A stretch of DNA of 37,509 nt, taken from Myxococcales bacterium. Its GTDB lineage: Bacteria > Myxococcota_A > Polyangia > Fen-1088. This document shows positions 1 through 37,509 of this stretch, piece by piece. Location of the stretch: contig PMLB01000125.1 of assembly GCA_003158735.1 (NCBI GenBank), forward strand, positions 22,877 to 60,385, written 5' to 3'. The notes beneath the pieces are model-generated. The model did no database searches. It was not told where the DNA came from and was given only the letters and a program-made list of their open reading frames with translations. The position numbers and the translations under genes are program-made. Within the stretch, counting starts at the first letter, position 1. Each line of letters opens with the position of its first letter.

Positions 1-548
<548 letters not shown>

Positions 549-581
549 GCGCGGTCCTCTGATGCTGTCGGCTATCTGATC

Positions 582-612
582 AGAATATTGACCGCAAAAA
601 GCGCGGCGTCAA
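582..612 (-). promoter_or_regulatory. Possible sigma70-type promoter of ftsH
   Basis: TTGACG (612-607), then an AT-rich AATATTCT 17-19 nt downstream, in the tilS-ftsH gap. The -10 match is imperfect. Confidence 0.35.
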
Positions 613-636
613 CGAGAGTTCCCGTCGGCAACGCTG

Positions 637-1884
637 TCAGACAGAGCGCACGGCGAGCCAGTGCTCCGTGCCGCCCTGCGGACGCCCGATCTCGGAGGGT
701 CGCAGGCCCGCGACAAACAGGATGCTTCCGTCGGCGGCGACCAGCACAGGCAGCTCGTGCCGCAGGTCGCGAGGGATCTTGGCATCGACCAGCAGGTCCG
801 ACAGCTTGCGACTGCCGCGGCCGCCCCGCGGACGCATGCGCTCGCCCGGGCGCCAGGCGCGCACCTCCAGGGGTCGCGCGATCCGTGTGGCGTCAAAAAC
901 TGCGGCACCGCTTGGTGGAGCCGCGGGGGCCCTCCCTTCTTCTAGCTTGAGAGCCGAGCCCTCGCTTCGACCCGGCAGGCGATAAATCCCCGGGCCCTTC
1001 ACCCCGACCACCTCGGACGAAGAAGGGCCAGATTCTTGCTGCACGTGCGGCCGAAAGCGGACGTTTCCGTAGCTCACCACCACCTCACCCTCAGGGACCG
1101 ATACCCGTCGCGTGCCCCGCCCCTCGGCCGCCATCCGTTGGATCAACGCGGCCGCACGCCGCGGGACGGACGGCAGCGCGAGCGGGTTACGCGTCGGCGT
1201 CCCCGCGGCGATGGCGCGCGCGTCTTGTGCCATGGACAGCAGCGCCTCGACCACACGCGGATTCTCGCGAGCCAGCAGGGGCAGAAGGTCAAGACGAATC
1301 CGCACCCGCGCATAGTGCCGGTTGGCATTCGAGGGATCTTCAATGAAGGGGATGCGCCGTTTGGCCAGAAACGCCATGATGCCTTTGCGGCGAACGTCAA
1401 GCAGGGGCCGGATGAAGATCCCGCGCTGATAGGGAATTCCCGCAAGGCCACCGATGCCCGTACCGCGCACAATGCGAAAAAGCACCGTCTCGGCCTGATC
1501 GTCGGCCGTGTGGCCGAGGGCGATGCGCGCGCACCCCCACCGGGCCGCTGCGTCCTGCAGGGCGAGAAGGCGGACGTTGCGAGCGGCTTCCTGCCAGGAC
1601 ACATGGGCGCGGCGCGCGGCCTTGACGTCGACCGAGAGAATCTCGCAAGCCACGCCCAGGGCGCGGCAGCGCTCGGCCACCAGGGCGGCCTCGCTCCCTG
1701 ATTCCGGCCGCAGGCCGTGATCCACGGTCGCCGCGACCAGCTCGATGTGCAAGCGGGACGCGAGGTGCTTCAGCGCATGCAGCAGCGCCGTCGAATCAGG
1801 ACCGCCGGAGACAGCCATCAACACGCGTTCGCTCGCCGCGAGCAGCGCCTGCTCGCGAATGGTATGCATCACCTGGGAGAGCAA
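637..1884 (-). CDS. tilS: tRNA(Ile)-lysidine synthetase
   Basis: PP-loop AVSGGPDS, VDHGLR, GHTADDQAET, IRPLL, EDPSN, and C-terminal TilS region RKLSDLLVDAKIPR. Confidence 0.96.
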   Translation of the reverse strand: MLSQVMHTIREQALLAASERVLMAVSGGPDSTALLHALKHLASRLHIELVAATVDHGLRPESGSEAALVAERCRALGVACEILSVDVKAARRAHVSWQEAARNVRLLALQDAAARWGCARIALGHTADDQAETVLFRIVRGTGIGGLAGIPYQRGIFIRPLLDVRRKGIMAFLAKRRIPFIEDPSNANRHYARVRIRLDLLPLLARENPRVVEALLSMAQDARAIAAGTPTRNPLALPSVPRRAAALIQRMAAEGRGTRRVSVPEGEVVVSYGNVRFRPHVQQESGPSSSEVVGVKGPGIYRLPGRSEGSALKLEEGRAPAAPPSGAAVFDATRIARPLEVRAWRPGERMRPRGGRGSRKLSDLLVDAKIPRDLRHELPVLVAADGSILFVAGLRPSEIGRPQGGTEHWLAVRSV

Positions 1885-3147
1885 CTAGTGCTCCTTGCGC
1901 AGAAGCACGATGTGTTCCCGGCGGGGGCGGCCCTCGAAGATCTGGCGCAGGCGATAGTCATGGGGCGGCCGGGCCTGCGAGACGCGCGCCACCGGGGTAA
2001 GGCCCAAGCGCTGGGCCTCGTCCTCGACGGTCTGCGCGGCGTCCTCGGGCGCGCCCGCGACCACGCCGTCCCCCACTTGCAAGATGACGGCCGCGCCCCG
2101 ACGGGCCACGCGCGCCATTTCCGACAGCCAGCGCCGCCGATCGTGAAGCCAGCGCTGGGCGGCGGAACCCAAGCCCTCGTCGCGCGCACCCACCTGCACG
2201 CGATCCAGATTCGCACGGGGCAGCCCCAGCCAGAGGAAGCGCACATCGTGGTGTTCCGCGTAATCGTAGGTTCCAGCGTAGGGTGGCGAAGACAGGATCA
2301 GATCGAAGCGATCCGCCGGCGCTATGCCCAAGTCTCGCGCATCGGCCACACGAATCTGCGGCCTGGGCGTTCCCGCCGGTGTTCGCCGTTCCAAAGCTTC
2401 CAGGCCACGCGCCAGCTCTTCGGCACGGCCGGCAAAGAAGTGCGAAGGCACGCCCCGGCCGATGCGCCGAGCTTGCGCCTCCTCGCTACCGCGCATGAAT
2501 TTCACCAAGATCGAGGACAAACACGCACGCAAAGCGCGGCCCACGTCGTCTTCCTTGGTTTCGCCAATGAGCGCGCGCAAACCGTAGAGTTCAAGCGCAA
2601 CGTGGGGAAAGAATCGGTCTTTCTCCCGGGCTGCCCACTGAGGGATCTCGGGCCGCTGGCGCTTGCGGGCGCGCTCGGCTGCCTGCTCGGCGATCTGCCG
2701 CGCGCCTTCCACCAGACGCGCGCGCCCCTCCGGCCCCAGGGTGGTCGAGCGGACCTGCGCGATGATCACGGCCAGCGGGCTGGCGTCGCTGCCCACCGCC
2801 TTACGACCGGCGGCCATGGCCTCGACCAGGACCGTGCCGCTGCCGCAAAATGGATCGAGCACCTCTTGGCCAAGCTGCGAGAAGCGTGCGATCGCGGTAC
2901 GCGCGGTGAAGGGGTGCATGCGACCCGCGTAGCTGTGAAACCCGTGAGTCAGCGCGCGAGCCAGGCCGGGGTCAGGCGTCAGCAGCTCGGCCAGCGCCGC
3001 CGCACTTTCAGCGTCGCCAGCCCGCTCCACGGCACCGCCCAAGACGGAAAACGCCTGCTTGCGGCGCTCGGGTCTCAACCCGGGAACCTTCGCAGGGCCC
3101 TCGTGTCCTCCCGCCTCCTTGTGATGCTTCTTTGTTACCCGTTCCAT
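1885..3147 (-). CDS. SAM-dependent amino-methyltransferase (N4-cytosine/N6-adenine DNA MTase-like or TRM11-like)
   Basis: Motifs THGFHSYAGRM, motif I VLDPFCGSGT and motif IV LILSSPPY, with motif I before motif IV. The stop codon directly abuts the tilS start. Confidence 0.8.
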   Translation of the reverse strand: MERVTKKHHKEAGGHEGPAKVPGLRPERRKQAFSVLGGAVERAGDAESAAALAELLTPDPGLARALTHGFHSYAGRMHPFTARTAIARFSQLGQEVLDPFCGSGTVLVEAMAAGRKAVGSDASPLAVIIAQVRSTTLGPEGRARLVEGARQIAEQAAERARKRQRPEIPQWAAREKDRFFPHVALELYGLRALIGETKEDDVGRALRACLSSILVKFMRGSEEAQARRIGRGVPSHFFAGRAEELARGLEALERRTPAGTPRPQIRVADARDLGIAPADRFDLILSSPPYAGTYDYAEHHDVRFLWLGLPRANLDRVQVGARDEGLGSAAQRWLHDRRRWLSEMARVARRGAAVILQVGDGVVAGAPEDAAQTVEDEAQRLGLTPVARVSQARPPHDYRLRQIFEGRPRREHIVLLRKEH

Positions 3148-3329
3148 CGCGATGACTCGAAGATGCCCTCAAGCAGGCTGCGAGGCTGTGAAAACAGCTG
3201 CAAGTCAGACCCCTTGTCGAGGAAGCGTCGGTCCAGCGCCTGCCCCACCTCGCGCGGCTTGCCCGCTAGCCACAGCAATTCTGCGTCGGAAGGCGGCGCA
3301 AGCGGCGAAGGGCTGGAAGGCTCGGTCAT
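3135..3329 (-). CDS. Small hypothetical protein (64 aa)
   Basis: Fills the gap between the toxin and the MTase on the same strand and overlaps the MTase start by 13 nt. A TATAGT -10-like hexamer lies at 3347-3342. No recognisable domain. Confidence 0.4.
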   Translation of the reverse strand: MTEPSSPSPLAPPSDAELLWLAGKPREVGQALDRRFLDKGSDLQLFSQPRSLLEGIFESSRWNG

Positions 3330-3395
3330 GGGTCGATGCCGACTATAGCGCGCGCACGGGGCCGGACCTACTGTTGCCGGCAGCTCCGCCTGCCC

Positions 3396-3731
3396 TCAAC
3401 CGTGAAGGATCCGCTCCATCAAGATGTCTTCGAGGCTGCGCAGGCCATCGAGAACCGCGTGGATCTGAACCACACCGGCTCCCACCCGGTAGATGATCCG
3501 CCACGGGCTTTCCTGGATCTCGCGCCAGGTGTGGTCTCCTATCGACCGAAGCTCCGGTGGGGTGCGGCCACGGTTGGGGAACTCGGCCAGGGACTCGGCT
3601 CGGTCGACGATACGGTCGACTATCGGACCAGCCCGCAGCGGAGATTCGCCCAGCAAGAACAAAGCGATTCGCTCAAGGTCGGCTGCTGCCGGTCCGGTCC
3701 ACACAACACGAAACTCACGACTTCCCCTCAT
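3396..3731 (-). CDS. Type II toxin, RelE/ParE family
   Basis: 111 aa: VVWTGPAAADLERI...LAEFPNRGR..PEL...WREI..SPWRIIYRV....VQIHAVLDG.R. ATGA overlap with the antitoxin. Confidence 0.9.
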   Translation of the reverse strand: MRGSREFRVVWTGPAAADLERIALFLLGESPLRAGPIVDRIVDRAESLAEFPNRGRTPPELRSIGDHTWREIQESPWRIIYRVGAGVVQIHAVLDGLRSLEDILMERILHG

Positions 3732-4012
3732 CGGCGGGCGGCCCGACGCAGGGCGGCGTGGGCGCGCCGGCGCACATCCTCGCTGGAGTATGTTTTCTCG
3801 CCCCGAGCGAGCGACTCTTGGCTTTGCGCGAGCAGCTTCAGCATCGAGAGAGTCGCTTGCATGTCGTCGTGTCGTCGCGCATCCATCACCACGACGCGAG
3901 CCCGGCCGTTCTGGGTGATCAAGATGGGCTCTCCGGTACGGACAGCCTCACCAACCACATCCTTGGTATGAGTCTTCAGGTCGGTGATGGGTCGCGCACT
4001 GGTCGCTCGCAT
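3728..4012 (-). CDS. Type II antitoxin, Phd/YefM family
   Basis: RPITDLKTH...GEPILITQNGRARVVVMD is the Phd/YefM N-terminal DNA-binding signature. ATG at 4012 is preferred over TTG at 4021. Confidence 0.9.
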   Translation of the reverse strand: MRATSARPITDLKTHTKDVVGEAVRTGEPILITQNGRARVVVMDARRHDDMQATLSMLKLLAQSQESLARGEKTYSSEDVRRRAHAALRRAARR

Positions 4013-4043
4013 AGACCGCAATATAGCACTGAATTTGGTACTA
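4013..4043 (-). promoter_or_regulatory. Extended -10 promoter of the TA operon with an overlapping imperfect palindrome (candidate autorepression operator)
   Basis: The minus strand reads TGcTATATT (4028-4020), 7 nt before ATG 4012, with no Shine-Dalgarno. An imperfect inverted repeat TAGCACT-gaattt-GGTACTA spans 4024-4043. Confidence 0.55.
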
Positions 4044-4152
4044 GACGCAAGCTTCTTTCGTCGCCGTACCAGAGACGCCAGGCACTTGCCAAGCGGGCCG
4101 TCGGGGAAGGGCGACCGCAGGTCGCCCCTACCGCCGTGCAGGTATTGGCGAC

Positions 4153-4247
4153 TTGAAATTTCAAACCTACCTCATGCATTTGTGCATTTGATCGCCCGCT
4201 GCATTTCCTGTACGCTCCGGTCAGCAAATTCGTCGGTGAAATGCACA
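4153..4247. promoter_or_regulatory. Palindrome and repeat cluster upstream of kdgK (candidate operator)
   Basis: Perfect palindrome TTGAAATTTCAA at 4153-4164. TGCATTT occurs at 4175, 4183 and 4200, and its complement AAATGCA at 4239-4245. Confidence 0.45.
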
Positions 4248-5347
4248 TGGAACCCCTCAAAATCAAGCCAGCAGGAAGCGCGAAGTGGGATCTCGTCAGC
4301 CTGGGCGAAATCATGTTGCGCCTCGATCCCGGAGATGGCCGTATCGCGACCACACGTTCGTTCCAGGTGTGGGAAGGCGGCGGCGAGTACAACGTCGCAC
4401 GCGGGTTGCATCGCTGTTTCGGCCTGAAGACCGCGGTGGTGACCGCCCTGGCCGACAACCCGGTGGGCCGTCTGGTCCAGGACCTTGTCTACCAGGGTGG
4501 CGTGGACCAATCGCACGTCAAATGGGTTTCCTACGATGGCGTAGGCCGCGCGGTTCGCAACGGCATGAATTTCACCGAACGCGGATTCGGGGTGCGCGCG
4601 CCGCTCGGCTGTTCCGACCGCGGCCACACCGCGGTGTCGCAGCTGCAGCCCGGCAGCGTCGACTGGAAACTGATTTTCCGCGGCGAAGGTTCACGCTGGT
4701 TCCACACCGGCGGGATCTTCTGTGCCCTTTCGGAAACCACGCCTCTGGTGGCCAAGGAAGCCCTCAAGGCCGCGCGCGACAATGGCGCCGTGGCCTCCTA
4801 CGACCTCAACTATCGCGAGTCGCTGTGGAAGGCCATCGGCGGCCGCAAGCGCGCCATCGAAGTGAACCGCGAAGTCGTGTCCCAGGTCGACGTGCTCTTC
4901 GGCAATGAAGAGGACTTCACCGCGGCGCTGGGCTTCGAGGTGGAAGGCGTGGACGAGAACCTATCGCAGCTGGACCCGGAAAGCTTCCGTCGAATGATCG
5001 AACGCGTGATCGCCGCGTACCCCAATCTCAAACTGGTGGCCACCACCCTGCGCAATGCCCGAAGCGCGACCTGCAACGATTGGGGAGCCGTGTGCTACTA
5101 CCAGGGGCAGCTCTATTGCGCCACGGTCCGCAACGATCTGGAAATCTACGATCGCGTGGGCGGCGGTGACTCGTTCGCGTCCGGCTTGATCTACGGTTTT
5201 CTCGCTGGCAAGTCTCCGGAGTGGGCTGTGGAATGTGGAGCGGCGCACGGGGCTTTGGCCATGACCACGCCGGGCGACACCACCATGGCAACCTTGGTAG
5301 AAGTCGAGAAGGTCATGAAGGGCGCGAGTGCGCGCGTGGCCCGCTAG
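4247..5347 (+). CDS. kdgK: 2-keto-3-deoxygluconate kinase (PfkB-family sugar kinase)
   Basis: LGEIMLRL, GGGEYNVA, SYDLNYR, GNEED, IYDRVGGGDSFASG. Adjacent to eda. Alternative start at 4241. Confidence 0.88.
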   Translation: MEPLKIKPAGSAKWDLVSLGEIMLRLDPGDGRIATTRSFQVWEGGGEYNVARGLHRCFGLKTAVVTALADNPVGRLVQDLVYQGGVDQSHVKWVSYDGVGRAVRNGMNFTERGFGVRAPLGCSDRGHTAVSQLQPGSVDWKLIFRGEGSRWFHTGGIFCALSETTPLVAKEALKAARDNGAVASYDLNYRESLWKAIGGRKRAIEVNREVVSQVDVLFGNEEDFTAALGFEVEGVDENLSQLDPESFRRMIERVIAAYPNLKLVATTLRNARSATCNDWGAVCYYQGQLYCATVRNDLEIYDRVGGGDSFASGLIYGFLAGKSPEWAVECGAAHGALAMTTPGDTTMATLVEVEKVMKGASARVAR

Positions 5348-5364
5348 TCACCAAGAAAGGCAGC

Positions 5365-6024
5365 ATGAAATCGCGCGACAAAGCAGAAGTTGGCAGCCGT
5401 CTCACGGCCATCGGCATCATTCCTGTGGTCCGGGCCGAGTCCACCGACATGGCCCGCAGGGCGGTGGCGGCCATTCTCAAGGGCGGGATCTCGGTGCTCG
5501 AGATCACCATGACGGTTCCTGGCGCGGTGGGAGTGATCAAGGAACTGACCGCCGAGATCGATCCTGAGGTGATCATCGGCGCGGGCACAGTGATGGATGC
5601 GCGAACTGCGCAGGCCTGCATCGAGGCTGGCGCCCAGTTCATCGTGAGCCCCGCGCTCAGCCTTGAGACGATTGCTTTTTGTAAGCAGCAAGGCGTCTTG
5701 GTGATGCCGGGCGCGCTGACCCCGACCGAGGTGGTGACCGCCTGGTCGGCTGGCGCCGATTTCGTGAAAGTCTTTCCCGCAGGCGCGGTGGGCGGAGCGA
5801 GTTATCTCAAGGCGCTCAAGGCGCCGCTGCCGCACATCAAGCTGGTCCCCACCGGAGGGGTTTCGCTGCAAACCGCGGCGGCATTTATCAAGGCAGGGGC
5901 CGAGGCCCTGGGCGTGGGCGGCGACCTGGTGGACGTCAAGGCCCTGCGCGAGGGACGCGACGAACTGGTCACCGATCGCGCGCAGTTGTTCGTGGACATC
6001 GTGAAGCAAGCACGCGCTAAGTAG
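5365..6024 (+). CDS. eda: KDPG/KHG aldolase
   Basis: IIPVVR, LEIT, IGAGTV, GAQFIVSP, PGALTPTE, VKVFPA, VPTGGV. ATG at 5365 follows an AGAAAGG RBS. Confidence 0.93.
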   Translation: MKSRDKAEVGSRLTAIGIIPVVRAESTDMARRAVAAILKGGISVLEITMTVPGAVGVIKELTAEIDPEVIIGAGTVMDARTAQACIEAGAQFIVSPALSLETIAFCKQQGVLVMPGALTPTEVVTAWSAGADFVKVFPAGAVGGASYLKALKAPLPHIKLVPTGGVSLQTAAAFIKAGAEALGVGGDLVDVKALREGRDELVTDRAQLFVDIVKQARAK

Positions 6025-6054
6025 CGGCCGCTGCCCGCAAGAGGCGATCCGGAG

Positions 6055-6172
6055 TTTCACCACAGAGTGCACAGAGGCCACTGAGGCCGGAAAGAAAGGG
6101 TTCCGGATCCGCCTCCGAACCCTTCTTTCCTTCCGATCCGTCTCTGTGATCTCTGTGCTCTCTGTGGTGAAA
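6055..6172. repeat. Palindromic REP/MITE-like intergenic element (CACAGAG...CTCTGTG)
   Basis: TTTCACCACAGAGTGCACAGAG (6055-6076) pairs with 6151-6172 at 21/22. There is an inner GGAAAGAAAGGG/CCCTTCTTTCC stem, and GATCCGGA flanks both sides (6046, 6176). It sits between convergent genes. Confidence 0.75.
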
Positions 6173-6195
6173 TCCGATCCGGAATCGGATGCATC

Positions 6196-8364
6196 CTACG
6201 CGTGCGAAACCACCACCAGGGTTTCCGAGCGTCGCACCACGCACTCGAGCACGCGGTCCAGGGTCTCGGGATCAAGGGTGGCGAAACTCTCGTCGAGCAC
6301 GCGCAAATCTGCTTGTTGTAGCAGCGCGCGGGCCACGCACACGCGGCTGCGCTCGCCCTGCGAAAGCTGCCAACCACTGTCTCCCACCATCTGTTGCAGC
6401 CCTCCGGGCATGCGCTCAATCAGGTCGGAAAGCCCCAGCTCGCGGCAGATGCTCTCGATCTCCTGCTCATCTTCCGAGCGCGGCGGCCAGCGCCGAGCCA
6501 TCGCGATGTTGAACAACAGCGAAGCTGACAGGATGTGGTTCTCGTGGCTCTGAGGCACGCCAGCGGCGCGCTGGCGCCAGCGCTCGGGCCGCAGGCTGTG
6601 ATGGTCGAAACCACCCAGCAGCAGCAGGCCGCTCGACGGCTGGCGCAGCCCACAGAGAAGCGCGCCCAGGGTCGACTTGCCCGAGCCCGATGGTCCTTCG
6701 AGCAGAATGTGTTGGTGCCGCCGGATCTCGATGCTGCAGCCTCTCAGCACTGGCTCCAAACGGCCCGGGTAGCTGAAACTGACGTCGCGGCCCACCAACA
6801 AGCCGCGCCGGCCCGCGCTCGCCTCGTCCACTTCCGTGGGCAGCACCGCTACAGTCTCTCCCGCTTCCCCTGGTTCTGACGCCGCCTCGAACAAGGGCTG
6901 CGTGCGCCGCCAACCAAGGAAGGCCGCGGCCAGGCCCGGCCCGGTCTCCATAGCCACGCGACGAAAAGCCAAGTACACCAGCAAGACGCCGCCCAGGCTG
7001 ATCGCCAACGCCGTGCTTTGCGCCGTGCCGGTTGCAAAGCTCGGGGCGAGCGCCGCCACACCCAGCACCAGCCAGCCGCGCGGCAAGAACGCCGACAGGC
7101 GCGCCATCTCGCTGTCGAGGGCGGCCTGCTTGCGACCGTAGACCGCCAGACCTCGGTCCTCGCCCTCCTGTTGCTGCGTCGCCGGCTGCTGCGCCACCAA
7201 GGTGCGATAGCCCACCATGGTTTCCACCAGTTCGTCGGTGAGCAGCAAGCGTGCATCGGCCCAGTCCAGCAACCGTCGATACAGGCGGCGCACCAGTCCG
7301 GCGGCCAAAAGCAACCAACCGACCAGCAGCGCAAGGTGAAGAACAGGCGCCGCTCCCAGCAGCAGCACCGCGGCGCCAAACACAAACTGAAACGCGTCGG
7401 CCAACAACAAAGGCCCACCAGTGCGCGCGAAGGCATCCAGGGCATCCGCCTCCAGCACAGTGCCGAGCAGGTGCCCTACCCCCTTGACCCGCACCTGGTC
7501 CGCGGGCAAGCGCAAGATTCCTTCCAGCAGACGCTCGCGCACCAGTCCGCCCACCTGCACGGCCAGACGGCCGGCCGCCCACACCCCGCTTCCCCGACAC
7601 GCCACGAAGGTCAGCAGCAACATGCCCCACGCCCAAAGCCAGCCAGGTTCCAAATGGCCTTGTAGCGCCGCAGCCCCGAGCAACCACCACGAGCCCACCA
7701 TGAGCGCAAAGCCGGCCAGATACGAAACCAGCGCAGTGCTCACCACGCGCCTGGCACCTGACTGCCGAAAGCGTTCGGCCAGGCTGCTGGCCGCCGGGTG
7801 CAGCGCCCAGCCGACAGCGGCGCGAGCAGGCCCGACCACACCACCGAGAATCCGACGGGTCTTCTCCTCATCGCAAGCCGCGAGGCCCACGGCTGAAGCG
7901 AAATGAGCAAACGCCTCCCCGGCCGGGCCGCGCTGTTCATCGTCGAGCCAGGCGTCGATCTCGGCCCTGGCCAGACGATGCACGCGCCGGTCAGCGCCCA
8001 GCACCTCGGCCACCCGACCCCGCGGACCGCAGGCCAGCAGCAGCAAGAACTGCGATGCTCCCGAGCCCGAGCCCGGATGCGCGACCAGCACAGGGCCTCC
8101 CTCGGCCAGAAGCCCGCGCACGGTCGACACGCGCGCATCTACCGGCTCAATTTCCAGTCCCAGTTGACTGGCGGCATCCTCGACGAAGGCAGCCAGGGCC
8201 GGACCGTCTCCAATGTCAGAGGGCGGATCCTGCAGGCGCGGCGCCCGTCGCTGAGGCAACAGACGCTCGGCCACGGCGACCAGAGCATCGCCCAGCCGGC
8301 CGGCTGGCCAAGCTGCGGCCGCAGGGATCGCGCTCGTCGCAGCTTCAGTGCGCTCGCGGGTCAT
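6196..8364 (-). CDS. ABC exporter subunit (TM + NBD) with a degenerate N-terminal domain, partner of the C39 transporter
   Basis: Walker A GPSGSGKS, signature LSQGE, Walker B VLDES, and the protein ends at the H-loop VSHA. Multiple TM segments. ATG 8364 overlaps the upstream stop (ATGA), so it is preferred over 8427. Confidence 0.88.
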   Translation of the reverse strand: MTRERTEAATSAIPAAAAWPAGRLGDALVAVAERLLPQRRAPRLQDPPSDIGDGPALAAFVEDAASQLGLEIEPVDARVSTVRGLLAEGGPVLVAHPGSGSGASQFLLLLACGPRGRVAEVLGADRRVHRLARAEIDAWLDDEQRGPAGEAFAHFASAVGLAACDEEKTRRILGGVVGPARAAVGWALHPAASSLAERFRQSGARRVVSTALVSYLAGFALMVGSWWLLGAAALQGHLEPGWLWAWGMLLLTFVACRGSGVWAAGRLAVQVGGLVRERLLEGILRLPADQVRVKGVGHLLGTVLEADALDAFARTGGPLLLADAFQFVFGAAVLLLGAAPVLHLALLVGWLLLAAGLVRRLYRRLLDWADARLLLTDELVETMVGYRTLVAQQPATQQQEGEDRGLAVYGRKQAALDSEMARLSAFLPRGWLVLGVAALAPSFATGTAQSTALAISLGGVLLVYLAFRRVAMETGPGLAAAFLGWRRTQPLFEAASEPGEAGETVAVLPTEVDEASAGRRGLLVGRDVSFSYPGRLEPVLRGCSIEIRRHQHILLEGPSGSGKSTLGALLCGLRQPSSGLLLLGGFDHHSLRPERWRQRAAGVPQSHENHILSASLLFNIAMARRWPPRSEDEQEIESICRELGLSDLIERMPGGLQQMVGDSGWQLSQGERSRVCVARALLQQADLRVLDESFATLDPETLDRVLECVVRRSETLVVVSHA

Positions 8365-11057
8365 ATGGTTTCTCCCGACGGCCGGCGCTCCTCGATCTGT
8401 CCCTTTTCCAGTCGCAGATGCCGCCACTCAGGACCGTCGAGACGGGCCCGCGCCCGCACCTCGGCTGCCAGCAAGCTCGCGTAGCGCGTGTCCGCGTGGT
8501 CGGCTAGATCTCTGGGCGCGCCGTCCTCGGCCACGCGCCCCTTGTCCACCACAAGCACGCGCGGAAAGTCCAGGGTCTGGCTGATGTCGTGGGTGATGCA
8601 CAGAAATGTCGCCGTCGCCCAGCGCACCCGCGCGGCCTTGAGCAGAGCTTCCCGCCGCGAACGCTCCAGCCCGCAGAAGGGCTCGTCGAAAACCACCAAG
8701 CGGGCCGCGCCCCGACACACGGCCCGGCCCAGTCGCACCCGCTGGCCCTCGCCGCCGGAAAGCAAAGCCCCACCCGCGCCCAGCGGCGTCTGCAAGCCCA
8801 TGGGCAACCGGGCCAGCACCTCGTCGAGTTGCGCGGCCTCCACCGCGTCGCCCACCGCCCGATGCTCGCCATCGTTGCCGAAGCGAAGATTCTCCAGCAG
8901 GGATCGGTTCCACAACTGCACCGCGGGATCGACCCACAGGGTCTGGCGTCGCAGCTCGTCCAGCCAGCGCCCGCGCAGTTCCCGGCCATCGACCCGCACC
9001 TCGCCCACGTCCGGGCGATACCAGCCCAACAGAAGACCGACCAGGCTGGACTTGCCCGCGCCCGAGGAGCCCACGATCGCCACATGTTGGCCAGCCGCGA
9101 GAGTCAGCTTGTCGACCGCCAGGATCTCGTTGCCCGCTGCCTTGACGAGCACGTTGCGCAGATCCACCGCAGCCCCGGCGGCAGTCGACTGAGGAAGCGA
9201 GCTATCCTCCGTTTCGACGGGGCCCTCGGGCGCACCCAGCGGCTCCATCAGGCGCAGGGTCACGTTGCGATGCTGCGGGTATTGCTGGATCAGAAACGCG
9301 ATCTCCTGTCCCAGCGACGGCAGCATGAAAAGCCAATACACGATCAAGATCGCCCAGCCCGAGCCCGAGGCTGACATCAGGTAGCGGAAGACGAGGACCG
9401 CCGCCAGGCCGAATCCCAGCAAGCCCTGCACAGTCTCGATGATGACCGCCAGGCGCGTGGCGTCCCGGGCCGCGCGCGCCCACTCGCGCAGACGCCCGCC
9501 GTGCTCGCTGCGCAGGGCTGGCTCGGCCGTGTGCGCGCGAATCGCCGACAGGCCCAGCAGCGCGTCCAGGTAAAAGCGCGCCAAGCCACCGGCATGGCCG
9601 CGCATGCGCAGATCCCGTTCCACCAAGGCCGGCTGGAAACAGAACGGCAAGACCAGCATCAGCCCCACCAGCGTCAAGACCAAAGGCGCGCCTGACGGAT
9701 ACAGCCAGATCACGCCGGCGGTGGTGGTGATCATCTCGCAGGTCGCACGCACCAGCTGGCCACCCTGCCCGGGCAGAAGGCGCAGCCAGTGCAGAAGGTG
9801 CGCGCGCTCCGCCATGTCCGAAATGGGCCGGCTCTGGAAATAGCGATCCCCGAGCAGAGGCAATTTGCGCAGAAAGGCCTGGCGCAGACGCATCTCCAGC
9901 CGACTGCCCACGGTCCACAGCGCTCGTGCCAAAGGCCATTCGACCAGGAAGAATGCGGCCAGTAACACCAGCAAGGCACCCGCCGCTGCCAGGCGTTGCT
10001 CGAAAAGCGGCAGGCGCTGGCCGATGTCGATGGCGCTGCGAAAAAGCAGCGACTCCACCACGGTCCCGACTCCGGCCAGTGCCAACGCGGCCGCCATGGG
10101 CACGAAACGCAGCAGCCCATCTGCGCGCAAGAACTCGAACAACTTGCGCGCCGGACCTGGCTGGTCGTCAGCCAGCACCGCAGCCAGATCGGGTGGCAAC
10201 GCTTGCGCTGCGTGGTCCGCGGCCCGGCCGGACACCCGCAGCGCCAGAGCCCCGCGCAAGGTCAGCATGGGTTGCCCGTCGACCGGCGCGGCTGGGCGCG
10301 CGGACCAGAGAGTCTCGGGCACCAGCGGCGACTCTGCGCCCTGCCCCACCTCTTTCCACAAGCACTCGAAGGCCCGCGCAGCACGGGCGCGAGTCACGAC
10401 GTTGCCGCTCAGCAATTGTTCGACCGCCCGGGCGCAGGCATCGAGGGCACACAAGGGGCGCCAGTCTGCACCGGCCGCGGCCGCAGCGAGGCGCTGACCG
10501 GAATCACGCAAGCCCAGCCTCTGCAAACGTAGCCGCAGCGGATCCAGGAAGCCCGGCTCGCGCGTCCACGCCGCAAAGTCCGCCGCCGGGGCCGGCATCT
10601 CGTGCACGTACAAGTCGCGCAGGAGATCTCGCTTGCTCATCCAGCGCCGGCCGCGGCCCGGGTCCATAATCTGGACCCACGGCCCCACCATGCGCCACGC
10701 CACCACGAAGTGGGTCAGGCCCGAAGGCAGCCTGACCACGACCAGGGCCGGCAGCGCATCGGATTCGCGCAAGAGCACGTGCTCCACTGGCAACAACATC
10801 TGGCTGGCTTCCAGACCCAGTCTTCCAGCCAGATCCTCGAGTGTGTCGATGGACGACCCGTCGACCGTGGTGTGACAGGCCTCGCGCAGCCGACCGTAGT
10901 GAGCGCGAATGCCGAAACCTTCCAGCAGCGATTTCAGGGCTGCCGGCCCGCAGTCCATGGCCGAGGTCTGCACCACCTCGTGGGCGAAGAACTGCCGCCT
11001 CTCCCGCGCGCTCTCCGACTCACCCTGGGCGTGGTCCTCTGAAGCGGGCCTGCTCAT
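8361..11057 (-). CDS. Peptidase C39-containing ABC transporter (PCAT; bacteriocin/RiPP processing-export)
   Basis: C39 motifs QTSAMDCGPAAL, THFVV and IMDPG (Cys-His-Asp). TM domain. NBD motifs GSSGAGKS, LSGGE, VFDEP, ITHD. Confidence 0.92.
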   Translation of the reverse strand: MSRPASEDHAQGESESARERRQFFAHEVVQTSAMDCGPAALKSLLEGFGIRAHYGRLREACHTTVDGSSIDTLEDLAGRLGLEASQMLLPVEHVLLRESDALPALVVVRLPSGLTHFVVAWRMVGPWVQIMDPGRGRRWMSKRDLLRDLYVHEMPAPAADFAAWTREPGFLDPLRLRLQRLGLRDSGQRLAAAAAGADWRPLCALDACARAVEQLLSGNVVTRARAARAFECLWKEVGQGAESPLVPETLWSARPAAPVDGQPMLTLRGALALRVSGRAADHAAQALPPDLAAVLADDQPGPARKLFEFLRADGLLRFVPMAAALALAGVGTVVESLLFRSAIDIGQRLPLFEQRLAAAGALLVLLAAFFLVEWPLARALWTVGSRLEMRLRQAFLRKLPLLGDRYFQSRPISDMAERAHLLHWLRLLPGQGGQLVRATCEMITTTAGVIWLYPSGAPLVLTLVGLMLVLPFCFQPALVERDLRMRGHAGGLARFYLDALLGLSAIRAHTAEPALRSEHGGRLREWARAARDATRLAVIIETVQGLLGFGLAAVLVFRYLMSASGSGWAILIVYWLFMLPSLGQEIAFLIQQYPQHRNVTLRLMEPLGAPEGPVETEDSSLPQSTAAGAAVDLRNVLVKAAGNEILAVDKLTLAAGQHVAIVGSSGAGKSSLVGLLLGWYRPDVGEVRVDGRELRGRWLDELRRQTLWVDPAVQLWNRSLLENLRFGNDGEHRAVGDAVEAAQLDEVLARLPMGLQTPLGAGGALLSGGEGQRVRLGRAVCRGAARLVVFDEPFCGLERSRREALLKAARVRWATATFLCITHDISQTLDFPRVLVVDKGRVAEDGAPRDLADHADTRYASLLAAEVRARARLDGPEWRHLRLEKGQIEERRPSGETI

Positions 11058-12244
11058 TTGTCTGGGACCGGTGCAGGGTTGGACACGGCGGGCGCGGCAC
11101 TGGTCTGGACGCTCATGAGAAACCGACCGGCGGTGTCCAGCACCAGGGCAAAGGGCGAAACCCGTTCCACTTCGACCTCGGCACTAGCCGGCAGGCCATG
11201 CTCCAAAGGAATGTTCGTCCGCTGCGGCGAGCGCAAGACCAACTCCACACGGATGAGGCCGTCCTTGGGCTCGTTGCCCACGCGATCCACTTCGGCCTGC
11301 AGCATGCCGTACTTGGTCCAGGGGAAACCGAACATGCGCAACCGCGCGCTCTGTCCAGTGTGAACCCGCCCGGTCGCGGTCGCCGGATCGAAGAAGGCCA
11401 CGGCGCGCAGCCCGCCGGTGGGAACGACGGTGCATAGTCGGGTGCGTTCGGCCAGCATGGCGCCAGCCCGCAGGTTCACCATGTTCCCTATGCGGCCGGC
11501 GATGGGCGCGCGAATCAAGTGCAAGTCGATCTTCTGATCGAGAATGCGCAGCTTGCCCTCGGCGTCGGCTTGCTCGCTCTGCAGGCGCGCGATGTCCGCC
11601 TGCAAACCCGCGATCAGGGCCTTGCGCTCGCTCACCTTGACCGCGCCCTCGTTGCCCACGCGGCCCACCTGCACGCGCGCGGCTTCTGTCTCGGCGTTCT
11701 GTCGTTGCACCTCGGCCTGCAGGCGGTCGCGGTCCAGGGTTGCCACCAGGCGCTTGTCGTGCAGCGACTGGATCTTGGCCCGCTCTGCTTCTTTCTGCTC
11801 GGCGACAGCGTTGGAGGCGCGCAAGTGGGCTCGCGCCTCGTTCACCTGCGCCGCACTGGCGCGCCCCTCGCCGCGCATAGCTTGCTCTTGCGAGGCCAGT
11901 TCTTCGCGCAAGGCTTCGATCTGCGGGCCCAGGGTTGCCAGTCGGCTCTGCTCGGCCGCGCGTTCCAGGCGGAATGCCTCGGCATCCAGCTCGACCAGAA
12001 TCTCCCCCTGCTGGACGTGCCGGTCCAACACCAGAACGCTGCGCAGGAGACGGGCCGCTACCGGGGAATCGACATCATAGGGCGCCGTCGCCACTTCCAA
12101 ACGCGCCGAGCGACTGACCTCGTATAGCCCCACCCGCGCCAAGAAAAACCAGGCCGACCACGCCGCCAGGAGAACCCCACCCAAAACGCCCGCCACGACC
12201 ACGCGGGAATTTGCGTCCTGGGCTCGTGCAAAGCGGGCAAACAT
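11054..12244 (-). CDS. HlyD-family membrane fusion protein
   Basis: N-terminal TM, lipoyl halves (VQQGEILVELD, IRAPIAGRI), a long coiled coil, and FPWTKYG. ATG 12244 follows a GAGGG RBS. ATGA overlap with the PCAT. Confidence 0.9.
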   Translation of the reverse strand: MFARFARAQDANSRVVVAGVLGGVLLAAWSAWFFLARVGLYEVSRSARLEVATAPYDVDSPVAARLLRSVLVLDRHVQQGEILVELDAEAFRLERAAEQSRLATLGPQIEALREELASQEQAMRGEGRASAAQVNEARAHLRASNAVAEQKEAERAKIQSLHDKRLVATLDRDRLQAEVQRQNAETEAARVQVGRVGNEGAVKVSERKALIAGLQADIARLQSEQADAEGKLRILDQKIDLHLIRAPIAGRIGNMVNLRAGAMLAERTRLCTVVPTGGLRAVAFFDPATATGRVHTGQSARLRMFGFPWTKYGMLQAEVDRVGNEPKDGLIRVELVLRSPQRTNIPLEHGLPASAEVEVERVSPFALVLDTAGRFLMSVQTSAAPAVSNPAPVPDK

Positions 12245-12731
12245 GAGATCCCTCGACTGTCGCAGCCCATGATACACGACGGGCGAGCGGAACGGATCAA
12301 TCGATGCCGATGGCCGTCACGGAAAGCCAGCCACGCTCAGAACCTACGGGAGTCGCACAGCGCCTTCCACGCGCCCGGGGCGTTCATGGCCCGGTCGTGC
12401 TCGGCTTCTCACCGCGTATCATAGACACCCCGGAATGTCCCTGGGTTCCCCATCTCCCGGCTGGGACATCAAATCCACGCTAGAAAGCCTCGGTAGGCAG
12501 GACGCGGATGCAGCCCAAGATCCGCGTGTGGTCACGGCGCACGACCTGGATCGCCCACTTGGGGCGTAGCCGCGCGGCGAAATAGCGCAAGGCCAGACTC
12601 GGCTCGTTGTCCAAATGATCATCGAAAATAGTCGCGACTCCTTTCGATACCAATAGAAGCTTCGGGCCGCCCACCCACATTTCCCCAGTGGTGACACCGC
12701 TGTCGTGCAAACCCCTGAAGGAAGAGGCTCC

Positions 12732-14342
12732 ATGAACCACCATTGCGTCGGCAAGATACTCCTGGGTCTATTTGCGATGCTGCCGCTCCTGGTCGCCGGA
12801 GGATGCGACTCGTCTACGTCGCCATCGCCCGGGCTCTTAGGCGGAGCCAGTGGCGGGACTCCAGAAACCGGCGGTGCGCCGGGAGCGGCAGGACACACGG
12901 CTGCTTCATCTCCCGGAACGGGCGGCGCGAATCCCGCAACCGGCGGCGCGCCGGGAATTGCGGGCGATACGGGGGCCGCTGGCGCCGCTGCTGGTGCCGG
13001 TTCGGAGGGCGGGATCGGCCCGGGTGGCGCAATTGACTCCGGTGGTGTGACGACCGAGGGTGGCGCGACGGAATCTGGCGGCAAGAGCGCGGGCGGGACC
13101 AGCGCTGGCGGCAAGACGACGGGCTCAGCCGGCGCGACAGGCAGCTCGGGTGGTGCGAAGAGCTCCGGTGGTGTGACTACCTCGGGTGGTGCCACGCCCG
13201 CCGGTGGCGTGACGGGTTCTGGCGGTGCCGGTGGCAAGACCACAGGTGGAACCGCTGCGGCCGGCAGTTCCGGATCGGCCGGCGCGACCGCCACGGGTGG
13301 TTCGAGGCCAGCCGGCGGAACGACGACCAACGGCGGTACGAAGGCGACTGGCGGTACGACGTCCGCCGGCGGTACGACAGCGACCGGCGGTTCGACGATT
13401 GTCATCAACCCCGGTCAGTGCGACGCAACCACGACGCCGGTCGCCAGGCACGGACAACTCAAGGTCGTGGGGAACAGAATCGTAAACCAGTGCGGCAGGC
13501 CGGTCCAGCTAGCGGGAATGTCGATGTACGACTGGTCGCAGCAGGGGCGGCAGTTCTACAACGCAGATGCGGTCAAGAACCTGGCCGGGACAGGAACGGG
13601 ACAGAAGAAGTGCGCGATACTTCGCGTTCCGCTTCTACCCACCAACTATCCTAGCCAAATGGCTCGGGTGAAGACCGTGATGGACGCCTGCATCGCCAAT
13701 GGTATCTACTGCATGCCCAACTGGCATGTGGTTGGCGCCAATGCCAACGCGACCAATGCGTCCGCGTTCTATGTGGAGCTGGCGAATGCCTACGGCAACA
13801 CCCCCAACATTATCTATGAGCCTTGGAACGAGCCGACAACCACCTGGCCCACCATCAAAACCTATCACGAGACCGTTATCGCGGCAGTCCGACCCATTGA
13901 CCCCGACAACATCTTCATGCTCGGCAACCCCCAATGGGATCAGCGCCCGGATCAAGCCTGTGCCTCCCCGATCACCGACACGACGAACCTGGTCTACGTC
14001 TTCCACTTCTATGCGAATACCCACAAGCTCGCCGGCTTCCAACCCAATATTGATAAATGTTTGAACGCAGGCTTTGCCGTCTTCGCGAGCGAGTACGGCG
14101 GAGTCTCATCCAATGGGAACGGCACCTTCAATGTGACGGAAATGAACAATTGGTGGACCTATTTGGATAAGAACCTCATCGGTTCTACCAACTGGGCGGT
14201 CGAGACCAATGGGGAGACGTCCTCTGTTTTCGTGAAGACTGCAAGCGCAACCGGCCCGTGGCCCGATTCCGATATTACAGACTCGGGCAACAATGTCTTT
14301 CCCTACATAGCGAAGACGTACGACCTCACGATGTCACAGTAG
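12732..14342 (+). CDS. Lipoprotein GH5 endoglucanase (subfamily 2-like) with a long Gly/Thr/Ser linker
   Basis: Lipobox LVAGGC, then about 200 aa of G/T/S/A linker. Catalytic domain has HGQLKVVG, IIYEPWNEP (acid/base), FHFYA and FASEYG (nucleophile). GAAGAGG RBS. Confidence 0.9.
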   Translation: MNHHCVGKILLGLFAMLPLLVAGGCDSSTSPSPGLLGGASGGTPETGGAPGAAGHTAASSPGTGGANPATGGAPGIAGDTGAAGAAAGAGSEGGIGPGGAIDSGGVTTEGGATESGGKSAGGTSAGGKTTGSAGATGSSGGAKSSGGVTTSGGATPAGGVTGSGGAGGKTTGGTAAAGSSGSAGATATGGSRPAGGTTTNGGTKATGGTTSAGGTTATGGSTIVINPGQCDATTTPVARHGQLKVVGNRIVNQCGRPVQLAGMSMYDWSQQGRQFYNADAVKNLAGTGTGQKKCAILRVPLLPTNYPSQMARVKTVMDACIANGIYCMPNWHVVGANANATNASAFYVELANAYGNTPNIIYEPWNEPTTTWPTIKTYHETVIAAVRPIDPDNIFMLGNPQWDQRPDQACASPITDTTNLVYVFHFYANTHKLAGFQPNIDKCLNAGFAVFASEYGGVSSNGNGTFNVTEMNNWWTYLDKNLIGSTNWAVETNGETSSVFVKTASATGPWPDSDITDSGNNVFPYIAKTYDLTMSQ

Positions 14343-14359
14343 CCGCGTCCTGAATCCAC

Positions 14360-14403
14360 AACGAGCCTTGGCCGAGCGGAGAGCCTGGCCAAGGCTCGTT
14401 TTG
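14360..14403 (+). terminator. Probable intrinsic terminator of the GH5 gene
   Basis: Perfect 14-bp stem AACGAGCCTTGGCC/GGCCAAGGCTCGTT, 17 nt after the stop, ending in a short T run. Confidence 0.65.
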
Positions 14404-14637
14404 CATTTGGCCCATCCCGCACCCAGGTTAGAAAGCCCGTGTGCTGGCTTACGAGAAGGCGCCCGGCAGCCGCCCAAACATGGCCCAGCGACGCGCAATT
14501 TCCCGAAACAGATCCGCAACATGCCCGCAGACCTTGATTTCCACGAGCGCGCCCCGTGCTCGGACGAAAATCCGCGGTAACCTTGGTGGTTCTGGGTCGC
14601 CGGTGGTCCTGCGCCGGCTGAAGGGAGACTGAGGCAG

Positions 14638-15840
14638 ATGGTATCACGACGCGAACGAATCGTGGTCATCGACGATACCGAGATGGTGAGGACGGTGCTC
14701 GTCCACTATCTGGAGCGGCTTGGATTTGCCACGCTTGAGGCTGCCGATGGCCAGCAGGGCCTCGATGCGATTAGGGCGAACAAGCCCGACCTGGTGCTGT
14801 GCGACCTACGTATGCCCAACCTCGACGGACTGGGCGTCTTGAAGATCCTCAAGAAGGAGTCGCCCGAACTTCCCATCATCGTCATGTCCGGAGCGGGTCT
14901 TCTCCAGGATGCGGTCGGCGCACTTCAGTTGGGCGCATGGGACTACGTGGAGAAACCCGTCGAGTTCCCGGTGCTCGAGCACGCGCTCAACCAGGCGCTG
15001 GAGAAGGCCGCGCTGGTCGAAGACAACCGTCGCTATCGAGCCCACCTCGAACGCCTCAACCGCGACCTGGAGGCCAGTCTGCGGCTCTTGGCTGAGGATG
15101 AGAACGCCGGCCGGCAGATCCAGGTGCGCATGCTGCCGCACAACCATCAACGCTTCGGCGACTACCTGTTCACTCGCGAGGTCATACCGTCTAGTCTTCT
15201 GAGCGGCGACTTTATCGATGTCTTCAAGATCGACCCGCGACATTGGGGCTTTTACCTGGCGGATGTGTCGGGCCACGGTGTCTCCTCGGCTCTGGTCACG
15301 GTCTTGCTGCGCAGCTTCGTGCAGCGCCATGTGGCTAGCTCTATCGAGTCTGGCGACGACCTAATCCTGTCGCCGGCACGCCTGCTCATGCGGCTGAACG
15401 ACGAGATGGCCCGCGATGATTTGGACAAGCATCTCACCATCTTCTACGGAGTGATCGACCAGCAAGAGGACACCTTGCTCTACGCCAATGCCGGGCATTT
15501 CCCATGGCCGGTCCTGTGCGACGGGGCTGCGGTCACAGTGCTCGAACAACCGGGCGTACCGGTGGGGATGCTGCCGCGCAGTCGCTACCAGGAGCACCGC
15601 GTGCCGCTGGCCCCCTGCATGAGCCTGTCGGTGTTCTCCGACGGTGTGCTCGAAGTGTTGTCGCAGTCGACCCTGGACGAAAAGCTCGAGTATCTGCGGG
15701 GGTTGTTCGGAAGACCGAATGTCACCATCGAGCAGGCAAGACAGGAGTTGCACCTCGACGGCCTGTCAGCCCTGCCCGACGACGTGGCGATGCTCATCAT
15801 TCAGCGTGGGGGTAGCCATGGCAACCGTACCAGCGCCTAG
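14638..15840 (+). CDS. Receiver + PP2C (SpoIIE/RsbU) phosphatase, similar to Pseudomonas-type RssB
   Basis: Receiver motifs VIDD, LCDLRMP, GAWDYVEKP. Coiled-coil linker ending EDENAGRQIQ. PP2C motifs SGDFID, LADVSGHG, FSDGV, DDVA. Confidence 0.85.
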   Translation: MVSRRERIVVIDDTEMVRTVLVHYLERLGFATLEAADGQQGLDAIRANKPDLVLCDLRMPNLDGLGVLKILKKESPELPIIVMSGAGLLQDAVGALQLGAWDYVEKPVEFPVLEHALNQALEKAALVEDNRRYRAHLERLNRDLEASLRLLAEDENAGRQIQVRMLPHNHQRFGDYLFTREVIPSSLLSGDFIDVFKIDPRHWGFYLADVSGHGVSSALVTVLLRSFVQRHVASSIESGDDLILSPARLLMRLNDEMARDDLDKHLTIFYGVIDQQEDTLLYANAGHFPWPVLCDGAAVTVLEQPGVPVGMLPRSRYQEHRVPLAPCMSLSVFSDGVLEVLSQSTLDEKLEYLRGLFGRPNVTIEQARQELHLDGLSALPDDVAMLIIQRGGSHGNRTSA

Positions 15841-16333
15841 GGCCTATTGCGGCCGCTTCGACCAGTCGCCCATCTTGGTGCTGAAGGGCCAGGTTCGCTA
15901 CGTGACCGCACGCACTCTGCGCCTATTCATCGACGACCTGCTGGCACGGCAGCCGGGCGACACCCTCATCATCGACTTGCGCGAACTGGAAAGCATCGAC
16001 AGCACCGGCATGGGCCTCTTGGCCCATCTGGGCCGAACCACCCTGCAGCACGGCCGCCGCGCGGTCATCGTGTGCGGGGTGAAGGACGTGATGACGTGCC
16101 TCCGCTCGGCGGCGTTCGACACCCTGTTCATCATCGTCGAGCGCTGGCCCTTCCCAGAAGAAGCCAGCGTTTCGGAGGTGCCCCTCGATGAGGGGGATCT
16201 ACTGCCCGACATCATGGGACGACTCATGCTCGACGCCCATCGCGACCTGGCCTCGCTCAGCGAAGCGAACCGCCAGGCCTTCGCAGGGGTCATTTCAGCC
16301 CTGGAATGTGACCTGCCCGATGCAAGCCGATAG
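15818..16333 (+). CDS. STAS-domain anti-anti-sigma factor, RssC-like
   Basis: LVLKGQVRY, IIDLRELESIDSTGMGLLA (phosphorylatable Ser), and C-terminal LDAHRDLASLSEANRQAF. ATG at 15818 overlaps the upstream gene. Confidence 0.85.
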   Translation: MATVPAPRAYCGRFDQSPILVLKGQVRYVTARTLRLFIDDLLARQPGDTLIIDLRELESIDSTGMGLLAHLGRTTLQHGRRAVIVCGVKDVMTCLRSAAFDTLFIIVERWPFPEEASVSEVPLDEGDLLPDIMGRLMLDAHRDLASLSEANRQAFAGVISALECDLPDASR

Positions 16334-16359
16334 CGTCTTGGCGTCGAGGCGCGCGGGCG

Positions 16360-17244
16360 CTACGCCGTGACCAACGTCCCAACGCCCTTCTCGGTGAACA
16401 GCTCGACCACCACGCTGTGAGGCTCGCGGCCGTCGACCACGTGCACGGCCTCCACACCGCCCTCCAGCGCGCGCAAAATAGCCTGCGCCTTGACCTGCAT
16501 GCCCCCCTTGACCGCGCGGCCTTCTTGCAGGCGACCGCGCAGGTCGTCGGCCCGCAGCTCGCTCAACAGTTGACCGTTCTCGTCCAAGATCCCGGCCACG
16601 TCCGTGAGAAAGATCAGCTTCTTGGCCTTGGCGGCAACCGCGATCTCGGCGGCCGCCATGTCGGCGTTGATGTTGAAGCTGGCCCCGTCGACGCCCAAGC
16701 CCACCGGCGAGATCACGGGCATGTAGCTCTTGCCCAGCAGCAGATCGAGAATCTCGGTGTTGATGCTCTCGACCTCGCCCACCCAGCCCAGGTCAGGCTT
16801 GCCCGGTCGGGGCGGCAACTTGTGCGCCTTGATGAGGTGCGCGTCCTTGCCCGACAGGCCCATCGCGGTTCCACCCAGGGTGTTGATGAGGCCCACGATC
16901 TCGGTGTTCACCTTTCCGGTCAGCACCATCTCGACCACGCCCATTTCTGTCGAGCCGGTCACGCGCTGACCATCGATGAACTCGCTCTTCTGGCCCAGAC
17001 GATCCAGGGTCTTGGTGATCTCGTGCCCGCCGCCGTGAACCACCACCGGCCGCAGGCCGGCGGCCTGCAACAAAACCACGTCAAGGGCAAAACTCCGCTT
17101 GAGGTCGTCCTTGATCATGGCCGCGCCGCCGTACTTGATGACCGCGCGCGTGCCAGTGAACTTCTGGATATACTTGAGCGCCTCGACCACCAGTTCGCGT
17201 CGATCGCCCAGAGTCTCGGGCTGCTTGGCTTGGCTTTCGCTCAT
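16360..17244 (-). CDS. argB: Acetylglutamate kinase
   Basis: EALKYI, VIKYGG, VHGGG, NINAD, LTDVAG, GGM, ELFT..GVGT. Confidence 0.96.
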   Translation of the reverse strand: MSESQAKQPETLGDRRELVVEALKYIQKFTGTRAVIKYGGAAMIKDDLKRSFALDVVLLQAAGLRPVVVHGGGHEITKTLDRLGQKSEFIDGQRVTGSTEMGVVEMVLTGKVNTEIVGLINTLGGTAMGLSGKDAHLIKAHKLPPRPGKPDLGWVGEVESINTEILDLLLGKSYMPVISPVGLGVDGASFNINADMAAAEIAVAAKAKKLIFLTDVAGILDENGQLLSELRADDLRGRLQEGRAVKGGMQVKAQAILRALEGGVEAVHVVDGREPHSVVVELFTEKGVGTLVTA

Positions 17245-18326
17245 GGCATGGTCCCGGCCAGCCTAAGCAGACCGGCTGTCTCCGAAAATCCGAACATGAG
17301 ATTTGCGTTCTGCACGGCCTGTCCGGCTGCCCCCTTGACCAGATTATCGATGGCCGCAAACGACACCACCATGCCAAGCCTGGCGTCGGCGGACGCACCC
17401 AGCACCACGCGGTTGGTTCCCACCGCGGCCTGCAGGCGAACTTCCTCGGGGGCCACCACGCGGATAAAGGGCCGCTCCTCGGCGAAATCGTCGAGCGCCT
17501 TGCGCACGCCGCCGACCGGGTCGCTGCCCCCGGTGCCGTGGCGCAACCGTCCGTACGCCGTGGCCAAGATGCCCCGCCGCACAGGAAGCAGGTGGGGAAT
17601 GAAGGTGACGCGCACATGGGGCGCGCCGCCCAAGGCCAGGGCCATCTCGATTTCAGGCGCGTGTTGGTGACGGAAAATTCGATAGGCGTGCACGTCGTCC
17701 GCCACCTCGGAGAACGACATCTCCTCGTTGGCCTTGCGGCCCGCGCCTGTGGTTCCGCTCTTGGCGTCGATAATCGCCGAATCCGCTTCCATGAAGCCCG
17801 CGCGCAGAAGTGGCAGCACGGCCAGCACCGAAGCCGTCGCGTAGCAGCCCGGGTTGGAAATCAGCCTCGCCGTGCGCAGTTTCTCGGCGTTGCGGGTGGC
17901 CTCAGGCAGGGAGTACACCGCCTCGGTCAGCAACGCTGGCGCAGGATGGGTAAAGCCGTACCACTGCGGGAACTGGTCAGCCGCCAGCCGGAACCCACCC
18001 GACAGATCCACCACACGCGCGCCCGCGGCCAGCGCACGCGGCGCCAGCTCGACCGAAACCTCGGCCGGCGTGCACAGAAAAACCACGTCCACCTCGCCCA
18101 GGTGGGCTTGGCCCTGCTCGTGGGTAAGGCAAGTCAGATCCGCCGCGGGTCCAGCCACGGCCAGGCGGTCGCCCAGACGCTTGCCGGCCCACTTGTCGCT
18201 GGTCGCCAGCCCGATGGAGAAGTGCGGATGGCCGGCCAGGATGCGGGCCAGTTCCATCCCGGAATAGCCGGAAACGCCGACGATGCCGGCCCGCCTTGGT
18301 GAAATGTCAACCGGGATGCTGCTCAT
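17241..18326 (-). CDS. argC: N-acetyl-gamma-glutamyl-phosphate reductase
   Basis: VGVSGYSG, DLSGGFRL, SNPGCYAT, KSGTTGAGR, HQHAPEI, IDNLVKGAAGQAVQNAN. Confidence 0.96.
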   Translation of the reverse strand: MSSIPVDISPRRAGIVGVSGYSGMELARILAGHPHFSIGLATSDKWAGKRLGDRLAVAGPAADLTCLTHEQGQAHLGEVDVVFLCTPAEVSVELAPRALAAGARVVDLSGGFRLAADQFPQWYGFTHPAPALLTEAVYSLPEATRNAEKLRTARLISNPGCYATASVLAVLPLLRAGFMEADSAIIDAKSGTTGAGRKANEEMSFSEVADDVHAYRIFRHQHAPEIEMALALGGAPHVRVTFIPHLLPVRRGILATAYGRLRHGTGGSDPVGGVRKALDDFAEERPFIRVVAPEEVRLQAAVGTNRVVLGASADARLGMVVSFAAIDNLVKGAAGQAVQNANLMFGFSETAGLLRLAGTMP

Positions 18327-18358
18327 GAGTGCACGTAATCATACTCGATGGTTCGGGA

Positions 18359-18820
18359 TCAACCGGTGTGTCCGAACCCACCGCCACCGCGCTGGGTGTT
18401 CGATAGCCCCGCCACTTCCTCGACGGCCACCTGAATGACCGGCGCAATCACCATCTGGGCCACGCGATCACCAGGCTGAACCACGACCGGCTGCTGGGAC
18501 AGGTTGACCAGCAAGACCACGACCTCGCCTCGGTAGTCGCTGTCGATGGTTCCTGGGGCATTCACCACGGTCAGCCCCGACCGCCAAGCCAACCCCGAAC
18601 GCGGACGCACCTGCGCCTCGTAGCCCAGCGGCAGTTCCATGGCCCATCCGGTGGGGATGCCCACCCGCTCGCCCGCAGGCACAGTCACCGGCCCGTCGGC
18701 AGCGGACGCCAGGTCCATGCCGGCCGAGCCCGGTGTCATGTAGTGCGGAAGGACCGCGGTCGGCCGCAGGCGGCAGAAACGCACCGGAATCGTACAAGCA
18801 GCAGAATGAGGAGAGGTCAC
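18359..18820 (-). CDS. dut: dUTP diphosphatase
   Basis: SAGMDL, RPRSGLA, PGTIDSDYRGEV, GDRVAQ, RGGGGFGHTG. TACAAT lies 10 nt upstream of the GTG. Confidence 0.96.
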   Translation of the reverse strand: MTSPHSAACTIPVRFCRLRPTAVLPHYMTPGSAGMDLASAADGPVTVPAGERVGIPTGWAMELPLGYEAQVRPRSGLAWRSGLTVVNAPGTIDSDYRGEVVVLLVNLSQQPVVVQPGDRVAQMVIAPVIQVAVEEVAGLSNTQRGGGGFGHTG

Positions 18821-18931
18821 GGCGGGAACGATTGTACTGCACCCGGAAGCCCGCGCCAGCCGACACGAATGGCAGTATCATCATCAAAGAAATGCCCACC
18901 GACCTCGCGGTCATTATGTCATTCTCGCTTT

Positions 18932-18959
18932 TCTGTAAGGTTGAGGGGCCTCGCGCTAC
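18932..18959 (+). promoter_or_regulatory. Candidate ECF-sigma promoter (module 1, autoregulatory copy): TGTAAG-N16-CTAC
   Basis: TCTGTAAGGT-N11-GCGCTAC, identical in both blocks and in spacing to 21647-21674. Confidence 0.7.
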
Positions 18960-18980
18960 CAAACGACGTTGGCCTCTTTC

Positions 18981-19559
18981 ATGCGCAAACCGCCGCCATC
19001 TGCCTCACCCCCGAGAGAATCCTTGGATTCAGTCGGGCTGGGCTCGGCGGATTCACTGGCCGAGCTGTACGATCGCTATGCCCCGCAGGTCGAACGCTGG
19101 GCTCGCCGGCTGGCCGGCCCACGCTTCGACGCCGAGGATCTCTTGCACGACGTATTTCTGGTTGTGCTGCGCCGGCACCACGAATTCCGCGACGAGGCCC
19201 GCATCACGACTTGGTTGTTTCGTATCACAGCCCAGGTGGTGCGCTGGCGGCGCCGCAACGATGTTCTCCGCCGCTGGCTGTGGGGTCTGCACGGACAGGC
19301 ACTGGCGGAATCAAGATCCAACGGCCCCACTCCCGTCGAGGAGATTGAACGGCGCGAGGAAGGCCTGCGCCTATACGCGGCCATGGATCGCCTGCCGGAG
19401 AAGTATCGGACCGTTCTGATCCTGTCCGCACTCGAAGAATCCAGCGGCGAAGACATCGCCGCGCTGCTTGGCATCGAAACCAACACCGTGTGGGTCCGTC
19501 TGCACCGCGCCCGCGCCAAGCTGGCTGATTTGCTCACCCAAGAGGAAGGGTTGCCATGA
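18981..19559 (+). CDS. ECF-family sigma-70 factor (module 1)
   Basis: Region 2 LYDRY...DAEDLLHDVF...TTWLFRI and region 4 LPEKYRTVLIL...EDIAALLGI..NTVWVRLHRAR. Alternative TTG start at 18969. Confidence 0.93.
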   Translation: MRKPPPSASPPRESLDSVGLGSADSLAELYDRYAPQVERWARRLAGPRFDAEDLLHDVFLVVLRRHHEFRDEARITTWLFRITAQVVRWRRRNDVLRRWLWGLHGQALAESRSNGPTPVEEIERREEGLRLYAAMDRLPEKYRTVLILSALEESSGEDIAALLGIETNTVWVRLHRARAKLADLLTQEEGLP

Positions 19560-20767
19560 GCGAAAGCAAACCCACCCCCGTAGTCCTGAGGCGTGATCGG
19601 GGACTGGCCCTGGCAGACGCATTGCTGGAGAGCAACCGGCGATTGCAGCCTTTGCCTGCCGCTGCCCATGATCGCGTGAAGCGCCGGTTGCGCGCACGCC
19701 TGTACAGCCCTGCGTCCCGACGCGCGCGTTGGCTGCGTCCAGTCGTGGTTACAGGCTCACTGCTGCTCTGGGGAACCGCGTTTGGCATCGCCATCGATCG
19801 CTTCGTGATCAAACGCGATTCTTCGCCAGGTCCGCAGGTACAACCAGCCTCCGCCCCTGACAACCCTCGCGCGCGGCGATCGTGGGCCCGGCCGGAAAGG
19901 CCGATCTTTGTCGAGAGCGATCGAACAATTCCCTCTGAGCCAGCCCTTCTGCAGGAGGTCGCTGCTCCGAGTGTTGAGCCGCCCGCGCCCGCAAAACCCG
20001 CGACCACCTTGCCGCCGCTGGCCGCCCCTGCACACCCGCGGACTTCACACGCTGCAGGTCCTGTCGCGCGTCCTGCTCCGACGCGCGTTGCCTTCACAAA
20101 TCAGTCTGCGGCGACCGTCCCCGCAGCCGATCGCGAGTCTCTGCCCGCAACTGGACCGACGACTCCGCCGGCCTTGCCAGCACCGCGGGCTGAGGCCGCT
20201 GCCCCTGCCCCTGTGGCCGCGGTATTGACCACTGCTCCGGTACCGCCCCGCCCGCCCGAGAAGGCGGTTGCGCCGGCGGAGAGTCTGAGCGAGGAGCGGC
20301 TGCTGGCCGCGGCCGTGCGTTCTCTGCGCGCGAAGCAGGATGCGGCTTCTGCCTTGGCCGCCCTCGATGTCTATCAAGCCCGCTATCCGCAGGGCCGGCT
20401 GTCTGTCGAGGCGACCGTGCTCCGCATCGACGCGCTTACCGCCCTGCACCGACAACCCGAGGCCTTGCGTTCTCTCGATGAACTCGATCTCGGCCGCGTG
20501 CCAGGCGGCCTTGAGCGCCGCCTGCAGCGGGCCGAATTGCGCGCAGCCAGCGTGCGTTTTCGTGAAGCCATCGCTGATTTCGATGGGGTGCTGGCGCAGG
20601 CTCGGGGCACGGACGCCATCGAGCGCGCACTGGCAGGTCGCGCCAGGTGCCGTCAGCGACTTGGCGATGGCACAGCGGCGCGCGCGGACGCCATCGAGTA
20701 TCTGCAGCGCTTCCCCTCGGGGCCGTTCGCCCCGCAGGCGCGCGACATGGCCAAGGTAGGCCCGTAG
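19556..20767 (+). CDS. Single-TM, Pro-rich, C-terminal TPR protein; putative anti-sigma factor (module 1)
   Basis: ATGA-coupled to the sigma gene. TM VVVTGSLLLWGTAFGIAI, a Pro/Ala linker, then EERLLAAAVRSL...ALAALDVYQARYPQGRLSVEA and YLQRFPSGPFA. The anti-sigma role is inferred. Confidence 0.7.
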   Translation: MSESKPTPVVLRRDRGLALADALLESNRRLQPLPAAAHDRVKRRLRARLYSPASRRARWLRPVVVTGSLLLWGTAFGIAIDRFVIKRDSSPGPQVQPASAPDNPRARRSWARPERPIFVESDRTIPSEPALLQEVAAPSVEPPAPAKPATTLPPLAAPAHPRTSHAAGPVARPAPTRVAFTNQSAATVPAADRESLPATGPTTPPALPAPRAEAAAPAPVAAVLTTAPVPPRPPEKAVAPAESLSEERLLAAAVRSLRAKQDAASALAALDVYQARYPQGRLSVEATVLRIDALTALHRQPEALRSLDELDLGRVPGGLERRLQRAELRAASVRFREAIADFDGVLAQARGTDAIERALAGRARCRQRLGDGTAARADAIEYLQRFPSGPFAPQARDMAKVGP

Positions 20768-20782
20768 AGACGGCCGGCCCTG

Positions 20783-21646
20783 ATGACCCCCGCATCGATC
20801 GTCGCTCTGTTGCTGGCGCTGCAGCCCCATGTGGCATCTGACAGTAATTGCCCGTCGGCCCGCGATATCGAGGACAACTTGTCGGTGTTGTTGCCCGCCG
20901 AAGTGGTCCGGCCGGGAACCGCGGCCGTGATCTCGCGCGCCGATGGGCTGGCCATTCACCTGCAGCCCGAAGGTACCGAGCAGAGCGAAGAGCGATCGAT
21001 CGCGGTTGGCAGCGGCTGCGAGGAGCGCGCCAAGGCCGCGGCCGTAGCCATCGCCACCTGGTGGCCGACCCAACCGGCCGCCAGGGACAGCACGCCCGCG
21101 CCCGTGGCTGTGACGCTTGTCACGCCAGCCCTGCGCCCGAAGGCGCGTGTCGTGACTGTGGCCGCGGGTGGCTTCGCGTCGCTGATCGCCGGCAGTGCGG
21201 CTCCAGGGGTGCGCGCGGAAGTAGCGTGGGCGCCTTGGGCCAGCGCCCTGGCTTTTCGTCTGGACTTGGCAGGCACTGGCGCCCATGGCGCAAGCCTGAG
21301 TCCTGGCCAGGTACAATTCCGCCGCATGGCCGGCGAGGCAGGCGCGGCCTGGTCGCGCGGTCCCTTGCGCCTCGACGGGGCGGCAGTCGTCAGCCTGGTT
21401 TTCGTCGAGGGACAGGGCTACGCCTCGAACCAACAGTCGAGTGGGACATCCCTGGGCCTCAGCGCCGGAGGCCGCCTGAGTTGGGCCCTGGGACGCTGGG
21501 CTCCCTGGCTGGAATTGCGCGGCGTCGCCTGGCCGCAATCGCAGCGAATTTTCGTAACTGACTCGGCGACCGGAACCCGCAGCCAGCACAGCCTGCCGCA
21601 TGGCGAGCTACAATTGGGGGCCGGAATCTCGGTATCTCTGCTTTGA
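20783..21646 (+). CDS. Exported protein with a Cys pair, Pro linker and beta-strand-rich C-terminus; possible small outer-membrane barrel (module 1)
   Basis: Signal-like N-terminus, NCPS...SGCEERAKAAAVAIATW, and alternating-hydrophobic strands ending LQLGAGISVSLL. Paralogue of 33127-34137. Confidence 0.6.
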   Translation: MTPASIVALLLALQPHVASDSNCPSARDIEDNLSVLLPAEVVRPGTAAVISRADGLAIHLQPEGTEQSEERSIAVGSGCEERAKAAAVAIATWWPTQPAARDSTPAPVAVTLVTPALRPKARVVTVAAGGFASLIAGSAAPGVRAEVAWAPWASALAFRLDLAGTGAHGASLSPGQVQFRRMAGEAGAAWSRGPLRLDGAAVVSLVFVEGQGYASNQQSSGTSLGLSAGGRLSWALGRWAPWLELRGVAWPQSQRIFVTDSATGTRSQHSLPHGELQLGAGISVSLL

Positions 21647-21674
21647 TCTGTAAGGTCTGGCGCGGCTGCGCTAC
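21647..21674 (+). promoter_or_regulatory. Candidate ECF-sigma promoter (module 1, target copy): TGTAAG-N16-CTAC
   Basis: TCTGTAAGGT-N11-GCGCTAC starts immediately after the upstream stop and ends 9 nt before ATG 21684. Confidence 0.7.
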
Positions 21675-21683
21675 TGGAGCGAC

Positions 21684-23882
21684 ATGACAACCAATAACTT
21701 GTTTCGTGTGATGGCGACGGTCCTTTGCTTCACTGCCGCGTGCAAGGGCGATTTCGCAGCCGGAATTACTGGCAGCGGCAAAGACGGCTCCGCACGAGAG
21801 ACGGGCGCCTTGCAAGACGGCGGGAATCCGAACGCACAAGAGGCTGCACCTCCGAGCAGCACTGGCTCGGTTTCCTGCGACCCATTCCAACCGACCACCA
21901 AACCCATCACGCTTACCAATGTGATTGGCGTTGGCCAGGACACGGACGGGACCCTGTATGTCGTCGATCAACCGCAGCCCGGCGGTGAGCGCGTATTCGT
22001 CTCGTCGGGCGCCACGCTGCAGCGCCAGCGCATTGCCGGATCGGGGATCGATGGCTACAGCTACACCTTCTCCATCAGTGATCACATTCCGCCGTTCACC
22101 CTCAGACTGGACACGAATACCGCGGGTCCCACAGCCATGGGCGTGCTGCTGGGAACGACAGACGGCAAGACCTTCACCATCGGCCAGCAGGGCAACGTTC
22201 TCACGCTGGTTTCCGCCTCCCAGATCGCTGCCATGCCCGTCGCTAACCTTCCCGCAGAAACCATCGTCGAATGCGATGCAACCATTCCCGACGGACGCGT
22301 TTTGTTGGTGGTTCGTCCTCGCGATGACTGGACTCTGGAAGATTTGCGTGTGTTCTTCGGCACCCAGGGCGACCTGATCGAGCGACCCGTGGATCACGTG
22401 GATCGGCTTATGGGAGGTGATGGGACCTTCGTCTACTTCACGATCGACGGTGTGGCGGCCTCCGCTACCTACCCGCTCACCCTGACCATTGGCACCACTT
22501 CGTTCCCCTTGACCTTGGTGCTAACGGATTCCCCGCCCGCTGGAGAAAGCTACTTCTGTCTCGGGAATCCATCTCCTGATGGTGGCGCTGATGCTTGGGT
22601 GCCGCCCGCAGACGGGCCGTCGTGCCGCGCGCCTTCGCCTGATTATGGGCCGACGTCGGTCTTCCCGTTCCTCCCCGATGGCACCCCGGCGGCAACCACC
22701 ACCTGCCCCGCGGCGTGCGGAGACTCGGCGTGGCCACCGGGTTTTTCGTCGTTTCCCAACATCGACATTGCGCTTCCCTACGGATCGTGCGCGCCTGGCA
22801 CTCCCTCATGCTCGACAGGTGCGACGGTTCCGTGTGCCTGTGCCCAGGGAACGGGGGGACCCGTGCACGGCTTCAACTGTAGCTGCGAGGGTGGCACCTG
22901 GATCTGTGGTATCCGTACGGCCGGTGGGGCGATGTGTATGCCGTGTCCGGACGCTGGCGTGAGTGATGGCTTACCAAGCGGAGACGGCGCGAGCAAGCCT
23001 GACGGGTTGAATCTCACCGGGCTGACAGCGATGACACTCACCGTGACCTGGATCCCGCGGACGTCTGACCCCCCCGGTGCGTGCCACACCGATACCAAGA
23101 ACGTCTATTCCTTGGACATTCAGACTCGGGTGCTCAACTGGGAGCATTGTGCAGTCGATCCCAACACGGCAGCCGCCTACCGCAAGACCGAGACCCAGAC
23201 ACTCACAGGCTACGAGGTGACGGCCGCGCGGATGCTGCTCGCCTTCCTGTCGACAAGCAACCGGACCCAATGTGGGGCCGACGCGGATACCGAAACCCTT
23301 GACCTGACGTTTCCAGACCGGGTCCAAAAATACCAAGACGACTTCTATGCCTGCAACCCGCCACTCGACGGTCGAACCTATATCGCCAACATCACATGGA
23401 TCAGAGAATGGTTGGGCCAGTTGGGCCAGAATATGAATCCGCTTCCCAGCAGTTTCGTGAGCCTGTCGGTGACGTCCGATCTCAACCCCTTTGCCAGCGA
23501 CACAGCGATGACGGCCGCGACAGCGGCGTGCGGAGATGCTGTCTACCCCACGTACGATGTCACCGCGGCAACCAAGAAGCTCAGCTGGTCGACCTGCGTA
23601 TCCAGTTCGACTGGCTACAAGCTGCAGACCGGCAATCGAGTCCTGAGTCAAAGCGAATTCGCGAGTGTCATGCAAAGCTGGTCGGCAATTCAACCCGGCG
23701 CAACTGGAGACTGCTCCACGCCGCGCACCTCAAAGGAGATGGTGCTCACGACGGCGCCGAATGTGCCTTCGGCTTACTACCTGAACGATCTCGCTGTCTG
23801 CAGCCTCTCCAGCTACAACGGCTCCATGCCCGTTGTCGGGTTGGATGACTTCTCGGCGCTGCTTGTGTCGTTGGCTCACTAA
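21684..23882 (+). CDS. Multidomain Cys-rich lipoprotein of unknown function
   Basis: Lipobox FTAAC, a beta-rich N-domain, a Cys-rich middle, and two tandem ~140-aa four-Cys domains at the C-terminus. GGAG RBS. Confidence 0.75.
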   Translation: MTTNNLFRVMATVLCFTAACKGDFAAGITGSGKDGSARETGALQDGGNPNAQEAAPPSSTGSVSCDPFQPTTKPITLTNVIGVGQDTDGTLYVVDQPQPGGERVFVSSGATLQRQRIAGSGIDGYSYTFSISDHIPPFTLRLDTNTAGPTAMGVLLGTTDGKTFTIGQQGNVLTLVSASQIAAMPVANLPAETIVECDATIPDGRVLLVVRPRDDWTLEDLRVFFGTQGDLIERPVDHVDRLMGGDGTFVYFTIDGVAASATYPLTLTIGTTSFPLTLVLTDSPPAGESYFCLGNPSPDGGADAWVPPADGPSCRAPSPDYGPTSVFPFLPDGTPAATTTCPAACGDSAWPPGFSSFPNIDIALPYGSCAPGTPSCSTGATVPCACAQGTGGPVHGFNCSCEGGTWICGIRTAGGAMCMPCPDAGVSDGLPSGDGASKPDGLNLTGLTAMTLTVTWIPRTSDPPGACHTDTKNVYSLDIQTRVLNWEHCAVDPNTAAAYRKTETQTLTGYEVTAARMLLAFLSTSNRTQCGADADTETLDLTFPDRVQKYQDDFYACNPPLDGRTYIANITWIREWLGQLGQNMNPLPSSFVSLSVTSDLNPFASDTAMTAATAACGDAVYPTYDVTAATKKLSWSTCVSSSTGYKLQTGNRVLSQSEFASVMQSWSAIQPGATGDCSTPRTSKEMVLTTAPNVPSAYYLNDLAVCSLSSYNGSMPVVGLDDFSALLVSLAH

Positions 23883-23978
23883 CCTCCCCTTCTTGAGGCT
23901 GCCCTCCCGTAGCGAAGCTGCTACACTTTGCGCCTGCCGGGCCCGGCGGCCCGGGAAATTTGGAAAGGGAGGGCACCC

Positions 23979-24899
23979 ATGGCTGAGAACAGGCGCATTC
24001 GCAAGGTTGTCAGGAGTCGCGCGACCATCGAGGGAGCGGGCGTTCATCTGCATCGGGCTATCGGCTTCGGCGATCCGACGCTGTGCGATCCGTTTCTTCT
24101 GTTTGACGACTTTCGCTCGGACAGGCCCGAGCACTATCTCAAGGGATTCCCCTGGCATCCCCATCGCGGCATAGAAACCATCACCTACGTCCTGCGCGGC
24201 GATGTCGAACACGGCGACAGTCTGGGCAACAGCGGCGTGATCTCGTCCGGCGACGTGCAGTGGATGACCGCTGGCAGCGGCATCGTTCACCAGGAAATGC
24301 CCAAGGGCGATCCCCAGGGCGCGATGTACGGCTTCCAGCTGTGGGCCAACCTACCCGCAGCCCAGAAGATGATGGACCCGCGCTACCGGGGGTTTGTCAG
24401 CGCCCAGATTCCCGAGGCCGCGCTGGCGAACGGCGTTCGCATCAAGGTCATCGCTGGTGCCGCCGACGGCGTAACCGGCCCGGTACGCGACGTGGTCACT
24501 GCGCCCGAGTATCTCGACGTCACCGTGCCCGCGGGCGTGACCTTCACCCGGGCCACGCCGCGTGGCCACACCGTGCTGGCCTACGTGATCGGCGGCAAAG
24601 CCGTGTTCTGCCAGCAAAGCGATCCCTACAGCTACGAGGCCGAGGGCGGCAACTACTTCGACATGGAACGAAGCGCGCAGTTAGGCGACGGCCACATGGT
24701 GATCTTCGCCGACGGCGACAGCGTGACTATCAAGGCCGGCGACGAGCCGGCGCGTTTTCTGCTGATTTCAGGCAAGCCCATCAAAGAGCCCGTCGCCTGG
24801 TACGGGCCCATCGTGATGAACACCCAGGAGGAACTGCGAGTCGCCTACGAAGAACTGCAGAACGGTACCTTCGTGAAGGTACGTGGCCGCGAAAAGTGA
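23979..24899 (+). CDS. Pirin-family protein
   Basis: EGAGV, DPFLLFD, GFPWHPHRGIETITY, HGDSLGN, GDVQWMTAGSGIVHQEMP, QLWANLP, YGPIVMNT. GGAGG RBS. Confidence 0.95.
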   Translation: MAENRRIRKVVRSRATIEGAGVHLHRAIGFGDPTLCDPFLLFDDFRSDRPEHYLKGFPWHPHRGIETITYVLRGDVEHGDSLGNSGVISSGDVQWMTAGSGIVHQEMPKGDPQGAMYGFQLWANLPAAQKMMDPRYRGFVSAQIPEAALANGVRIKVIAGAADGVTGPVRDVVTAPEYLDVTVPAGVTFTRATPRGHTVLAYVIGGKAVFCQQSDPYSYEAEGGNYFDMERSAQLGDGHMVIFADGDSVTIKAGDEPARFLLISGKPIKEPVAWYGPIVMNTQEELRVAYEELQNGTFVKVRGREK

Positions 24900-24972
24900 C
24901 AGCGGTCACATGACGCCCCGTCATTGTGGCAGAATCCGAACCATTCCGTCAGTGTGCCGGAGCCGCAAACGG

Positions 24973-27900
24973 CTACTTTTGGACGTAGATGATCTTCTTG
25001 CACGACGAGGTGCAAATACCATCGACGCCATTCTTGCTTCCGCTGTCGCACTCCTCGGGGCCGTTGGGATAACCATCGCCACAGTGGGGGCCCAACTTGC
25101 ATTGCGGAGTGCAGCCACCGTATGAGCCGTCGTTCTTGCCGTCGTCGCACTCCTCGTTTCCATTCACGATGCCGTCGCCGCAGTGAGGGGCGAAGACGCA
25201 ACTCGGGGCGCAGCCACCGTACTCGCCGTTGTTGTTGAGCGACCCGTCGTCACATTCTTCGGGCGGCTCGATCAAACCGTCGCCGCACCCACCTGGCAGA
25301 CGGCACGCGTCGGTGCAATTGGGATCGTTCGACATGGTGGGTTCGCATTCTTCCCCGTAGTCCGTGTCAATATTACCGTCGCCGCACCTGGGAGCCAAGC
25401 TGCAGTCGCTCTTGCAGGTTCCGTAGCTGCCGTCGTTGACGCCGTCGTCACATGCCTCGTCGCCATTCGTGATGCCGTCGCCGCAACGCCCGCCGCGCTT
25501 GCAGTTCGACGTACAGCCACCATACACAGCGTTGGGATCGCTGCTGGTTGCGTTCTTAGCGCCGTCGTCGCACTCCTCATCGAAGTCGGTTTGCACCACG
25601 CCATCGCCACATCGTGCGGGCAGCTTGCACCCTGGGGCGCAGCCCTTGGCTGAGCCATAGTCGTCGCTGTTGATGCCGTTGTCGCACTCCTCGCCGTCAC
25701 TGACCACGCCGTCGCCGCAATAGGGTCCCCACTTGCACTGCGAGGTACAGCCGGTGTACGCGGGTTTGTCGTTGGGACCCGGGCAGCTCGCGGGAGCTGT
25801 GCCGGTCCCGTCGCCGCAGTCGCACTCTTCCCCGCCCGTCACCACGCCGTCGCCGCAGCGAGGCTGGCAGGCGGATCGGGTCGTCGTGAAACCACTTAGG
25901 GTGAGCTGGTAGTTCGACTCGGGCGGGTGCCGGTCAGCGCCGAAGATCGCGATCTCGTAGACCTTGCCGGTGACCAGCCCCAGCGGGACGGTGCGCACGC
26001 GGAAATCATCCCCGTCCTTGGCCGTCGGAGGCAGGGGGGTAGTGTTGGTAGGCGAACAGGCGGCTGAGCCAGCGGTGACCCCAGTGATGTTTCCTGTTGC
26101 GTCGAGGCAGCCACCTTCCGTGACACTGGCGTTGCCGCCGGTTAGGTCGCTGACCGTCACTTTTCCAGGCAACTGCTGGTGGACGCCGCCGAGATCGAGG
26201 ACCAGAACGCCATTGATGAAGATGAAGAGATCGTCGTCGCCGTAGAAACTGAGACTGATGCCTGCGGCACCGTTGTAGACGAAGTAGTAGCGCGCCTCAT
26301 CAGTGAAGTAATTGTCATGCTTGACGCCGGGAGTATTTGCGACCCAGCAGCCATTGCTCAGCGGATTCTGGTTTGGGCAATCCGCCTGGACCACGCGCGG
26401 TGGGAAGAAATACTGGTCGCCTTGGCAGGTGGCCCAGATGGCAACGCCACTGCTATGGTTCCAGTAGGGCCATAGGTCACATAGCGTGACCTGGCTGGGA
26501 TTCAGCGGGTCGAGGGGGTAGAAGCCATTGTCCGGGCCAGCTAGATGCGTCTTGCTGGCGTACTGGTAGACATTTCCGCCGATGCTGGTCATTTCGAGAA
26601 CGTCTGTGAAGGTCTTGTTGACCGTGTTGTCATCGTTGAACCACTGCTTGAAGCTGGCGGCATCTTTGAATGCGGGTGTCGTCCCCAACCAAACCGGGCC
26701 GCCCGGGGTGCTCTGGGTATAGCGGACCAGTGTGCCGGCAGAAACGCCAGCGTTGCCGGTCACGATGACAGCCGTGCCGATATTTCCGCCCAAATAGCCG
26801 CCAGCCCCGTTGGAAAGAGGACTGTCGTTGCCGGCCTGGGTGTAGCCGCTGGGGATGTGGAGCGCAGCATTGCCGATGTTCCAGTCACTGAACTGGCAAG
26901 CGCAGGTCGTCGTGGTACCGGGCTGCGGCTTGCCGTTCAACAGATTCGCAGCCACGATTCCCCAACAACGTGCGGTCGAGTCGTTGCCCTTGGAAGGACC
27001 GCCCGAGTTGGGAACACAGATGGTCGTGGGCGAAGTCGAGGGCGATTTCTTCGTGCCCAGGAAAAAGAAGTCCGGGTGCCCGCCGGGAGAGACGTTTTCC
27101 GGCTGGAAGTCACGGTAGGTGATGGGGAGTTCGAGGCATTGTCCTGAGCCCGATTTGCACGTCGAGGAGTCCTGGGCGGTCGCAGGCGGGCAAGCGAAGC
27201 CACCTTCAACCTTGCACTTCGACGAACAACCATCGAGGTCCACCAAGTTTCCATCGTCGCAATCTTCGCCTGGATCGAGGTTTCCGTCGCCGCAGGCCGA
27301 GGTACAGGCCTGGGTCTTGCCCGTCGTGGGGTCCTGGCAGCTCGGCTCCTTGGTGCAAGTCTTGGAGCAGCCCTTGCCGTCGCCATAGAAGAGCCCGTTT
27401 ACGGCCTTGCATCCGGTTGGCAGATTGTTCGGGTCAATGCCGCAGTCGCACAGCTCGCTCTTCTCCACAATTCCGTTGCCACACTTGGCCGTTGTGCAAG
27501 TCTGTCCCGCCGTCGGACAGTCAGCGCCGGGCTCGATCTGGCAGGTGCTGGAGCAGCCATCGCCACTCGTGGTGTTGCCGTCGTCGCACTGTTCGCCTTT
27601 GAGGACCTTGCCGTCTCCGCACTTGGCCGTGCACGCCTTGCCAACCACCCGACACTGGAAACCAGTCTCGACCGTCTTACAATCGCTCGAGCAACCATCG
27701 CCGCTGACCGTGTTGCCGTCGTCGCACTGTTCGCTCCCTTCGAGCGCGCCATTGCCGCACTTGACGATCGGGCAGACGCACAACTGGCCCGGGGTACAAA
27801 CGCAGCCCGCGCCCTTCATCTTGCAGTCGGCCGAACAGCCGTCGCCATCCTTCATGTTGCCGTCGTCGCACACTTCGCCAATCGAAAGCTGGACAACGCC

Positions 27901-28599
27901 ATCACCACATCGTGCGTCCGGCTTGCAGGGAGCGCCTGGCGTCGGGCAGCTCCAACCGGCCTCGACCTGACAAACGCTGCTGCAGCCATCGCCGCTGTTG
28001 CTGTTGCCGTCGTCGCACTTTTCGCCCGATTCGATACGCTTGTTGCCACACTGGGAAACCAGGGTGCAAGGTTGTCCGGGGACACATTTGTAGCGGGGGT
28101 CCTGCACGGTGCAGGTAGAATTGCAGCCGTCGTTGTCGAGAGTGTTGCCATCGTCGCAGACCTCACCCGCGCCGACGACTTTGTCGCCACAGATGACCAG
28201 TCGCTGGCAGGCCCCCGCGGGCGGACATTTCCAGTGGGGCTCGACCTTGCAGGCACCATTGCACCCATCGCCGGGCAAGGCGTTTCCGTCGTCACACTCC
28301 TCGATGCCATTCTGATTGTTGATTCCATCGCCGCAGGCCTCAGGATACTCGGCCTTGCAGCCCAGAGTGCTGTCGCTGTTGCAGACCCCAGAGCCGCTCG
28401 TCGTCGTCGTGCCGCCGGACGAGGAGGCGATGGTCGAGATGATGTTTCCACCGAGCGCTCCGGCCGCGCCAGAATTCCCACCTCCCACGCCTCCCCCACC
28501 GCCTCGCGCACCTCCGTTGTTTTCTACCTCCGAGCTGTTACAGGCAGCTGCCGCCAACACAAAAAGGAACATTGCATGGCCGGTGTGGGCTGTATTCAT
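24973..28599 (-). CDS. Large lipoprotein with myxobacterial Cys-rich repeats (DUF4215/Myxo_disulph type) and a central fibro-slime (PA14-like) domain
   Basis: Lipobox LAAAAC. I count 8 CG(D/N)x..E.CD repeats before and 8 after a central domain containing [14 protein letters not shown]...[23 protein letters not shown]. Confidence 0.88.
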   Translation of the reverse strand: [1208 protein letters not shown]

Positions 28600-28713
28600 C
28601 GGAGAACCTCACGGAAAAAGAGACTCTGGCGAATGCCCTGAAGGGACCTCGCCTGACTATACACCGGGCTTCATCAGCGGCGGCAGGAACAAAATCGATT
28701 TCCTTCCTGTCGT

Positions 28714-28753
28714 ACTGCGCCCTGCTTGTCCGACTGCGCCCCGCTTGTCCGAC
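28714..28753. repeat. 19-bp tandem direct repeat upstream of the fibro-slime gene
   Basis: ACTGCGCCCTGCTTGTCCG / ACTGCGCCCCGCTTGTCCG (18/19 identical), followed by AC. Confidence 0.7.
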
Positions 28754-28938
28754 ATCCGAATGCCACGTCAACCGGCACCCCCCAGTAACCCAGGGAAAAC
28801 AGGCGCGATTCTAAGGGGTTGCGGGCTGAAAGTCACGCCAGCCAGGACTTCGGTGCGCAGACTGGTGCCCCGTTCGCCTAGCTTGAAGAATCGATCGAGC
28901 ATCCCGCCCAAGCGTACACCGGCAGCGCCCAAGCGAGG

Positions 28939-30360
28939 TTACCTCAGCCACCGCCGCAAGACGACCCACCGACAGCCGCGAACTACAGTGTCATGAAACT
29001 GCCACACGATGAAGACGTAGAACACCGGCTCCAAGAAGAATTTGAAGCGGTGGTTTTCGCCCTGCTCGCATAAGATGGAAATCGCAAAAATGTAGAACGC
29101 CGGCAATAGCATTGCCACTCTGCAGGCGTAGTCCTTCTCCCTCCGCCCTTGCGCAAGCCATATCACACCCGCCAAAGACAAGAGAACAATCAAGACTGGC
29201 CCAGAGAAGATCAAGTCGTAGACGGACTTCCACGGAAGCAGCTCGATGTGCTTGCGCGGGGAGTAGGTGCTCGACGGACGCCAGTAGATCTTGAGGTTGT
29301 TGTAGTAGGCACTGAGAAGGACCGCCACAGGAGCTGTCGTGAGGTAGGTCTTGTATTCACTCTCAAGCTGCCTATCGAACTCTACGTAGCAGAGCCTATT
29401 GTAGTTGAGGCTGCCGTCCAGCTTGTTCTTCCGCGTGAGGACTCTTGGCAAAGCACTGGGCAATTCTCCGTCTGGGTCAACCTCGTAGGGCCAGGTGTAC
29501 TTCATGACTCCAGCGGAACGGACCAGATTGAGTCCGGTAAAGGTGGATGTGCTGAGGAGCCCAAACTGGCCGTATTGCTTCGCCACGTACGACCCACAGA
29601 TTCCGCCAGTTATCAGCAAGAAAAGCACCACCGTGCGCCACGGCACCTTCAACAAGTATAGAGAAACAGCCATAACCAAGAGAAAGGGGAGTTGAAAGAG
29701 CGACCTGAAGAAGAACAACAATACCGACGAAGCGGTGACCGCAAAGATGGAGGGACAGCCGCGTCTCAGTTTCCACAAGGAATAGTACATCCACAGAACA
29801 AGAACGCTGGACAGCAATGTGGTATCCAATAGTGTTGAATACACCAGGGCGGCGGGATGGAGCAGGAACAAGAGGGAGGCAAGAAGGGCAATTGTCTTTC
29901 CCACCAGGCCTGACAGCCAACGGAACATGAGCAGGCCGCACACGCCGTAGAGGATTGACCACACAAGATACAGGGCGTCGTCCACCTGCTTGAGAGCGGC
30001 GTGTATGTCCAGGGAGGGCCAGAGATGGACGAGAATGGCCCTGGCGAGGTCGAACCCCGGAGGCTGAATGTGAATATGGGTGAGTGATTCGAGGGGCGAG
30101 TCGCGGAGGTCCAGTATCGACACGGTCTGCATGAGGGTCTCGGACGAAAACCACTCGCGTTGGTGACCGTCGGTCAAATAGGGTTGGGCCTGATGTCGCA
30201 AGGCCACTTGAAACAGGAGGCCGAAGATCAGAATGGCAGCGCCAGCGAGGGGAAGCTTCCTTGCCTTGTCGATGATGGAGCGCAAACTGGCCTTGCCAAT
30301 CTCGCGACTGAGGCGACTGGTGTCGCGGGAACCTGCTCCTGGTGACTCGGAAGGGACCAC
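28939..30360 (-). CDS. Polytopic membrane protein, GT-C fold (ArnT/PMT-like) glycosyltransferase candidate
   Basis: Roughly ten TM stretches, HIQPPG in the first loop, and ENHRFKFFLEP before the last TM. Visibly more AT-rich than its neighbours. The start codon is uncertain. Confidence 0.55.
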   Translation of the reverse strand: MVPSESPGAGSRDTSRLSREIGKASLRSIIDKARKLPLAGAAILIFGLLFQVALRHQAQPYLTDGHQREWFSSETLMQTVSILDLRDSPLESLTHIHIQPPGFDLARAILVHLWPSLDIHAALKQVDDALYLVWSILYGVCGLLMFRWLSGLVGKTIALLASLLFLLHPAALVYSTLLDTTLLSSVLVLWMYYSLWKLRRGCPSIFAVTASSVLLFFFRSLFQLPFLLVMAVSLYLLKVPWRTVVLFLLITGGICGSYVAKQYGQFGLLSTSTFTGLNLVRSAGVMKYTWPYEVDPDGELPSALPRVLTRKNKLDGSLNYNRLCYVEFDRQLESEYKTYLTTAPVAVLLSAYYNNLKIYWRPSSTYSPRKHIELLPWKSVYDLIFSGPVLIVLLSLAGVIWLAQGRREKDYACRVAMLLPAFYIFAISILCEQGENHRFKFFLEPVFYVFIVWQFHDTVVRGCRWVVLRRWLR

Positions 30361-30480
30361 GGCGCGGACTCTATCCTATGATGGCGTGGGCGAGTTGGTA
30401 GTTTGTTGGGACGCTTTCCCCACGCGCACCCCGGCGGTTCGACCACGTACATTTCGACTTGCTATCTGCCCATACGAGAG

Positions 30481-31698
30481 TCAGCGGGTGCAGCCTGGCC
30501 ACCAGCAAGGAACCGTGCGGCTCCAATCGGCTATCGCTCGCCAGCGCGGCGTATCGTCCTCGACGGTTTCCAGCAGGCCGTACACGCTGCCGTCGCCGCC
30601 GCGAACATCGACGTAGTGGTGAAAGAGCGTGCCACCCAGTGCTTTCCAGCGGCTCAGCATGTCTGCGTACACCTGCTGCATGCGCGGATGCCGCGCCACC
30701 TGGCGGCGGAACTCGGCCGTCGCGCCAGTCTGGTTGTATCCCAAGTCGATACCCATCGAATACGCGGTGAACACCAGGCCGTGCGATTGAGCCAGATCCA
30801 AGTCCGCCGCCACATCCGCGGCCATGTTGGCCGTCACGTCGGCAGCCAGCAGATCGACCGCCTGGTCGACGCCTGCCGCGCCCTGCGATTCCAGCGTTGT
30901 CCAGCTATCAACGTTGCCACTGAAGAATCGGCTGACGGCGTACTCGTCGAAGCCGTGTTGCCAACAGACCTGGTTGCCTTCGTTCACCCACAAGGGACAT
31001 TCGATCGCTTGCTGTCCGACACCGCTGTTTCCGGCCTGGGCCACCACGACGCAACGGACACGATGGCGTCCTGTCGCACCGAAGACCTCGTTCTTGAAGA
31101 TGTCGCAGGCCTGCGCCAGGCGCATGCCCGCCCACTCCGCCGCGCACCAGTCCGTCACGTTCCAGCGGGCTTGGCATTGGGCAAGCGCATATTGGGCGCG
31201 GCCATTCCAGTATTCATCGCCGATCTCGATGCGCGCAATCAGCCCCGGATCCAGATTGTCCCGTAAGTATTCCGCAAGGCCGCGCAAGTAACCATCCGTG
31301 GCTTGGGCAGGAATGCTGAACCAGCAGTCGACCTGCGCGCGGTTGCAGATCGCGACCAGAACCTCGATGGGCGCGCCCCGGTCGGAGTCCAACCAGTTGT
31401 CGGCTAGCTGGGTCCGCGTGTTCCACTCGGTGACCGATGCCGAATCCAGGGTGTCGCCCCATCGGATGCTGCGCATCTGCCCTAGCTTTTCAAGATAGAG
31501 CGGATTGAAGGCCGATCCGTCGGCCAGTCCTGCGGCGGTGCGGTTGGTTCCAAGGTAGTTGTCGCCGTCGCGCACCCACAGCCAGGTGCCGTCCACGCCA
31601 GCCGAGCTTTTGTCCGCGCCCATGCGAGCCACGTAGAGATCGCCGCTGCACGCCGCGAAAGCGAGCAACGCGAGCGCAACCAACCAACGCGCGTGCAC
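30481..31698 (-). CDS. Lipoprotein, clan GH-A-like glycoside hydrolase homologue with a degenerate active site (putative pseudoenzyme)
   Basis: Lipobox FAAC. Collinear with 34320-36089 (ICNRAQVDCWFSIP vs LCNRAHVDYWINVP; LDPGL vs LDPSL). It has IEIGDEYWN in place of IEYSNEVWN and AYSMG in place of SYEGG. Confidence 0.75.
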   Translation of the reverse strand: MHARWLVALALLAFAACSGDLYVARMGADKSSAGVDGTWLWVRDGDNYLGTNRTAAGLADGSAFNPLYLEKLGQMRSIRWGDTLDSASVTEWNTRTQLADNWLDSDRGAPIEVLVAICNRAQVDCWFSIPAQATDGYLRGLAEYLRDNLDPGLIARIEIGDEYWNGRAQYALAQCQARWNVTDWCAAEWAGMRLAQACDIFKNEVFGATGRHRVRCVVVAQAGNSGVGQQAIECPLWVNEGNQVCWQHGFDEYAVSRFFSGNVDSWTTLESQGAAGVDQAVDLLAADVTANMAADVAADLDLAQSHGLVFTAYSMGIDLGYNQTGATAEFRRQVARHPRMQQVYADMLSRWKALGGTLFHHYVDVRGGDGSVYGLLETVEDDTPRWRAIADWSRTVPCWWPGCTR

Positions 31699-31703
31699 CA
31701 GGC

Positions 31704-32525
31704 CTACCGTCCTCGCAACGCCTGACGAGCCTTGCTGGCGAAGTTACCCTGCGGAAAACGCGAGATGATCTGCCCGAGATCGGAGCGTGCGCCCGCACTG
31801 TCGCCCAAGCGTGATCGACAGGACGCGCGTCCCCACAGCGCCCGTTCCTCCAGCGCATCGCCAGAGCCGTCAAGGCCCGAGCCGAGATCAGCAACGGCCT
31901 GGTTGCAGCGGCCCACTGCACCGCGAAGCTCACCACGCAGCACGGCCAGCTCGCGTGCCCGCGGAAGTTCCGTCAACTGCGTCCGGTCGAGGATCTCAAG
32001 TGCGTGGACGCGATCATCCAGCTCCAGAAGCGCATCGATGCGTGCCAGGGTTGCTTCGCGCGAGAGGGTTCCGTTCGGGAATCGCTTGCCGTACTCGTCG
32101 AGCGCGGACAGCGCCGACCGTGCGTCGTGTTGTTGCCGCAGAAGCTGGAGTGCGGCGGTCAGCAGACGCGATTCCTCGGCGATGCTGCTGGGAACCGGCT
32201 CCACGGCGAGCACCGGGTTGCGCGCAGGCGCCGCTGGTTGTGGCGGCGTGGTCAACCGGGCGACACGGCCCCGCAACAGCACCGTGGCAGCAACAGCACC
32301 CGACACCGCGACCAGCAGGCCTGCGGCCAGCGCCAGGCGCAACATGCGCATTCCTTGGCGTCTGCGCGAGCCGTGCAGTTTGTCTGCCACCCGAGACAGC
32401 AGCTGGGGATCGCCTGTCGGCACCATGGCTGCCTGCCGTATCAGATCGCCGGCCCGCTGCTCGAGCGGCGGACTCGTTGGGTCGTGGTCGCTCCAATGCT
32501 CGTGAATCGGGCTGCTGTCGTTCAT
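31704..32525 (-). CDS. Single-TM, C-terminal TPR protein; putative anti-sigma factor (module 2)
   Basis: ATGA-coupled to the sigma gene. TM LALAAGLLVAVSGAVAATVLL, then EESRLLTAALQLL...ALSALDEYGKRFPNGTLSREA...RFPQGNFA. Paralogue of 19556-20767. Confidence 0.7.
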   Translation of the reverse strand: MNDSSPIHEHWSDHDPTSPPLEQRAGDLIRQAAMVPTGDPQLLSRVADKLHGSRRRQGMRMLRLALAAGLLVAVSGAVAATVLLRGRVARLTTPPQPAAPARNPVLAVEPVPSSIAEESRLLTAALQLLRQQHDARSALSALDEYGKRFPNGTLSREATLARIDALLELDDRVHALEILDRTQLTELPRARELAVLRGELRGAVGRCNQAVADLGSGLDGSGDALEERALWGRASCRSRLGDSAGARSDLGQIISRFPQGNFASKARQALRGR

Positions 32526-33088
32526 GGGGCCTCCCTCCTCTCGATGCGCTCGAGCTCGCGCAGAAACTGGGCCCGTGCTCGGCGCAGTCGCACCCAGATT
32601 GTGGCCAACTTCATTCCCGTCAGCTTCGCGACATCCTCGCCCGACATCGACTCCATTTCGAACAGAATCAGCACGCTCCGATACTTCTCGTCCATCCTGT
32701 CCAGGATCCGGTAGACGAGCTCGACCGACTGCTGGCGCTCGATCGACTCGACCGGGCTGGTCGTCGAGGAATTGAGGGCACGTCCAGCTTCCTCGGCGCG
32801 GTGCAAACCGAGCCAGCGCAACTTGCGGTCTCTGCGCCGCCGGTCAAACACGATGCGCTCGGTGATACGGTACAGCCAGGTCGTTATCTTGGCATCGCCG
32901 CGAAATTCATGCAGCCGGCGCTGAACCACCATGAAGACCTCATGGACCATGTCTTCAATGTCGGAATGCGGCCCGGCCAGCCGCGCAATCCAGTGCATCA
33001 CATCGGGCGCATGGACTCGGTAGATTCCGTCGAGGTCGAGCGGAGCCACGTACTCGTTCGCTGCCACAGTGGACTCGGCGCAGTTCAT
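32522..33088 (-). CDS. ECF-family sigma-70 factor (module 2)
   Basis: IYRVHA...DIEDMVHEVF...TTWLYRI and MDEKYRSVLILFEME..SGEDVA...ATIWVRLRRAR. ATG 33088 is chosen because the promoter motif lies at 33101-33126. ATG 33130 is the alternative. Confidence 0.92.
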   Translation of the reverse strand: MNCAESTVAANEYVAPLDLDGIYRVHAPDVMHWIARLAGPHSDIEDMVHEVFMVVQRRLHEFRGDAKITTWLYRITERIVFDRRRRDRKLRWLGLHRAEEAGRALNSSTTSPVESIERQQSVELVYRILDRMDEKYRSVLILFEMESMSGEDVAKLTGMKLATIWVRLRRARAQFLRELERIERREAP

Positions 33089-33100
33089 TCCGCCAGTCTC

Positions 33101-33126
33101 GTGTCGGTCGAGTTCGGAACCTTTCA
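33101..33126 (-). promoter_or_regulatory. Candidate ECF-sigma promoter (module 2, autoregulatory copy): TGAAAG-N16-ACAC
   Basis: The minus strand reads TGAAAG gttccgaactcGACcg ACAC, directly after the stop of 33127-34137. It matches 34275-34300. Confidence 0.65.
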
Positions 33127-34137
33127 TCATAAACGTCCTAGGCTTGCACCCAGGATCACATTGATGTGCAGGGCCGGCAACTCGTAGCCCATGGACGGGA
33201 TGCCTTCGATTCGCAGCGTCGTGCGATGCGGCCAGCCTGAGGCGGCGATTTCCAGCCAAAATGCGTGTCGGCGACCGCAGAGCAGCGCACGTACACCGGC
33301 CCCGGCGCCGACGTCCATACCGAAGTCGCTGAGATCGTTGGGATAGCCTGACCCAGCCGCGACTGCGGCAGCCAGCAACGCCTCGGCGTGCAGGTCGATG
33401 CGCAAACGCCCCCCGCCAGCGCGAAAACGCGGCCCAGCTTGAAATTCGGCTCGCGTCCAACGCGCGTTGCCCAGGCCGATCGGCGACGTGCGCAGCCAGT
33501 CAACTTGAAGGGCCGCTCGCAAACCCCAGCGCCAACCAGCCGGAGAGCCCGTGCCTTGCAAGGCCAGTGTCGGCGCAAGGAACGACGCCCACGACAGGCC
33601 AGCCCCAGCGCCAAGGTCGAAGACTGCCGACGGTGGAAGAAACGGCGGTGCAGGTGGGGGCAGCGGATGTGGCGGTGGTGGCGGTGGCGGCGGCAACTCT
33701 GGCGGCGGTGGCGCCGGCGGCGGCTCTTGGCGCGGGCTGGGAGAGTGAGGCGGGGGGAGTCGTGGCGGGGGCAACAAGTGGATGGGCGGAGATTGACGAT
33801 TGAGCTCGGGCGAAGGAACCAGCGCCGGCCTGAACTCGGCCTCCCACGCCGCGACTACGGCGGCGACCGCTGCAGCGAGATCCCGACACGACGCCGAGGC
33901 CGCGAGGTGGCGTTCTCCGAGCAACCCACCGTCATCGCGCCGCAACTCGATCCTGATTGTCTCACCCTCGGTCGACAACACCGCACGATCCGGCGACGTG
34001 CCCTCGGCGGCGTCAGGAAGTAGCCGCCGCAGTCTTTCGGCGACCTCAGCGGGATCAGGACAGGTAGCCGTTCCCGAGACCGTCACCATGGGATGCGCCA
34101 GCAGCAGCACCAGCAGGGTCTGGGCGATCACGACCAC
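33127..34137 (-). CDS. Exported protein with a Cys pair, poly-Pro linker and beta-strand-rich C-terminus; possible small outer-membrane barrel (module 2)
   Basis: TLLVLLLAHP signal-like start, TCPD...ASCRDLAAAVAAVVAAW, a poly-Pro linker, and strands ending INVILGASLGRL. The start is placed at GTG 34137 (or 34131) by alignment with 20783-21646. Confidence 0.6.
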   Translation of the reverse strand: MVVIAQTLLVLLLAHPMVTVSGTATCPDPAEVAERLRRLLPDAAEGTSPDRAVLSTEGETIRIELRRDDGGLLGERHLAASASCRDLAAAVAAVVAAWEAEFRPALVPSPELNRQSPPIHLLPPPRLPPPHSPSPRQEPPPAPPPPELPPPPPPPPHPLPPPAPPFLPPSAVFDLGAGAGLSWASFLAPTLALQGTGSPAGWRWGLRAALQVDWLRTSPIGLGNARWTRAEFQAGPRFRAGGGRLRIDLHAEALLAAAVAAGSGYPNDLSDFGMDVGAGAGVRALLCGRRHAFWLEIAASGWPHRTTLRIEGIPSMGYELPALHINVILGASLGRL

Positions 34138-34274
34138 CCCGTGGGTCGCCGAACCGTCGGCCAGTGAGCTGCTTCTTCCACGTCTCAGAGTTAGCGCGCA
34201 CAGGCCGGCACGGTCAACGGGTGAAGCACAAGGTCGGCCGAGACGGGCCCAACGCATCGGCCCATCAAGAAAGG

Positions 34275-34300
34275 TGAAAGTTTTCTCACCTGACAAACAC
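34275..34300 (+). promoter_or_regulatory. Candidate ECF-sigma promoter (module 2, target copy): TGAAAG-N16-ACAC
   Basis: TGAAAG ttttctcacctGACaa ACAC, 19 nt before ATG 34320. It is overlapped by the inverted repeat AGGTGA...TCACCT (34272-34291). Confidence 0.65.
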
Positions 34301-34319
34301 TGGCAGCCAAGGAGCCACA

Positions 34320-36089
34320 ATGATCGCGACAAGAACTTCCCGTCTGGCCACGCTGATTGGGTTGGGCCTGGTCCTGGGTTGCAGTTCCCCCGGAGGCGGT
34401 GTTTCCGGATCAGGAGGCACCACAGGATCTGGCGGCAAACCGGGCACTGGCGGCACATCGGACGCTGGAGGCGTCCAGGGTTCGGGCGGCACCGCCAGCA
34501 GCGGTGGAATAGTCAACGGCGCCTCAACTGGTAGCAGCGGAGCGACGGCGACAGGCGGTGAGACAACTAGCATTGGTGGCACGACAGATACAGGTGGCGC
34601 GACGACTGGTAGTGGCGGCGGCGTGAGCAGCGGTGGCACGGCTGGCGGCGGTGGAGCGACGGCGACAGGCGGCTCCACGAATGGCAGCGGCGGACGCACG
34701 GGCTCAGGTGGCGCGACAACGGGTAGCGGCGGACGCGCCGGCTCAGGTGGCCCCACGACTGGCAGTGGCGGACGCTCGGGTTCAGGTGGCGCGACGATTA
34801 GCAGTGGCGGACGCACAGGCTCAGGTGGCACCACGTTGGCCAGCGGGGGAACGCAAGGGTCCGGGGGACAAGTCACGGGCGGGCGTACCGGCTCGGGAGG
34901 TGTGCAGGGCACCGGCGGCACGCCAGGCACCGGCGGCTCGACCTCCACGGGCGGCACGCTAGGCACCGGCGGCTCGTCAAGCACCGGCGGCTCGACCTCC
35001 ACGGGCGATCTTGTCAACCCCGCTCCCGGCAGCAAGTTCTTCATCGGCGCGAACTTTTGGAACGAGGGATGGGAACCAGCGAGCGACTTCTTCTCCAGCA
35101 ACGTCAACTGGGCAACGACAACCAACCCATGGAACCCCACGCTGCTGACCGACCTTGCGCCCTATGCACACGTTCTGCGGTTCATGGACTGGAACAGAAC
35201 CAACGACCAAGTCGCTGGCAGTTGGGCAGCGCGCGCCCAGCCCAACGTGGCGCCGGGAGATCGCGGCGTGGCCTACGAATGGCAGATTGATCTGTGCAAC
35301 CGCGCTCACGTCGACTACTGGATCAACGTTCCCACGCTTGCCGACGATGACCACGTGACCAAGCTCGCGCAATTGATTCAGCAGAAATTGGATCCAAGTC
35401 TGCGCATCTACATCGAGTACTCGAACGAAGTGTGGAACGGCGGGTTCCCGCAAGCGACCTACGCCGACAACCAAGGCGTGGCGGCGAACATGCCCGGCAT
35501 GAATCAGTGGTACAAAGGGTGGGCCTGGTATGTGTACCGCGCGGTGCAGATCTTCCAGGGTTTCGAGGCTGTGTTCGGCAAGAACAGCCCACGCCTGGTC
35601 AAAGTCCTCTCAGGCCAGGCCGGCTACACGGGCGATGCGAGCAATCCGGCGCCGGTCTGCGCATGGCATCTGCAGTCGCTGGCCGACAAGACAGTCAACC
35701 CACAGAGCGAAACCATCAACGCTTACGCGATTGCGCCGTACTTCGGAGGCACAGACACCACCGCGCTCGCCAGTGATATCCCGGATGAAGCGACGCTGGT
35801 GCAGAATCACGTCGCGTGTTTGAAGGGCACGGGCATTCCCCTGATTAGTTACGAGGGAGGGCAGGACTCGTACGCGGCGACCAGTTGCACCGCGGTCGCT
35901 ACCGATCCGGCGATGACCAACTTGTATGTCACATATTTGAACTCCATGATGTCGGCGGGACTGTTGGGCCCGTTCATGCAGTACACGCATGTCGGCAATT
36001 GCTGGGGGCTGAAGATGGCGACCGGCGATAGCAATACCAAGGCGCCAAAGTACCAAGGCGTGCTCAATTGGCTGGCCGCTCACCCGTAG
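34320..36089 (+). CDS. Lipoprotein glycoside hydrolase, clan GH-A-like (family not assignable by eye), with a long Gly/Thr/Ser linker
   Basis: Lipobox LVLGC and about 205 aa of linker. Motifs LRFMDW, IEYSNEVWN (Glu codon 35427-35429), AIAPYFG and ISYEGGQ (Glu codon 35853-35855). AAGGAG RBS. Confidence 0.8.
   Translation: MIATRTSRLATLIGLGLVLGCSSPGGGVSGSGGTTGSGGKPGTGGTSDAGGVQGSGGTASSGGIVNGASTGSSGATATGGETTSIGGTTDTGGATTGSGGGVSSGGTAGGGGATATGGSTNGSGGRTGSGGATTGSGGRAGSGGPTTGSGGRSGSGGATISSGGRTGSGGTTLASGGTQGSGGQVTGGRTGSGGVQGTGGTPGTGGSTSTGGTLGTGGSSSTGGSTSTGDLVNPAPGSKFFIGANFWNEGWEPASDFFSSNVNWATTTNPWNPTLLTDLAPYAHVLRFMDWNRTNDQVAGSWAARAQPNVAPGDRGVAYEWQIDLCNRAHVDYWINVPTLADDDHVTKLAQLIQQKLDPSLRIYIEYSNEVWNGGFPQATYADNQGVAANMPGMNQWYKGWAWYVYRAVQIFQGFEAVFGKNSPRLVKVLSGQAGYTGDASNPAPVCAWHLQSLADKTVNPQSETINAYAIAPYFGGTDTTALASDIPDEATLVQNHVACLKGTGIPLISYEGGQDSYAATSCTAVATDPAMTNLYVTYLNSMMSAGLLGPFMQYTHVGNCWGLKMATGDSNTKAPKYQGVLNWLAAHP
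34683..34838 (+). repeat. 4 x 39-bp intragenic tandem repeat encoding GSGGRxGSGGxTx
   Basis: Units start at 34683, 34722, 34761 and 34800. They are in frame, within the linker. Confidence 0.85.
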
Positions 36090-36132
36090 ATGCAGTTCCT
36101 GCTCAACGGACACCGGCAGACGAGGAGACAGA

Positions 36133-37509
36133 ATGATCGCAGCAAAGACGTCCCGTTCGGCCACGCTGATTGGTTTGTGCCTGGTCCTGGGTTGTAGTTC
36201 TGGCGGGGGCGGTGGTGTTTCGGGATTGGGGGGCACCACCGCAGGGTCGGGCGGCACGAATGAGTCGGGTGGCAAGCAAGGACCTGGTGGCGCACCTGAC
36301 ACTGGTGGCGTCCAGAACCCGGGCGGCACCACAGGCAGCGGCGGCTCGCCTGGCAGCGGCGGTGCGACCGCTTCAGGTGGCGCGACAACTGGCGGCGGTG
36401 GTGCGACGGCTTCAGGTGGCGCGACAATGGGCAGCGGTGGTGTAACGGCTTCAGGTGGTGCAACGTCGGCCAGCGGTGGAACCCAGGGCTCCGGAGGACA
36501 GGGCACGGCTGGGCGTAATGGCGCGGGCGGCACGACGGGCGCAGGCGGCACACAAGGCGCGGGCGGTGCGACGGCTTCAGGTGGCACAACCGCCGGCACT
36601 GGTGGACGCGCAGGTTCAGGTGGTGCAACGTCGGCCAGCGGAGGAACGCAAGGCTCCGGAGGACAGGGCACGGCTGGGCGCTCTGGCACGGGCGGTGCGA
36701 CGGGCACAGGCGGGCGTACTGGCACGGGCGGTGCGACGGGCACAGGCGGCACACAAAGCACGGGCGGAGCGACGACCGGCAGCGGCGGGGCGCAGGGCTC
36801 GGGCGGGACAACGGGAAGCGCGACCCGTCCCAGCTACAACATGGGAACGGGATTTTTCGTGCTGAACGGAAAGCTCTACGACGCCAACGGCGTGGAGTTC
36901 AGGATCCGGGGCGTCGACCGGAACCACTACGACATGGATGCGCCAGGAATCCCGAAGACGCACGCCAACACGGAGCGCACGGTGCTTTTCTTCAACGGGG
37001 AATGGGGCAGCACCATGACCCGCAACGTCCAGGTCATGCAGCAAGACATGATCAACAATCACATCGTTCCCATGCCAGGCAACTGGGAGGGAACCTGTGA
37101 CGAGAGTACGGCGACCCTCACCACCATCGTCGACCGCTGGGTCGCTCAGGTGTCCACCTACAAGGCGCTGGACAAGTACATGATCCTCAACATCGCCAAC
37201 GAGTGGGGCCCCAGCGACAGCACCGTTTGGCGCGACTCATACGTCACCGCCATCCAGCGCCTGCGTACCGCCGGGTACACCTGCACCATCTCCGTCGACT
37301 CGGGAGGCTGCGGACAGGACAACGCCGACCTGGCGAAGTACGCACAGGCCGTATTCGACGCGGACCCACAGAAGAATGTCATCTTCGACCAGCACATCTA
37401 CGGCAACTGGGGCCTAGACGCCCAGAAGCAGAGCTGGCAGCAGGGCCTCATCGCCGGGTTCGACGCACTGGTGGCGACGGGCCTTCCGGTGATCATCGGT
37501 GAGTTCGGC
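36133..37509 (+). CDS. Lipoprotein GH5 (subfamily 8-like beta-mannanase) with a long Gly/Thr linker; runs off the window end
   Basis: Not in the ORF track because it has no stop. Manual translation: MIAAKTSRSATLIGLCLVLGC, about 210 aa of linker, then GFFVLNGKLYDANGVEFRIRGV, ANTER, ILNIANEWG, VDSGGCGQD, FDQHIYG and LPVIIGEFG. GAGGAG RBS. Confidence 0.88.
   Translation, partial: MIAAKTSRSATLIGLCLVLGCSSGGGGGVSGLGGTTAGSGGTNESGGKQGPGGAPDTGGVQNPGGTTGSGGSPGSGGATASGGATTGGGGATASGGATMGSGGVTASGGATSASGGTQGSGGQGTAGRNGAGGTTGAGGTQGAGGATASGGTTAGTGGRAGSGGATSASGGTQGSGGQGTAGRSGTGGATGTGGRTGTGGATGTGGTQSTGGATTGSGGAQGSGGTTGSATRPSYNMGTGFFVLNGKLYDANGVEFRIRGVDRNHYDMDAPGIPKTHANTERTVLFFNGEWGSTMTRNVQVMQQDMINNHIVPMPGNWEGTCDESTATLTTIVDRWVAQVSTYKALDKYMILNIANEWGPSDSTVWRDSYVTAIQRLRTAGYTCTISVDSGGCGQDNADLAKYAQAVFDADPQKNVIFDQHIYGNWGLDAQKQSWQQGLIAGFDALVATGLPVIIGEFG
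36451..36680 (+). repeat. 65-bp intragenic direct repeat (165-bp period) in the linker
   Basis: 36451-36515 versus 36616-36680, with three synonymous differences. Encodes SGGATSASGGTQGSGGQGTAG. Confidence 0.85.

Follow-up and report, generated by a model that had tools for sequence, protein, structure and literature searches.

ECF sigma factors usually autoregulate from a promoter upstream of their own gene (PMC7826278, PMC3817407). In autoregulated ECF operons such as B. subtilis sigW and E. coli sigE, a two-domain sigma factor is followed by a membrane anti-sigma factor as the +1 gene, and both the sigma gene and its targets are preceded by a -35/-10 promoter whose 16-nt spacer is rigid. 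The locus described here, module 1, lies in a window of 37,509 nucleotides (the whole stretch of DNA that was analysed) from a Myxococcales bacterium of the Polyangia, and has the same outline, with a predicted anti-sigma factor. It differs from those operons in its boxes, which are TGTAAGG and CTAC rather than the commonest ECF letters (AAC at -35, CGT at -10), in its minimal predicted regulon, which is its own operon with two sites per genome, and in the position of the predicted second promoter, inside the operon and 9 nt from an ATG.

In the B. subtilis paralogs sigX, sigW, sigM and sigV the -35 core is held in common and the distinction lies in two positions of the -10, which separate sigX from sigW (PMC5758882); a -10 code for telling apart paralogous ECF sigmas is thus nothing new. 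Co-resident paralogs follow a similar pattern here, with CTAC, ACAC, GCAC and CGAT at -10 against CGAC and CGTA in B. subtilis (PMC5758882). In our set, however, the -35 prefix also varies (TGT, TGA, GGT, GGA), some paralogs have both boxes in common, and specificity is predicted from sequence.

Clostridial sigI/RsgI modules are each autoregulated and drive extracellular enzymes. As here, there are many sigma/anti-sigma modules per genome, with promoter variants of their own and secreted or surface targets (PMC6056542), although sigI is not an ECF sigma and the comparison is by analogy only; unlike in sigI/RsgI, a Pfam search of the anti-sigma here found no carbohydrate-binding module. FecI/FecR/FecA likewise combines an outer-membrane barrel, a periplasm-spanning anti-sigma and an ECF sigma, and by analogy a trans-envelope relay is conceivable in module 1. 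The barrel here is small and OmpA-like, however, Pfam found no TonB-dependent transducer, FecR or Plug domain in any module gene, and FecI-type sigmas are described as lacking autoregulation (PMC3817407), whereas the sigma here apparently autoregulates. Part of the supplementary text of the 2021 ECF re-classification, whose myxobacterial groups include ECF210, ECF216, ECF220, ECF267 and others, describes the promoter motifs of the myxobacterial groups consulted as 'not conserved', and that part contains no occurrence of TGTAAG, TGAAAG or AAGGT, which is not proof of absence.

A motif present twice in module 1

The pattern TCTGTAAGGT-N11-GCGCTAC occurs exactly at 18932-18959 (boxes at 18932-18941 and 18953-18959) and again at 21647-21674 (boxes at 21647-21656 and 21668-21674). 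Direct reading thus bears out the initial annotation, which had reported seventeen identical positions with identical spacing at both places: 17 fixed positions and the 11-nt gap are the same, and two further agreeing positions in the spacer bring the identity between copies to 19 of 28. A scan of the window allowing up to three mismatches returned these two copies and nothing else; in 100 dinucleotide-preserving shuffles of the window the mean was 0.07 matches, and two were reached in 0 of 100. Across the genome (6,494,936 bases on 467 contigs, 82.4% complete) the same search gave 12 matches, the window sites with no mismatch and the other ten with three each. We regard those ten as background, because the pattern read backward gave 19. 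For a shorter core, TGTAAGGT-N13/14-GCTAC, the genome holds two exact matches against none for the reversed control. Chance or a simple repeat as the origin of the motif was rejected on the window shuffles and genome counts, and the repeat search listed no extended duplication around the two sites. As the pattern was derived from these very sites, the motif counts are post hoc, and it is conservation in other genomes that provides independent support.

Co-occurrence was examined in 11 genomes of the genus, which are kin, so that the counts overstate independence. All seven genomes with a sigma 1 ortholog (82-96% identity; G000, G001, G002, G005, G007, G009 and G010) carry both sites. The core motif has no match in G003, G004, G006 and G008, whose best sigma match is 53-55%, and G008 is without it despite a 55%-identical homolog of the lipoprotein.

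Site 1 (18932-18959, plus strand) is a predicted autoregulatory ECF promoter, on the basis of the motif match and its conservation in orthologous regions. Its -35 box, TGTAAGGT, spans 18934-18941 and its -10 box, GCGCTAC, spans 18953-18959 with the CTAC core at 18956-18959, a TGTAAG-N16-CTAC geometry placed 21 nt ahead of the ECF sigma gene; transcription is predicted to start near 18968. The boxes are 100% conserved in five of five aligned orthologous regions, of which the 60 nt upstream could not be aligned, and the site was found in G010 and G002 as well. Among orthologs the spacer is N16, or N17 (+1 nt) in one genome. ECF autoregulatory promoters are marked by a -35/-10 pair, conserved among orthologs and of constant spacing, immediately ahead of the sigma gene, and site 1 would appear to be one.

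Site 2 (21647-21674, plus strand), a predicted internal ECF promoter by motif match and conservation, has its -35 box at 21649-21656 and its CTAC core at 21671-21674. It occupies the 37-nt gap between the genes for a 287-aa and a 732-aa protein, within the sigma operon; GGAG at 21676-21679 lies between the -10 and the ATG, which follows 9 nt past the -10. The site is kept in G009, G001, G005, G007, G002 and G010, and none of the six aligned regions departs from the GTAAGGT core, GCTAC, TGGAG or the 9-nt interval before the ATG, while 6 of 13 spacer positions vary. G001 and G010 have one -35 substitution each, and with a substitution in two of seven genomes, site 2 is under weaker constraint than site 1.

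Between 18300 and 24300 we found no sigma-70-type promoter-like sites (shuffles 0.9) and five terminator-like sites (shuffles 3.6), none of the latter in the 37-nt gap or the other relevant gaps. Twenty metatranscriptome runs contain 7-19% of sampled words of 18700-22300. Four of these were mapped, as assembled contigs only, in which 5' ends, strands and levels are unreadable and uncovered parts uninformative. Two contigs span site 2 (21562-21747, with 0 differences, and 21604-21889), as read-through transcription from upstream would produce, and nothing in them indicates that RNA begins at site 2. One contig starts at 18945, within site 1, and a further one extends over that site from the dUTPase gene, which is divergently oriented; the contigs at site 1 may be DNA carry-over or antisense RNA.

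The genes of module 1

Module 1 is an operon of four same-strand genes with gaps of -4, 15 and 37 nt. The first (18981-19559, plus strand), designated sigma 1, encodes 192 aa from the ATG at 18981; an in-frame TTG lies at 18969, 9 nt past the -10 of site 1. Pfam matches to Sigma70_r2 (5.2e-12) and Sigma70_r4_2 (6.4e-17) and an NCBIfam TIGR02937 sigma70-ECF score of 95.2 bits against a cut-off of 42.9 identify the product as an ECF (group IV) sigma-70 factor, with only sigma2 and sigma4 domains in about 200 aa. The sigmas of these modules are only distantly related to the Bacillus ones, the NCBIfam SigW model scoring 78 bits against a cut-off of 209.

The second gene (19556-20767, plus strand) overlaps the sigma stop by 4 nt, as it does in 31 of 32 related loci, and its 403-aa product is predicted from homology and a complex model to be a single-pass anti-sigma factor. 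From an N-terminus in the cytoplasm, the chain is predicted to run through a single membrane helix and a Pro/Ala-rich linker to a TPR/BamD-like domain in the periplasm. This C-terminal part is 48% identical to the product of the gene after sigma 2, and Pfam and NCBIfam give weak matches of BamD/YbgF type, under cut-off. The complex model brings residues 12-49 into contact with residues 23-63 and 124-189 of sigma, so that the protein is predicted to grip sigma2 and sigma4 in the manner of anti-sigma domains. The model scored 0.77 (best of three controls, 0.01), passing a mark that 116 of 157 solved complexes attain, as do 2 of 215 mismatched pairs, although a sigma/anti-sigma complex is a textbook pair and its resemblance to structures already solved may account for the pass; runs agreed in at least 86% of contacts, with partner pLDDT at least 73.

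The third gene (20783-21646, plus strand) encodes a secreted protein of 287 aa, characterized with AlphaFold2 and Foldseek, that has a counterpart in every paralogous module. An N-terminal alpha/beta domain (about residues 16-93) with invariant Cys23 and Cys79 precedes a small beta-barrel of OmpA/OmpX/OmpW type. The AlphaFold2 model (mean pLDDT 85.9) places strands at 123-286, and in Foldseek against the PDB it matched OmpA (1.7e-7), OmpX (7.5e-6; TM 0.71, normalised to the target) and OmpW (1.4e-4); as modelled, this is the closed antiparallel 8-10-strand barrel of OmpA/OmpX-like proteins. No curated outer-membrane protein family matched, with none in Pfam or NCBIfam at E up to 0.01. The Atlas places the protein in Myxococcota clusters only, without a name, and the nearest named cluster, OMP_b-brl, at just 0.87, is a lead.

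The fourth gene (21684-23882, plus strand) encodes the predicted target, a lipoprotein of 732 aa whose signal peptide terminates in the lipobox FTAAC. Its relatives also have the all-beta region near the N-terminus (about 62-295) and the stretch to about 440 that is rich in Cys; the C-terminal part (about 443-732) is confined to the closest ones, and domain swapping is seen among the homologs of congeners. Pfam and NCBIfam gave no match and the Atlas no usable one, and the AlphaFold2 model is poor (mean pLDDT 50.4). The best VIA-align match among 48,161 chains (Z 6.9, rmsd 3.1, 84 aligned), to small avidin- or lipocalin-like barrels, falls below the level that the tool treats as meaningful, and we claim no fold.

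Paralogous modules and their promoter letters

The family to which module 1 belongs (sigma, predicted anti-sigma, OmpA-like barrel protein, lipoprotein) has not been described previously. This genome has at least six such modules, and Polyangia MAGs contain many others; of at least 25 ECF-like sigma matches in the genome, six are close paralogs whose -35 cores are nearly identical. The geometry originally proposed for module 2 proved correct at both of its sites: TGAAAGGT-N14-ACAC lies at 33101-33126 on the minus strand, 12 nt ahead of the sigma 2 ATG (33088), as an autoregulatory-type site, and TGAAAGTT-N14-ACAC lies at 34275-34300 on the plus strand, 19 nt ahead of the ATG of a 589-aa lipoprotein gene (34320-36089) whose product is 26% identical to a 405-aa protein within module 2. 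Modules C223 and C57 repeat their own sigma-upstream boxes 10 nt ahead of the ATG of the next lipoprotein gene. Among the targets of other modules (nine, by Pfam), one has a DUF4215 match above cut-off and one a VWA_2 match below cut-off.

A -35-like box plus ..AC was found upstream of the sigma gene in 19 of 80 related loci. These contain 13 second sites, 10 of them (in 10 loci) followed by an ATG after 9-10 nt; reversed boxes gave 11 sites, none followed by such an ATG. Three of the 10 loci are module-1 orthologs already counted and seven are further modules. A looser search, with up to one mismatch per box anywhere in the locus, did not discriminate: second sites appeared in 20 of the 36 loci (of 80) with a -35-like box upstream of sigma, and in 17 with reversed boxes. 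Only the added requirement of an ATG 9-10 nt downstream separates real second sites from the control.

It had been suggested that the paralogous sigmas are insulated mainly by the -10 element, which here would mean the two variable bases (CT, AC, GC/GG or CG) before the final A-C/T. In keeping with the suggestion, module 1 and C223 have TGTAAGGT in common and are distinguished by the -10 alone (CTAC in module 1, GCAC/GGAC in C223); against it, modules 1 and 2 differ also at -35 position 3 (TGTAAGG against TGAAAGG), in both copies and in relatives. A decisive -10 would be consistent with the sigX/sigW precedent (PMC5758882) and with the near invariance, in five modules, of the -35 core AAGGT and of the sigma4 recognition helix; all five AAGG modules retain the helix T[VI]WV[RH][LV][HR]R[AG]R, and the single TGTAACC module has TVKVQLHRAR in its place. 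The segment that aligns with the sigma-H specificity loop, too, reads FRDEARITTW in sigma 1 and FRGDAK..TW in sigma 2, C46 and C223, but these last three modules combine the same loop residues with different -10 letters. Moreover, module 2 and C46 have the same -35 and -10 and differ by 1 nt of spacer, C57 and C111 have both boxes in common, and module 2 and C168 share the -10 with different -35 boxes. Domain divergence gave no signal as a test, sigma2 being no more diverged than sigma4 (55% and 50% identity, respectively, between sigma 1 and sigma 2). We consider it doubtful that the two -10 bases are the main insulator: where the orthogonality of ECF sigmas has been measured, the two boxes determine it jointly (PMC3817407), and the pattern of box sharing together with the about equal domain divergence agrees with the combinatorial specificity that measurements on other ECF sigmas revealed (PMC3817407).

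Proposed regulation and its meaning

Both copies behave like functional ECF promoter boxes in their position, geometry, conservation and presence only with a sigma ortholog, and very probably they are promoters read by RNA polymerase with the ECF sigma of 18981-19559, site 1 being autoregulatory and site 2 internal. Site 1 would drive the four-gene operon of sigma, membrane anti-sigma, OmpA-like barrel protein and lipoprotein, while site 2, in the last intergenic gap, would act as an internal booster of the same specificity. Release of sigma 1 by the anti-sigma, presumably on a signal that the module senses, would induce the whole operon in a positive feedback loop, and the lipoprotein gene would gain a second, private transcript, uncoupling its output from the sigma/anti-sigma ratio. 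The initial annotation had named the lipoprotein as the sigma 1 target. By computation, its promoter region is indeed the only other motif-bearing place in the genome, but the gene is also the fourth of the operon with no room for a terminator before it, and site 2 would thus be an internal second promoter rather than the sole link between sigma and target.

In the solved sigma-H open complex the -35 is at -34 to -29 and the master base at -9 (PMC6411747). Aligned to this complex, the boxes of site 2 would place its start 0-3 nt ahead of the ATG, and the private transcript would be essentially leaderless. The ATG 9-10 nt past the -10 in module 1, C223, C57 and the 10 loci likewise suggests leaderless mRNA. 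Such a start would bypass the conserved GGAGG, which would then serve the read-through transcript only; its conservation argues for much translation from the longer transcript.

That same GGAGG, conserved 3-4 nt ahead of the ATG, could be taken to mean that only site 1 is active, site 2 being a weak or decaying copy and the lipoprotein being made by read-through from this ribosome-binding site. The lipoprotein gene follows the 287-aa gene by 37 nt on the same strand, across a gap that contains no terminator-like site and is bridged by RNA-library contigs, and the -35 of site 2 is substituted in G001 and G010. We nevertheless find this reading improbable, as the GCTAC, GTAAGGT core and ATG distance of site 2 persist in all six aligned regions amid a changing spacer, and a second copy 9-10 nt before an ATG recurs where the targets are not homologous (C223, C57 and 7 further loci), in some cases (L042, L057 and C57) without any Shine-Dalgarno-like sequence. 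It is more improbable still that the motif is read by another factor, whether through cross-regulation by a paralogous ECF sigma or by a DNA-binding regulator for which the two boxes form the operator. The many ECF-like sigmas of the genome, with six close paralogs nearly identical in -35 core, would provide candidates, and the link between sigma 1 and the motif is computational; against this, the motif accompanies the sigma 1 ortholog in seven of seven genomes and occurs in none of the four others of the genus, each paralogous module has its own variant before its own sigma gene, and spacing and box lengths are of the ECF promoter type.

With both sites taken as sigma 1 promoters, the most likely account is an ordinary bacterial design, in which the promoter of a self-activating ECF sigma is reused before the next lipoprotein gene. 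A broader reading is more speculative, and we think it unlikely to hold as a whole: that these modules are a large, undescribed Polyangia family of envelope cassettes, each made up of an ECF sigma, an anti-sigma of TPR type and an OmpA-like barrel whose periplasmic domain bears a disulfide. In them the autoregulatory promoter would recur internally, 9-10 nt ahead of the ATG, and give rise to a leaderless lipoprotein mRNA; the lipoprotein's promoter and signal peptide would stay fixed while its mature part is cassette-swapped between close relatives; and co-resident cassettes would be kept apart by a short combinatorial promoter code of -35 positions 1-3 and the -10 dinucleotide that precedes the final AC.

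These findings leave current understanding intact, as autoregulation, shared target motifs and -10-based discrimination are established for ECF sigmas. They do provide a conserved promoter/sigma pair for uncultured soil and wetland myxobacteria with almost no known regulation. The predicted regulon, with two sites in each genome, and the possible leaderless booster are simple features that lend themselves to testing, and six or more paralogs in one genome, with promoters differing at 3-4 bases, offer a natural test bed for the divergence of ECF specificity after duplication.

The module 1 motif pair and its genes

A bipartite motif, TCTGTAAGGT-N11-GCGCTAC, can be read directly at two places on the forward strand of the window, 18932-18959 (site 1) and 21647-21674 (site 2), the copies sharing 17 fixed positions and two of the 11 spacer positions (19 of 28 identical). 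These are the sole matches in the window with up to three mismatches, and 100 dinucleotide-preserving shuffles of the window gave a mean of 0.07 matches, none reaching two. In the genome of origin (6.49 Mb in 467 contigs, 82.4% complete) the same search returned 12 matches, the window sites with no mismatches and the remaining ten with three each; we regard these ten as noise, because reading the pattern backwards yielded 19. A shorter core, TGTAAGGT-N13/14-GCTAC, has exactly two occurrences in this genome, and its reversed control none. Window, shuffles and genome search thus confirm the duplicated motif with identical spacing described in the initial annotation. The motif was derived from the two sites themselves, and therefore the real test is its conservation in other genomes.

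Gene calls (table-11 ORFs with Pfam and NCBIfam scans) place both sites in a co-directional block, all on the forward strand. Site 1 ends 21 nt before the ATG of the gene for sigma 1 (18981 to 19559), an ECF sigma factor of 192 aa with Sigma70_r2 and r4_2 domains (TIGR02937, 95 bits). The gene for a predicted anti-sigma of 403 aa (19556-20767) overlaps the sigma stop by 4 nt and is followed by a 287-aa ORF (20783-21646). Site 2 starts right behind the stop codon of the latter and ends 9 nt upstream of the ATG of a 732-aa gene (21684-23882), whose product begins with a lipoprotein signal peptide (…FTAAC). Searching 18300-24300, we found no sigma-70-like promoter, and no terminator-like sites in the relevant module 1 gaps.

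In the 403-aa protein a short cytoplasmic N-terminal part leads into a single membrane helix; a linker rich in Pro and Ala follows, and the C-terminal domain, of TPR/BamD-like type, is 48% identical to the product of the gene behind the window's second sigma. A complex model sets its residues 12-49 against residues 23-63 and 124-189 of sigma 1, scoring 0.77 versus 0.01 for the best of three controls (a mark that 116 of 157 solved complexes attain, as do 2 of 215 mismatched pairs), with at least 86% contact agreement among runs and a partner pLDDT of at least 73, although this pass may mirror likeness to solved complexes, the pair being a textbook sigma/anti-sigma. The model of the 287-aa protein is confident (pLDDT 85.9) and has an N-terminal alpha/beta domain and then a C-terminal barrel matching OmpA, OmpX, NspA and OmpW (E 1.7e-7 to 1e-4); no curated family in Pfam, NCBIfam or Atlas matched it. 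Its family (29 homologs, alignment A2) has an invariant CP behind the signal peptide, consensus SDS-CPS, and a second invariant Cys and invariant Trp93 in the N-terminal domain, the cysteines being C23 and C79 in the module 1 protein. This invariant Cys pair suggests that the OmpA-like barrel carries a periplasmic domain stabilised by a disulfide. For the 732-aa lipoprotein, Pfam, NCBIfam and Atlas searches found no family, and the structure model is poor.

Elsewhere in the window, on the reverse strand, 24973-28599 encodes a 1208-aa lipoprotein with at least eight DUF4215 Cys-rich repeats (1.1e-63). Three reverse-strand genes at 6196-12277 encode an ABC transporter, a C39-peptidase ABC exporter and an HlyD-type adaptor, the usual export set for a double-glycine leader peptide or a bacteriocin.

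Conservation of the motif and rebuilding of its predicted target

A lipoprotein query against 61 related genomes found homologs mainly in the same genus, in nine of ten congeners. The entire module is syntenic, with both sites present, in congeners G009, G001, G005 and G007 (sigma identity 96, 90, 82 and 82%, respectively), and G010 and G002 (84% each) likewise carry both sites. The core motif matches twice in each of G009, G005, G007 and G002, where the best sigma is a sigma-1 ortholog (82-96%), and once in each of G001 and G010 (orthologs of 90% and 84%), the other copy being substituted. There are no matches in G003, G004, G006 and G008, whose best sigma is at paralog level (53-55%); G008 has a lipoprotein homolog, 55% identical, whose upstream DNA differs and does not contain the motif. 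The motif is therefore found in all seven same-genus genomes with a sigma-1 ortholog and in none of the four without one, a consistent pattern that cannot serve as a statistical test because the genomes are kin.

Aligned over five genomes, site 1 has invariant TTCTGTAAGGT and CGCGCTAC elements and a partly variable spacer, one base longer in G005, while the 60 nt upstream of the site are unalignable. Over six genomes, site 2 keeps GTAAGGT, GCTAC and TGGAG as well as its spacing of 9 nt from the ATG, with six of 13 spacer positions varying; its -35 variants are GGTAAGGT in G001 and TGTAAGAT in G010. An in-frame TTG (18969-18971) lies exactly 9 nt past the site 1 -10, the same distance as that of the ATG past site 2, and is kept in all seven orthologous regions, constantly 12 nt ahead of the sigma ATG; it may be a mark of the start region or an alternative start codon.

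Behind site 2, the promoter and signal peptide (MTTNNLFRVMATVL.FTAAC) are kept in six congeners and the mature protein is rebuilt, as seen by comparing window 21684-23882 with loci L010, L011, L027, L026 and L024. In the window's genome and G009 the mature part is an N-domain followed by a private C-domain, in G001 an N-domain with Kelch repeats, in G005 two tandem N-domains, and in G007 and G002 an unrelated N-part with Kelch-like repeats.

Pieces of module 1, some with no differences, are present in four metatranscriptome runs, and two contigs span site 2; these are assembled contigs, hence without 5' ends. Contigs of two runs, from a relative (4-6% different), skip 60 nt (18864-18923), a gap ending 8 nt ahead of the intact site 1 motif.

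Paralogous modules and promoter specificity

By tblastn, the window's genome has further modules on contigs C223, C57 and C46 and, more distantly, C168 (sigma 49-55% identical); these share the anti-sigma C-domain and include a protein of the 287-aa type, the gene for which stands behind the anti-sigma (module 1, C223, C57) or ahead of the sigma (module 2, C46, C168). The target of the C46 module also has one DUF4215 repeat. Every module has its own box pair ahead of its own sigma gene. Module 1 has TGTAAGGT-N14-CTAC, with the same boxes at its second site; C223 has TGTAAGGT-N14-GCAC, with a second site ending in GGAC; C57 has GGTAAGGT-N14-CGAT, then GGAAAGGT-N14-ACAT. Module 2 has TGAAAGGT-N14-ACAC, then TGAAAGTT-N14-ACAC; C46 has TGAAAGGT-N15-ACAC, with the same boxes at its second site; and C168 has TGTAACCT-N14-ACAC, with no second site seen. 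On C111 (about 17998-18285, locus L038) a paralogous sigma frame departs from the family past about 100 aligned residues, and represents a pseudogene or else an assembly error; its promoter, GGTAAGGT-N14-CGAT, is intact despite the broken frame, and no second site was seen.

A sigma-alignment scan of genome contigs gave 80 loci, in MAGs that bear the titles Myxococcales, Polyangia or Polyangiaceae; in 36 of these loci a -35-like box lies no more than 170 nt ahead of the sigma. A permissive search for second copies was not discriminating, as it found them in 20 loci and, with reversed boxes, in 17. Among 19 loci with a -35 box and ..AC there were 13 second sites, ten of which have an ATG 9-10 nt further on (reversed control 0 of 11); three of these ten loci are the module 1 orthologs of G001, G005 and G007, already counted, and the remaining seven belong to different modules. 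Nine more targets were inspected, and each starts with a lipoprotein signal peptide and is essentially without Pfam matches.

It had been proposed that the paralogous sigmas are insulated mainly by the -10 element, which is only partly supported. A contribution of the -10 is plausible, since C223 shares the module 1 -35 and differs in its -10, and B. subtilis sigX/sigW offer a direct precedent: there CGAC versus CGTA decides specificity and a two-position switch swaps the regulon (PMC5758882). However, modules 1 and 2 are told apart no less consistently by -35 position 3 (T versus A) than by the -10, both boxes are common to module 2 and C46, and sigma 1 and sigma 2 have diverged about equally in sigma2 and sigma4 (55% versus 50% identity). 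These three observations therefore fit a combinatorial code, such as has been measured for other ECF sigmas (PMC3817407). The sigma4 recognition helix is nearly invariant in the five AAGG modules and has W to K and R to Q changes in the one TGTAACC module, in agreement with a shared -35 core. Sigma 1 (FRDEARITTW) and C57 each have a distinctive segment at the position of the sigma-H specificity loop; sigma 2, C46 and C223 have an identical one, with GDAK where sigma 1 has DEAR (residues 71-74), yet the C223 -10 differs.

A proposed promoter arrangement

According to PMC3817407 and PMC7826278, ECF sigmas recognise the -35 with domain 4 and the -10 with domain 2, and most transcribe their own gene. 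The best reading of site 1 is therefore an autoregulatory promoter for an operon of four genes, and that of site 2 an internal promoter with the same specificity, adding a private lipoprotein transcript. In the Mycobacterium sigma-H open complex (PMC6411747) the -35 lies at -34 to -29 and a flipped master base at -9. Aligning TGTAAG-N16-CTAC with it puts the last C at about -9, from which we infer starts at about 21681-21684 for site 2, 0-3 nt ahead of the ATG and giving an essentially leaderless mRNA, and at about 18968 for site 1, which would leave a leader of 13 nt. In module 1, C223, C57 and the ten loci the -10 is followed by the ATG at 9-10 nt, and all 13 use ATG as their start codon; both observations fit the leaderless reading. 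The conserved site 2 GGAGG would in that case act for the read-through transcript. Computation supports the promoter role of both copies and the lipoprotein as the sigma 1 target, as had been suggested, while the roles, starts and leaderless mRNA together make up an inferred mechanism.

Set against standard ECF systems, the module 1 pair is an ordinary autoregulatory and target promoter pair. Its box letters, its internal promoter placement and its composition, in which a TPR anti-sigma is joined by an OmpA-like barrel whose N-domain has two conserved cysteines, appear to be undescribed. No such module was found among the listed titles and abstract openings on myxobacterial ECF sigmas, which are limited evidence. 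The portion of the ECF re-classification supplement searched has no TGTAAG, TGAAAG or AAGGT, and it calls the promoter motifs of the myxobacterial groups examined there "not conserved".

The predicted module 2 target (589 aa, 34320-36089, forward strand) is 26% identical to a 405-aa module 2 protein (30481-31698, reverse strand). Downstream of it lies a gene for a lipoprotein that has a GH5 cellulase domain and the same Gly/Ser/Thr-rich linker (36133-37509, forward strand), and there is a second GH5 gene at 12705-14342 (forward strand). These features are a hint that some modules control surface enzymes that degrade polysaccharides.

Follow-up and report, generated by a model that had tools for sequence, protein, structure and literature searches.

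Signalling of the FecA-FecR-FecI type uses a TonB-dependent transporter in the outer membrane, 22-stranded and equipped with an STN signalling domain. Its periplasmic N-domain touches the periplasmic domain of a single-pass anti-sigma factor, which carries a FecR domain and controls the ECF sigma factor that induces linked genes. Cell-surface signalling of this type is the subject of PMC9249621 and PMC11637429. The gene sets analysed here share this outline, with the N-domain of an outer-membrane protein predicted to sit on the periplasmic domain of a putative anti-sigma factor, but their barrel is small and its N-domain had no STN match among the matches listed. Fec-type membership was rejected on the small barrel and the lack of FecR or Plug/TonB_dep_Rec matches in Pfam.

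A published analogue is Dma1/Das1, and the sections of PMC10927553 describing it present Dma as one polypeptide with a cytoplasmic N-terminal segment, an inner-membrane helix, a linker and an eight-stranded barrel, reported in 2024 as restricted to Bacteroidota with ECF21 as the cognate sigma factor. By that description the likeness lies in an ECF sigma factor held by a short N-terminal segment, one helix, a long low-complexity periplasmic linker and a barrel, as well as in the lipoprotein genes (NigD1, NigD2) of the Dma regulon. A C-terminal outer-membrane barrel was also found here, on the partner protein (AF2 and Foldseek). In contrast to Dma, this barrel belongs to a separate protein with a signal peptide and a two-Cys N-domain, the link is a predicted protein-protein contact, the inner-membrane protein has a TPR-like domain at its C-terminus, and the hosts are Polyangia-type myxobacteria whose sigma factors fall below the cut-off of the Bacteroidetes-type model TIGR02985 (81.5 and 57.2 bits against 126.4). 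Dma membership was rejected, as in all 67 cases examined the barrel had a gene, a start and a signal peptide of its own, and neither the Bacteroidetes-type sigma model nor the Bacteroidota host applied.

ECF21 subgroups s9, s16 and s28, as given in the supplement of PMC7826278, possess a separate anti-sigma factor (+1) and an outer-membrane barrel (+2), and this order of sigma factor, single-pass anti-sigma factor and separate barrel equals one of two arrangements seen here (order A, sigma-TPR-barrel-lipoprotein, as opposed to order B, barrel-sigma-TPR-lipoprotein). These subgroups differ in occurring in Bacteroidetes, and their supplement entries describe neither a TPR domain nor a two-Cys N-domain, a permuted order or a linked variable lipoprotein. 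SigX-CfrX-CmpX-OprF of Pseudomonas aeruginosa (ECF102), in the main-text account of PMC7826278, similarly places an ECF sigma factor in genomic linkage with an OmpA-like small barrel thought to join in regulation; however, OprF, a major porin, carries a peptidoglycan-binding domain at its C-terminus, and that account includes no TPR anti-sigma factor or variable lipoprotein. No description of modules such as those reported below was found in the literature.

Two diverged modules and their proteins

The window, meaning the whole stretch of 37,509 nt that was analysed (contig PMLB01000125.1 of GCA_003158735.1, forward strand 22,877-60,385), originates from an uncultured peat myxobacterium and contains two diverged copies of one four-gene module comprising an ECF sigma factor, a single-pass TPR-like protein, an exported barrel protein and a lipoprotein (Table 1). 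Module 1 (order A, plus strand) and module 2 (order B, minus strand) are related by circular permutation of gene order. An earlier note on this DNA had described two paralogous four-gene modules with permuted order and unrelated lipoproteins; the genes were found in that arrangement, BLASTP confirmed homology of the core, and the best BLASTP E value between the two lipoproteins was 2.5. Parts of module 1 are covered by RNA-library contigs, which cannot show transcription starts. The likely role of the gene set is to relay cell-surface signals to gene expression.

Table 1. Genes and promoter-like sites of the two modules, in window coordinates
Feature	Position	Strand	Basis or comment
Promoter-like site before sigma 1	18935..18959	+	GTAAGGTT-N11-CGCTAC; putative function
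ECF sigma factor 1, 192 aa	18981..19559	+	Pfam Sigma70_r2 and Sigma70_r4_2; TIGR02937
Putative anti-sigma 1 (TPR protein), 403 aa	19556..20767	+	Start overlaps sigma stop (ATGA)
Barrel protein 1, 287 aa	20783..21646	+	AF2 model, Foldseek
Promoter-like site between barrel 1 stop and lipoprotein 1	21650..21674	+	GTAAGGTC-N11-CGCTAC; putative function
Lipoprotein 1, 732 aa, Cys-rich	21684..23882	+	Lipobox FTAAC
Lipoprotein 2, 405 aa	30481..31698	-	Lipobox FAAC; start 5 nt past anti-sigma 2 stop
Putative anti-sigma 2, 273 aa, TPR-like C-domain	31704..32525	-	Pfam TPR_6
ECF sigma factor 2, 188 aa	32522..33088	-	Pfam, BLASTP against sigma 1, TIGR02937; start codon chosen downstream of promoter-like site
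Promoter-like site directly 3' of barrel 2 stop, before sigma 2	33101..33125	-	GAAAGGTT-N11-CGACAC; putative function
Barrel protein 2, 336 aa, long Pro-rich linker	33127..34137	-	BLASTP and alignment with paralogues
Lipoprotein 2 paralogue, 589 aa, Gly/Ser/Thr-rich linker	34320..36089	+	Divergent from barrel 2

The two sigma factors showed 52% identity over 161 aa (BLASTP, E 1e-45). Both are about 190 aa long and contain sigma-2 and sigma-4 domains only, with PF04542 and PF08281 above their cut-offs and TIGR02937 at 95.1 (sigma 1) and 79.2 bits (sigma 2; cut-off 42.9), and by these sequence features they are ECF (group 4) sigma-70 factors. No NCBIfam subfamily or equivalog model reached its cut-off. 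By taxonomy alone, ECF210 (Sorangium, Sandaracinus, Chondromyces), a group left unanalysed in the ECF classification of Casas-Pastor 2021, is a candidate, whereas ECF220 members carry a C-terminal extension that these sigma factors lack.

Anti-sigma 1 is composed of a short cytoplasmic N-terminal part, one hydrophobic helix, a Pro/Ala-rich linker and a C-terminal TPR-like domain, and is 48% identical to anti-sigma 2 over 180 C-terminal aa (BLASTP, E 2e-36). Although anti-sigma 1 alone gave zero Pfam matches, a TPR-like periplasmic C-domain is supported by TPR_6 in anti-sigma 2 (28.6 bits, cut-off 26.3) and by matches of profile A3 to TPR proteins in the PDB (DNAJC3 TPR, E 1.8e-5; another TPR protein, E 1.5e-4). 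Pfam identified no recognised anti-sigma domain in the whole TPR proteins (E 0.01) or in the N-terminal 95-100 aa of eight members (E 1), and a class I anti-sigma factor (ASD of the zinc-binding kind or otherwise, RskA, FecR) was ruled against on this basis. The TPR protein is likely to be an anti-sigma factor judging from its position, its topology and gene overlap, the sigma stop and the next start sharing 4 nt in 47 of 62 modules.

Barrel protein 1 has a signal peptide, a two-Cys alpha/beta N-domain (16-93), a linker and a C-terminal beta-barrel (122-286). Its AF2 model (pLDDT 90.3) was matched in Foldseek by OmpA, OmpX, OmpW, NspA and Ail (E from 2.5e-7), and the modelled barrel domain thus matches a small, OmpA/OmpX-like outer-membrane beta-barrel of 8 to 10 strands. 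Barrels 1 and 2 aligned in two segments by BLASTP (29% and 31%, E 9e-5 and 3e-4) and over their full length when aligned together with four further paralogues. The barrel-type family comprises 7889 clusters at 50% identity, and no Pfam or NCBIfam family was found for the barrel protein. The two-Cys N-domain had no significant structural relative among the matches listed, where the best folds were HPF/YfiA and the periplasmic domain of VtrA and every E value exceeded 0.009.

This N-domain is predicted to dock on the TPR domain. When the TPR domain (residues 238-403) and the N-domain of the barrel protein (residues 15-100) were modelled as a complex from unpaired alignments, the model confidence score was 0.72 in comparison to 0.00 for the best of three controls. 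Among solved complexes 116 of 157 scored this high, as did 2 of 215 mismatched pairs; this calibration is only rough here because our own alignments were used. Contact agreement between runs was 100%, with partner pLDDT of at least 82, and the predicted interface contains E285, the sole invariant anti-sigma residue. Against the contact, of the highly conserved columns only 2 of 18 in the TPR domain and 2 of 6 in the N-domain fall within this interface.

Recurrence, promoter-like motif and the variable fourth gene

About ten such modules occur in the source genome (10 modules among 38 ECF-profile matches), and a barrel-anchored survey collected some 67 barrel genes from 21 genomes, the named relatives being MAGs labelled Myxococcales, Polyangia or Polyangiaceae. 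Sigma and TPR genes were adjacent, in order A or B, for 62 of the 67 barrels and three more lay at contig ends. Sigma-anchored loci had both partners in 41 of 80 cases and a TPR protein without a detectable barrel in 20 of 80, so relatives may work barrel-free. The three core genes co-diverged, with distance-matrix correlations of 0.76-0.78 and none of 999 permutations as high. Order A formed one clade for 20 of 21 rows (SH-aLRT 83), and the tree required 2 gene-order changes in comparison to 17.8 when shuffled.

In both modules an ECF-type promoter-like motif, GWAAGGT followed by a GACAC-like element, is located just past the barrel stop. It starts 3 nt (barrel 1) and 1 nt (barrel 2) from the last base of the stop codon, or 2 nt and 0 nt with the preceding T counted. 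The pattern GWAAGGTY-N11-CGMYAC has three sites in the window, 18935(+), 21650(+) and 33125(-), against an expectation of 0.13 and with three sites reached in 0 of 100 shuffles, a count that is circular because the pattern was built from those same sites; none was found elsewhere in the 6.49-Mb assembly. The sequence GAAAGGTG occurs at 34269(+), before the 34320..36089 gene, with a downstream part that misfits the motif spacing.

The motif gains independent support from other genomes, where it recurs at this position. In 41 of 67 modules the 7-mer G[AT]AA[GC][GC][TA] started between -2 and +30 relative to the barrel stop (1.7% expected), 16 of these modules having the stop codon inside it, and the other 26 lacked the strict 7-mer there. 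Order A modules had the 7-mer within 150 nt upstream of sigma in 20 of 21 cases, while in order B a motif preceded the barrel gene in just 2 of 44 and the promoter-like site lay downstream of it. Because the order B barrel is upstream of the site and has no motif before it, it does not appear to be under sigma control. The 7-mer was also enriched just past the sigma stop (9 of 62). The -35 variant changed 4 times on the sigma tree against 15.2 when shuffled (0 of 500 as low), a clustering that indicates consistency only because kin share labels.

Lipoboxes were seen in the sequence of both window lipoproteins. Across the survey, 49 of 60 fourth genes had a lipobox under a loose rule and 33 of 60 under a strict rule, in comparison to 96 of 1083 flank ORFs (both rules being our own heuristic), leaving 11 of 60 unflagged; counted by sigma cluster (70% identity) the proportion was 30 of 40. 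The fourth-gene families were highly varied and many were unrelated, including GH54 in three, FG-GAP propellers in seven, and also GH5, GH8, polysaccharide lyase, Laminin_G_3 and Kelch domains. Lipoprotein 1 had no Pfam, PDB or Atlas match. Lipoprotein 2 is 26% identical to the C-terminal part of the 34320-36089 product, whose membership in module 2 is uncertain; the nearest named Atlas clusters of lipoprotein 2 are GH5/GH53-like at 0.77, a lead only. The lipoprotein gene has its own copy of the promoter-like motif in order A and closely follows the anti-sigma gene in order B (median gap 42 nt), which supports the lipoprotein as a putative module output.

The earlier note had named two points on which its reading could fail, core co-occurrence in other genomes and lipoprotein enrichment in the fourth gene, and had called for a check of co-phylogeny; the adjacency and lipobox counts above refuted it on neither point, and the correlations support co-divergence of the core. 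It had also envisaged a 'plug-and-play' platform with the lipoprotein as input or output, of which the recurring core, the varied lipoproteins and the output half gained support, and an input role stays hypothetical.

Proposed mechanism and alternatives

We consider each module to be an envelope-spanning ECF signalling unit, with a probability of roughly 60%. At rest, the sigma factor would be tethered to the inner membrane by its co-translated partner, the single-pass putative anti-sigma factor, whose periplasmic TPR-like domain is predicted to bind the two-Cys N-domain of the barrel protein, such that the two proteins would jointly bridge both membranes. An outer-membrane or periplasmic change may break or alter this bridge and free the sigma factor, probably through anti-sigma factor proteolysis. 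The freed sigma factor would then read the GWAAGGT...GACAC-type promoter abutting the barrel stop codon. One promoter would drive sigma, anti-sigma and lipoprotein in order B, whereas in order A one copy would precede sigma and a second would drive the lipoprotein, and this placement in both orders would therefore make the variable lipoprotein the output. The modules may have evolved by duplication with lipoprotein exchange, the sigma-first order arising about once from the barrel-first order.

Alternatively, the barrel may be a structural outer-membrane partner of the lipoprotein, as an anchor or assembly platform outside signal transfer, linked to the sigma and anti-sigma factors only through co-regulation of envelope proteins. 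This could explain why the barrel adjoins the lipoprotein in order A and why, at 20 of 80 sigma loci, the TPR protein occurs with no detectable barrel, and small 8- to 10-stranded barrels such as the Foldseek matches are usually structural proteins or adhesins. We regard it as unlikely, as in order B sigma and anti-sigma stand between the barrel and the lipoprotein and the promoter-like site is downstream of the barrel, the barrel co-diverges with the sigma factor and TPR protein while the lipoprotein is swapped between families, and the predicted contact of the barrel protein is the TPR domain.

The lipoprotein could instead be the sensor, binding an extracellular or periplasmic ligand and signalling through the barrel and TPR proteins with its own induction as positive feedback. 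No sequence link of the lipoprotein to either protein was found, the lipoproteins share no common domain able to dock onto a conserved partner, and the sole positional evidence is a lipoprotein gene downstream of the promoter-like motif; a sensor role thus appears improbable, even with many fourth genes encoding ligand-binding or polymer-degrading proteins and one lipoprotein kept beside each module. A further scheme, in which the TPR domain monitors folding or insertion of its own barrel and the module senses outer-membrane assembly stress in the manner of sigma-E/RseA, would suit the outer-membrane barrel partner and the weak matches, below cut-off, between the TPR domain and models for BamD/YfiO and YbgF. 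It is very improbable, given that some ten paralogues per genome, insulated and differing in their lipoprotein, fit specific signals better than a single general stress and that the predicted contact is the folded N-domain and not the barrel C-terminus.

Possible implications for myxobacterial envelope signalling

Beyond the envelope-spanning unit itself, we tentatively suggest that the modules could represent a new class of trans-envelope signalling, in which the barrel family (7889 clusters) would consist of outer-membrane receptors docking by a disulfide-stapled periplasmic domain on TPR-type anti-sigma factors. Up to 14 insulated channels per genome would occur in one peat/soil Polyangia family, each connected by a promoter variant of its own to a different surface lipoprotein, for example a glycoside hydrolase. 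If true, this would be an independent two-protein solution for dual membrane-spanning ECF control outside Bacteroidota, a first functional context for a very large hypothetical outer-membrane family without a Pfam or NCBIfam model, and an account of approximately a quarter of the ECF-like sigma factors of the source genome. Diverged sets of sigma, anti-sigma, barrel and promoter are candidate orthogonal regulatory parts, and the modules may serve as markers of the extracellular polymers to which abundant peat bacteria respond. The arrangement would then parallel, in myxobacteria and with unrelated parts, the polysaccharide-utilisation-locus logic of Bacteroidota.

Two four-gene modules and their proteins

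Analysis of the region 18981-34137 showed two four-gene sets on opposite strands, each consisting of an ECF sigma factor, a second protein with TPR-type repeats, a small exported barrel protein and a lipoprotein (see table). Three of the four gene pairs were homologous between the sets. The sigma factors shared 52% identity (E 1e-45) and the C-terminal domains of the second proteins 48% identity (E 2e-36), and the barrels showed weak similarity over two segments (E 9e-5 and 3e-4); together with four further paralogues, barrels 1 and 2 aligned end to end with two invariant cysteines. No relationship was found between the two lipoproteins (best E 2.5). The earlier note had claimed two paralogous modules with permuted gene order and unrelated lipoproteins, which these comparisons confirmed and which generalised strongly to further loci and genomes. 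The window has a G+C content of ~65% and encodes a myxobacterial cysteine-rich-repeat protein, and close homologues carried labels such as 'Polyangia bacterium' or 'Myxococcales bacterium' MAG.

Features of the two modules, motif sites and neighbouring genes in the window
Feature	Position	Strand	Remarks
Motif	18935	+	upstream of sigma 1
Module 1 ECF sigma	18981-19559	+	
Module 1 second (TPR) protein	19556-20767	+	403 aa; start overlaps sigma stop
Module 1 exported barrel protein	20783-21646	+	287 aa
Motif	21650	+	10 nt before lipoprotein 1
Module 1 lipoprotein	21684-23882	+	732 aa
Pirin gene	23928-24899	+	ordinary; immediately downstream of lipoprotein 1
Lipoprotein between modules	24973-28599	-	1208 aa; nine myxobacterial cysteine-rich repeats (TIGR02232, DUF4215), fibro-slime domain
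Polytopic membrane protein	28939-30360	-	473 aa; 120 nt downstream of lipoprotein 2, same strand; matches no known family
Module 2 lipoprotein	31698-30481	-	405 aa
Module 2 second (TPR) protein	32525-31704	-	273 aa
Module 2 ECF sigma	33088-32522	-	
Motif	33125	-	upstream of sigma 2
Module 2 exported barrel protein	34137-33127	-	336 aa
ORF	34286-35140	-	Pro-rich shadow of the Gly/Ser/Thr-rich linker of the overlapping 34320-36089
Lipoprotein	34320-36089	+	divergent from barrel 2; long Gly/Ser/Thr-rich linker; C-terminal part is a lipoprotein 2 paralogue (26% identity)

Both sigma factors contained sigma-2 and sigma-4 domains and passed the general ECF model only, as all subfamily models scored below cut-off. 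In the second proteins, an N-terminal part of 60-80 aa was followed by a single hydrophobic stretch, a linker rich in Pro and Ala and a C-terminal domain of helical repeats. This last domain scored above the TPR_6 cut-off in copy 2, and a profile built from 50 sequences of it matched TPR proteins in the PDB (E 1.8e-5). Because no anti-sigma domain was recognisable in these proteins, whose N-termini matched no Pfam family, we infer that they are anti-sigma factors from their position, their topology and the 4-nt overlap of the sigma stop with the second-gene start that was found in 47 of 62 modules.

The model of barrel 1, based on a 55-row alignment (pLDDT 90.3), placed an alpha/beta N-domain at residues 16-93, joined by a linker to a C-terminal beta-barrel at 122-286, the latter resembling OmpA, OmpX, OmpW, NspA, Ail and the OprF N-domain in Foldseek searches (E from 2.5e-7). 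Modelled alone, the N-domain (pLDDT 92.2) had no structural match at E <= 0.001; the best fold leads, and leads only, were the hibernation factors HPF/RafH (E 0.009-0.05) and the periplasmic domain of VtrA (TM 0.59-0.63, E 0.03-0.09). Neither Pfam nor NCBIfam has a model for the barrel family, whose 62 close homologues were all annotated 'hypothetical'.

Recurrence of the modules and their fourth gene

Four further modules were identified by tblastn and subsequent reading on contigs C57, C223, C46 and C168 of the window's genome; two had the order of module 1 (sigma-TPR-barrel-lipoprotein, order A) and two that of module 2 (barrel-sigma-TPR-lipoprotein, order B), one order-B copy being cut by a contig end. 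A wider profile detected ten barrel loci in this assembly (82% complete), every one beside an ECF sigma, and the genome had 38 ECF-profile hits in total, including those of the ten loci. A third layout was observed at one of the ten (C115:35462-37936), where the barrel (+) is divergent from the sigma and TPR protein (-). A six-row barrel profile had matches in 28 of 41 related genomes, the window's own included: all 24 genomes of the same family, each with 1-14 matches, and 3 of the 16 from other families of the class. In an even sample of the phylum, the barrel was present in at least 19 of 301 genomes, again including that of the window, at E <= 1e-10, a count that is a floor, as a stricter first look was used.

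Gene neighbourhoods were surveyed with profiles from paralogues of the window's genome in 60 regions around full-length barrel matches from 20 genomes, a non-random selection from the 150 matches listed, with 17 others outside that list, giving 67 barrel genes (61 fetched and six from the window's genome). Order B was found for 41 and order A for 21, and of the rest three ran into a contig end after the sigma and two had neither partner. In the reverse direction, 80 loci were located by sigma alignment in named records, and both partners were found at 41 (barrel downstream in 22, upstream in 19), the TPR protein only at 20, the barrel only at three and neither at 16. The co-occurrence of the core genes elsewhere, on which the earlier note had staked its reading, was therefore upheld from both sides: a sigma and a TPR protein lay beside 62 of 67 barrel genes, and slightly over half of the sigma loci had both partners. 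Loci lacking a barrel mostly involved more distant sigmas, such as L114-L157, and a TPR-type neighbour with no detectable barrel accounts for the 20 loci with that protein only. The pairing of sigma and TPR protein may predate the partnership with the barrel and extend more widely; alternatively, the barrels at these loci may have diverged beyond the reach of the profile.

Several loci departed from the two main layouts. The two barrel genes with no sigma or TPR protein nearby were at L031 and L032, the latter carrying TGAAAGGTT...GACAC on the barrel stop codon followed by a gene, and it may represent an orphan read in trans. Three order-B loci (L020, L047 and L051) had 1.2-1.5 kb inserted between barrel and sigma, of which L047 and L051 retained the motif on the barrel stop despite the insertion. 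At L068 the TPR protein was followed by a large membrane protein, not a lipoprotein (compare the polytopic membrane protein of the window).

The fourth gene was assigned by position, as a same-strand ORF starting -60 to +400 nt from the last core gene, with flank ORFs of >=150 aa as background. The median gap to the lipoprotein was 34 nt from the barrel stop in order A and 42 nt from the TPR stop in order B. A strict rule detected a lipobox in 33 of 60 evaluable fourth genes, and inspection of its misses by eye revealed further plausible lipoboxes. The expected enrichment for lipoproteins was evident under a looser rule, which flagged 49 of 60 (20/21 in order A; 29/39 in order B) in comparison to 96 of 1083 flank ORFs; with one fourth gene per sigma cluster at 70% identity, a lipobox was present in 30 of 40. 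Pfam analysis covered 40 of the 49 flagged proteins, nine close orthologues or contig-end-cut sequences being omitted, and identified an assortment of domains: FG-GAP propellers (7), DUF1592/DUF1588/DUF1585 (7), GH54 arabinofuranosidase (3), DUF4215 (2), and GH5, GH8, polysaccharide lyase, Laminin_G_3, Kelch, DUF1552 and DUF5648 (1 each), with no family in 14. Sequence searches of solved structures returned nothing for lipoprotein 1 or for the lipoprotein at 34320-36089, and the Atlas gave no usable match for lipoprotein 1, while the clusters it returned for lipoprotein 2 were all unnamed.

The promoter-like motif and the evolution of gene order

The pattern GWAAGGTY-N11-CGMYAC occurred at three sites in the window and at no other (0.13 expected), nor at any further site in the 6.49-Mb assembly, counts that are circular because the pattern was built from the same three sites. 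The observation that the motif begins right at the barrel stop in both copies was correct, the distance past the stop being 3 nt for barrel 1 and 1 nt for barrel 2. A GAAAGGTG at 34269(+), before the lipoprotein-2 paralogue, was not counted, as the downstream element is missing at the usual spacing.

Across modules, the start of the -35-like 7-mer G[AT]AA[GC][GC][TA] fell between -2 and +30 relative to the first base of the barrel's stop codon in 41 of 67 cases (1.7% expected from background), and in 16 modules the stop codon lay inside the 7-mer itself (TGAAAGGT or GTAAGGT). In the aligned sites a GACAC/CTAC-like element followed 13-14 nt on. The strict 7-mer was absent at the barrel stop in 26 modules, several of which showed near variants. 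In order A, the 150 nt upstream of the sigma contained the 7-mer in 20 of 21 modules (7.6% expected); it followed the TPR stop in none of these 21 and in 9 of 41 order-B modules, and was found in the 200 nt upstream of the order-B barrel in 2 of 44. It also followed the sigma stop, at the start of the anti-sigma gene, in 9 of 62 modules, a frequency above background for which we have no explanation. Variants of the -35 element clustered on the sigma tree, a pattern that recognition of a separate site by each sigma would produce, as would kinship alone.

RNA-library contigs from four peat or wetland metatranscriptome runs matched, at >=95% identity within 19715-23735, parts of anti-sigma 1 and barrel 1, the junction between barrel and lipoprotein (21562-21757) and the greater part of lipoprotein 1. 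Nearly all of this interval was present in DNA runs from peat, from permafrost and from a bioreactor. Nothing was drawn from the RNA-library contigs because they show neither transcription starts nor absence of DNA.

The pairwise distances calculated separately for the sigma, the TPR domain and the barrel correlated at 0.76-0.78, a level reached by none of 999 permutations, and still at 0.47-0.51 for pairs with <60% sigma identity; nearest neighbours were concordant in 33-37 of 62 modules. These sequence comparisons indicate that the modules evolve as units. A single group in a quick maximum-likelihood tree of the sigmas held 20 of the 21 order-A modules (SH-aLRT 83, not starred), and the order label required 2 changes in comparison to 17.8 when shuffled, which shows clustering and not an event count, as related rows share order labels. 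Order B was taken as probably ancestral, and order A as derived, because the more distant families carry order B. The junction of barrel stop and promoter-like motif was common to both orders, consistent with circular permutation through tandem duplication and subsequent loss as the likely path.

Proposed mechanism and relation to known systems

An outer-membrane barrel with an even number of strands has both termini on the periplasmic side, and therefore the two-Cys N-domain should hang in the periplasm. There, at the end of a Pro-rich tether, it would face the TPR domain, which would itself be suspended from the inner membrane by its own Pro/Ala-rich tether. Prediction of a complex between the TPR domain of anti-sigma 1 (238-403) and the N-domain of barrel 1 (15-100) gave a score of 0.72, the best of three controls reaching 0.00. 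Of 157 solved complexes, 116 attained this mark, as did 2 of 215 mismatched pairs, counts that apply only approximately here as own alignments were used. The runs agreed in 100% of contacts, with a partner pLDDT of >=82. The predicted interface involved the two helices following the conserved cysteines and included E285, the sole invariant residue of the anti-sigma alignment. Its positions were mostly variable, which would suit insulated paralogues and is equally what a wrong interface would look like. The prediction supports contact between the TPR domain and the N-domain and does not show it.

We propose that this two-protein bridge across the envelope would gate the ECF sigma: a signal would alter the bridge, the anti-sigma would be removed, and the lipoprotein would be the output. 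This mechanism rests on fold prediction, the predicted contact and comparative genomics. The plug-and-play platform suggested earlier, with a lipoprotein setting input or output, is retained as a conserved core with an exchangeable lipoprotein and with the lipoprotein as the probable output.

Among the published systems compared, the Dma family of Bacteroidota came nearest. A single Dma chain runs from an N-terminus of 40 aa that binds the sigma through an inner-membrane helix and a disordered linker to an outer-membrane barrel of eight strands; the family partners with an ECF21 sigma, has lipoprotein genes in its regulon and is stated to be restricted to Bacteroidota (PMC10927553). Some ECF21 subgroups have the anti-sigma and barrel as separate genes at +1 and +2, according to supplementary material (PMC7826278). 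In comparison to what these sources describe, the modules occur in another phylum, possess a TPR domain and a barrel with its own N-domain, and show permuted orders and a linked variable lipoprotein. They were not filed as Dma because they are not single-chain proteins. Fec-type signalling works along similar lines, but relies on a TonB-dependent transducer and a FecR domain, both absent from the modules. On taxonomy, the module sigmas may belong to ECF210, a group that PMC7826278 records from Sorangium, Sandaracinus and Chondromyces only and did not analyse because genomes were lacking.

Full-text literature searches returned no description of the module in myxobacteria. The module would represent a new form of an established type of system, in which ECF sigma factors are controlled across the envelope. 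With clustering at 50% identity, a profile search with the barrel family retrieved 7889 clusters under the threshold of E <= 0.001 and 950 under that of E <= 1e-30, and the module gives context to this very large uncharacterised family of outer-membrane proteins.

Follow-up and report, generated by a model that had tools for sequence, protein, structure and literature searches.

A nucleophile-less glycosidase homologue encoded with an ECF sigma factor, a TPR anti-sigma factor and a small outer-membrane barrel in a soil myxobacterium: a tentative candidate for a glycan receptor

Why should a transcription unit for a sigma factor and its anti-sigma factor also encode a glycosidase-like lipoprotein that lacks its nucleophile? 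The question arises at the end of a 37,509-nucleotide stretch of DNA (hereafter the window) from a soil myxobacterium of the Polyangia type, where a minus-strand cluster diverges from two lipoprotein hydrolases, one of an unclassified clan GH-A-like kind and one mannanase-like of GH5. Every gene of the cluster as an earlier note on this DNA had described it was found at the locus, with the following features:

30481..31698, minus strand: pseudo-glycosidase lipoprotein, 405 aa, placed by homology and motifs in a clan GH-A-like family without a Pfam model
31704..32525, minus strand: TPR anti-sigma factor, 273 aa, in which a single TM helix joins a short cytoplasmic N-terminus to a TPR domain in the periplasm
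32522..33088, minus strand: ECF sigma factor, 188 aa from ATG 33088, with Sigma70 and TIGR02937 family matches
33101..33126, minus strand: P_sig, promoter-like motif of ECF type (TGAAAGGT..ACAC), with 12 nt between its end and the sigma ATG
33127..34131, minus strand: predicted outer-membrane protein, 334 aa, with signal peptide, alpha/beta N-domain, Pro-rich linker and OmpA/OmpX-like beta-barrel
34189..34217, minus strand: TTGACC-N17-CTAACT, a conserved block that precedes the barrel gene, read from alignment and sequence
34275..34300, plus strand: P_B, promoter-like motif as P_sig (TGAAAGTT..ACAC), with 19 nt between its end and the hydrolase ATG
34320..36089, plus strand: active-looking lipoprotein hydrolase, 589 aa, a ~200-residue linker followed by a clan GH-A-like domain
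36133..37509, plus strand: GH5 beta-mannanase-like lipoprotein (PF00150), cut off by the contig end

The 188-aa protein is an ECF (group IV) sigma-70 factor. It has the sigma2 and sigma4 domains only (Pfam Sigma70_r2, 2.9e-12; Sigma70_r4_2, 1.7e-11), scores 78.7 bits against the sigma70-ECF model TIGR02937 (cut-off 42.9) and shows a dN/dS of 0.13. The motif that had been placed before its gene is present, but this copy overlaps an in-frame upstream ATG, and the start was corrected to ATG 33088 on the strength of paralogue junctions and the motif position. The in-frame ATGs 33130 and 33127, which overlap the barrel stop codon, could serve as alternative starts of a longer sigma factor. The sigma stop codon and the anti-sigma ATG share the four bases ATGA, and the two genes are translationally coupled. 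The anti-sigma factor has one hydrophobic span, a TPR_6 match of 28.6 bits (cut-off 26.3) and a cytoplasmic part of only ~60 residues in which a PIxxRW motif is conserved. Of the 31 positions that are invariant in its family alignment, 30 belong to the C-terminal TPR half, and a profile search of the PDB returned generic TPR proteins only. At its N-terminus, Pfam searches down to E = 0.1 found no known anti-sigma domain family, zf-HC2/RskA included, and a class I (ZAS) anti-sigma factor was ruled out for want of a recognisable N-terminal domain.

The third partner, previously described as an exported beta-rich protein, is of the barrel type, but orthologue comparison moves its start to GTG 34131. 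Its AF2 model (pLDDT 84.6) consists of an N-terminal alpha/beta domain with a conserved Cys pair, predicted to be periplasmic, a Pro-rich linker and a beta-barrel of ~8-10 strands, residues 170-333 being modelled at pLDDT >90. The structural matches are OmpA, OmpX, Ail and OmpW, with target-normalised TM scores of 0.65-0.71 for the first three; by fold likeness only, and with no sequence-family match, the protein thus appears to be a small outer-membrane beta-barrel of the OmpA-TM/OmpX/OmpW kind. Its orthologues end in ...LGRF and the window copy in Leu. No sigma motif (up to two mismatches) was found before the barrel gene. The TTGACC-N17-CTAACT block, which a consensus promoter scan did not flag, may be its housekeeping-type promoter.

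Several known pathways share parts of this design. FecA/FecR/FecI signalling, to which the SusC-like/anti-sigma/ECF systems in Bacteroidota PULs belong, likewise combines an outer-membrane protein bearing a periplasmic N-domain with a single-pass inner-membrane anti-sigma factor and an ECF sigma factor that activates adjacent genes, which in the PULs degrade glycans. In contrast, the window locus has no 22-strand TonB-dependent transducer, plug, STN or FecR domain; its barrel is OmpA/OmpX-sized, the sigma motif is missing before the barrel gene, and the periplasmic part of its anti-sigma factor is a TPR domain. A FecIRA-type system was rejected, as none of the six proteins matched TonB_dep_Rec, Plug, STN or FecR and the barrel model has about 8-10 strands. 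The earlier statement that no FecR, TonB-receptor or CBM family is recognisable agrees with our Pfam search of the locus proteins. The SigI/RsgI systems of Clostridium thermocellum offer many paralogous sigma/anti-sigma pairs tied to polysaccharide-degrading genes, autoregulated sigma operons and, as described in PMC6852018, hydrolase-family sensing modules (GH10, GH5). Membership there was rejected too: the window sigma factor scores as ECF, with sigma2 and sigma4 only, and the anti-sigma factor has no RsgI_N match. SigI/RsgI also lacks the outer-membrane component present in the diderm host of the window, where the hydrolase-like protein is a separate lipoprotein instead of an anti-sigma fusion. 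Closer to home, Myxococcus xanthus DdvS/DdvA pairs a myxobacterial ECF sigma factor with a single-pass anti-sigma factor carrying a periplasmic TPR region; as described in PMC11506125, DdvA has a ZAS domain and a TPR-CHAT region of ~900 residues and controls defence genes, whereas the periplasmic part of the window protein spans ~190 residues, lacks CHAT and goes with a barrel partner.

The cluster and the divergent hydrolases are linked by a motif. TGAAAG-N16-ACAC had been reported before the sigma gene and the divergent enzyme, and both exact matches stand, against 0.04 expected in the window. Taken by themselves, the two sites are no more similar than chance, since 23 of 300 shuffles, and 73 of 300 real pairs drawn at random, reach their score of 18 matches in 26 positions. 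Across 414,047 bp from 29 module-bearing sources, exact TGAAAG-N16/17-ACAC occurs 22 times, when in 100 first-order Markov resamples the mean is 0.65 and the highest count 3; the apparent conservation is inflated because the TGA of the motif is often the stop codon of the preceding gene. Half of the matches (11) lie just before a sigma start and the other 11 before neighbouring genes, and 16 of the 22 fall outside the three copies of the five-gene block to which the window locus belongs. Such placement supports a family-wide promoter, set before the sigma and neighbouring genes of paralogous modules. Because the motif is family-wide, the proposal that the sigma factor controls its own gene and the divergent enzyme operon has good grounds: sigma-dependent wiring of both operons is probable, promoter activity being deduced from motif placement. 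Which sigma factor is cognate is not fixed by the motif, as a second module on another contig of the same genome (C46) carries it as well. Metatranscriptome contigs cover the locus genes, and such contigs carry no start or strand information.

P_B also overlaps a 20-bp inverted repeat, AGGTGA-N8-TCACCT. Together with the non-significant likeness of the two window sites, this would suit the operator of an unrelated dimeric regulator, the resemblance to a sigma site being coincidental and the hydrolases escaping sigma control. However, at least four further types of module have the bipartite motif, without a palindrome, in front of neighbouring genes, and the hydrolase travels between genera together with the sigma block. 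Moreover, in G067, a genome of another genus, one arm of the repeat is altered and both promoter boxes are intact; there and in the metagenome contig L046 both boxes of P_B are conserved around a diverged spacer. We consider an operator improbable, and retain the sigma-dependent promoter.

The two divergent glycoside hydrolase lipoproteins of the earlier note are borne out by a clan GH-A-like fold with catalytic motifs in one and a GH5 profile match in the other. The AF2 model of the 589-aa protein's domain, of moderate quality (pLDDT 68.4, pTM 0.76, only 4 aligned sequences), shows an alternating beta/alpha pattern, and Foldseek relates it to the clan GH-A TIM barrels GH79, GH26, GH51 and GH5 (E ~1e-6, TM ~0.55). 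SNEVWNG and SYEGGQ align with nearly invariant family columns. The model thus suggests an active-looking member with the (beta/alpha)8 barrel, the strand-4 NE acid/base Glu and the strand-7 nucleophile Glu of these retaining enzymes. The protein has a dN/dS of 0.08, and its linker is rich in Gly, Thr and Ser. Unlike the established families of the clan, its own family, with 10,231 representatives at 50% identity, has no relative by sequence in Pfam, NCBIfam or the PDB. The third hydrolase matches PF00150 at 4.7e-14 (53 bits, cut-off 23.5), as expected of GH5; its best PDB relatives are beta-mannanases (1wky, 3jug, 2whj), with scores down to 1.3e-31, and NEW and GEFG are visible in its sequence. 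Its gene starts 43 nt past the 589-aa gene, and no sigma motif (up to two mismatches) was found upstream of it. It is present in L046 and absent beside the block in G067.

The lipoprotein within the cluster had been described as a nucleophile-less homologue of the divergent enzyme. Homology is confirmed (BLASTP 2e-19, 26% identity) and the nucleophile is absent, but the two are not close paralogues: they are among the most distant family members sampled, the pseudoenzyme ranking 198th of 201 by tree distance from the active enzyme. It did not arise from that enzyme by recent duplication, and a shared substrate is therefore not implied. The motifs are NE and E in 190 of 203 family domains but DE and S in the 405-aa protein: the acid/base Glu is kept (GDEYWNG), Asp replaces the Asn of NE, and Ser occupies the nucleophile position (AYSMG), where it is also found in G009 and G067. 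With Ser in that column the protein was rejected as a clan GH-A glycosidase with a strand-7 nucleophile Glu. It resembles a natural Glu-to-Ser nucleophile mutant of such an enzyme, for which the glycosynthase is an analogy. AYSMG occurs in 15/15 cluster members listed and GDEYWNG in the 11/11 listed that cover the site; the pseudoenzyme's nearest relative, P0002 (49% identity), is intact. The pseudoenzyme nevertheless matches all 15 columns invariant across 40 family sequences, departing only by the substitutions N to D and E to S and at the Gly and Gln that follow the nucleophile. A dN/dS of 0.14 against G067 and 0.09 against G009 indicates maintenance by purifying selection.

Such selection would also fit a protein that is not dead at all. 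GH20-type enzymes use substrate-assisted catalysis on 2-acetamido sugars, and an Asp-Glu pair could have switched the 405-aa protein to this mechanism, the two substitutions co-occurring and being fixed in every orthologue listed. Yet the loss of the Gly and Gln argues against it, and DE/S is confined to one orthologue group among the 203 domains; the other nucleophile-less copies read AD/S, NE/N, SE/A or QS/Q, which points to no recurrent switch. We hold a mechanism switch to be highly improbable and a non-catalytic binder to be reasonably likely.

Conservation in relatives, set beforehand as a test of the gene association, was found in G067 and L046. In G067 the five-gene block is collinear, with 75-90% protein identity and convergent, unrelated flanks, when ArgC is 68% identical between the two genomes; L046 preserves the whole block order. 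The cassette is probably self-contained and horizontally mobile. One relative carries a decayed copy of the block. In G009 and contig L050 a ~667-bp deletion removes sigma region 2 and leaves the anti-sigma and pseudoenzyme frames intact, so that the pseudoenzyme may not need the window sigma factor. Barrel, sigma and anti-sigma factor form a multi-copy triad in the bacterial family: sigma and anti-sigma genes adjoin the barrel gene in 27 of 30 barrel loci, the window genome has nine barrel paralogues and nine anti-sigma-like ORFs, six pairs of them side by side, and barrel matches, 1-18 per genome, also turn up in 23 of 24 other family genomes. The slot after the anti-sigma gene, taken here by the pseudoenzyme, holds FG-GAP, DUF1592-type, GH54 or DUF4215-like proteins elsewhere. 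What had been proposed as a candidate glycan-sensing system is therefore a real ECF sigma/anti-sigma cluster with a barrel, but a generic one, not specific to glycans, whose neighbour genes vary. Other triads lack a pseudoenzyme, and the GH54 protein is apparently intact.

Could the pseudoenzyme nonetheless be the primary receptor, binding the substrate or product of the enzymes and signalling through the barrel and the TPR anti-sigma factor to release sigma? Its gene lies within the transcription unit of the sigma and anti-sigma genes, starting 5 nt past the anti-sigma stop, and the 300 nt upstream hold no promoter motif (up to two mismatches). The pocket is retained under selection without its nucleophile, the tether is short when the linkers of both enzymes run to ~200 residues, and the anti-sigma linker is unusually short in the pseudoenzyme-bearing module. 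GH10 and GH5 modules act as sensors on RsgI anti-sigma factors, according to PMC6852018. However, the varied slot genes of other triads speak against a dedicated receptor, as does the distance from the active enzyme; the slot gene lacks a motif copy in 11 of 20 type-1 modules, which makes its absence before the pseudoenzyme nothing special; and the strong conservation of the TPR domain among paralogues suggests a common partner more than module-specific ligand carriers. We regard a primary receptor as doubtful. A sensor role in general is tentative at best, as is feedback on, or supply of, the signal to the anti-sigma factor; a merely co-induced glycan-binding helper is plausible, if short of even odds.

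The explanation that best accommodates the observed genes and folds, their conservation and selection and the placement of the motif, and to which we give an even chance as a whole, is a mobile regulatory cassette with a triad core, two sigma promoters and a ligand-binding pseudo-glycosidase; its promoter activity, protein contacts and ligand are what we infer. The core would be one copy of the lineage-expanded signalling triad, in which a Pro-rich linker tethers a periplasmic N-domain to an outer-membrane barrel of 8-10 strands, and the anti-sigma factor, single-pass and with its TPR domain in the periplasm, holds the ECF sigma factor until its release. The released sigma factor would read the family promoter TGAAAG(G/T)T-N14/15-ACAC at two sites: P_sig would drive sigma, anti-sigma and pseudo-glycosidase as a single unit, and P_B the divergent lipoprotein hydrolase, joined in the window genome by the mannanase-like GH5 gene. 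A separate promoter would serve the barrel gene. The pseudo-glycosidase would be a non-hydrolytic, ligand-binding lipoprotein co-produced with the enzymes, retaining almost all family-invariant pocket residues.

It is unlikely, though worth stating, that the nucleophile-less glycosidase is the glycan receptor of an undescribed three-tier ECF pathway (OmpX-like barrel with a tethered periplasmic domain, TPR anti-sigma factor, sigma factor), one of a Polyangia triad family in which the variable slot gene sets the signal of each module. If the wiring holds, these trans-envelope ECF modules would form a family whose promoter code can be read, making regulons predictable in uncultured soil and peat myxobacteria. 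The locus also points to a very large unclassified hydrolase-like family and provides a natural glycosidase-derived pseudoenzyme kept by selection in a regulator operon, whose binding and signalling are directly testable. Its compactness and apparent passage between genera might make the cassette usable as a portable glycan-responsive switch.

The minus-strand cluster of an ECF sigma factor, an anti-sigma factor, a barrel protein and a lipoprotein, facing two hydrolase lipoproteins on the other strand, is real and stands above chance. The window has a G+C content of 60-70% over most of its length and stops at the end of its contig, which belongs to an 82%-complete genome bin. The six genes are the following.

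30481-31698, minus strand: lipoprotein of 405 aa (the pseudoenzyme), starting 5 nt past the anti-sigma stop
31704-32525, minus strand: anti-sigma factor of 273 aa, with a single hydrophobic span and, at its C-terminus, a TPR region, its ATG overlapping the sigma stop
32522-33088, minus strand: ECF sigma factor, with Sigma70_r2, Sigma70_r4_2 and TIGR02937 matches above cut-off
33127-34131, minus strand: barrel protein, its true extent set by orthologues (73-84% identity, N-terminus MIAQTLL)
34320-36089, plus strand: lipoprotein hydrolase of 589 aa, in which a domain homologous to the 405-aa protein follows a linker of about 200 residues
36133-37509, plus strand: GH5 lipoprotein, starting 43 nt beyond the 589-aa gene, with beta-mannanases as closest solved structures

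Metatranscriptome contigs from four runs include portions of all six genes and bridge the junction of pseudoenzyme and anti-sigma factor, such contigs being blind to transcription starts, strand and single transcripts and open to DNA carry-over.

The domain shared by the 405-aa and 589-aa proteins defines a hydrolase-like family of 10,231 representatives (E <= 0.001, 50%-identity library), annotated as 'hypothetical protein' in their sources. None of 45 scanned members matched Pfam, the family had no match in NCBIfam, and sequence searches of the PDB found none, whether the query was a single protein or a profile of 45 sequences. Sequence searches of PDB, Pfam and NCBIfam with the barrel protein were equally negative, and a protein atlas search returned 'hypothetical protein' clusters only. 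The catalytic domain of the 589-aa protein, modelled from 4 sequences only (pLDDT 68.4, pTM 0.76), adopts an alternating beta/alpha barrel whose best fold matches are GH79, GH26, GH51 and GH5 enzymes (E ~1e-6, TM ~0.55). The 'GH-like' label of the earlier note is thus valid for clan and fold but not for a named family. The domain (window 34992-36086 and 30481-31698; proteins P0005-P0153 of the family) is often present in tandem (2-5 copies) within proteins 1,000-4,000 residues long.

The consensus motifs of the family are EYSNEVWNG and AYEGGQ, and NE and E are present in 190 of 203 domain instances, taken from the 150 best representatives together with their relatives. The corresponding motifs of the 405-aa protein are GDEYWNG and AYSMGI, which retain the acid/base Glu but have Asp in place of Asn and Ser in place of the nucleophile Glu; the next Gly and Gln are lost. 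All 15 columns invariant among 40 aligned family sequences are retained. With 26% identity to the 589-aa domain (BLASTP 2e-19), the cluster lipoprotein is, as had been proposed, a homologue of the enzyme devoid of its nucleophile. Its nearest relative, P0002 (49% identity), has both motifs intact; contig scans with P0002 and with the barrel protein gave no match.

The same substitutions occur in the orthologues of two related genomes, G009 and G067, as well as in each of the 15 listed members of a 90%-identity cluster of 84. The dN/dS of the pseudoenzyme is 0.14 against G067 and 0.09 against G009, to be compared with 0.13 for sigma, 0.08 for the active enzyme, 0.34 for the anti-sigma factor and 0.28 for the barrel protein. 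Such low values led us to reject a decaying pseudogene and, together with the fixed substitutions, indicate that the 405-aa protein is maintained by selection. The two lipoproteins had also been called paralogues, which stands as homology but not as recent duplication. A tree of 202 domains places the pseudoenzyme beside P0002 (support 1.0), and in order of distance from the 589-aa enzyme it comes 198th of 201. We therefore reject an origin as a recent duplicate of its neighbour.

The association of barrel, sigma and anti-sigma factor is a generic module. The modelled barrel protein (33 aligned sequences, pLDDT 84.6) comprises a beta-alpha-beta-beta-beta-alpha N-domain at residues 16-100, a disordered Pro-rich linker and, at residues 170-333, a barrel resembling the OmpA transmembrane domain, OmpX, Ail and OmpW. 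Of 41 genomes scanned, 28 gave barrel matches, 1-18 per genome; within the family, 23 of 24 other genomes did so. The present genome holds nine barrel-family members and nine anti-sigma-like ORFs, six pairs of which lie side by side. Among 30 barrel loci mapped with HMMs (the best 20 in relatives, plus the present genome's paralogues and this block's copies), 27 have adjacent sigma and anti-sigma genes, two are cut by sequence ends and one has neither. The order is barrel-sigma-anti-sigma in 21 of the 27 and sigma-anti-sigma-barrel in six.

The gene that follows the module varies, encoding an FG-GAP, DUF1592/DUF1588-type, DUF4215-like or no-family protein. In genomes G005 and G003 it is a GH54 arabinofuranosidase(-B)-like gene (L017 3760-5100 and L030 9746-11173, respectively). 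The G005 copy retains the residues that we take to be catalytic, and a promoter-motif copy with one mismatch starts at the anti-sigma stop codon; upstream of the G003 gene no copy was found within 2 mismatches. As far as examined in 89 genomes of the family, no member of the hydrolase-like family lies beside a triad outside this block.

A second triad, in the order sigma-anti-sigma-barrel, is present in the window itself (18933-21646, plus strand, continuing to 23882). A TGTAAGG-N16-TACC element at 18935 lies ahead of its sigma gene, and a 732-aa protein without family follows the triad.

~18969-19556, plus strand: sigma factor
19556-20767, plus strand: anti-sigma-like protein
20783-21646, plus strand: barrel protein

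The TGAAAG-N16-ACAC motif seen earlier before both the sigma gene (33101-33126, minus strand) and the enzyme gene (34275-34300, plus strand) has two exact matches in the window where 0.04 would be expected. The pair alone is weak evidence, because the pattern was derived from these two sites and their similarity is not significant: 23 of 300 shuffles and 73 of 300 random real pairs reached their 18/26 identity as well. A blind enumeration of bipartite motifs ahead of each module's first gene yielded orthologue echoes only. The paralogous modules are decisive. In type-1 modules, TGAAAGGT-N14/15-ACAC is found again where the barrel gene meets the sigma gene, its spacers being unrelated; its TGA is often the barrel stop codon and the sigma ATG follows, 12 nt past the motif in the window. 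This position places the sigma start at ATG 33088 (188 aa), in agreement with the N-termini of paralogues. Ahead of sigma in type-2 modules, a related TGTAAGG-N16-CACC was read by eye.

A search of 29 module-bearing sources (414,047 bp) gave 22 exact matches to TGAAAG-N16/17-ACAC, whereas 100 resamplings averaged 0.65 and never exceeded 3; 16 of the 22 matches fall outside this block. Eleven lie ahead of sigma genes and 11 ahead of neighbouring genes, namely the DUF4215-like gene of the module type found on contig C46 of this genome (four genomes), genes at loci L025 (two), L028 and L029, and, in each of the three copies of this block, the 589-aa hydrolase. Upstream of the latter gene in G067 and in the metagenome contig L046, GGTGAAAGTT and ACACTGGCAG are kept while the spacer and the remaining intergenic region have diverged. 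Comparative evidence hence supports well the wiring proposed earlier, by which sigma would control both operons. Across the genome, 16 matches compare with about nine expected from composition, and only four, at the modules of contigs C74 and C46, are site-like; cross-talk between these two modules sharing one motif is possible. At L025 (genome G016, 6989-11370), a barrel gene without adjacent sigma or anti-sigma genes is followed by two motif copies and by DUF1552- and DUF1592-family genes, a locus that may be a target read in trans.

No motif copy with up to 2 mismatches was found within 300 nt upstream of the pseudoenzyme, barrel or GH5 genes, from which three transcription units can be proposed. 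The barrel gene would form one by itself, the motif before sigma would drive sigma, anti-sigma and pseudoenzyme, and the motif on the plus strand the 589-aa hydrolase and GH5 genes. Among type-1 modules, nine of 20 have a motif copy of their own for the gene after the anti-sigma factor, at or just past its stop, and 11, including the three copies of this block, have none, so that the missing motif does not mark out the pseudoenzyme.

The gene association is conserved in G067 and contig L046. Orthologues of the pseudoenzyme are found in two of 88 other family genomes (G009, 96%; G067, 88%), besides a 41-residue fragment in G072. In G067, from another genus, the five genes from pseudoenzyme to hydrolase are collinear at 80% nucleotide identity (proteins 88, 75, 89, 76 and 89%), flanked by unrelated, convergent genes and with no GH5 gene beside them. 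ArgC of the window genome is 68% identical to that of G067 and 88% to that of G001, a same-genus genome without the block; this single comparison suggests that the block was transferred as a unit. The 17.9-kb contig L046 keeps the full gene order, including GH5 and the downstream genes. In G009 (L014 10168-11574) and contig L050 (1-280), a common deletion of ~667 bp joins the barrel at about residue 277 to sigma at about residue 152. Because it was recovered twice independently, once in a genome bin and once in a metagenome contig, the deletion counts as a real population variant. The remaining barrel and the hydrolases are also missing at the G009 site, and the family has no other copy in this genome. 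The cassette is accessory and able to decay, and in G009 the loss of sigma accompanies that of the enzyme.

In the mechanism that we envisage, sigma would read the shared motif and be held by the anti-sigma factor, and the N-domain of the barrel protein would communicate with the TPR domain across the periplasm. Conserved surfaces on both proteins lend this communication some indirect support: 30 of 31 invariant anti-sigma positions lie in the TPR half, and the N-domain carries a conserved Cys pair and an AAWEA motif. Complex prediction for the pseudoenzyme with the anti-sigma periplasmic domain and the barrel N-domain gave no support (score 0.01 against a mark of 0.32), a result that speaks neither for nor against contact.

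The earlier note made the dead hydrolase a glycan sensor feeding sigma release, which we retain as a hypothesis. Two roles seem comparably likely for the pseudoenzyme: it may be induced along with the enzymes as a helper that binds glycans, or it may bind a ligand and act on the anti-sigma factor as an input or feedback element. In multi-domain proteins of the family, a nucleophile-less copy is paired with a canonical one in 4 of 27 cases, which would fit a binding-helper role of dead copies.

The layout resembles trans-envelope signalling of the FecA/FecR/FecI or PUL type and biomass sensing by SigI/RsgI, but the defining features of these systems are missing here. In SigI/RsgI, GH10 and GH5 modules are described as sensory elements (PMC6852018). 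As presented in PMC11506125, DdvS/DdvA of M. xanthus has only the TPR-containing periplasmic anti-sigma region in common with the triad. In the main text of the ECF reclassification paper (PMC7826278), TPR comes up only in connection with ECF42 extensions and with an ECF267-linked FecR-like protein. Our literature search found no account of the triad, nor of any ECF operon that includes a pseudo-glycosidase, a point on which the supplements of PMC7826278 (group contexts, promoters) may bear.

On other aspects, the 589-aa and GH5 lipoproteins have near-identical signal peptides (MIATRTSRLATLIGLGLVLGCSS, MIAAKTSRSATLIGLCLVLGCSS; window 34320-34390 and 36133-36200) and similar Gly/Thr/Ser linkers, that of the former with 86 Gly, 39 Thr and 36 Ser in 204 residues. 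This likeness suggests that leader and linker were duplicated or swapped between unrelated catalytic domains. Downstream of the pseudoenzyme lie genes for a 473-aa multi-pass membrane protein without family (28939-30360, minus strand) and a 1208-aa protein with seven DUF4215 repeats (24973-28599, minus strand), whose synteny is kept in G009 and L046, not in G067. Additionally, a response-regulator receiver domain is fused to a SpoIIE/PP2C phosphatase domain at 14638-15840 (plus strand).

Follow-up and report, generated by a model that had tools for sequence, protein, structure and literature searches.

The gene at 30481..31698 (-) of the window, by which we mean the whole 37,509-nucleotide stretch of DNA analysed here, encodes a 405-aa putative lipoprotein with a predicted clan GH-A-type (beta/alpha)8 barrel, recognised from its open reading frame, an AlphaFold model and family homology, in which the near-invariant glutamate of the family motif Y-E-G-G has been replaced by serine. 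Comparison with relatives indicates that this altered state is derived and maintained by purifying selection, and the gene closes a tight operon that also encodes an ECF-type sigma factor and an anti-sigma-like protein. We tentatively propose, at somewhat below an even chance, that the Ser314 protein is a non-hydrolytic glycan binder which modulates the anti-sigma factor.

Gene and motifs

The reading frame is unbroken and opens with GTG. A hydrophobic signal peptide precedes the lipobox cysteine, Cys17 (L-A-F-A-A-C; codon TGC at 31648..31650 (-)), which we read by eye from the translation; both elements are kept in genomes G043 and G035 and in the listed members of the protein's cluster, in agreement with the initial annotation, which had described the lipobox as retained. 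BLASTP against the product of 34320-36089(+) gave 26% identity (96/368, E 2e-19) and paired IRWGDT with LRFMDW, IGDEYWN with YSNEVWN, AVSRFF with AIAPYF and AYSMG with SYEGG (Ser314 protein named first), reproducing exactly the four motif changes that had been reported in an otherwise intact frame. The codon positions given there also stand. Ser314, which replaces the family Glu and lies inside model strand 309-317, is TCG at 30757..30759 (-), and Asp161-Glu162, which follow model strand 155-159 directly and stand where the family has Asn-Glu, are GAT GAA at 31213..31218 (-), with GAA of Glu162 at 31213-31215 and GAT of the substituted Asp161 at 31216-31218. Where the sixth strand ends, the alignment shows Arg257-Phe258 (30925..30930 (-)) where the family has Pro/Gly-Tyr.

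In the three other glycoside hydrolases of the window (12705-14342, a GH5 enzyme; 34320-36089; and 36133-37509, also GH5), the lipobox is followed by a Gly/Ser/Thr-rich linker of ~200 aa. The Ser314 protein lacks this linker, as the initial annotation had remarked and the translations show. Because it is without so long a spacer, unlike the three active enzymes, it would be expected to sit close to the membrane. The annotation had further taken it for a paralogue of 34320-36089. Homology at the family level holds, but at 26% identity the latter is a distant family member rather than a paralogue of recent origin; among Glu-keeping relatives, the metagenomic protein P0002 comes nearest (49-52% identity, E 1.6e-116).

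Family and fold

The family of the Ser314 protein is very large (4407 representatives at E<=1e-3, 123 at E<=1e-30), and its consensus motifs are R-F-M-D-W, S-N-E-V-W-N, A-P-Y-F and Y-E-G-G. Searches with 34320-36089 gave 2192 relatives at E<=1e-3, in Polyangia, called 'hypothetical protein' where named; a crude regular expression found Y-E-G-G in 112/120 of its relatives, a tally blurred by fragments and motif variants. Neither Pfam nor NCBIfam matched the Ser314 protein, Pfam at E<=10 matched none of 10 canonical family members, and PDB sequence searches with the Ser314 protein, with 34320-36089 and with the family profile returned nothing relevant. GH148 was considered as the identity of the family and rejected on account of its different motifs and CBM4 insertion, as described in the excerpted text of PMC5725463. 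The names given to family members are only 'hypothetical', 'calcium-binding' and 'cadherin-like', and members on two plasmids lie within exopolysaccharide/capsule gene clusters (2/2 loci viewed). With a GH-A-type barrel predicted and no Pfam, NCBIfam or PDB entry to its credit, a family of this size would receive its first function from assays of the Ser314 protein and its active neighbour.

Column conservation was counted in a MAFFT alignment of the listed representatives, comprising 152 other domain copies, with the same-lineage P0001, P0003 and P0005 set aside. Column 314 is Glu in 148/152 of these copies and Ser in our protein, column 161 is Asn in 146/152 and here Asp, and column 258 is Tyr in 148/152 and here Phe; Glu at column 162, present in 148/152, is retained. 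Columns 83 and 81 hold Trp and Met in 131/152 and 132/152 copies, respectively. The differences at these sites exceed chance variation. Altogether, 48 columns are conserved at >=80%, of which the Ser314 protein keeps 34 and departs at 14, against a median of 4 departures in other members and 10 in P0002. The clade-specific departures sit in strand-end motifs (M81G, N161D, Y258F, E314S and G315M), consistent with the earlier claim that the changes are concentrated at the active site. Many likely cleft residues are retained, namely R79, W92, R95, E112, N119, W126 and E158 as well as E162, W164, N165, R193, R213, Y313 and W351.

AlphaFold predicts a (beta/alpha)8 barrel (pLDDT 85.6, pTM 0.86); a single-sequence model with pLDDT 46 was set aside. 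The closest solved folds belong to GH51 and GH79 (Z 22.9 and 22.6), represented by GH51 6sxu (Z 22.9, rmsd 3.2, 284 aligned) and 1pz2 (Z 22.7) and by GH79 5bwi_B (Z 22.6), with GH39 at Z 19.6, and Foldseek matches reach E 1e-6. All families named among the top structure matches are TIM-barrel glycosidases, which we take to belong to clan GH-A of CAZy; the model is in keeping with the clan GH-A-type fold assumed in the initial annotation. The protein resembles GH51 alpha-L-arabinofuranosidases and GH79 beta-glucuronidases/heparanases in the barrel (282-284 residues aligned, rmsd 3.1-3.2). It differs from them in sequence, being 9-12% identical and giving no PDB or Pfam match even with the family profile, and in lacking both the beta7 Glu and their C-terminal beta-sandwich.

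Ser314 falls within strand 309-317, counted as the seventh, the numbering being deduced from the model because strand 1 falls in the low-confidence N-terminus. The predicted strand order, the fold match and the family conservation support the placement of Ser314 at the beta7 nucleophile position, where the initial annotation had expected it. Profile comparison with hhalign puts Asp161-Glu162, of which Glu162 is the presumed acid/base, on the G-N-E motif of GH51 within a weak overall match (Prob 1.2%, E 0.044) that informs on the N-E region alone; with the C-terminal halves it gave nothing usable (Prob 0.5%), and it found no match between the family and a GH5 alignment built from the relatives' genomes (Prob 0.07%).

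Genomic context

Four genes are closely packed here, and the Ser314 gene closes the series. It begins with orf443 (33127..34458 (-)), encoding a secreted Pro-rich protein of no known family; the listed start of orf443, which makes it overlap 34320-36089 on the opposite strand, is probably upstream of the true one. The stop of orf443 overlaps the ATG of the ECF-type sigma factor gene (32522..33130 (-), start 33130; Pfam Sigma70_r2 1.1e-12, Sigma70_r4_2 3e-11), whose own stop overlaps, as ATGA, the start of the gene for an anti-sigma-like protein that crosses the membrane once and whose C-terminal, periplasmic part is TPR/YfiO-like (31704..32525 (-); Pfam TPR_6 1.9e-6, YfiO 1.1e-4). The anti-sigma stop is 5 bp ahead of the GTG of the Ser314 gene. 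Divergent from the operon lie 34320..36089 (+), identified by alignment as a canonical family member (N-E, Y and Y-E-G-G kept) with the ~200-aa linker, and a GH5 cellulase-family lipoprotein gene (36133..37509 (+); Pfam PF00150 4.7e-14), which is cut by the contig end, here also the window end. On the other side, 120 bp downstream of the Ser314 gene, 28939..30360 (-) encodes a 473-aa multi-pass membrane protein that has no Pfam match and is probably a GT-C (PMT_2/ArnT-like) glycosyltransferase, judging from a protein-atlas feature score of 0.99 to PMT_2/GT39/ArnT clusters. A promoter/terminator scan detected no terminator-like site in the 120-bp gap between the two genes and nothing decisive elsewhere, and a simple regular expression for an ECF-like promoter matched none of six upstream regions.

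The position of the gene in this operon is no more than suggestive of a regulatory role. Genome G035 keeps the order of sigma, anti-sigma and Ser314 genes, with the divergent relative of 34320-36089 in place; the membrane-protein gene adjoins the Ser314 gene in G043, not in G035. In G043, a clean 664-bp deletion (window 32675-33338) removes residues 1-151 of the sigma factor and leaves the Ser314 and anti-sigma genes intact, and the upkeep of the former may therefore not depend on the sigma factor; alternatively, the deletion may be recent, or an assembly or population variant. A second cassette in the window (18969-21646) consists of paralogous sigma, anti-sigma and orf443-like genes followed by a gene for an unrelated 732-aa lipoprotein, and in genome G225 a canonical Glu-keeping family member adjoins an ECF sigma factor and a FecR-type anti-sigma factor. 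Given these two arrangements, the adjacent lipoprotein could be a regulated product rather than a sensor. The 45 long family members that were scanned included no fusion to an anti-sigma factor.

In three RNA libraries, contigs match stretches of the Ser314 gene, and one of these RNA contigs (X17, 31540-31886) spans its junction with the anti-sigma gene, all of which can stem from carried-over DNA. RNA run X18 yielded no listed contig on the gene, and contigs cannot show absence.

Descent and selection

In the tree, proteins with Asp-Glu, Phe and Ser at the three sites form a clade (support 1.0) nested within relatives with Asn-Glu, Tyr and Glu, namely P0002 (0.997), P0040 (0.991) and P0022 (0.942), and the Asp-Glu/Phe/Ser state is, on this comparison of sequences, derived from the Asn-Glu/Tyr/Glu one. 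The altered state is retained in three species genomes, with the reading frame intact in all three and the Ser314 codon TCG also in G043 and G035. Within the 84-member P0001 cluster, T-A-Y-S-M-G occurs in 15/15 listed members and E-I-G-D-E-Y-W-N in 10/10 of those listed that span beta4. The initial annotation had named the residue carried by orthologues at this site, and their dN/dS, as tests of its reading: every orthologue found keeps Ser, not Glu, and dN/dS of the Ser314 gene is 0.087, 0.145 and 0.102 (NG86; dS 0.23-0.54), far from 1, compared with 0.28-0.37 for the adjacent anti-sigma gene.

At 13 of the 14 positions that depart from the family consensus, the clade is uniform; within it, 2/48 family-conserved columns vary versus 45/359 positions overall (one-sided Fisher p 0.04), and the C-terminal C-W-W-P-G-C motif, the signal peptide and the lipobox are all kept in orthologues. 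Such data indicate that purifying selection maintains the altered site. The gene is patchy: 3/89 genomes of the host's family gave full-length close matches, and a fourth gave a 41-residue fragment. A sample of 401 genomes from the class yielded no close Glu-keeping orthologue, the best match outside the clade being 38% identical to P0002. The clade offers a natural experiment, in which a Glu-keeping relative at about 50% identity can be set beside an altered site fixed under strong purifying selection.

Discussion

We propose that the Ser314 protein, tethered to the membrane, would keep the substrate-binding cleft found in retaining glycosidases of the clan GH-A type and, because its beta7 Glu is Ser, would form no covalent glycosyl-enzyme intermediate, with a presumed loss of hydrolysis. 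It would bind the glycan cut by its active relatives, or an oligosaccharide released from that glycan, and signal its occupancy to the anti-sigma factor encoded 5 bp upstream by touching that factor's periplasmic TPR domain, a contact that would tune the co-encoded ECF sigma factor. In another GH-A family, changing either catalytic Glu to Ala abolished activity, according to the excerpted text of PMC5725463, and in the excerpts of PMC4711584 the GH10 module of RsgI6 is a polysaccharide sensor that still binds but shows very low activity. The retention of Glu162 and the change of Asn161 to Asp, neither of which is required for binding alone, count against a pure binder.

The repurposing suggested in the initial annotation is a better account than decay, because the change is derived, Ser is kept in all orthologues found, dN/dS is low and the clade-specific departures fall at strand ends; the role of lectin or sensor named there is no more than a proposal. 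That the gene is a decaying copy heading for loss is most improbable and close to refuted. Its patchy occurrence would fit such a fate, as would the metagenomic P0003 (286 aa; aligned to 58% of the query at 68% identity), which reads as frame-shifted in places; however, the frame is unbroken in the three species genomes, dN/dS stays at 0.08-0.15 even at dS up to 0.54-0.67, and the signal peptide, lipobox, C-terminal motif and family-conserved columns all persist. The evidence from fold, lost Glu and selection would serve equally well for a non-catalytic glycan-binding lipoprotein that has no signalling role and is a mere product of the sigma regulon, holding, chaperoning or presenting a polysaccharide of the envelope or the extracellular space, perhaps in concert with the downstream GT-C-like membrane protein. 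We consider this a minority possibility, noting that the PMT_2/ArnT-like gene (0.99) adjoins in G043 and no terminator-like site separates the two genes, that G043 retains the Ser314 gene despite its truncated sigma gene, and that in the paralogous cassette another lipoprotein takes the corresponding position. Against it, the membrane-protein gene does not adjoin in G035, which yet keeps the sigma/anti-sigma/Ser314 order, the 5-bp gap after the anti-sigma gene suggests co-function over mere co-regulation, and the protein-atlas match to PMT_2/ArnT is a lead only.

Alternatively, the protein could still be a glycosidase whose mechanism has changed, with Asp161-Glu162 supporting substrate-assisted cleavage of beta-linked 2-acetamido sugars (GlcNAc/GalNAc), the substrate's own acetamido group acting as the nucleophile through an oxazolinium intermediate, in the manner of GH20-type enzymes; we see this, which the initial annotation had not considered, as a minority possibility of similar weight. 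The fuller version, that a clade within a two-carboxylate GH-A-type family switched naturally to substrate-assisted catalysis, giving up the beta7 nucleophile and cleaving 2-acetamido sugars with its Asp-Glu pair, perhaps under the control of the ECF sigma/anti-sigma pair or as a stimulus to that pair, seems to us rather unlikely. The Asp-Glu pair does lie directly after the fourth strand in a protein whose beta7 carboxylate is gone, and in the excerpted text of PMC10570127 GH20 hexosaminidases do without an enzyme nucleophile and use a conserved D-E pair, which their TIM barrel carries at its C-terminal end. This likeness is at the motif level only: the GH20 signature H-x-G-G is missing (the Ser314 protein reads R-I-E-I-G-D-E), there is no GH20 sequence match, and GH51 and GH79, not GH20, are the closest folds. 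Among the 14 departures, no new carboxylate other than D161 is absent from both P0002 and 34320-36089, and the new configuration has gone to fixation in the clade (13/14 positions) under strong purifying selection; however, Tyr258, a possible holder of the acetamido oxygen, has become Phe, and in P0013, another member of the family, D-E coexists with an intact Y-E-G-G, so the Asn-to-Asp change also arises without loss of the nucleophile. The plasmid relatives lie in exopolysaccharide/capsule clusters (2/2 loci), where amino sugars are common. A caution against deducing inactivity from sequence alone comes from PgaB's C-terminal domain (GH153), of a different family, which was supposed to be a periplasmic (beta/alpha)8 binding domain of a polysaccharide system, without known catalytic motifs where these were expected, and proved to be an active hydrolase (PMC5933820, as excerpted). 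A literature search found no substrate-assisted switch within a GH-A-type family; if true, it would document a natural change of chemistry in a retaining glycosidase, recreating the GH20 solution on a GH-A scaffold.

The preferred reading, a glycan binder acting on the anti-sigma factor, has parallels in systems already described. In E. coli rpoE-rseA-rseB, the gene order is sigma factor, anti-sigma factor and periplasmic ligand-binding partner RseB. The resemblance is one of gene order, and binding of the Ser314 protein to the anti-sigma factor is only proposed here; the two partners differ in showing no homology (the Ser314 protein has no Pfam match), in fold and in presumed ligand. Engineered glycosynthases (nucleophile Glu to Ser, Ala or Gly) and GH18 chitinase-like lectins have likewise lost a catalytic carboxylate while the cleft stays intact and, in known cases, binding is retained. 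To our knowledge, glycosynthases require activated fluoride donors, which are absent from nature, and the chi-lectins belong to another clan and have lost the acid, not the nucleophile. Disabled glycosidase homologues living on as binders or sensors are already known, with few bacterial cases worked out. Neighboured by active glycanases, the four-gene sigma/anti-sigma unit of this abundant peat myxobacterium could serve as a model for substrate sensing in Gram-negative polymer degraders. RsgI6 of Clostridium thermocellum, as presented in the excerpts of PMC4711584, similarly combines a low-activity GH-fold binding module with an alternative sigma/anti-sigma pair and active glycanase genes nearby. 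In that system, however, the GH10 module and the anti-sigma factor form one protein, with the module at its C-terminus, the sigma factor is of the sigma-I type and the host is Gram-positive, whereas the myxobacterial unit pairs an ECF-type sigma factor with a TPR-type anti-sigma factor and encodes the Ser314 protein in a separate gene 5 bp away.

An altered active site in an uncharted family

The open reading frame at 30481-31698(-), which starts with GTG and encodes a putative lipoprotein of 405 aa, appears to specify a glycosidase homologue with altered catalysis; the gene lies in a regulatory operon, and its family is GH-A-like and uncharted. BLASTP aligned its product with that of 34320-36089 (589 aa), a Glu-keeping relative in the window, at 26% identity over 368 columns (E 2e-19), and paired all four motifs that the initial annotation had contrasted between the two; the codon coordinates given there were exact. 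Ser314 is encoded by TCG at 30757-30759(-), which requires at least 2 base changes from a Glu codon, Glu162 by GAA at 31213-31215(-) and Asp161 by GAT at 31216-31218(-). The N-terminus closes with a lipobox (Cys17), followed by a short tether, and the lack of a linker was likewise confirmed: in the other three glycosidase genes here (GH5 genes 12705-14342 and 36133-37509, and family member 34320-36089), the lipobox is followed by a Gly/Ser/Thr-rich linker of about 200 aa.

Conservation was assessed on 154 domain copies from the listed cluster representatives of the family, 152 after same-lineage rows were set aside. Glu occupies position 314 in 148 of the 152 copies and position 162 in as many, Tyr is found at 258 in 148 and Asn at 161 in 146. 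At the 48 columns conserved in ≥80% of copies, the candidate departs from the family 14 times, compared with 10 for its relative P0002, 9 for 34320-36089 and 4 for the median member. Departures absent from P0002 (M81G, L117I, N161D, L232I, Y258F, E314S, and G315M) lie mainly at strand ends, and the residues likely to line the cleft are retained in the candidate (R79, W92, R95, E112, N119, W126, E158, E162, W164, N165, R193, R213, Y313, and W351).

This very large family has a GH-A-type barrel and lacks an entry in Pfam, NCBIfam, and the PDB. No Pfam model, NCBIfam model, or PDB sequence matched the candidate or 34320-36089; a 64-sequence family profile found no match in the PDB, and ten canonical members found none in Pfam at E ≤ 10. 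GH148 was ruled out as the family identity by motifs and architecture. An exhaustive HMMER search put the family at 4407 cluster representatives for E ≤ 1e-3, of which 123 reach E ≤ 1e-30, with source names such as "hypothetical," "calcium-binding," and "cadherin-like." A scan of 45 long members showed RTX repeats in 17 and TIG, PKD, Calx-beta, PA14, CBM9, or SLH modules in others, and none has an anti-sigma domain. At both plasmid loci inspected (L068 and L069, on Roseobacter and Shinella plasmids), the family member is surrounded by an exopolysaccharide/capsule biosynthesis cluster. One or both catalytic Glu residues are also lost in P0007 domain 1, P0011 domain 1, P0014 domain 2, P0041, and P0108, several of these being one copy of a tandem pair; in P0007 domain 1 the motif is A-Y-S-A-G, where Glu changed to Ser independently.

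Fold and placement of the changed residues

A single-sequence AlphaFold model was poor (pLDDT 46); the accepted model, built on alignment A1 (64 sequences), reached pLDDT 85.6 and pTM 0.86, with low confidence only at residues 1-46. Its best Foldseek matches in the PDB were GH51, GH79, and GH5 entries (E ~1e-6). VIA-align against all 48,161 representatives ranked GH51 1pz2 first (Z 22.7, rmsd 3.3, 288 aligned), followed by GH79, GH39, GH30, GH164, GH42, GH5, GH44, GH10, GH53, GH26, and GH158, and a second look gave GH51 6sxu (Z 22.9) and GH79 5bwi_B (Z 22.6). Sequence identity to the structural matches is 7-15%; their families (GH51, GH79, GH39, etc.) belong to clan GH-A of CAZy.

The modelled strands span residues 77-80, 124-129, 155-159, 214-221, 250-259, 309-317, and 359-365, and one further strand presumably lies in the low-confidence N-terminus. 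Counted with that strand, Arg79 closes strand 2, Asp161-Glu162 directly follow strand 4, Phe258 closes strand 6, and Ser314 lies inside strand 7, an arrangement of the classical 4/7 type. Profile-profile alignment to GH51 sequences from relatives' genomes set D161-E162 on the G-N-E motif, at an overall probability of just 1.2%, and left strand 7 unresolved; alignment to GH5 gave no usable match. The predicted placement of Ser314 at the nucleophile site is thus well supported, though not proven.

Descent and selection

In a FastTree phylogeny of the barrel region, the candidate, cluster representative P0001, and the orthologues of genomes G043 and G035 form one clade (support 1.0), nested inside Glu-keeping P0002 (0.997), P0040 (0.991), and P0022 (0.942); the stem branch of the clade (0.559) and the P0002 branch (0.449) are of similar length. 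Of 89 genomes searched in the taxonomic family, three have a close match over the full length, namely the window genome (G000), G043 (96%), and G035 (88%, another genus), and G041 has a 41-residue fragment. No Glu-keeping relative that is any closer turned up among 401 genomes sampled from the class.

Every orthologue has D-E, F, and S at these sites, and the Ser motif is likewise present in 15 of 15 members listed for the P0001 cluster (84 members in all). Thirteen of the 14 departures are fixed within the clade, where variation affects 2 of 48 family-conserved columns compared with 45 of 359 positions overall (one-sided Fisher p 0.04). For the pairs G000-G043, G000-G035, and G043-G035, dN/dS is 0.087, 0.145, and 0.102 by NG86 and 0.075, 0.109, and 0.082 by YN00 (NG86 dS 0.23, 0.46, and 0.54); the anti-sigma neighbour gives 0.284, 0.367, and 0.309 by NG86. 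The proposal that the gene has been repurposed is supported, and decay is very unlikely. Metagenomic P0003 (286 aa), which matches 58% of the candidate at 68% identity, looks frame-shifted in two places while keeping T-A-Y-S-M-G; an error of sequencing could explain this, or one population could carry a broken copy.

Gene neighbourhood

Upstream of the candidate on the same strand, the stop of orf443, encoding a secreted Pro-rich protein, overlaps the ATG of an ECF-type sigma factor gene (32522-33130(-)), whose stop in turn overlaps the ATG of an anti-sigma-like gene (31704-32525(-)); the latter encodes a single-pass protein with a periplasmic TPR part and stops 5 bp before the candidate start. 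Downstream by 120 bp lies the gene for a 473-aa membrane protein (28939-30360(-)), which has no Pfam match and resembles PMT_2/ArnT/GT39-type GT-C glycosyltransferases (protein-language feature score 0.99 in a protein atlas), and beyond it that for a 1208-aa Cys-rich protein (24973-28599(-)) with at least 8 DUF4215 repeats (E 1.1e-63).

The G035 locus retains the divergent canonical member and has orf443, sigma, anti-sigma, and candidate genes in the same order; the membrane protein gene is not part of it. G043, of the same genus as the window genome, retains the anti-sigma gene, candidate, membrane protein, and adjoining DUF4215 gene; a clean 664-bp deletion (L071, G043:C81 8141/8142, corresponding to window 32675-33338) has taken out the codons for sigma residues 1-151 together with the end of orf443, leaving the anti-sigma gene and candidate intact. 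Homology of that contig to the window stops at 33566, and it contains no orthologue of 34320-36089.

A second, paralogous cassette comprises an ECF sigma factor (18969-19559(+), 52% identical to the first), a TPR anti-sigma protein (19556-20767(+), with 48% identity in its TPR part), and an orf443-like secreted protein (20783-21646(+), E 9e-5), followed by a 732-aa Cys-rich lipoprotein (21684-23882(+)) unrelated to the candidate and without a Pfam match. In genome G225 (L033, G225:C139 43-1563, 1647-2216, and 1804-2769), a canonical Glu-keeping member is followed after 84 bp by another ECF sigma and a FecR-type anti-sigma gene; it shares the N-terminal beta-sandwich part and the C-terminal C-W-W-P-G-C motif of the candidate. 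An association of the family with ECF regulators may thus have arisen repeatedly. Elsewhere in the window, GH5 gene 12705-14342 adjoins a bacteriocin-type export cluster (6196-12277(-)) of an ABC transporter, a C39-peptidase ABC transporter, and an HlyD-like protein.

A putative binder or possible substrate-assisted enzyme

The candidate is most simply read as a putative glycosidase-derived binder. The initial interpretation is supported in part, for repurposing; the lectin or sensor role that it proposed stays a putative one. RseB is a parallel in gene order. A sensing or modulating role is our best single guess, held tentatively and at somewhat less than even confidence, because the gene ends a translationally packed sigma/anti-sigma unit, has active glycanases beside it, and specifies a short tether. 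The sigma deletion in G043 and the different lipoprotein after the paralogous cassette both weaken it. The nearest documented parallel is RsgI6-GH10 (PMC4711584).

The main rival reading, though improbable, is that the candidate could cleave 2-acetamido sugars by a substrate-assisted mechanism. We retain this reading because Asp161, the sole new carboxylate of the remodelled site, adjoins the retained Glu162, and GH20 enzymes work with neighbouring D and E residues and no nucleophile of their own (PMC10570127); the PgaB C-terminal domain, a barrel without recognised catalytic motifs, is nonetheless hydrolytic (PMC5933820). However, the candidate lacks the GH20 signature and has lost Tyr258, D-E coexists with an intact nucleophile in P0013, and the literature searched yielded no case of a GH-A-type family switching to substrate-assisted catalysis.

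Occurrence and RNA

Fourteen DNA runs, from metagenomes of peat, permafrost, and bioreactors, contain nearly all of 30481-33130; the window itself may derive from several of these runs. RNA-library contigs cover the candidate in part in 3 of 4 runs: X15 (30469-30843 and 31002-31262), X16 (30806-30956 and 31432-31599), and X17 (30792-30942 and 31540-31886). The last X17 contig bridges the anti-sigma/candidate junction; DNA carry-over is possible, and the contigs are no proof of transcription. At 36549-36719, inside the linker of the GH5 gene there, contigs of two RNA-library runs skip or replace 36-141 bases, probably reflecting length variation of the Gly/Ser/Thr-rich repeat between strains.

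Follow-up and report, generated by a model that had tools for sequence, protein, structure and literature searches.

A pair of candidate ECF-type promoters connecting a sigma factor gene with secreted glycan hydrolase genes in Polyangia

The outer-membrane protein FecA, the inner-membrane anti-sigma factor FecR and the ECF sigma factor FecI are encoded together, and fecA is itself a target of FecI. An outer-membrane protein, an anti-sigma factor and an ECF sigma factor are likewise encoded together in the SigX-OprF cluster, ECF102, and the anti-sigma factors of ECF21 in Bacteroidetes carry, or are encoded next to, an outer-membrane beta-barrel, according to the sections of PMC7826278 considered here. 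The same sections describe ECF210, with members in Sorangium, Sandaracinus and Chondromyces, as a group whose predicted promoter motifs are not conserved. For the sigma-W/X/M/V-type factors of B. subtilis, the portion of PMC5758882 consulted gives autoregulated sigma operons and promoters with a -35 tgaAAC, a short -10 of CGTA, CGAC or CGTC and spacers of 14-17 bp, in which a T-tract after the -35 modulates selectivity.

The locus compared with these systems lies in a 37,509-nt stretch of DNA (hereafter the window) from contig PMLB01000125.1 (GCA_003158735.1) of a Myxococcales bacterium, an uncultured Polyangia MAG known here from sequence alone. The earlier note on this DNA had proposed that a TGAAAG-N11-GAC-N2-ACAC motif occurring on both strands links an ECF sigma factor gene to a hydrolase operon. 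A pattern search found the two copies exactly where that note had put them, at 33126-33101 on the minus strand (TGAAAGGTTCCGAACTCGACCGACAC, hereafter P1) and at 34275-34300 on the plus strand (TGAAAGTTTTCTCACCTGACAAACAC, P2), and the distances given for them, 12 nt to the ATG at 33088 (-) and 19 nt to the ATG at 34320 (+), were borne out by the sequence. Both copies probably serve as promoters for the ECF sigma factor whose gene spans 33088-32522, with P1 driving the sigma unit and P2 the hydrolase unit; this reading is given a probability of roughly three in four. The dependence on this sigma factor, the transcription starts, the operon extents and the signal are what we infer. The regulon would become concrete as two promoters and about five genes (Table 1), and the motif would supply a promoter consensus for a Myxococcota-restricted ECF clade known only from metagenome genomes.

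Table 1. Features of the sigma factor and hydrolase locus (positions in the window)
Feature	Position	Strand	Basis
405-aa secreted protein, distant paralogue of the GH589 catalytic domain	30481..31698	-	BLASTP
Putative single-pass anti-sigma factor with periplasmic TPR-like domain	31704..32525	-	Pfam TPR_6, 1.9e-6
ECF sigma factor (sigma 2), 188 aa if started at ATG 33088	32522..33088	-	Pfam/NCBIfam
P1, ECF-type promoter-like element	33101..33126	-	exact match, matrix score, conservation
Outer-membrane barrel protein gene, start codon uncertain	33127..34257	-	AlphaFold/Foldseek
P2, second motif copy	34275..34300	+	exact match, matrix score, conservation
GH589, 589-aa lipoprotein-like secreted protein	34320..36089	+	predicted fold
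Remnant of a duplicated P2	36110..36132	+	ACAC and leader ACACCGGCAGACGAGGAGACAGA before the GH5 ATG; -35 box lost
GH5 cellulase-family gene, cut by the window end	36133..37509	+	Pfam Cellulase PF00150, E 4.7e-14

The other TGAAAG sites of the window lack the full motif, as had been claimed, with exact matches limited to these 2 copies. Tolerating 2 mismatches added a sole site at 29693 (+), and dinucleotide shuffles of the window contained 0 matches in each of 100 runs. The whole genome of the organism (6,494,936 bases, 64% G+C) yielded the same 2 exact matches and 0 for the reversed control pattern, the i.i.d. expectation being 0.086. Of their 26 nt, the two copies share 18. Because the pattern was derived from these same two copies, its uniqueness alone is little proof, and the evidential weight for the motif comes from the sequences of relatives.

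All five syntenic orthologous contigs (L054, L057, L102, L103 and L104, L-numbers denoting related loci or contigs) keep P1 and P2 in the same layout, with sigma factors 90-96% and barrel proteins 76-94% identical and scores of 23.7-26.1 bits for P1 and 17.9-22.2 bits for P2. The expected conservation upstream of orthologues is thus present for both copies, and the changes are confined to the spacer; in the P2 of L104, for instance, all 6 differences within the 26 nt fall there and the boxes are kept. Box sequence and spacing are retained while spacers vary in paralogues as well, and the core kept across the family is TGAAAG(G/T)T, then 15 nt, then CAC, equivalent to a 17-nt gap from TGAAAG to CAC. 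The inner GAC-N2 is found in close orthologues and is absent from the copy in L104 and from the paralogues. The spacing of TGAAAG and CAC in the proposed bipartite motif is therefore upheld by the relatives, and the GAC box does not belong to the family motif.

The arrangement recurs beyond the orthologues. At no fewer than 13 paralogous loci of the same Polyangia family, the motif separates an outer-membrane barrel gene from the sigma ATG, and L004-L015 share the order barrel stop, TGAAAG(G/A)T, 15-16 nt, CAC(A/G)(A/G)G, 12-14 nt and sigma ATG. In ten of these loci, a second copy follows the anti-sigma gene and precedes a lipoprotein gene. A P1 candidate accompanies 24 of 40 sigma-homologue matches, and 16 of the 40 show a P2 whose -35 hexamer is identical. 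A family scan of 81 genomes returned 54 motif matches versus 12 for the reversed control, and 12 same-strand motif pairs lying 1.2-1.9 kb apart. The conserved boxes and spacing, the free spacers and this enrichment support, at the level of sequence comparison, the proposed ECF-type bipartite promoter, here as a pair in Polyangia. The recurring order of barrel stop, P1, sigma, anti-sigma, P2 and target may offer natural, possibly orthogonal sigma/promoter pairs for synthetic biology.

The P2 copies resemble the B. subtilis sigma-W/X/M/V promoters in the T-run that follows TGAAAG, and differ from them, as far as the portion of PMC5758882 consulted describes them, in a -35 ending in G and an invariant -10 core CAC. 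Since the -35 has G in place of the final C of 'AAC' and the -10 has CAC in place of CGT, the classic ECF boxes are not matched, and the Polyangia motif is a variant rather than the classic consensus; more distant paralogues show TGAAAC followed by CGTCAC or CGACAC. The string 'GAAAG' did not occur in the part of the PMC7826278 supplementary text examined, no description of a TGAAAG...CAC ECF motif or of the Polyangia module was found in the portions of the literature covered, and a scan for sigma-70-like promoters gave 0 sites between 31500 and 36300.

The conserved block might act instead as an operator for another DNA-binding regulator, or as a transcribed leader or RNA element, a possibility that appears very remote. 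It would fit the conservation of P2, which extends through the leader ACTGGCAGGCGAGGAG as far as the ATG, and the inverted repeat AGGTGA-N8-TCACCT (34272-34291) that overlaps the P2 -35 box. However, the repeat is not family-wide, the locus has 0 Rfam matches at E<=1, and the family motif combines a pair of short asymmetric boxes, a constant distance between them and a freely varying spacer, always in the same orientation and at a near-constant distance from the start codon.

A scoring matrix trained on relatives only was run over about 13 million positions of the own genome. The top three scores belonged to the P1 (28.5 bits) and P2 (26.6 bits) of C46, a paralogous sigma locus of this genome, and to the P1 of the window (26.1 bits). 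The window P2 scored 17.9 bits and ranked 11; 9 positions of the genome score above 18 bits, and by the family matrix alone P2 does not stand out. Simple arithmetic from the scan predicts about 0.01 hits like it within a few kb of the sigma gene. In the genome scan suggested for defining the regulon, the exact motif marked 2 sites and the broader TGAAAG-N17/18-CAC marked 61. Nine of the 61 are followed by a Shine-Dalgarno sequence, then a start codon and a reading frame of 100 aa or more; of these, the C46 pair and P2 are the only ones that appear genuine, and P1 does not pass the Shine-Dalgarno filter.

The prominence of C46 raises the alternative that P2, and perhaps P1, is a real ECF-type promoter served mainly by a paralogous sigma factor such as that of the C46 locus, in which case adjacency to sigma 2 would not define the regulon; this reading is considered unlikely. 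The same boxes at C46, the 10 sigma-homologue matches at E<=1e-20 in the own genome and the spacers, which lack a locus-specific signature (within-locus P1/P2 identity 5-9 of 18 versus a between-locus mean of 6.7), are compatible with it. Against it, the P1 and P2 gaps agree within each group, at 17/17 nt for the window copies and all orthologues and 18/18 nt for the C46 group. Every paralogous locus has retained a pair of its own, where the -35 hexamer varies the two copies of one locus agree (TGCAAG with TGCAAG, TGTAAG with TGTAAG), and P2 adjoins this sigma gene in 5/5 syntenic orthologues. Since the paralogous C46 sigma factor has the same boxes, cross-recognition may occur.

Sigma 2 has 188-202 aa, depending on its start, and contains regions 2 and 4 only, which places it among the ECF (group 4) factors; it matched Pfam Sigma70_r2 (2.7e-12) and Sigma70_r4_2 (1.6e-11) and scored 79.2 with NCBIfam TIGR02937 (cut-off 42.9), and none of the NCBIfam subfamily models reached its cut-off. 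The ATG of the putative anti-sigma gene overlaps the sigma stop by 4 nt (ATGA). Its product gave no hit to an anti-sigma Pfam domain, shares 35% identity with its equivalent at C46 and is kept at position +1 after sigma in relatives. The 405-aa gene starts 5 nt after the anti-sigma gene and is therefore probably co-transcribed from P1. Its synteny is kept in L054, L104 and L118, and its product aligns with GH589 in BLASTP at 26% identity over 363 columns (E 2.7e-17). A candidate promoter in front of sigma, a putative anti-sigma gene at +1 and predicted targets nearby correspond to general ECF autoregulation as outlined in the sections of PMC7826278 considered. By analogy, region 4 of the sigma factor would read TGAAAG(G/T)T and region 2 the CAC-centred -10 across the fixed 17-nt gap, and the membrane anti-sigma factor would hold sigma until a periplasmic signal releases it. 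P1, right at the barrel stop, would then drive an autoregulated unit of sigma, anti-sigma and 405-aa genes with a very short leader.

P1 comprises a -35-like TGAAAG (33126-33121), a 17-nt spacer and a -10-like CAC (33103-33101; ACAC 33104-33101). It directly follows the stop of the barrel gene (tandem TGA TGA), leaves 12 nt between CAC and the ATG at 33088, which is adjoined only by GGCGGA, and sits within a frame open from ATG 33130 or 33127. The minus-strand copy might hence be nothing but codons 2-10 of a longer sigma factor started at 33130 or 33127 and coupled to barrel translation, its likeness to the sequence upstream of the hydrolase gene being chance or a duplication relic, with no internal promoter. 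ATG 33130 is preceded at 5 nt by a better AGGA and shares 4 nt (ATGA) with the barrel stop, the frame of ATG 33127 is open in all close orthologues (L054, L057, L102, L104), and RNA-library contigs cross the barrel/sigma junction. This account is nonetheless judged highly improbable, because a stop closes the sigma frame between motif and ATG in 5 of 18 paralogous loci (L007, L008, L010, L011, L032) and likewise in C46 with the motif still present in the DNA, the non-coding P2 sites conserve this motif too, an ATG at the position of 33130 is missing in L054, L102 and L103, and the differences among orthologues across the P1 stretch hit all three codon positions. The in-frame stops place the sigma start of the paralogues at the equivalent of 33088, and their sigma N-termini have the length predicted from that start. 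The start at 33088, also put forward in the earlier note, is thus the one favoured by these sequences, and the likely sigma start moves there.

Some part of the window was present in 20 of 21 RNA libraries, examined as contigs, the best of which held 0.36 of the sampled words. Contigs of four libraries (X1-X4) on 30400-37509 were short and of low depth and lay over the sigma, barrel, GH589 and GH5 genes; one ended at 33101, others crossed both motif copies, and the comparison showed no sites at which many molecules start or stop. DNA carry-over may have contributed to these contigs. The barrel/sigma junction was bridged by contigs of two runs (32878-33147 and 32890-33187, each with 6 differences); if they stem from RNA, sigma would also be reached by read-through from the barrel gene.

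The protein encoded upstream of sigma combines a signal-peptide-like stretch, an N-domain with two invariant Cys, a Pro-rich linker and a C-terminal 8-stranded barrel, with a hydrophobic stretch ahead of an invariant Cys. It had no Pfam, NCBIfam or PDB sequence hit. In the AlphaFold model the C-terminal strands reached a pLDDT of about 90, and Foldseek returned 22 matches at E<=0.001, including OmpX (1qj9, E 1.2e-6, TMt 0.65) and OmpA (9fzc_A, TMt 0.73), so the modelled product is an OmpX/OmpA-like 8-stranded barrel. Its relatives end in ...GRF, with F331 nearly invariant, and the window copy ends in ...GRL. The gene adjoins sigma in 14 of 19 best-per-genome sigma loci. As in ECF21, the locus links an outer-membrane barrel genetically with a putative single-pass anti-sigma factor and an ECF sigma factor, and some ECF21 subgroups have a separate barrel; in the sections of PMC7826278 consulted, however, that barrel is fused to the anti-sigma factor or follows it (+1/+2), whereas the barrel of this locus, in another phylum, is encoded separately at -1 and has an N-domain and a Pro-rich linker of its own. 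Unlike FecIRA, the locus lacks a TonB-dependent 22-stranded transducer and gave Pfam hits to neither FecR nor TonB receptors, the barrel being 8-stranded and OmpX-like. Ahead of the barrel gene the matrix gave no hit, either in the window or in the paralogous-locus flanks covered. The barrel gene would accordingly lie outside the sigma-dependent promoters, unlike fecA, in agreement with the earlier suggestion that it is no part of the motif-driven unit.

Complex prediction for the barrel protein and the anti-sigma factor scored 0.66 versus 0.01 for the best control. Of solved complexes, 58 of 80 attained this mark, as did 2 of 110 mismatched pairs, counts that are only rough because own alignments were used. 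Contacts agreed between runs to at least 85%, and the pLDDT of the partner was 68 or higher. The periplasmic N-domain of the barrel protein, which includes a conserved AAWEAEF helix, is a predicted partner of the anti-sigma TPR-like domain, with predicted contacts at anti-sigma residues 119-126 and 154-161 and at barrel residues 84-93. Tentatively, and with more doubt than confidence, the barrel may be envisaged as the outer-membrane arm of a three-part trans-envelope switch, in which the Pro-rich-tethered N-domain docks the TPR-like domain and gates the ECF sigma factor. In this Polyangia family the barrel/sigma/anti-sigma module and its private two-promoter regulon would have been amplified, each genome carrying several paralogous copies, and would here be rewired to secreted glycan hydrolases. 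If the contact holds, it would represent a new variant of trans-envelope signalling.

On the opposite strand, P2 lies in the barrel/GH intergenic region and would drive the genes for the 589-aa hydrolase and the GH5 cellulase. It consists of TGAAAG (34275-34280), a T-rich 17-nt spacer and CAC (34298-34300), followed by the Shine-Dalgarno sequence AAGGAG (34310-34315). P2 is kept before GH589-type genes in L053-L057, L102, L103 and L104. Among 18 GH589-type loci, TGAAAG-N17-CAC precedes the ATG in six (L053-L057, L102) and TGAAAG-N17-TAC in two (L063, L064); seven lack the motif and have different N-termini or just 44-52% identity, and three are unjudgeable. For GH homologues of other genera (L039-L042, 45-57% identity), no hit of at least 11 bits lay directly upstream; L041 has a 13.2-bit hit about 500 nt from the ORF.

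GH589 carries a Gly/Ser/Thr-rich linker and a C-terminal (beta/alpha)8 domain, and its model has a pLDDT of 91.6. Foldseek matched it to GH51, GH79, GH53 and GH26 enzymes (E about 1e-7, TM 0.5-0.62) and also to GH10, and the family alignment shows, in domain numbering, E140 as invariant and N139 and E282 as nearly invariant. By its predicted fold GH589 is a clan GH-A-like TIM barrel with an N-E acid/base and a Glu nucleophile, the catalytic role being presumed from these residues. It had no hit in Pfam, NCBIfam or PDB sequences and hence receives no named family from these searches, in which the 405-aa protein and a 473-aa protein likewise found nothing. An envelope-signalling module would in this way be linked to secreted enzymes that degrade glycans and belong to an unassigned clan GH-A-like family. 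The GH5 gene starts 43 nt after GH589 and is therefore probably co-transcribed from P2. The P2 remnant in front of it has an intact counterpart in L063, where a complete motif copy (22.6 bits) precedes the second gene.

The pattern TGAAAG-N11-GAC-N2-ACAC, claimed in the earlier note to link the sigma gene and the hydrolase genes, was matched exactly at both proposed sites. The minus-strand copy P1 lies 12 nt before ATG 33088(-) of the ECF sigma gene, and the plus-strand copy P2 lies 19 nt before ATG 34320(+) of the gene for the lipoprotein-like GH589. The window contained these 2 matches versus 0 in 100 shuffles, tolerating 2 mismatches added just one extra site, and a scan of the whole genome (6.49 Mb, 64% G+C) returned the same two matches only, with 0 for the reversed control. 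The two 26-mers are identical at 18 of 26 positions. By itself this rarity is weak evidence because the pattern was derived from the same two copies, and the test must therefore come from relatives. There, phylogenetic footprinting in orthologues and a two-promoter architecture recurring in paralogues supported the promoter-pair interpretation, suggesting an ECF sigma factor of a known kind with an autoregulatory and a target promoter. In this classical reading, which is the simplest, P1 would drive sigma, anti-sigma and a 405-aa protein, and P2 would drive GH589 and GH5.

Coordinates of the motif copies and associated features (window positions, except the last row)
Feature	Position	Strand	Remark
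P1	33126-33101	(-)	TGAAAGGTTCCGAACTCGACCGACAC
P2	34275-34300	(+)	TGAAAGTTTTCTCACCTGACAAACAC
Outer-membrane barrel ORF	33127-about 34257	(-)	predicted barrel fold
ECF sigma gene	32522-33088	(-)
GH589 gene	34320-36089	(+)	589 aa
Inverted repeat at P2	34272-34291		AGGTGA-N8-TCACCT
P2-like remnant before GH5	36110-36132	(+)	ACACCGGCAGACGAGGAGACAGA
473-aa protein gene	28939-30360	(-)	multi-pass membrane protein
1208-aa protein gene	24973-28599		Cys-rich repeats
Other ECF sigma	about 18981-19559		Pfam r2/r4_2
Its motif pair	18934-18959 and 21649-21674	(+)	TGTAAGGT-N13-GCTAC
732-aa ORF	21684-23882
Paralogous module, contig C46 of the same genome	30387-34145		barrel, P1 (31359), sigma, anti-sigma, P2 (32998)

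The tandem stop (TGA TGA) of the barrel ORF directly adjoins the TGAAAG of P1. The barrel protein had no match in Pfam or NCBIfam; its C-terminal half was predicted as a beta-barrel at high confidence, with Foldseek matches to OmpX, the OmpA transmembrane domain, NspA and OmpW (lowest E 1.2e-6, highest TMt 0.73), and its N-terminal part has a hydrophobic leader, a linker rich in proline, and a small domain in which two cysteines are invariant. The protein ends in ...GRL (33127-33135(-)) versus ...GRF, ...GRFR or ...GRFP in orthologues and paralogues, so that the aromatic residue with which outer-membrane barrels usually end has been replaced. On the same strand follow the sigma gene, encoding Pfam regions 2 and 4 and exceeding the NCBIfam cut-off of the ECF superfamily model TIGR02937 alone, and a putative anti-sigma gene. 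The latter has a 4-nt overlap between its ATG and the stop of sigma, and its single-pass product carries a TPR-like C-domain. The gene of the secreted 405-aa protein, a distant paralogue of the GH589 C-terminal domain (26% identity, E 2.7e-17), starts 5 nt later. After P2, GH589 is encoded on the plus strand; its C-terminal domain was modelled as a (beta/alpha)8 barrel (pLDDT 91.6) resembling the clan GH-A hydrolases GH51, GH79, GH53 and GH26. An N-E pair in this domain is invariant and a second Glu nearly so. A GH5 cellulase-family gene starts 43 nt behind it. Downstream of the 405-aa gene lies that of the 473-aa membrane protein, of which a 73%-identical homologue in locus L055 is divergent from an adjoining P2-bearing GH589-type gene, an arrangement that hints at a functional link between the two.

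Orthologous loci with the same gene order were represented by four metagenome contigs (L054, L057, L102 and L103) and one genome contig (L104), with 90-96% identity for sigma and 76-94% for the barrel. Both P1 and P2 are retained in all five, each with a 17-nt gap. The inner GAC of the proposed motif is kept among close orthologues only, with TGAAAG-N17-CAC as the conserved core. In L104, the most diverged orthologue, P2 (TGAAAGTTatctgaccgaacgGACACTGG) differs from the window copy at six positions, every one in the spacer, and its -10 box is nearer to the family consensus. Among 18 GH589-type loci, 3 of which allowed no judgement, TGAAAG-N17-CAC precedes the ATG in 6 and a TAC variant in 2; it is absent from 7, whose genes have different N-termini or just 44-52% identity. 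Three of the six (L053, L055 and L056) have no barrel or sigma match nearby. In L063, an intact copy (22.6 bits on a weight matrix from relatives' sites) also precedes the second gene, with similarity to P2 starting at the G before TGAAAG. At the window's GH5 gene, a P2-like -10 box and leader remain and the -35 box is lost. The inverted repeat overlapping the P2 -35 box resembles a terminator for the minus strand according to the scan; in L104 its outer pair changed from A-T to C-G and one inner pair was lost, and the repeat was not found at paralogous P2 sites.

Many genomes of the window's family (relatives being Polyangia and Myxococcales MAGs) contain sigma and barrel homologues next to each other, with a barrel match within the same locus for 14 of 19 best-per-genome sigma loci. 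In loci L004-L015 the barrel ends in ...GRF(P/R) and its TGA stop runs into AAG(G/A)T, followed by 15-16 variable nt, CAC(A/G)(A/G)G and 12-14 nt to the sigma ATG. Ten of these loci carry a second same-strand copy 1.5-1.9 kb downstream, after the anti-sigma gene; it lies 25-30 nt ahead of a lipoprotein gene that has a good Shine-Dalgarno sequence. The C46 module of the window's own genome is likewise built; its P2 precedes a gene for a lipoprotein of 364 aa, in which a Cys-rich repeat resembles those in the window's 1208-aa protein. A junction candidate was found in 24 of 40 sigma-homologue matches, and 16 among the 40 had a downstream candidate whose -35 hexamer was identical; variant hexamers also matched within a locus, namely TGCAAG/TGCAAG in one locus and TGTAAG/TGTAAG at the window's other sigma. 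Across 81 family genomes the strict family pattern gave 54 matches versus 12 for the reversed control; 12 same-contig, same-strand pairs were spaced 1.2-1.9 kb. The first copy of the other sigma's pair precedes the sigma ATG and the second stands 35 nt upstream of the 732-aa ORF; no long barrel ORF ending at the first copy was found.

Translation of sigma might instead begin at ATG 33130 or 33127, the former having a better Shine-Dalgarno sequence and an overlap with the barrel stop, and the latter still being in frame in close orthologues. In 5 of 18 loci (L007, L008, L010, L011 and L032) and also in C46, the sigma frame is interrupted by a stop codon between motif and ATG, and the paralogues' ATG stands about 19 codons ahead of the conserved LDxxxLYRxHA, close to the 17 codons from 33088. 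These comparisons favour the proposed start at 33088, which is quite likely the true one. The motif is not explained as mere codons for MKGSELDRH because non-coding P2 sites conserve it equally.

With the weight matrix trained on 23 sites in relatives, about 13 million positions of the genome were scanned. The top three ranks fell to C46 P1 (28.5 bits), C46 P2 (26.6 bits) and window P1 (26.1 bits). Window P2 scored 17.9 bits (rank 11; nine positions exceed 18) and is not exceptional on the family matrix alone; by arithmetic from the scan counts, the few kb around the sigma gene would be expected to hold about 0.01 hits of its quality. Near-identical sites at C93:930(-) and C310:680(+) of the same genome, TGAAACGTTTGG-N8-CCGTCACTAG, have the classic AAC/CGTC boxes and look like promoters for a different ECF sigma.

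In their boxes, P1 and P2 are similar to the ECF consensus of B. subtilis given in PMC5758882 (tgaAAC ... CGTA/CGAC/CGTC, plus a T-tract behind the -35 box), but here the -35 box ends in G for C and the -10 core is CAC. The string 'GAAAG' was not found in the accessible supplement to the ECF reclassification of 2021 (PMC7826278); that text describes the predicted promoter motifs of ECF210 (Sorangium/Sandaracinus/Chondromyces group) as non-conserved.

No matrix match was found upstream of the barrel gene, in the window or in the flanks scanned at paralogous loci, which agrees with its proposed place outside the motif-driven unit. RNA-library contigs cover parts of all genes, and two of them span the barrel/sigma junction, so sigma may also be reached by read-through from the barrel gene. 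Complex prediction for the barrel N-domain and the anti-sigma periplasmic domain gave 0.66 versus 0.01 for the best control, above a mark that 58 of 80 solved complexes but also 2 of 110 mismatched pairs had reached, counts that are rough with custom alignments; contacts agreed in at least 85% between runs, with partner pLDDT of at least 68. The prediction supports binding of the two domains, and the barrel protein is probably part of the sigma/anti-sigma system. The interest of the locus lies in this predicted contact and in a candidate promoter starting at an outer-membrane barrel gene's stop codon.

In a relative, G009 (L118/L024), a 664-bp deletion equivalent to window 32675-33338 takes out sigma residues 1 to about 152, P1 and the barrel C-terminal end. 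Homology to the window stops at about 33566 without an adjacent GH589 gene, and the anti-sigma, 405-aa and 473-aa genes are kept.
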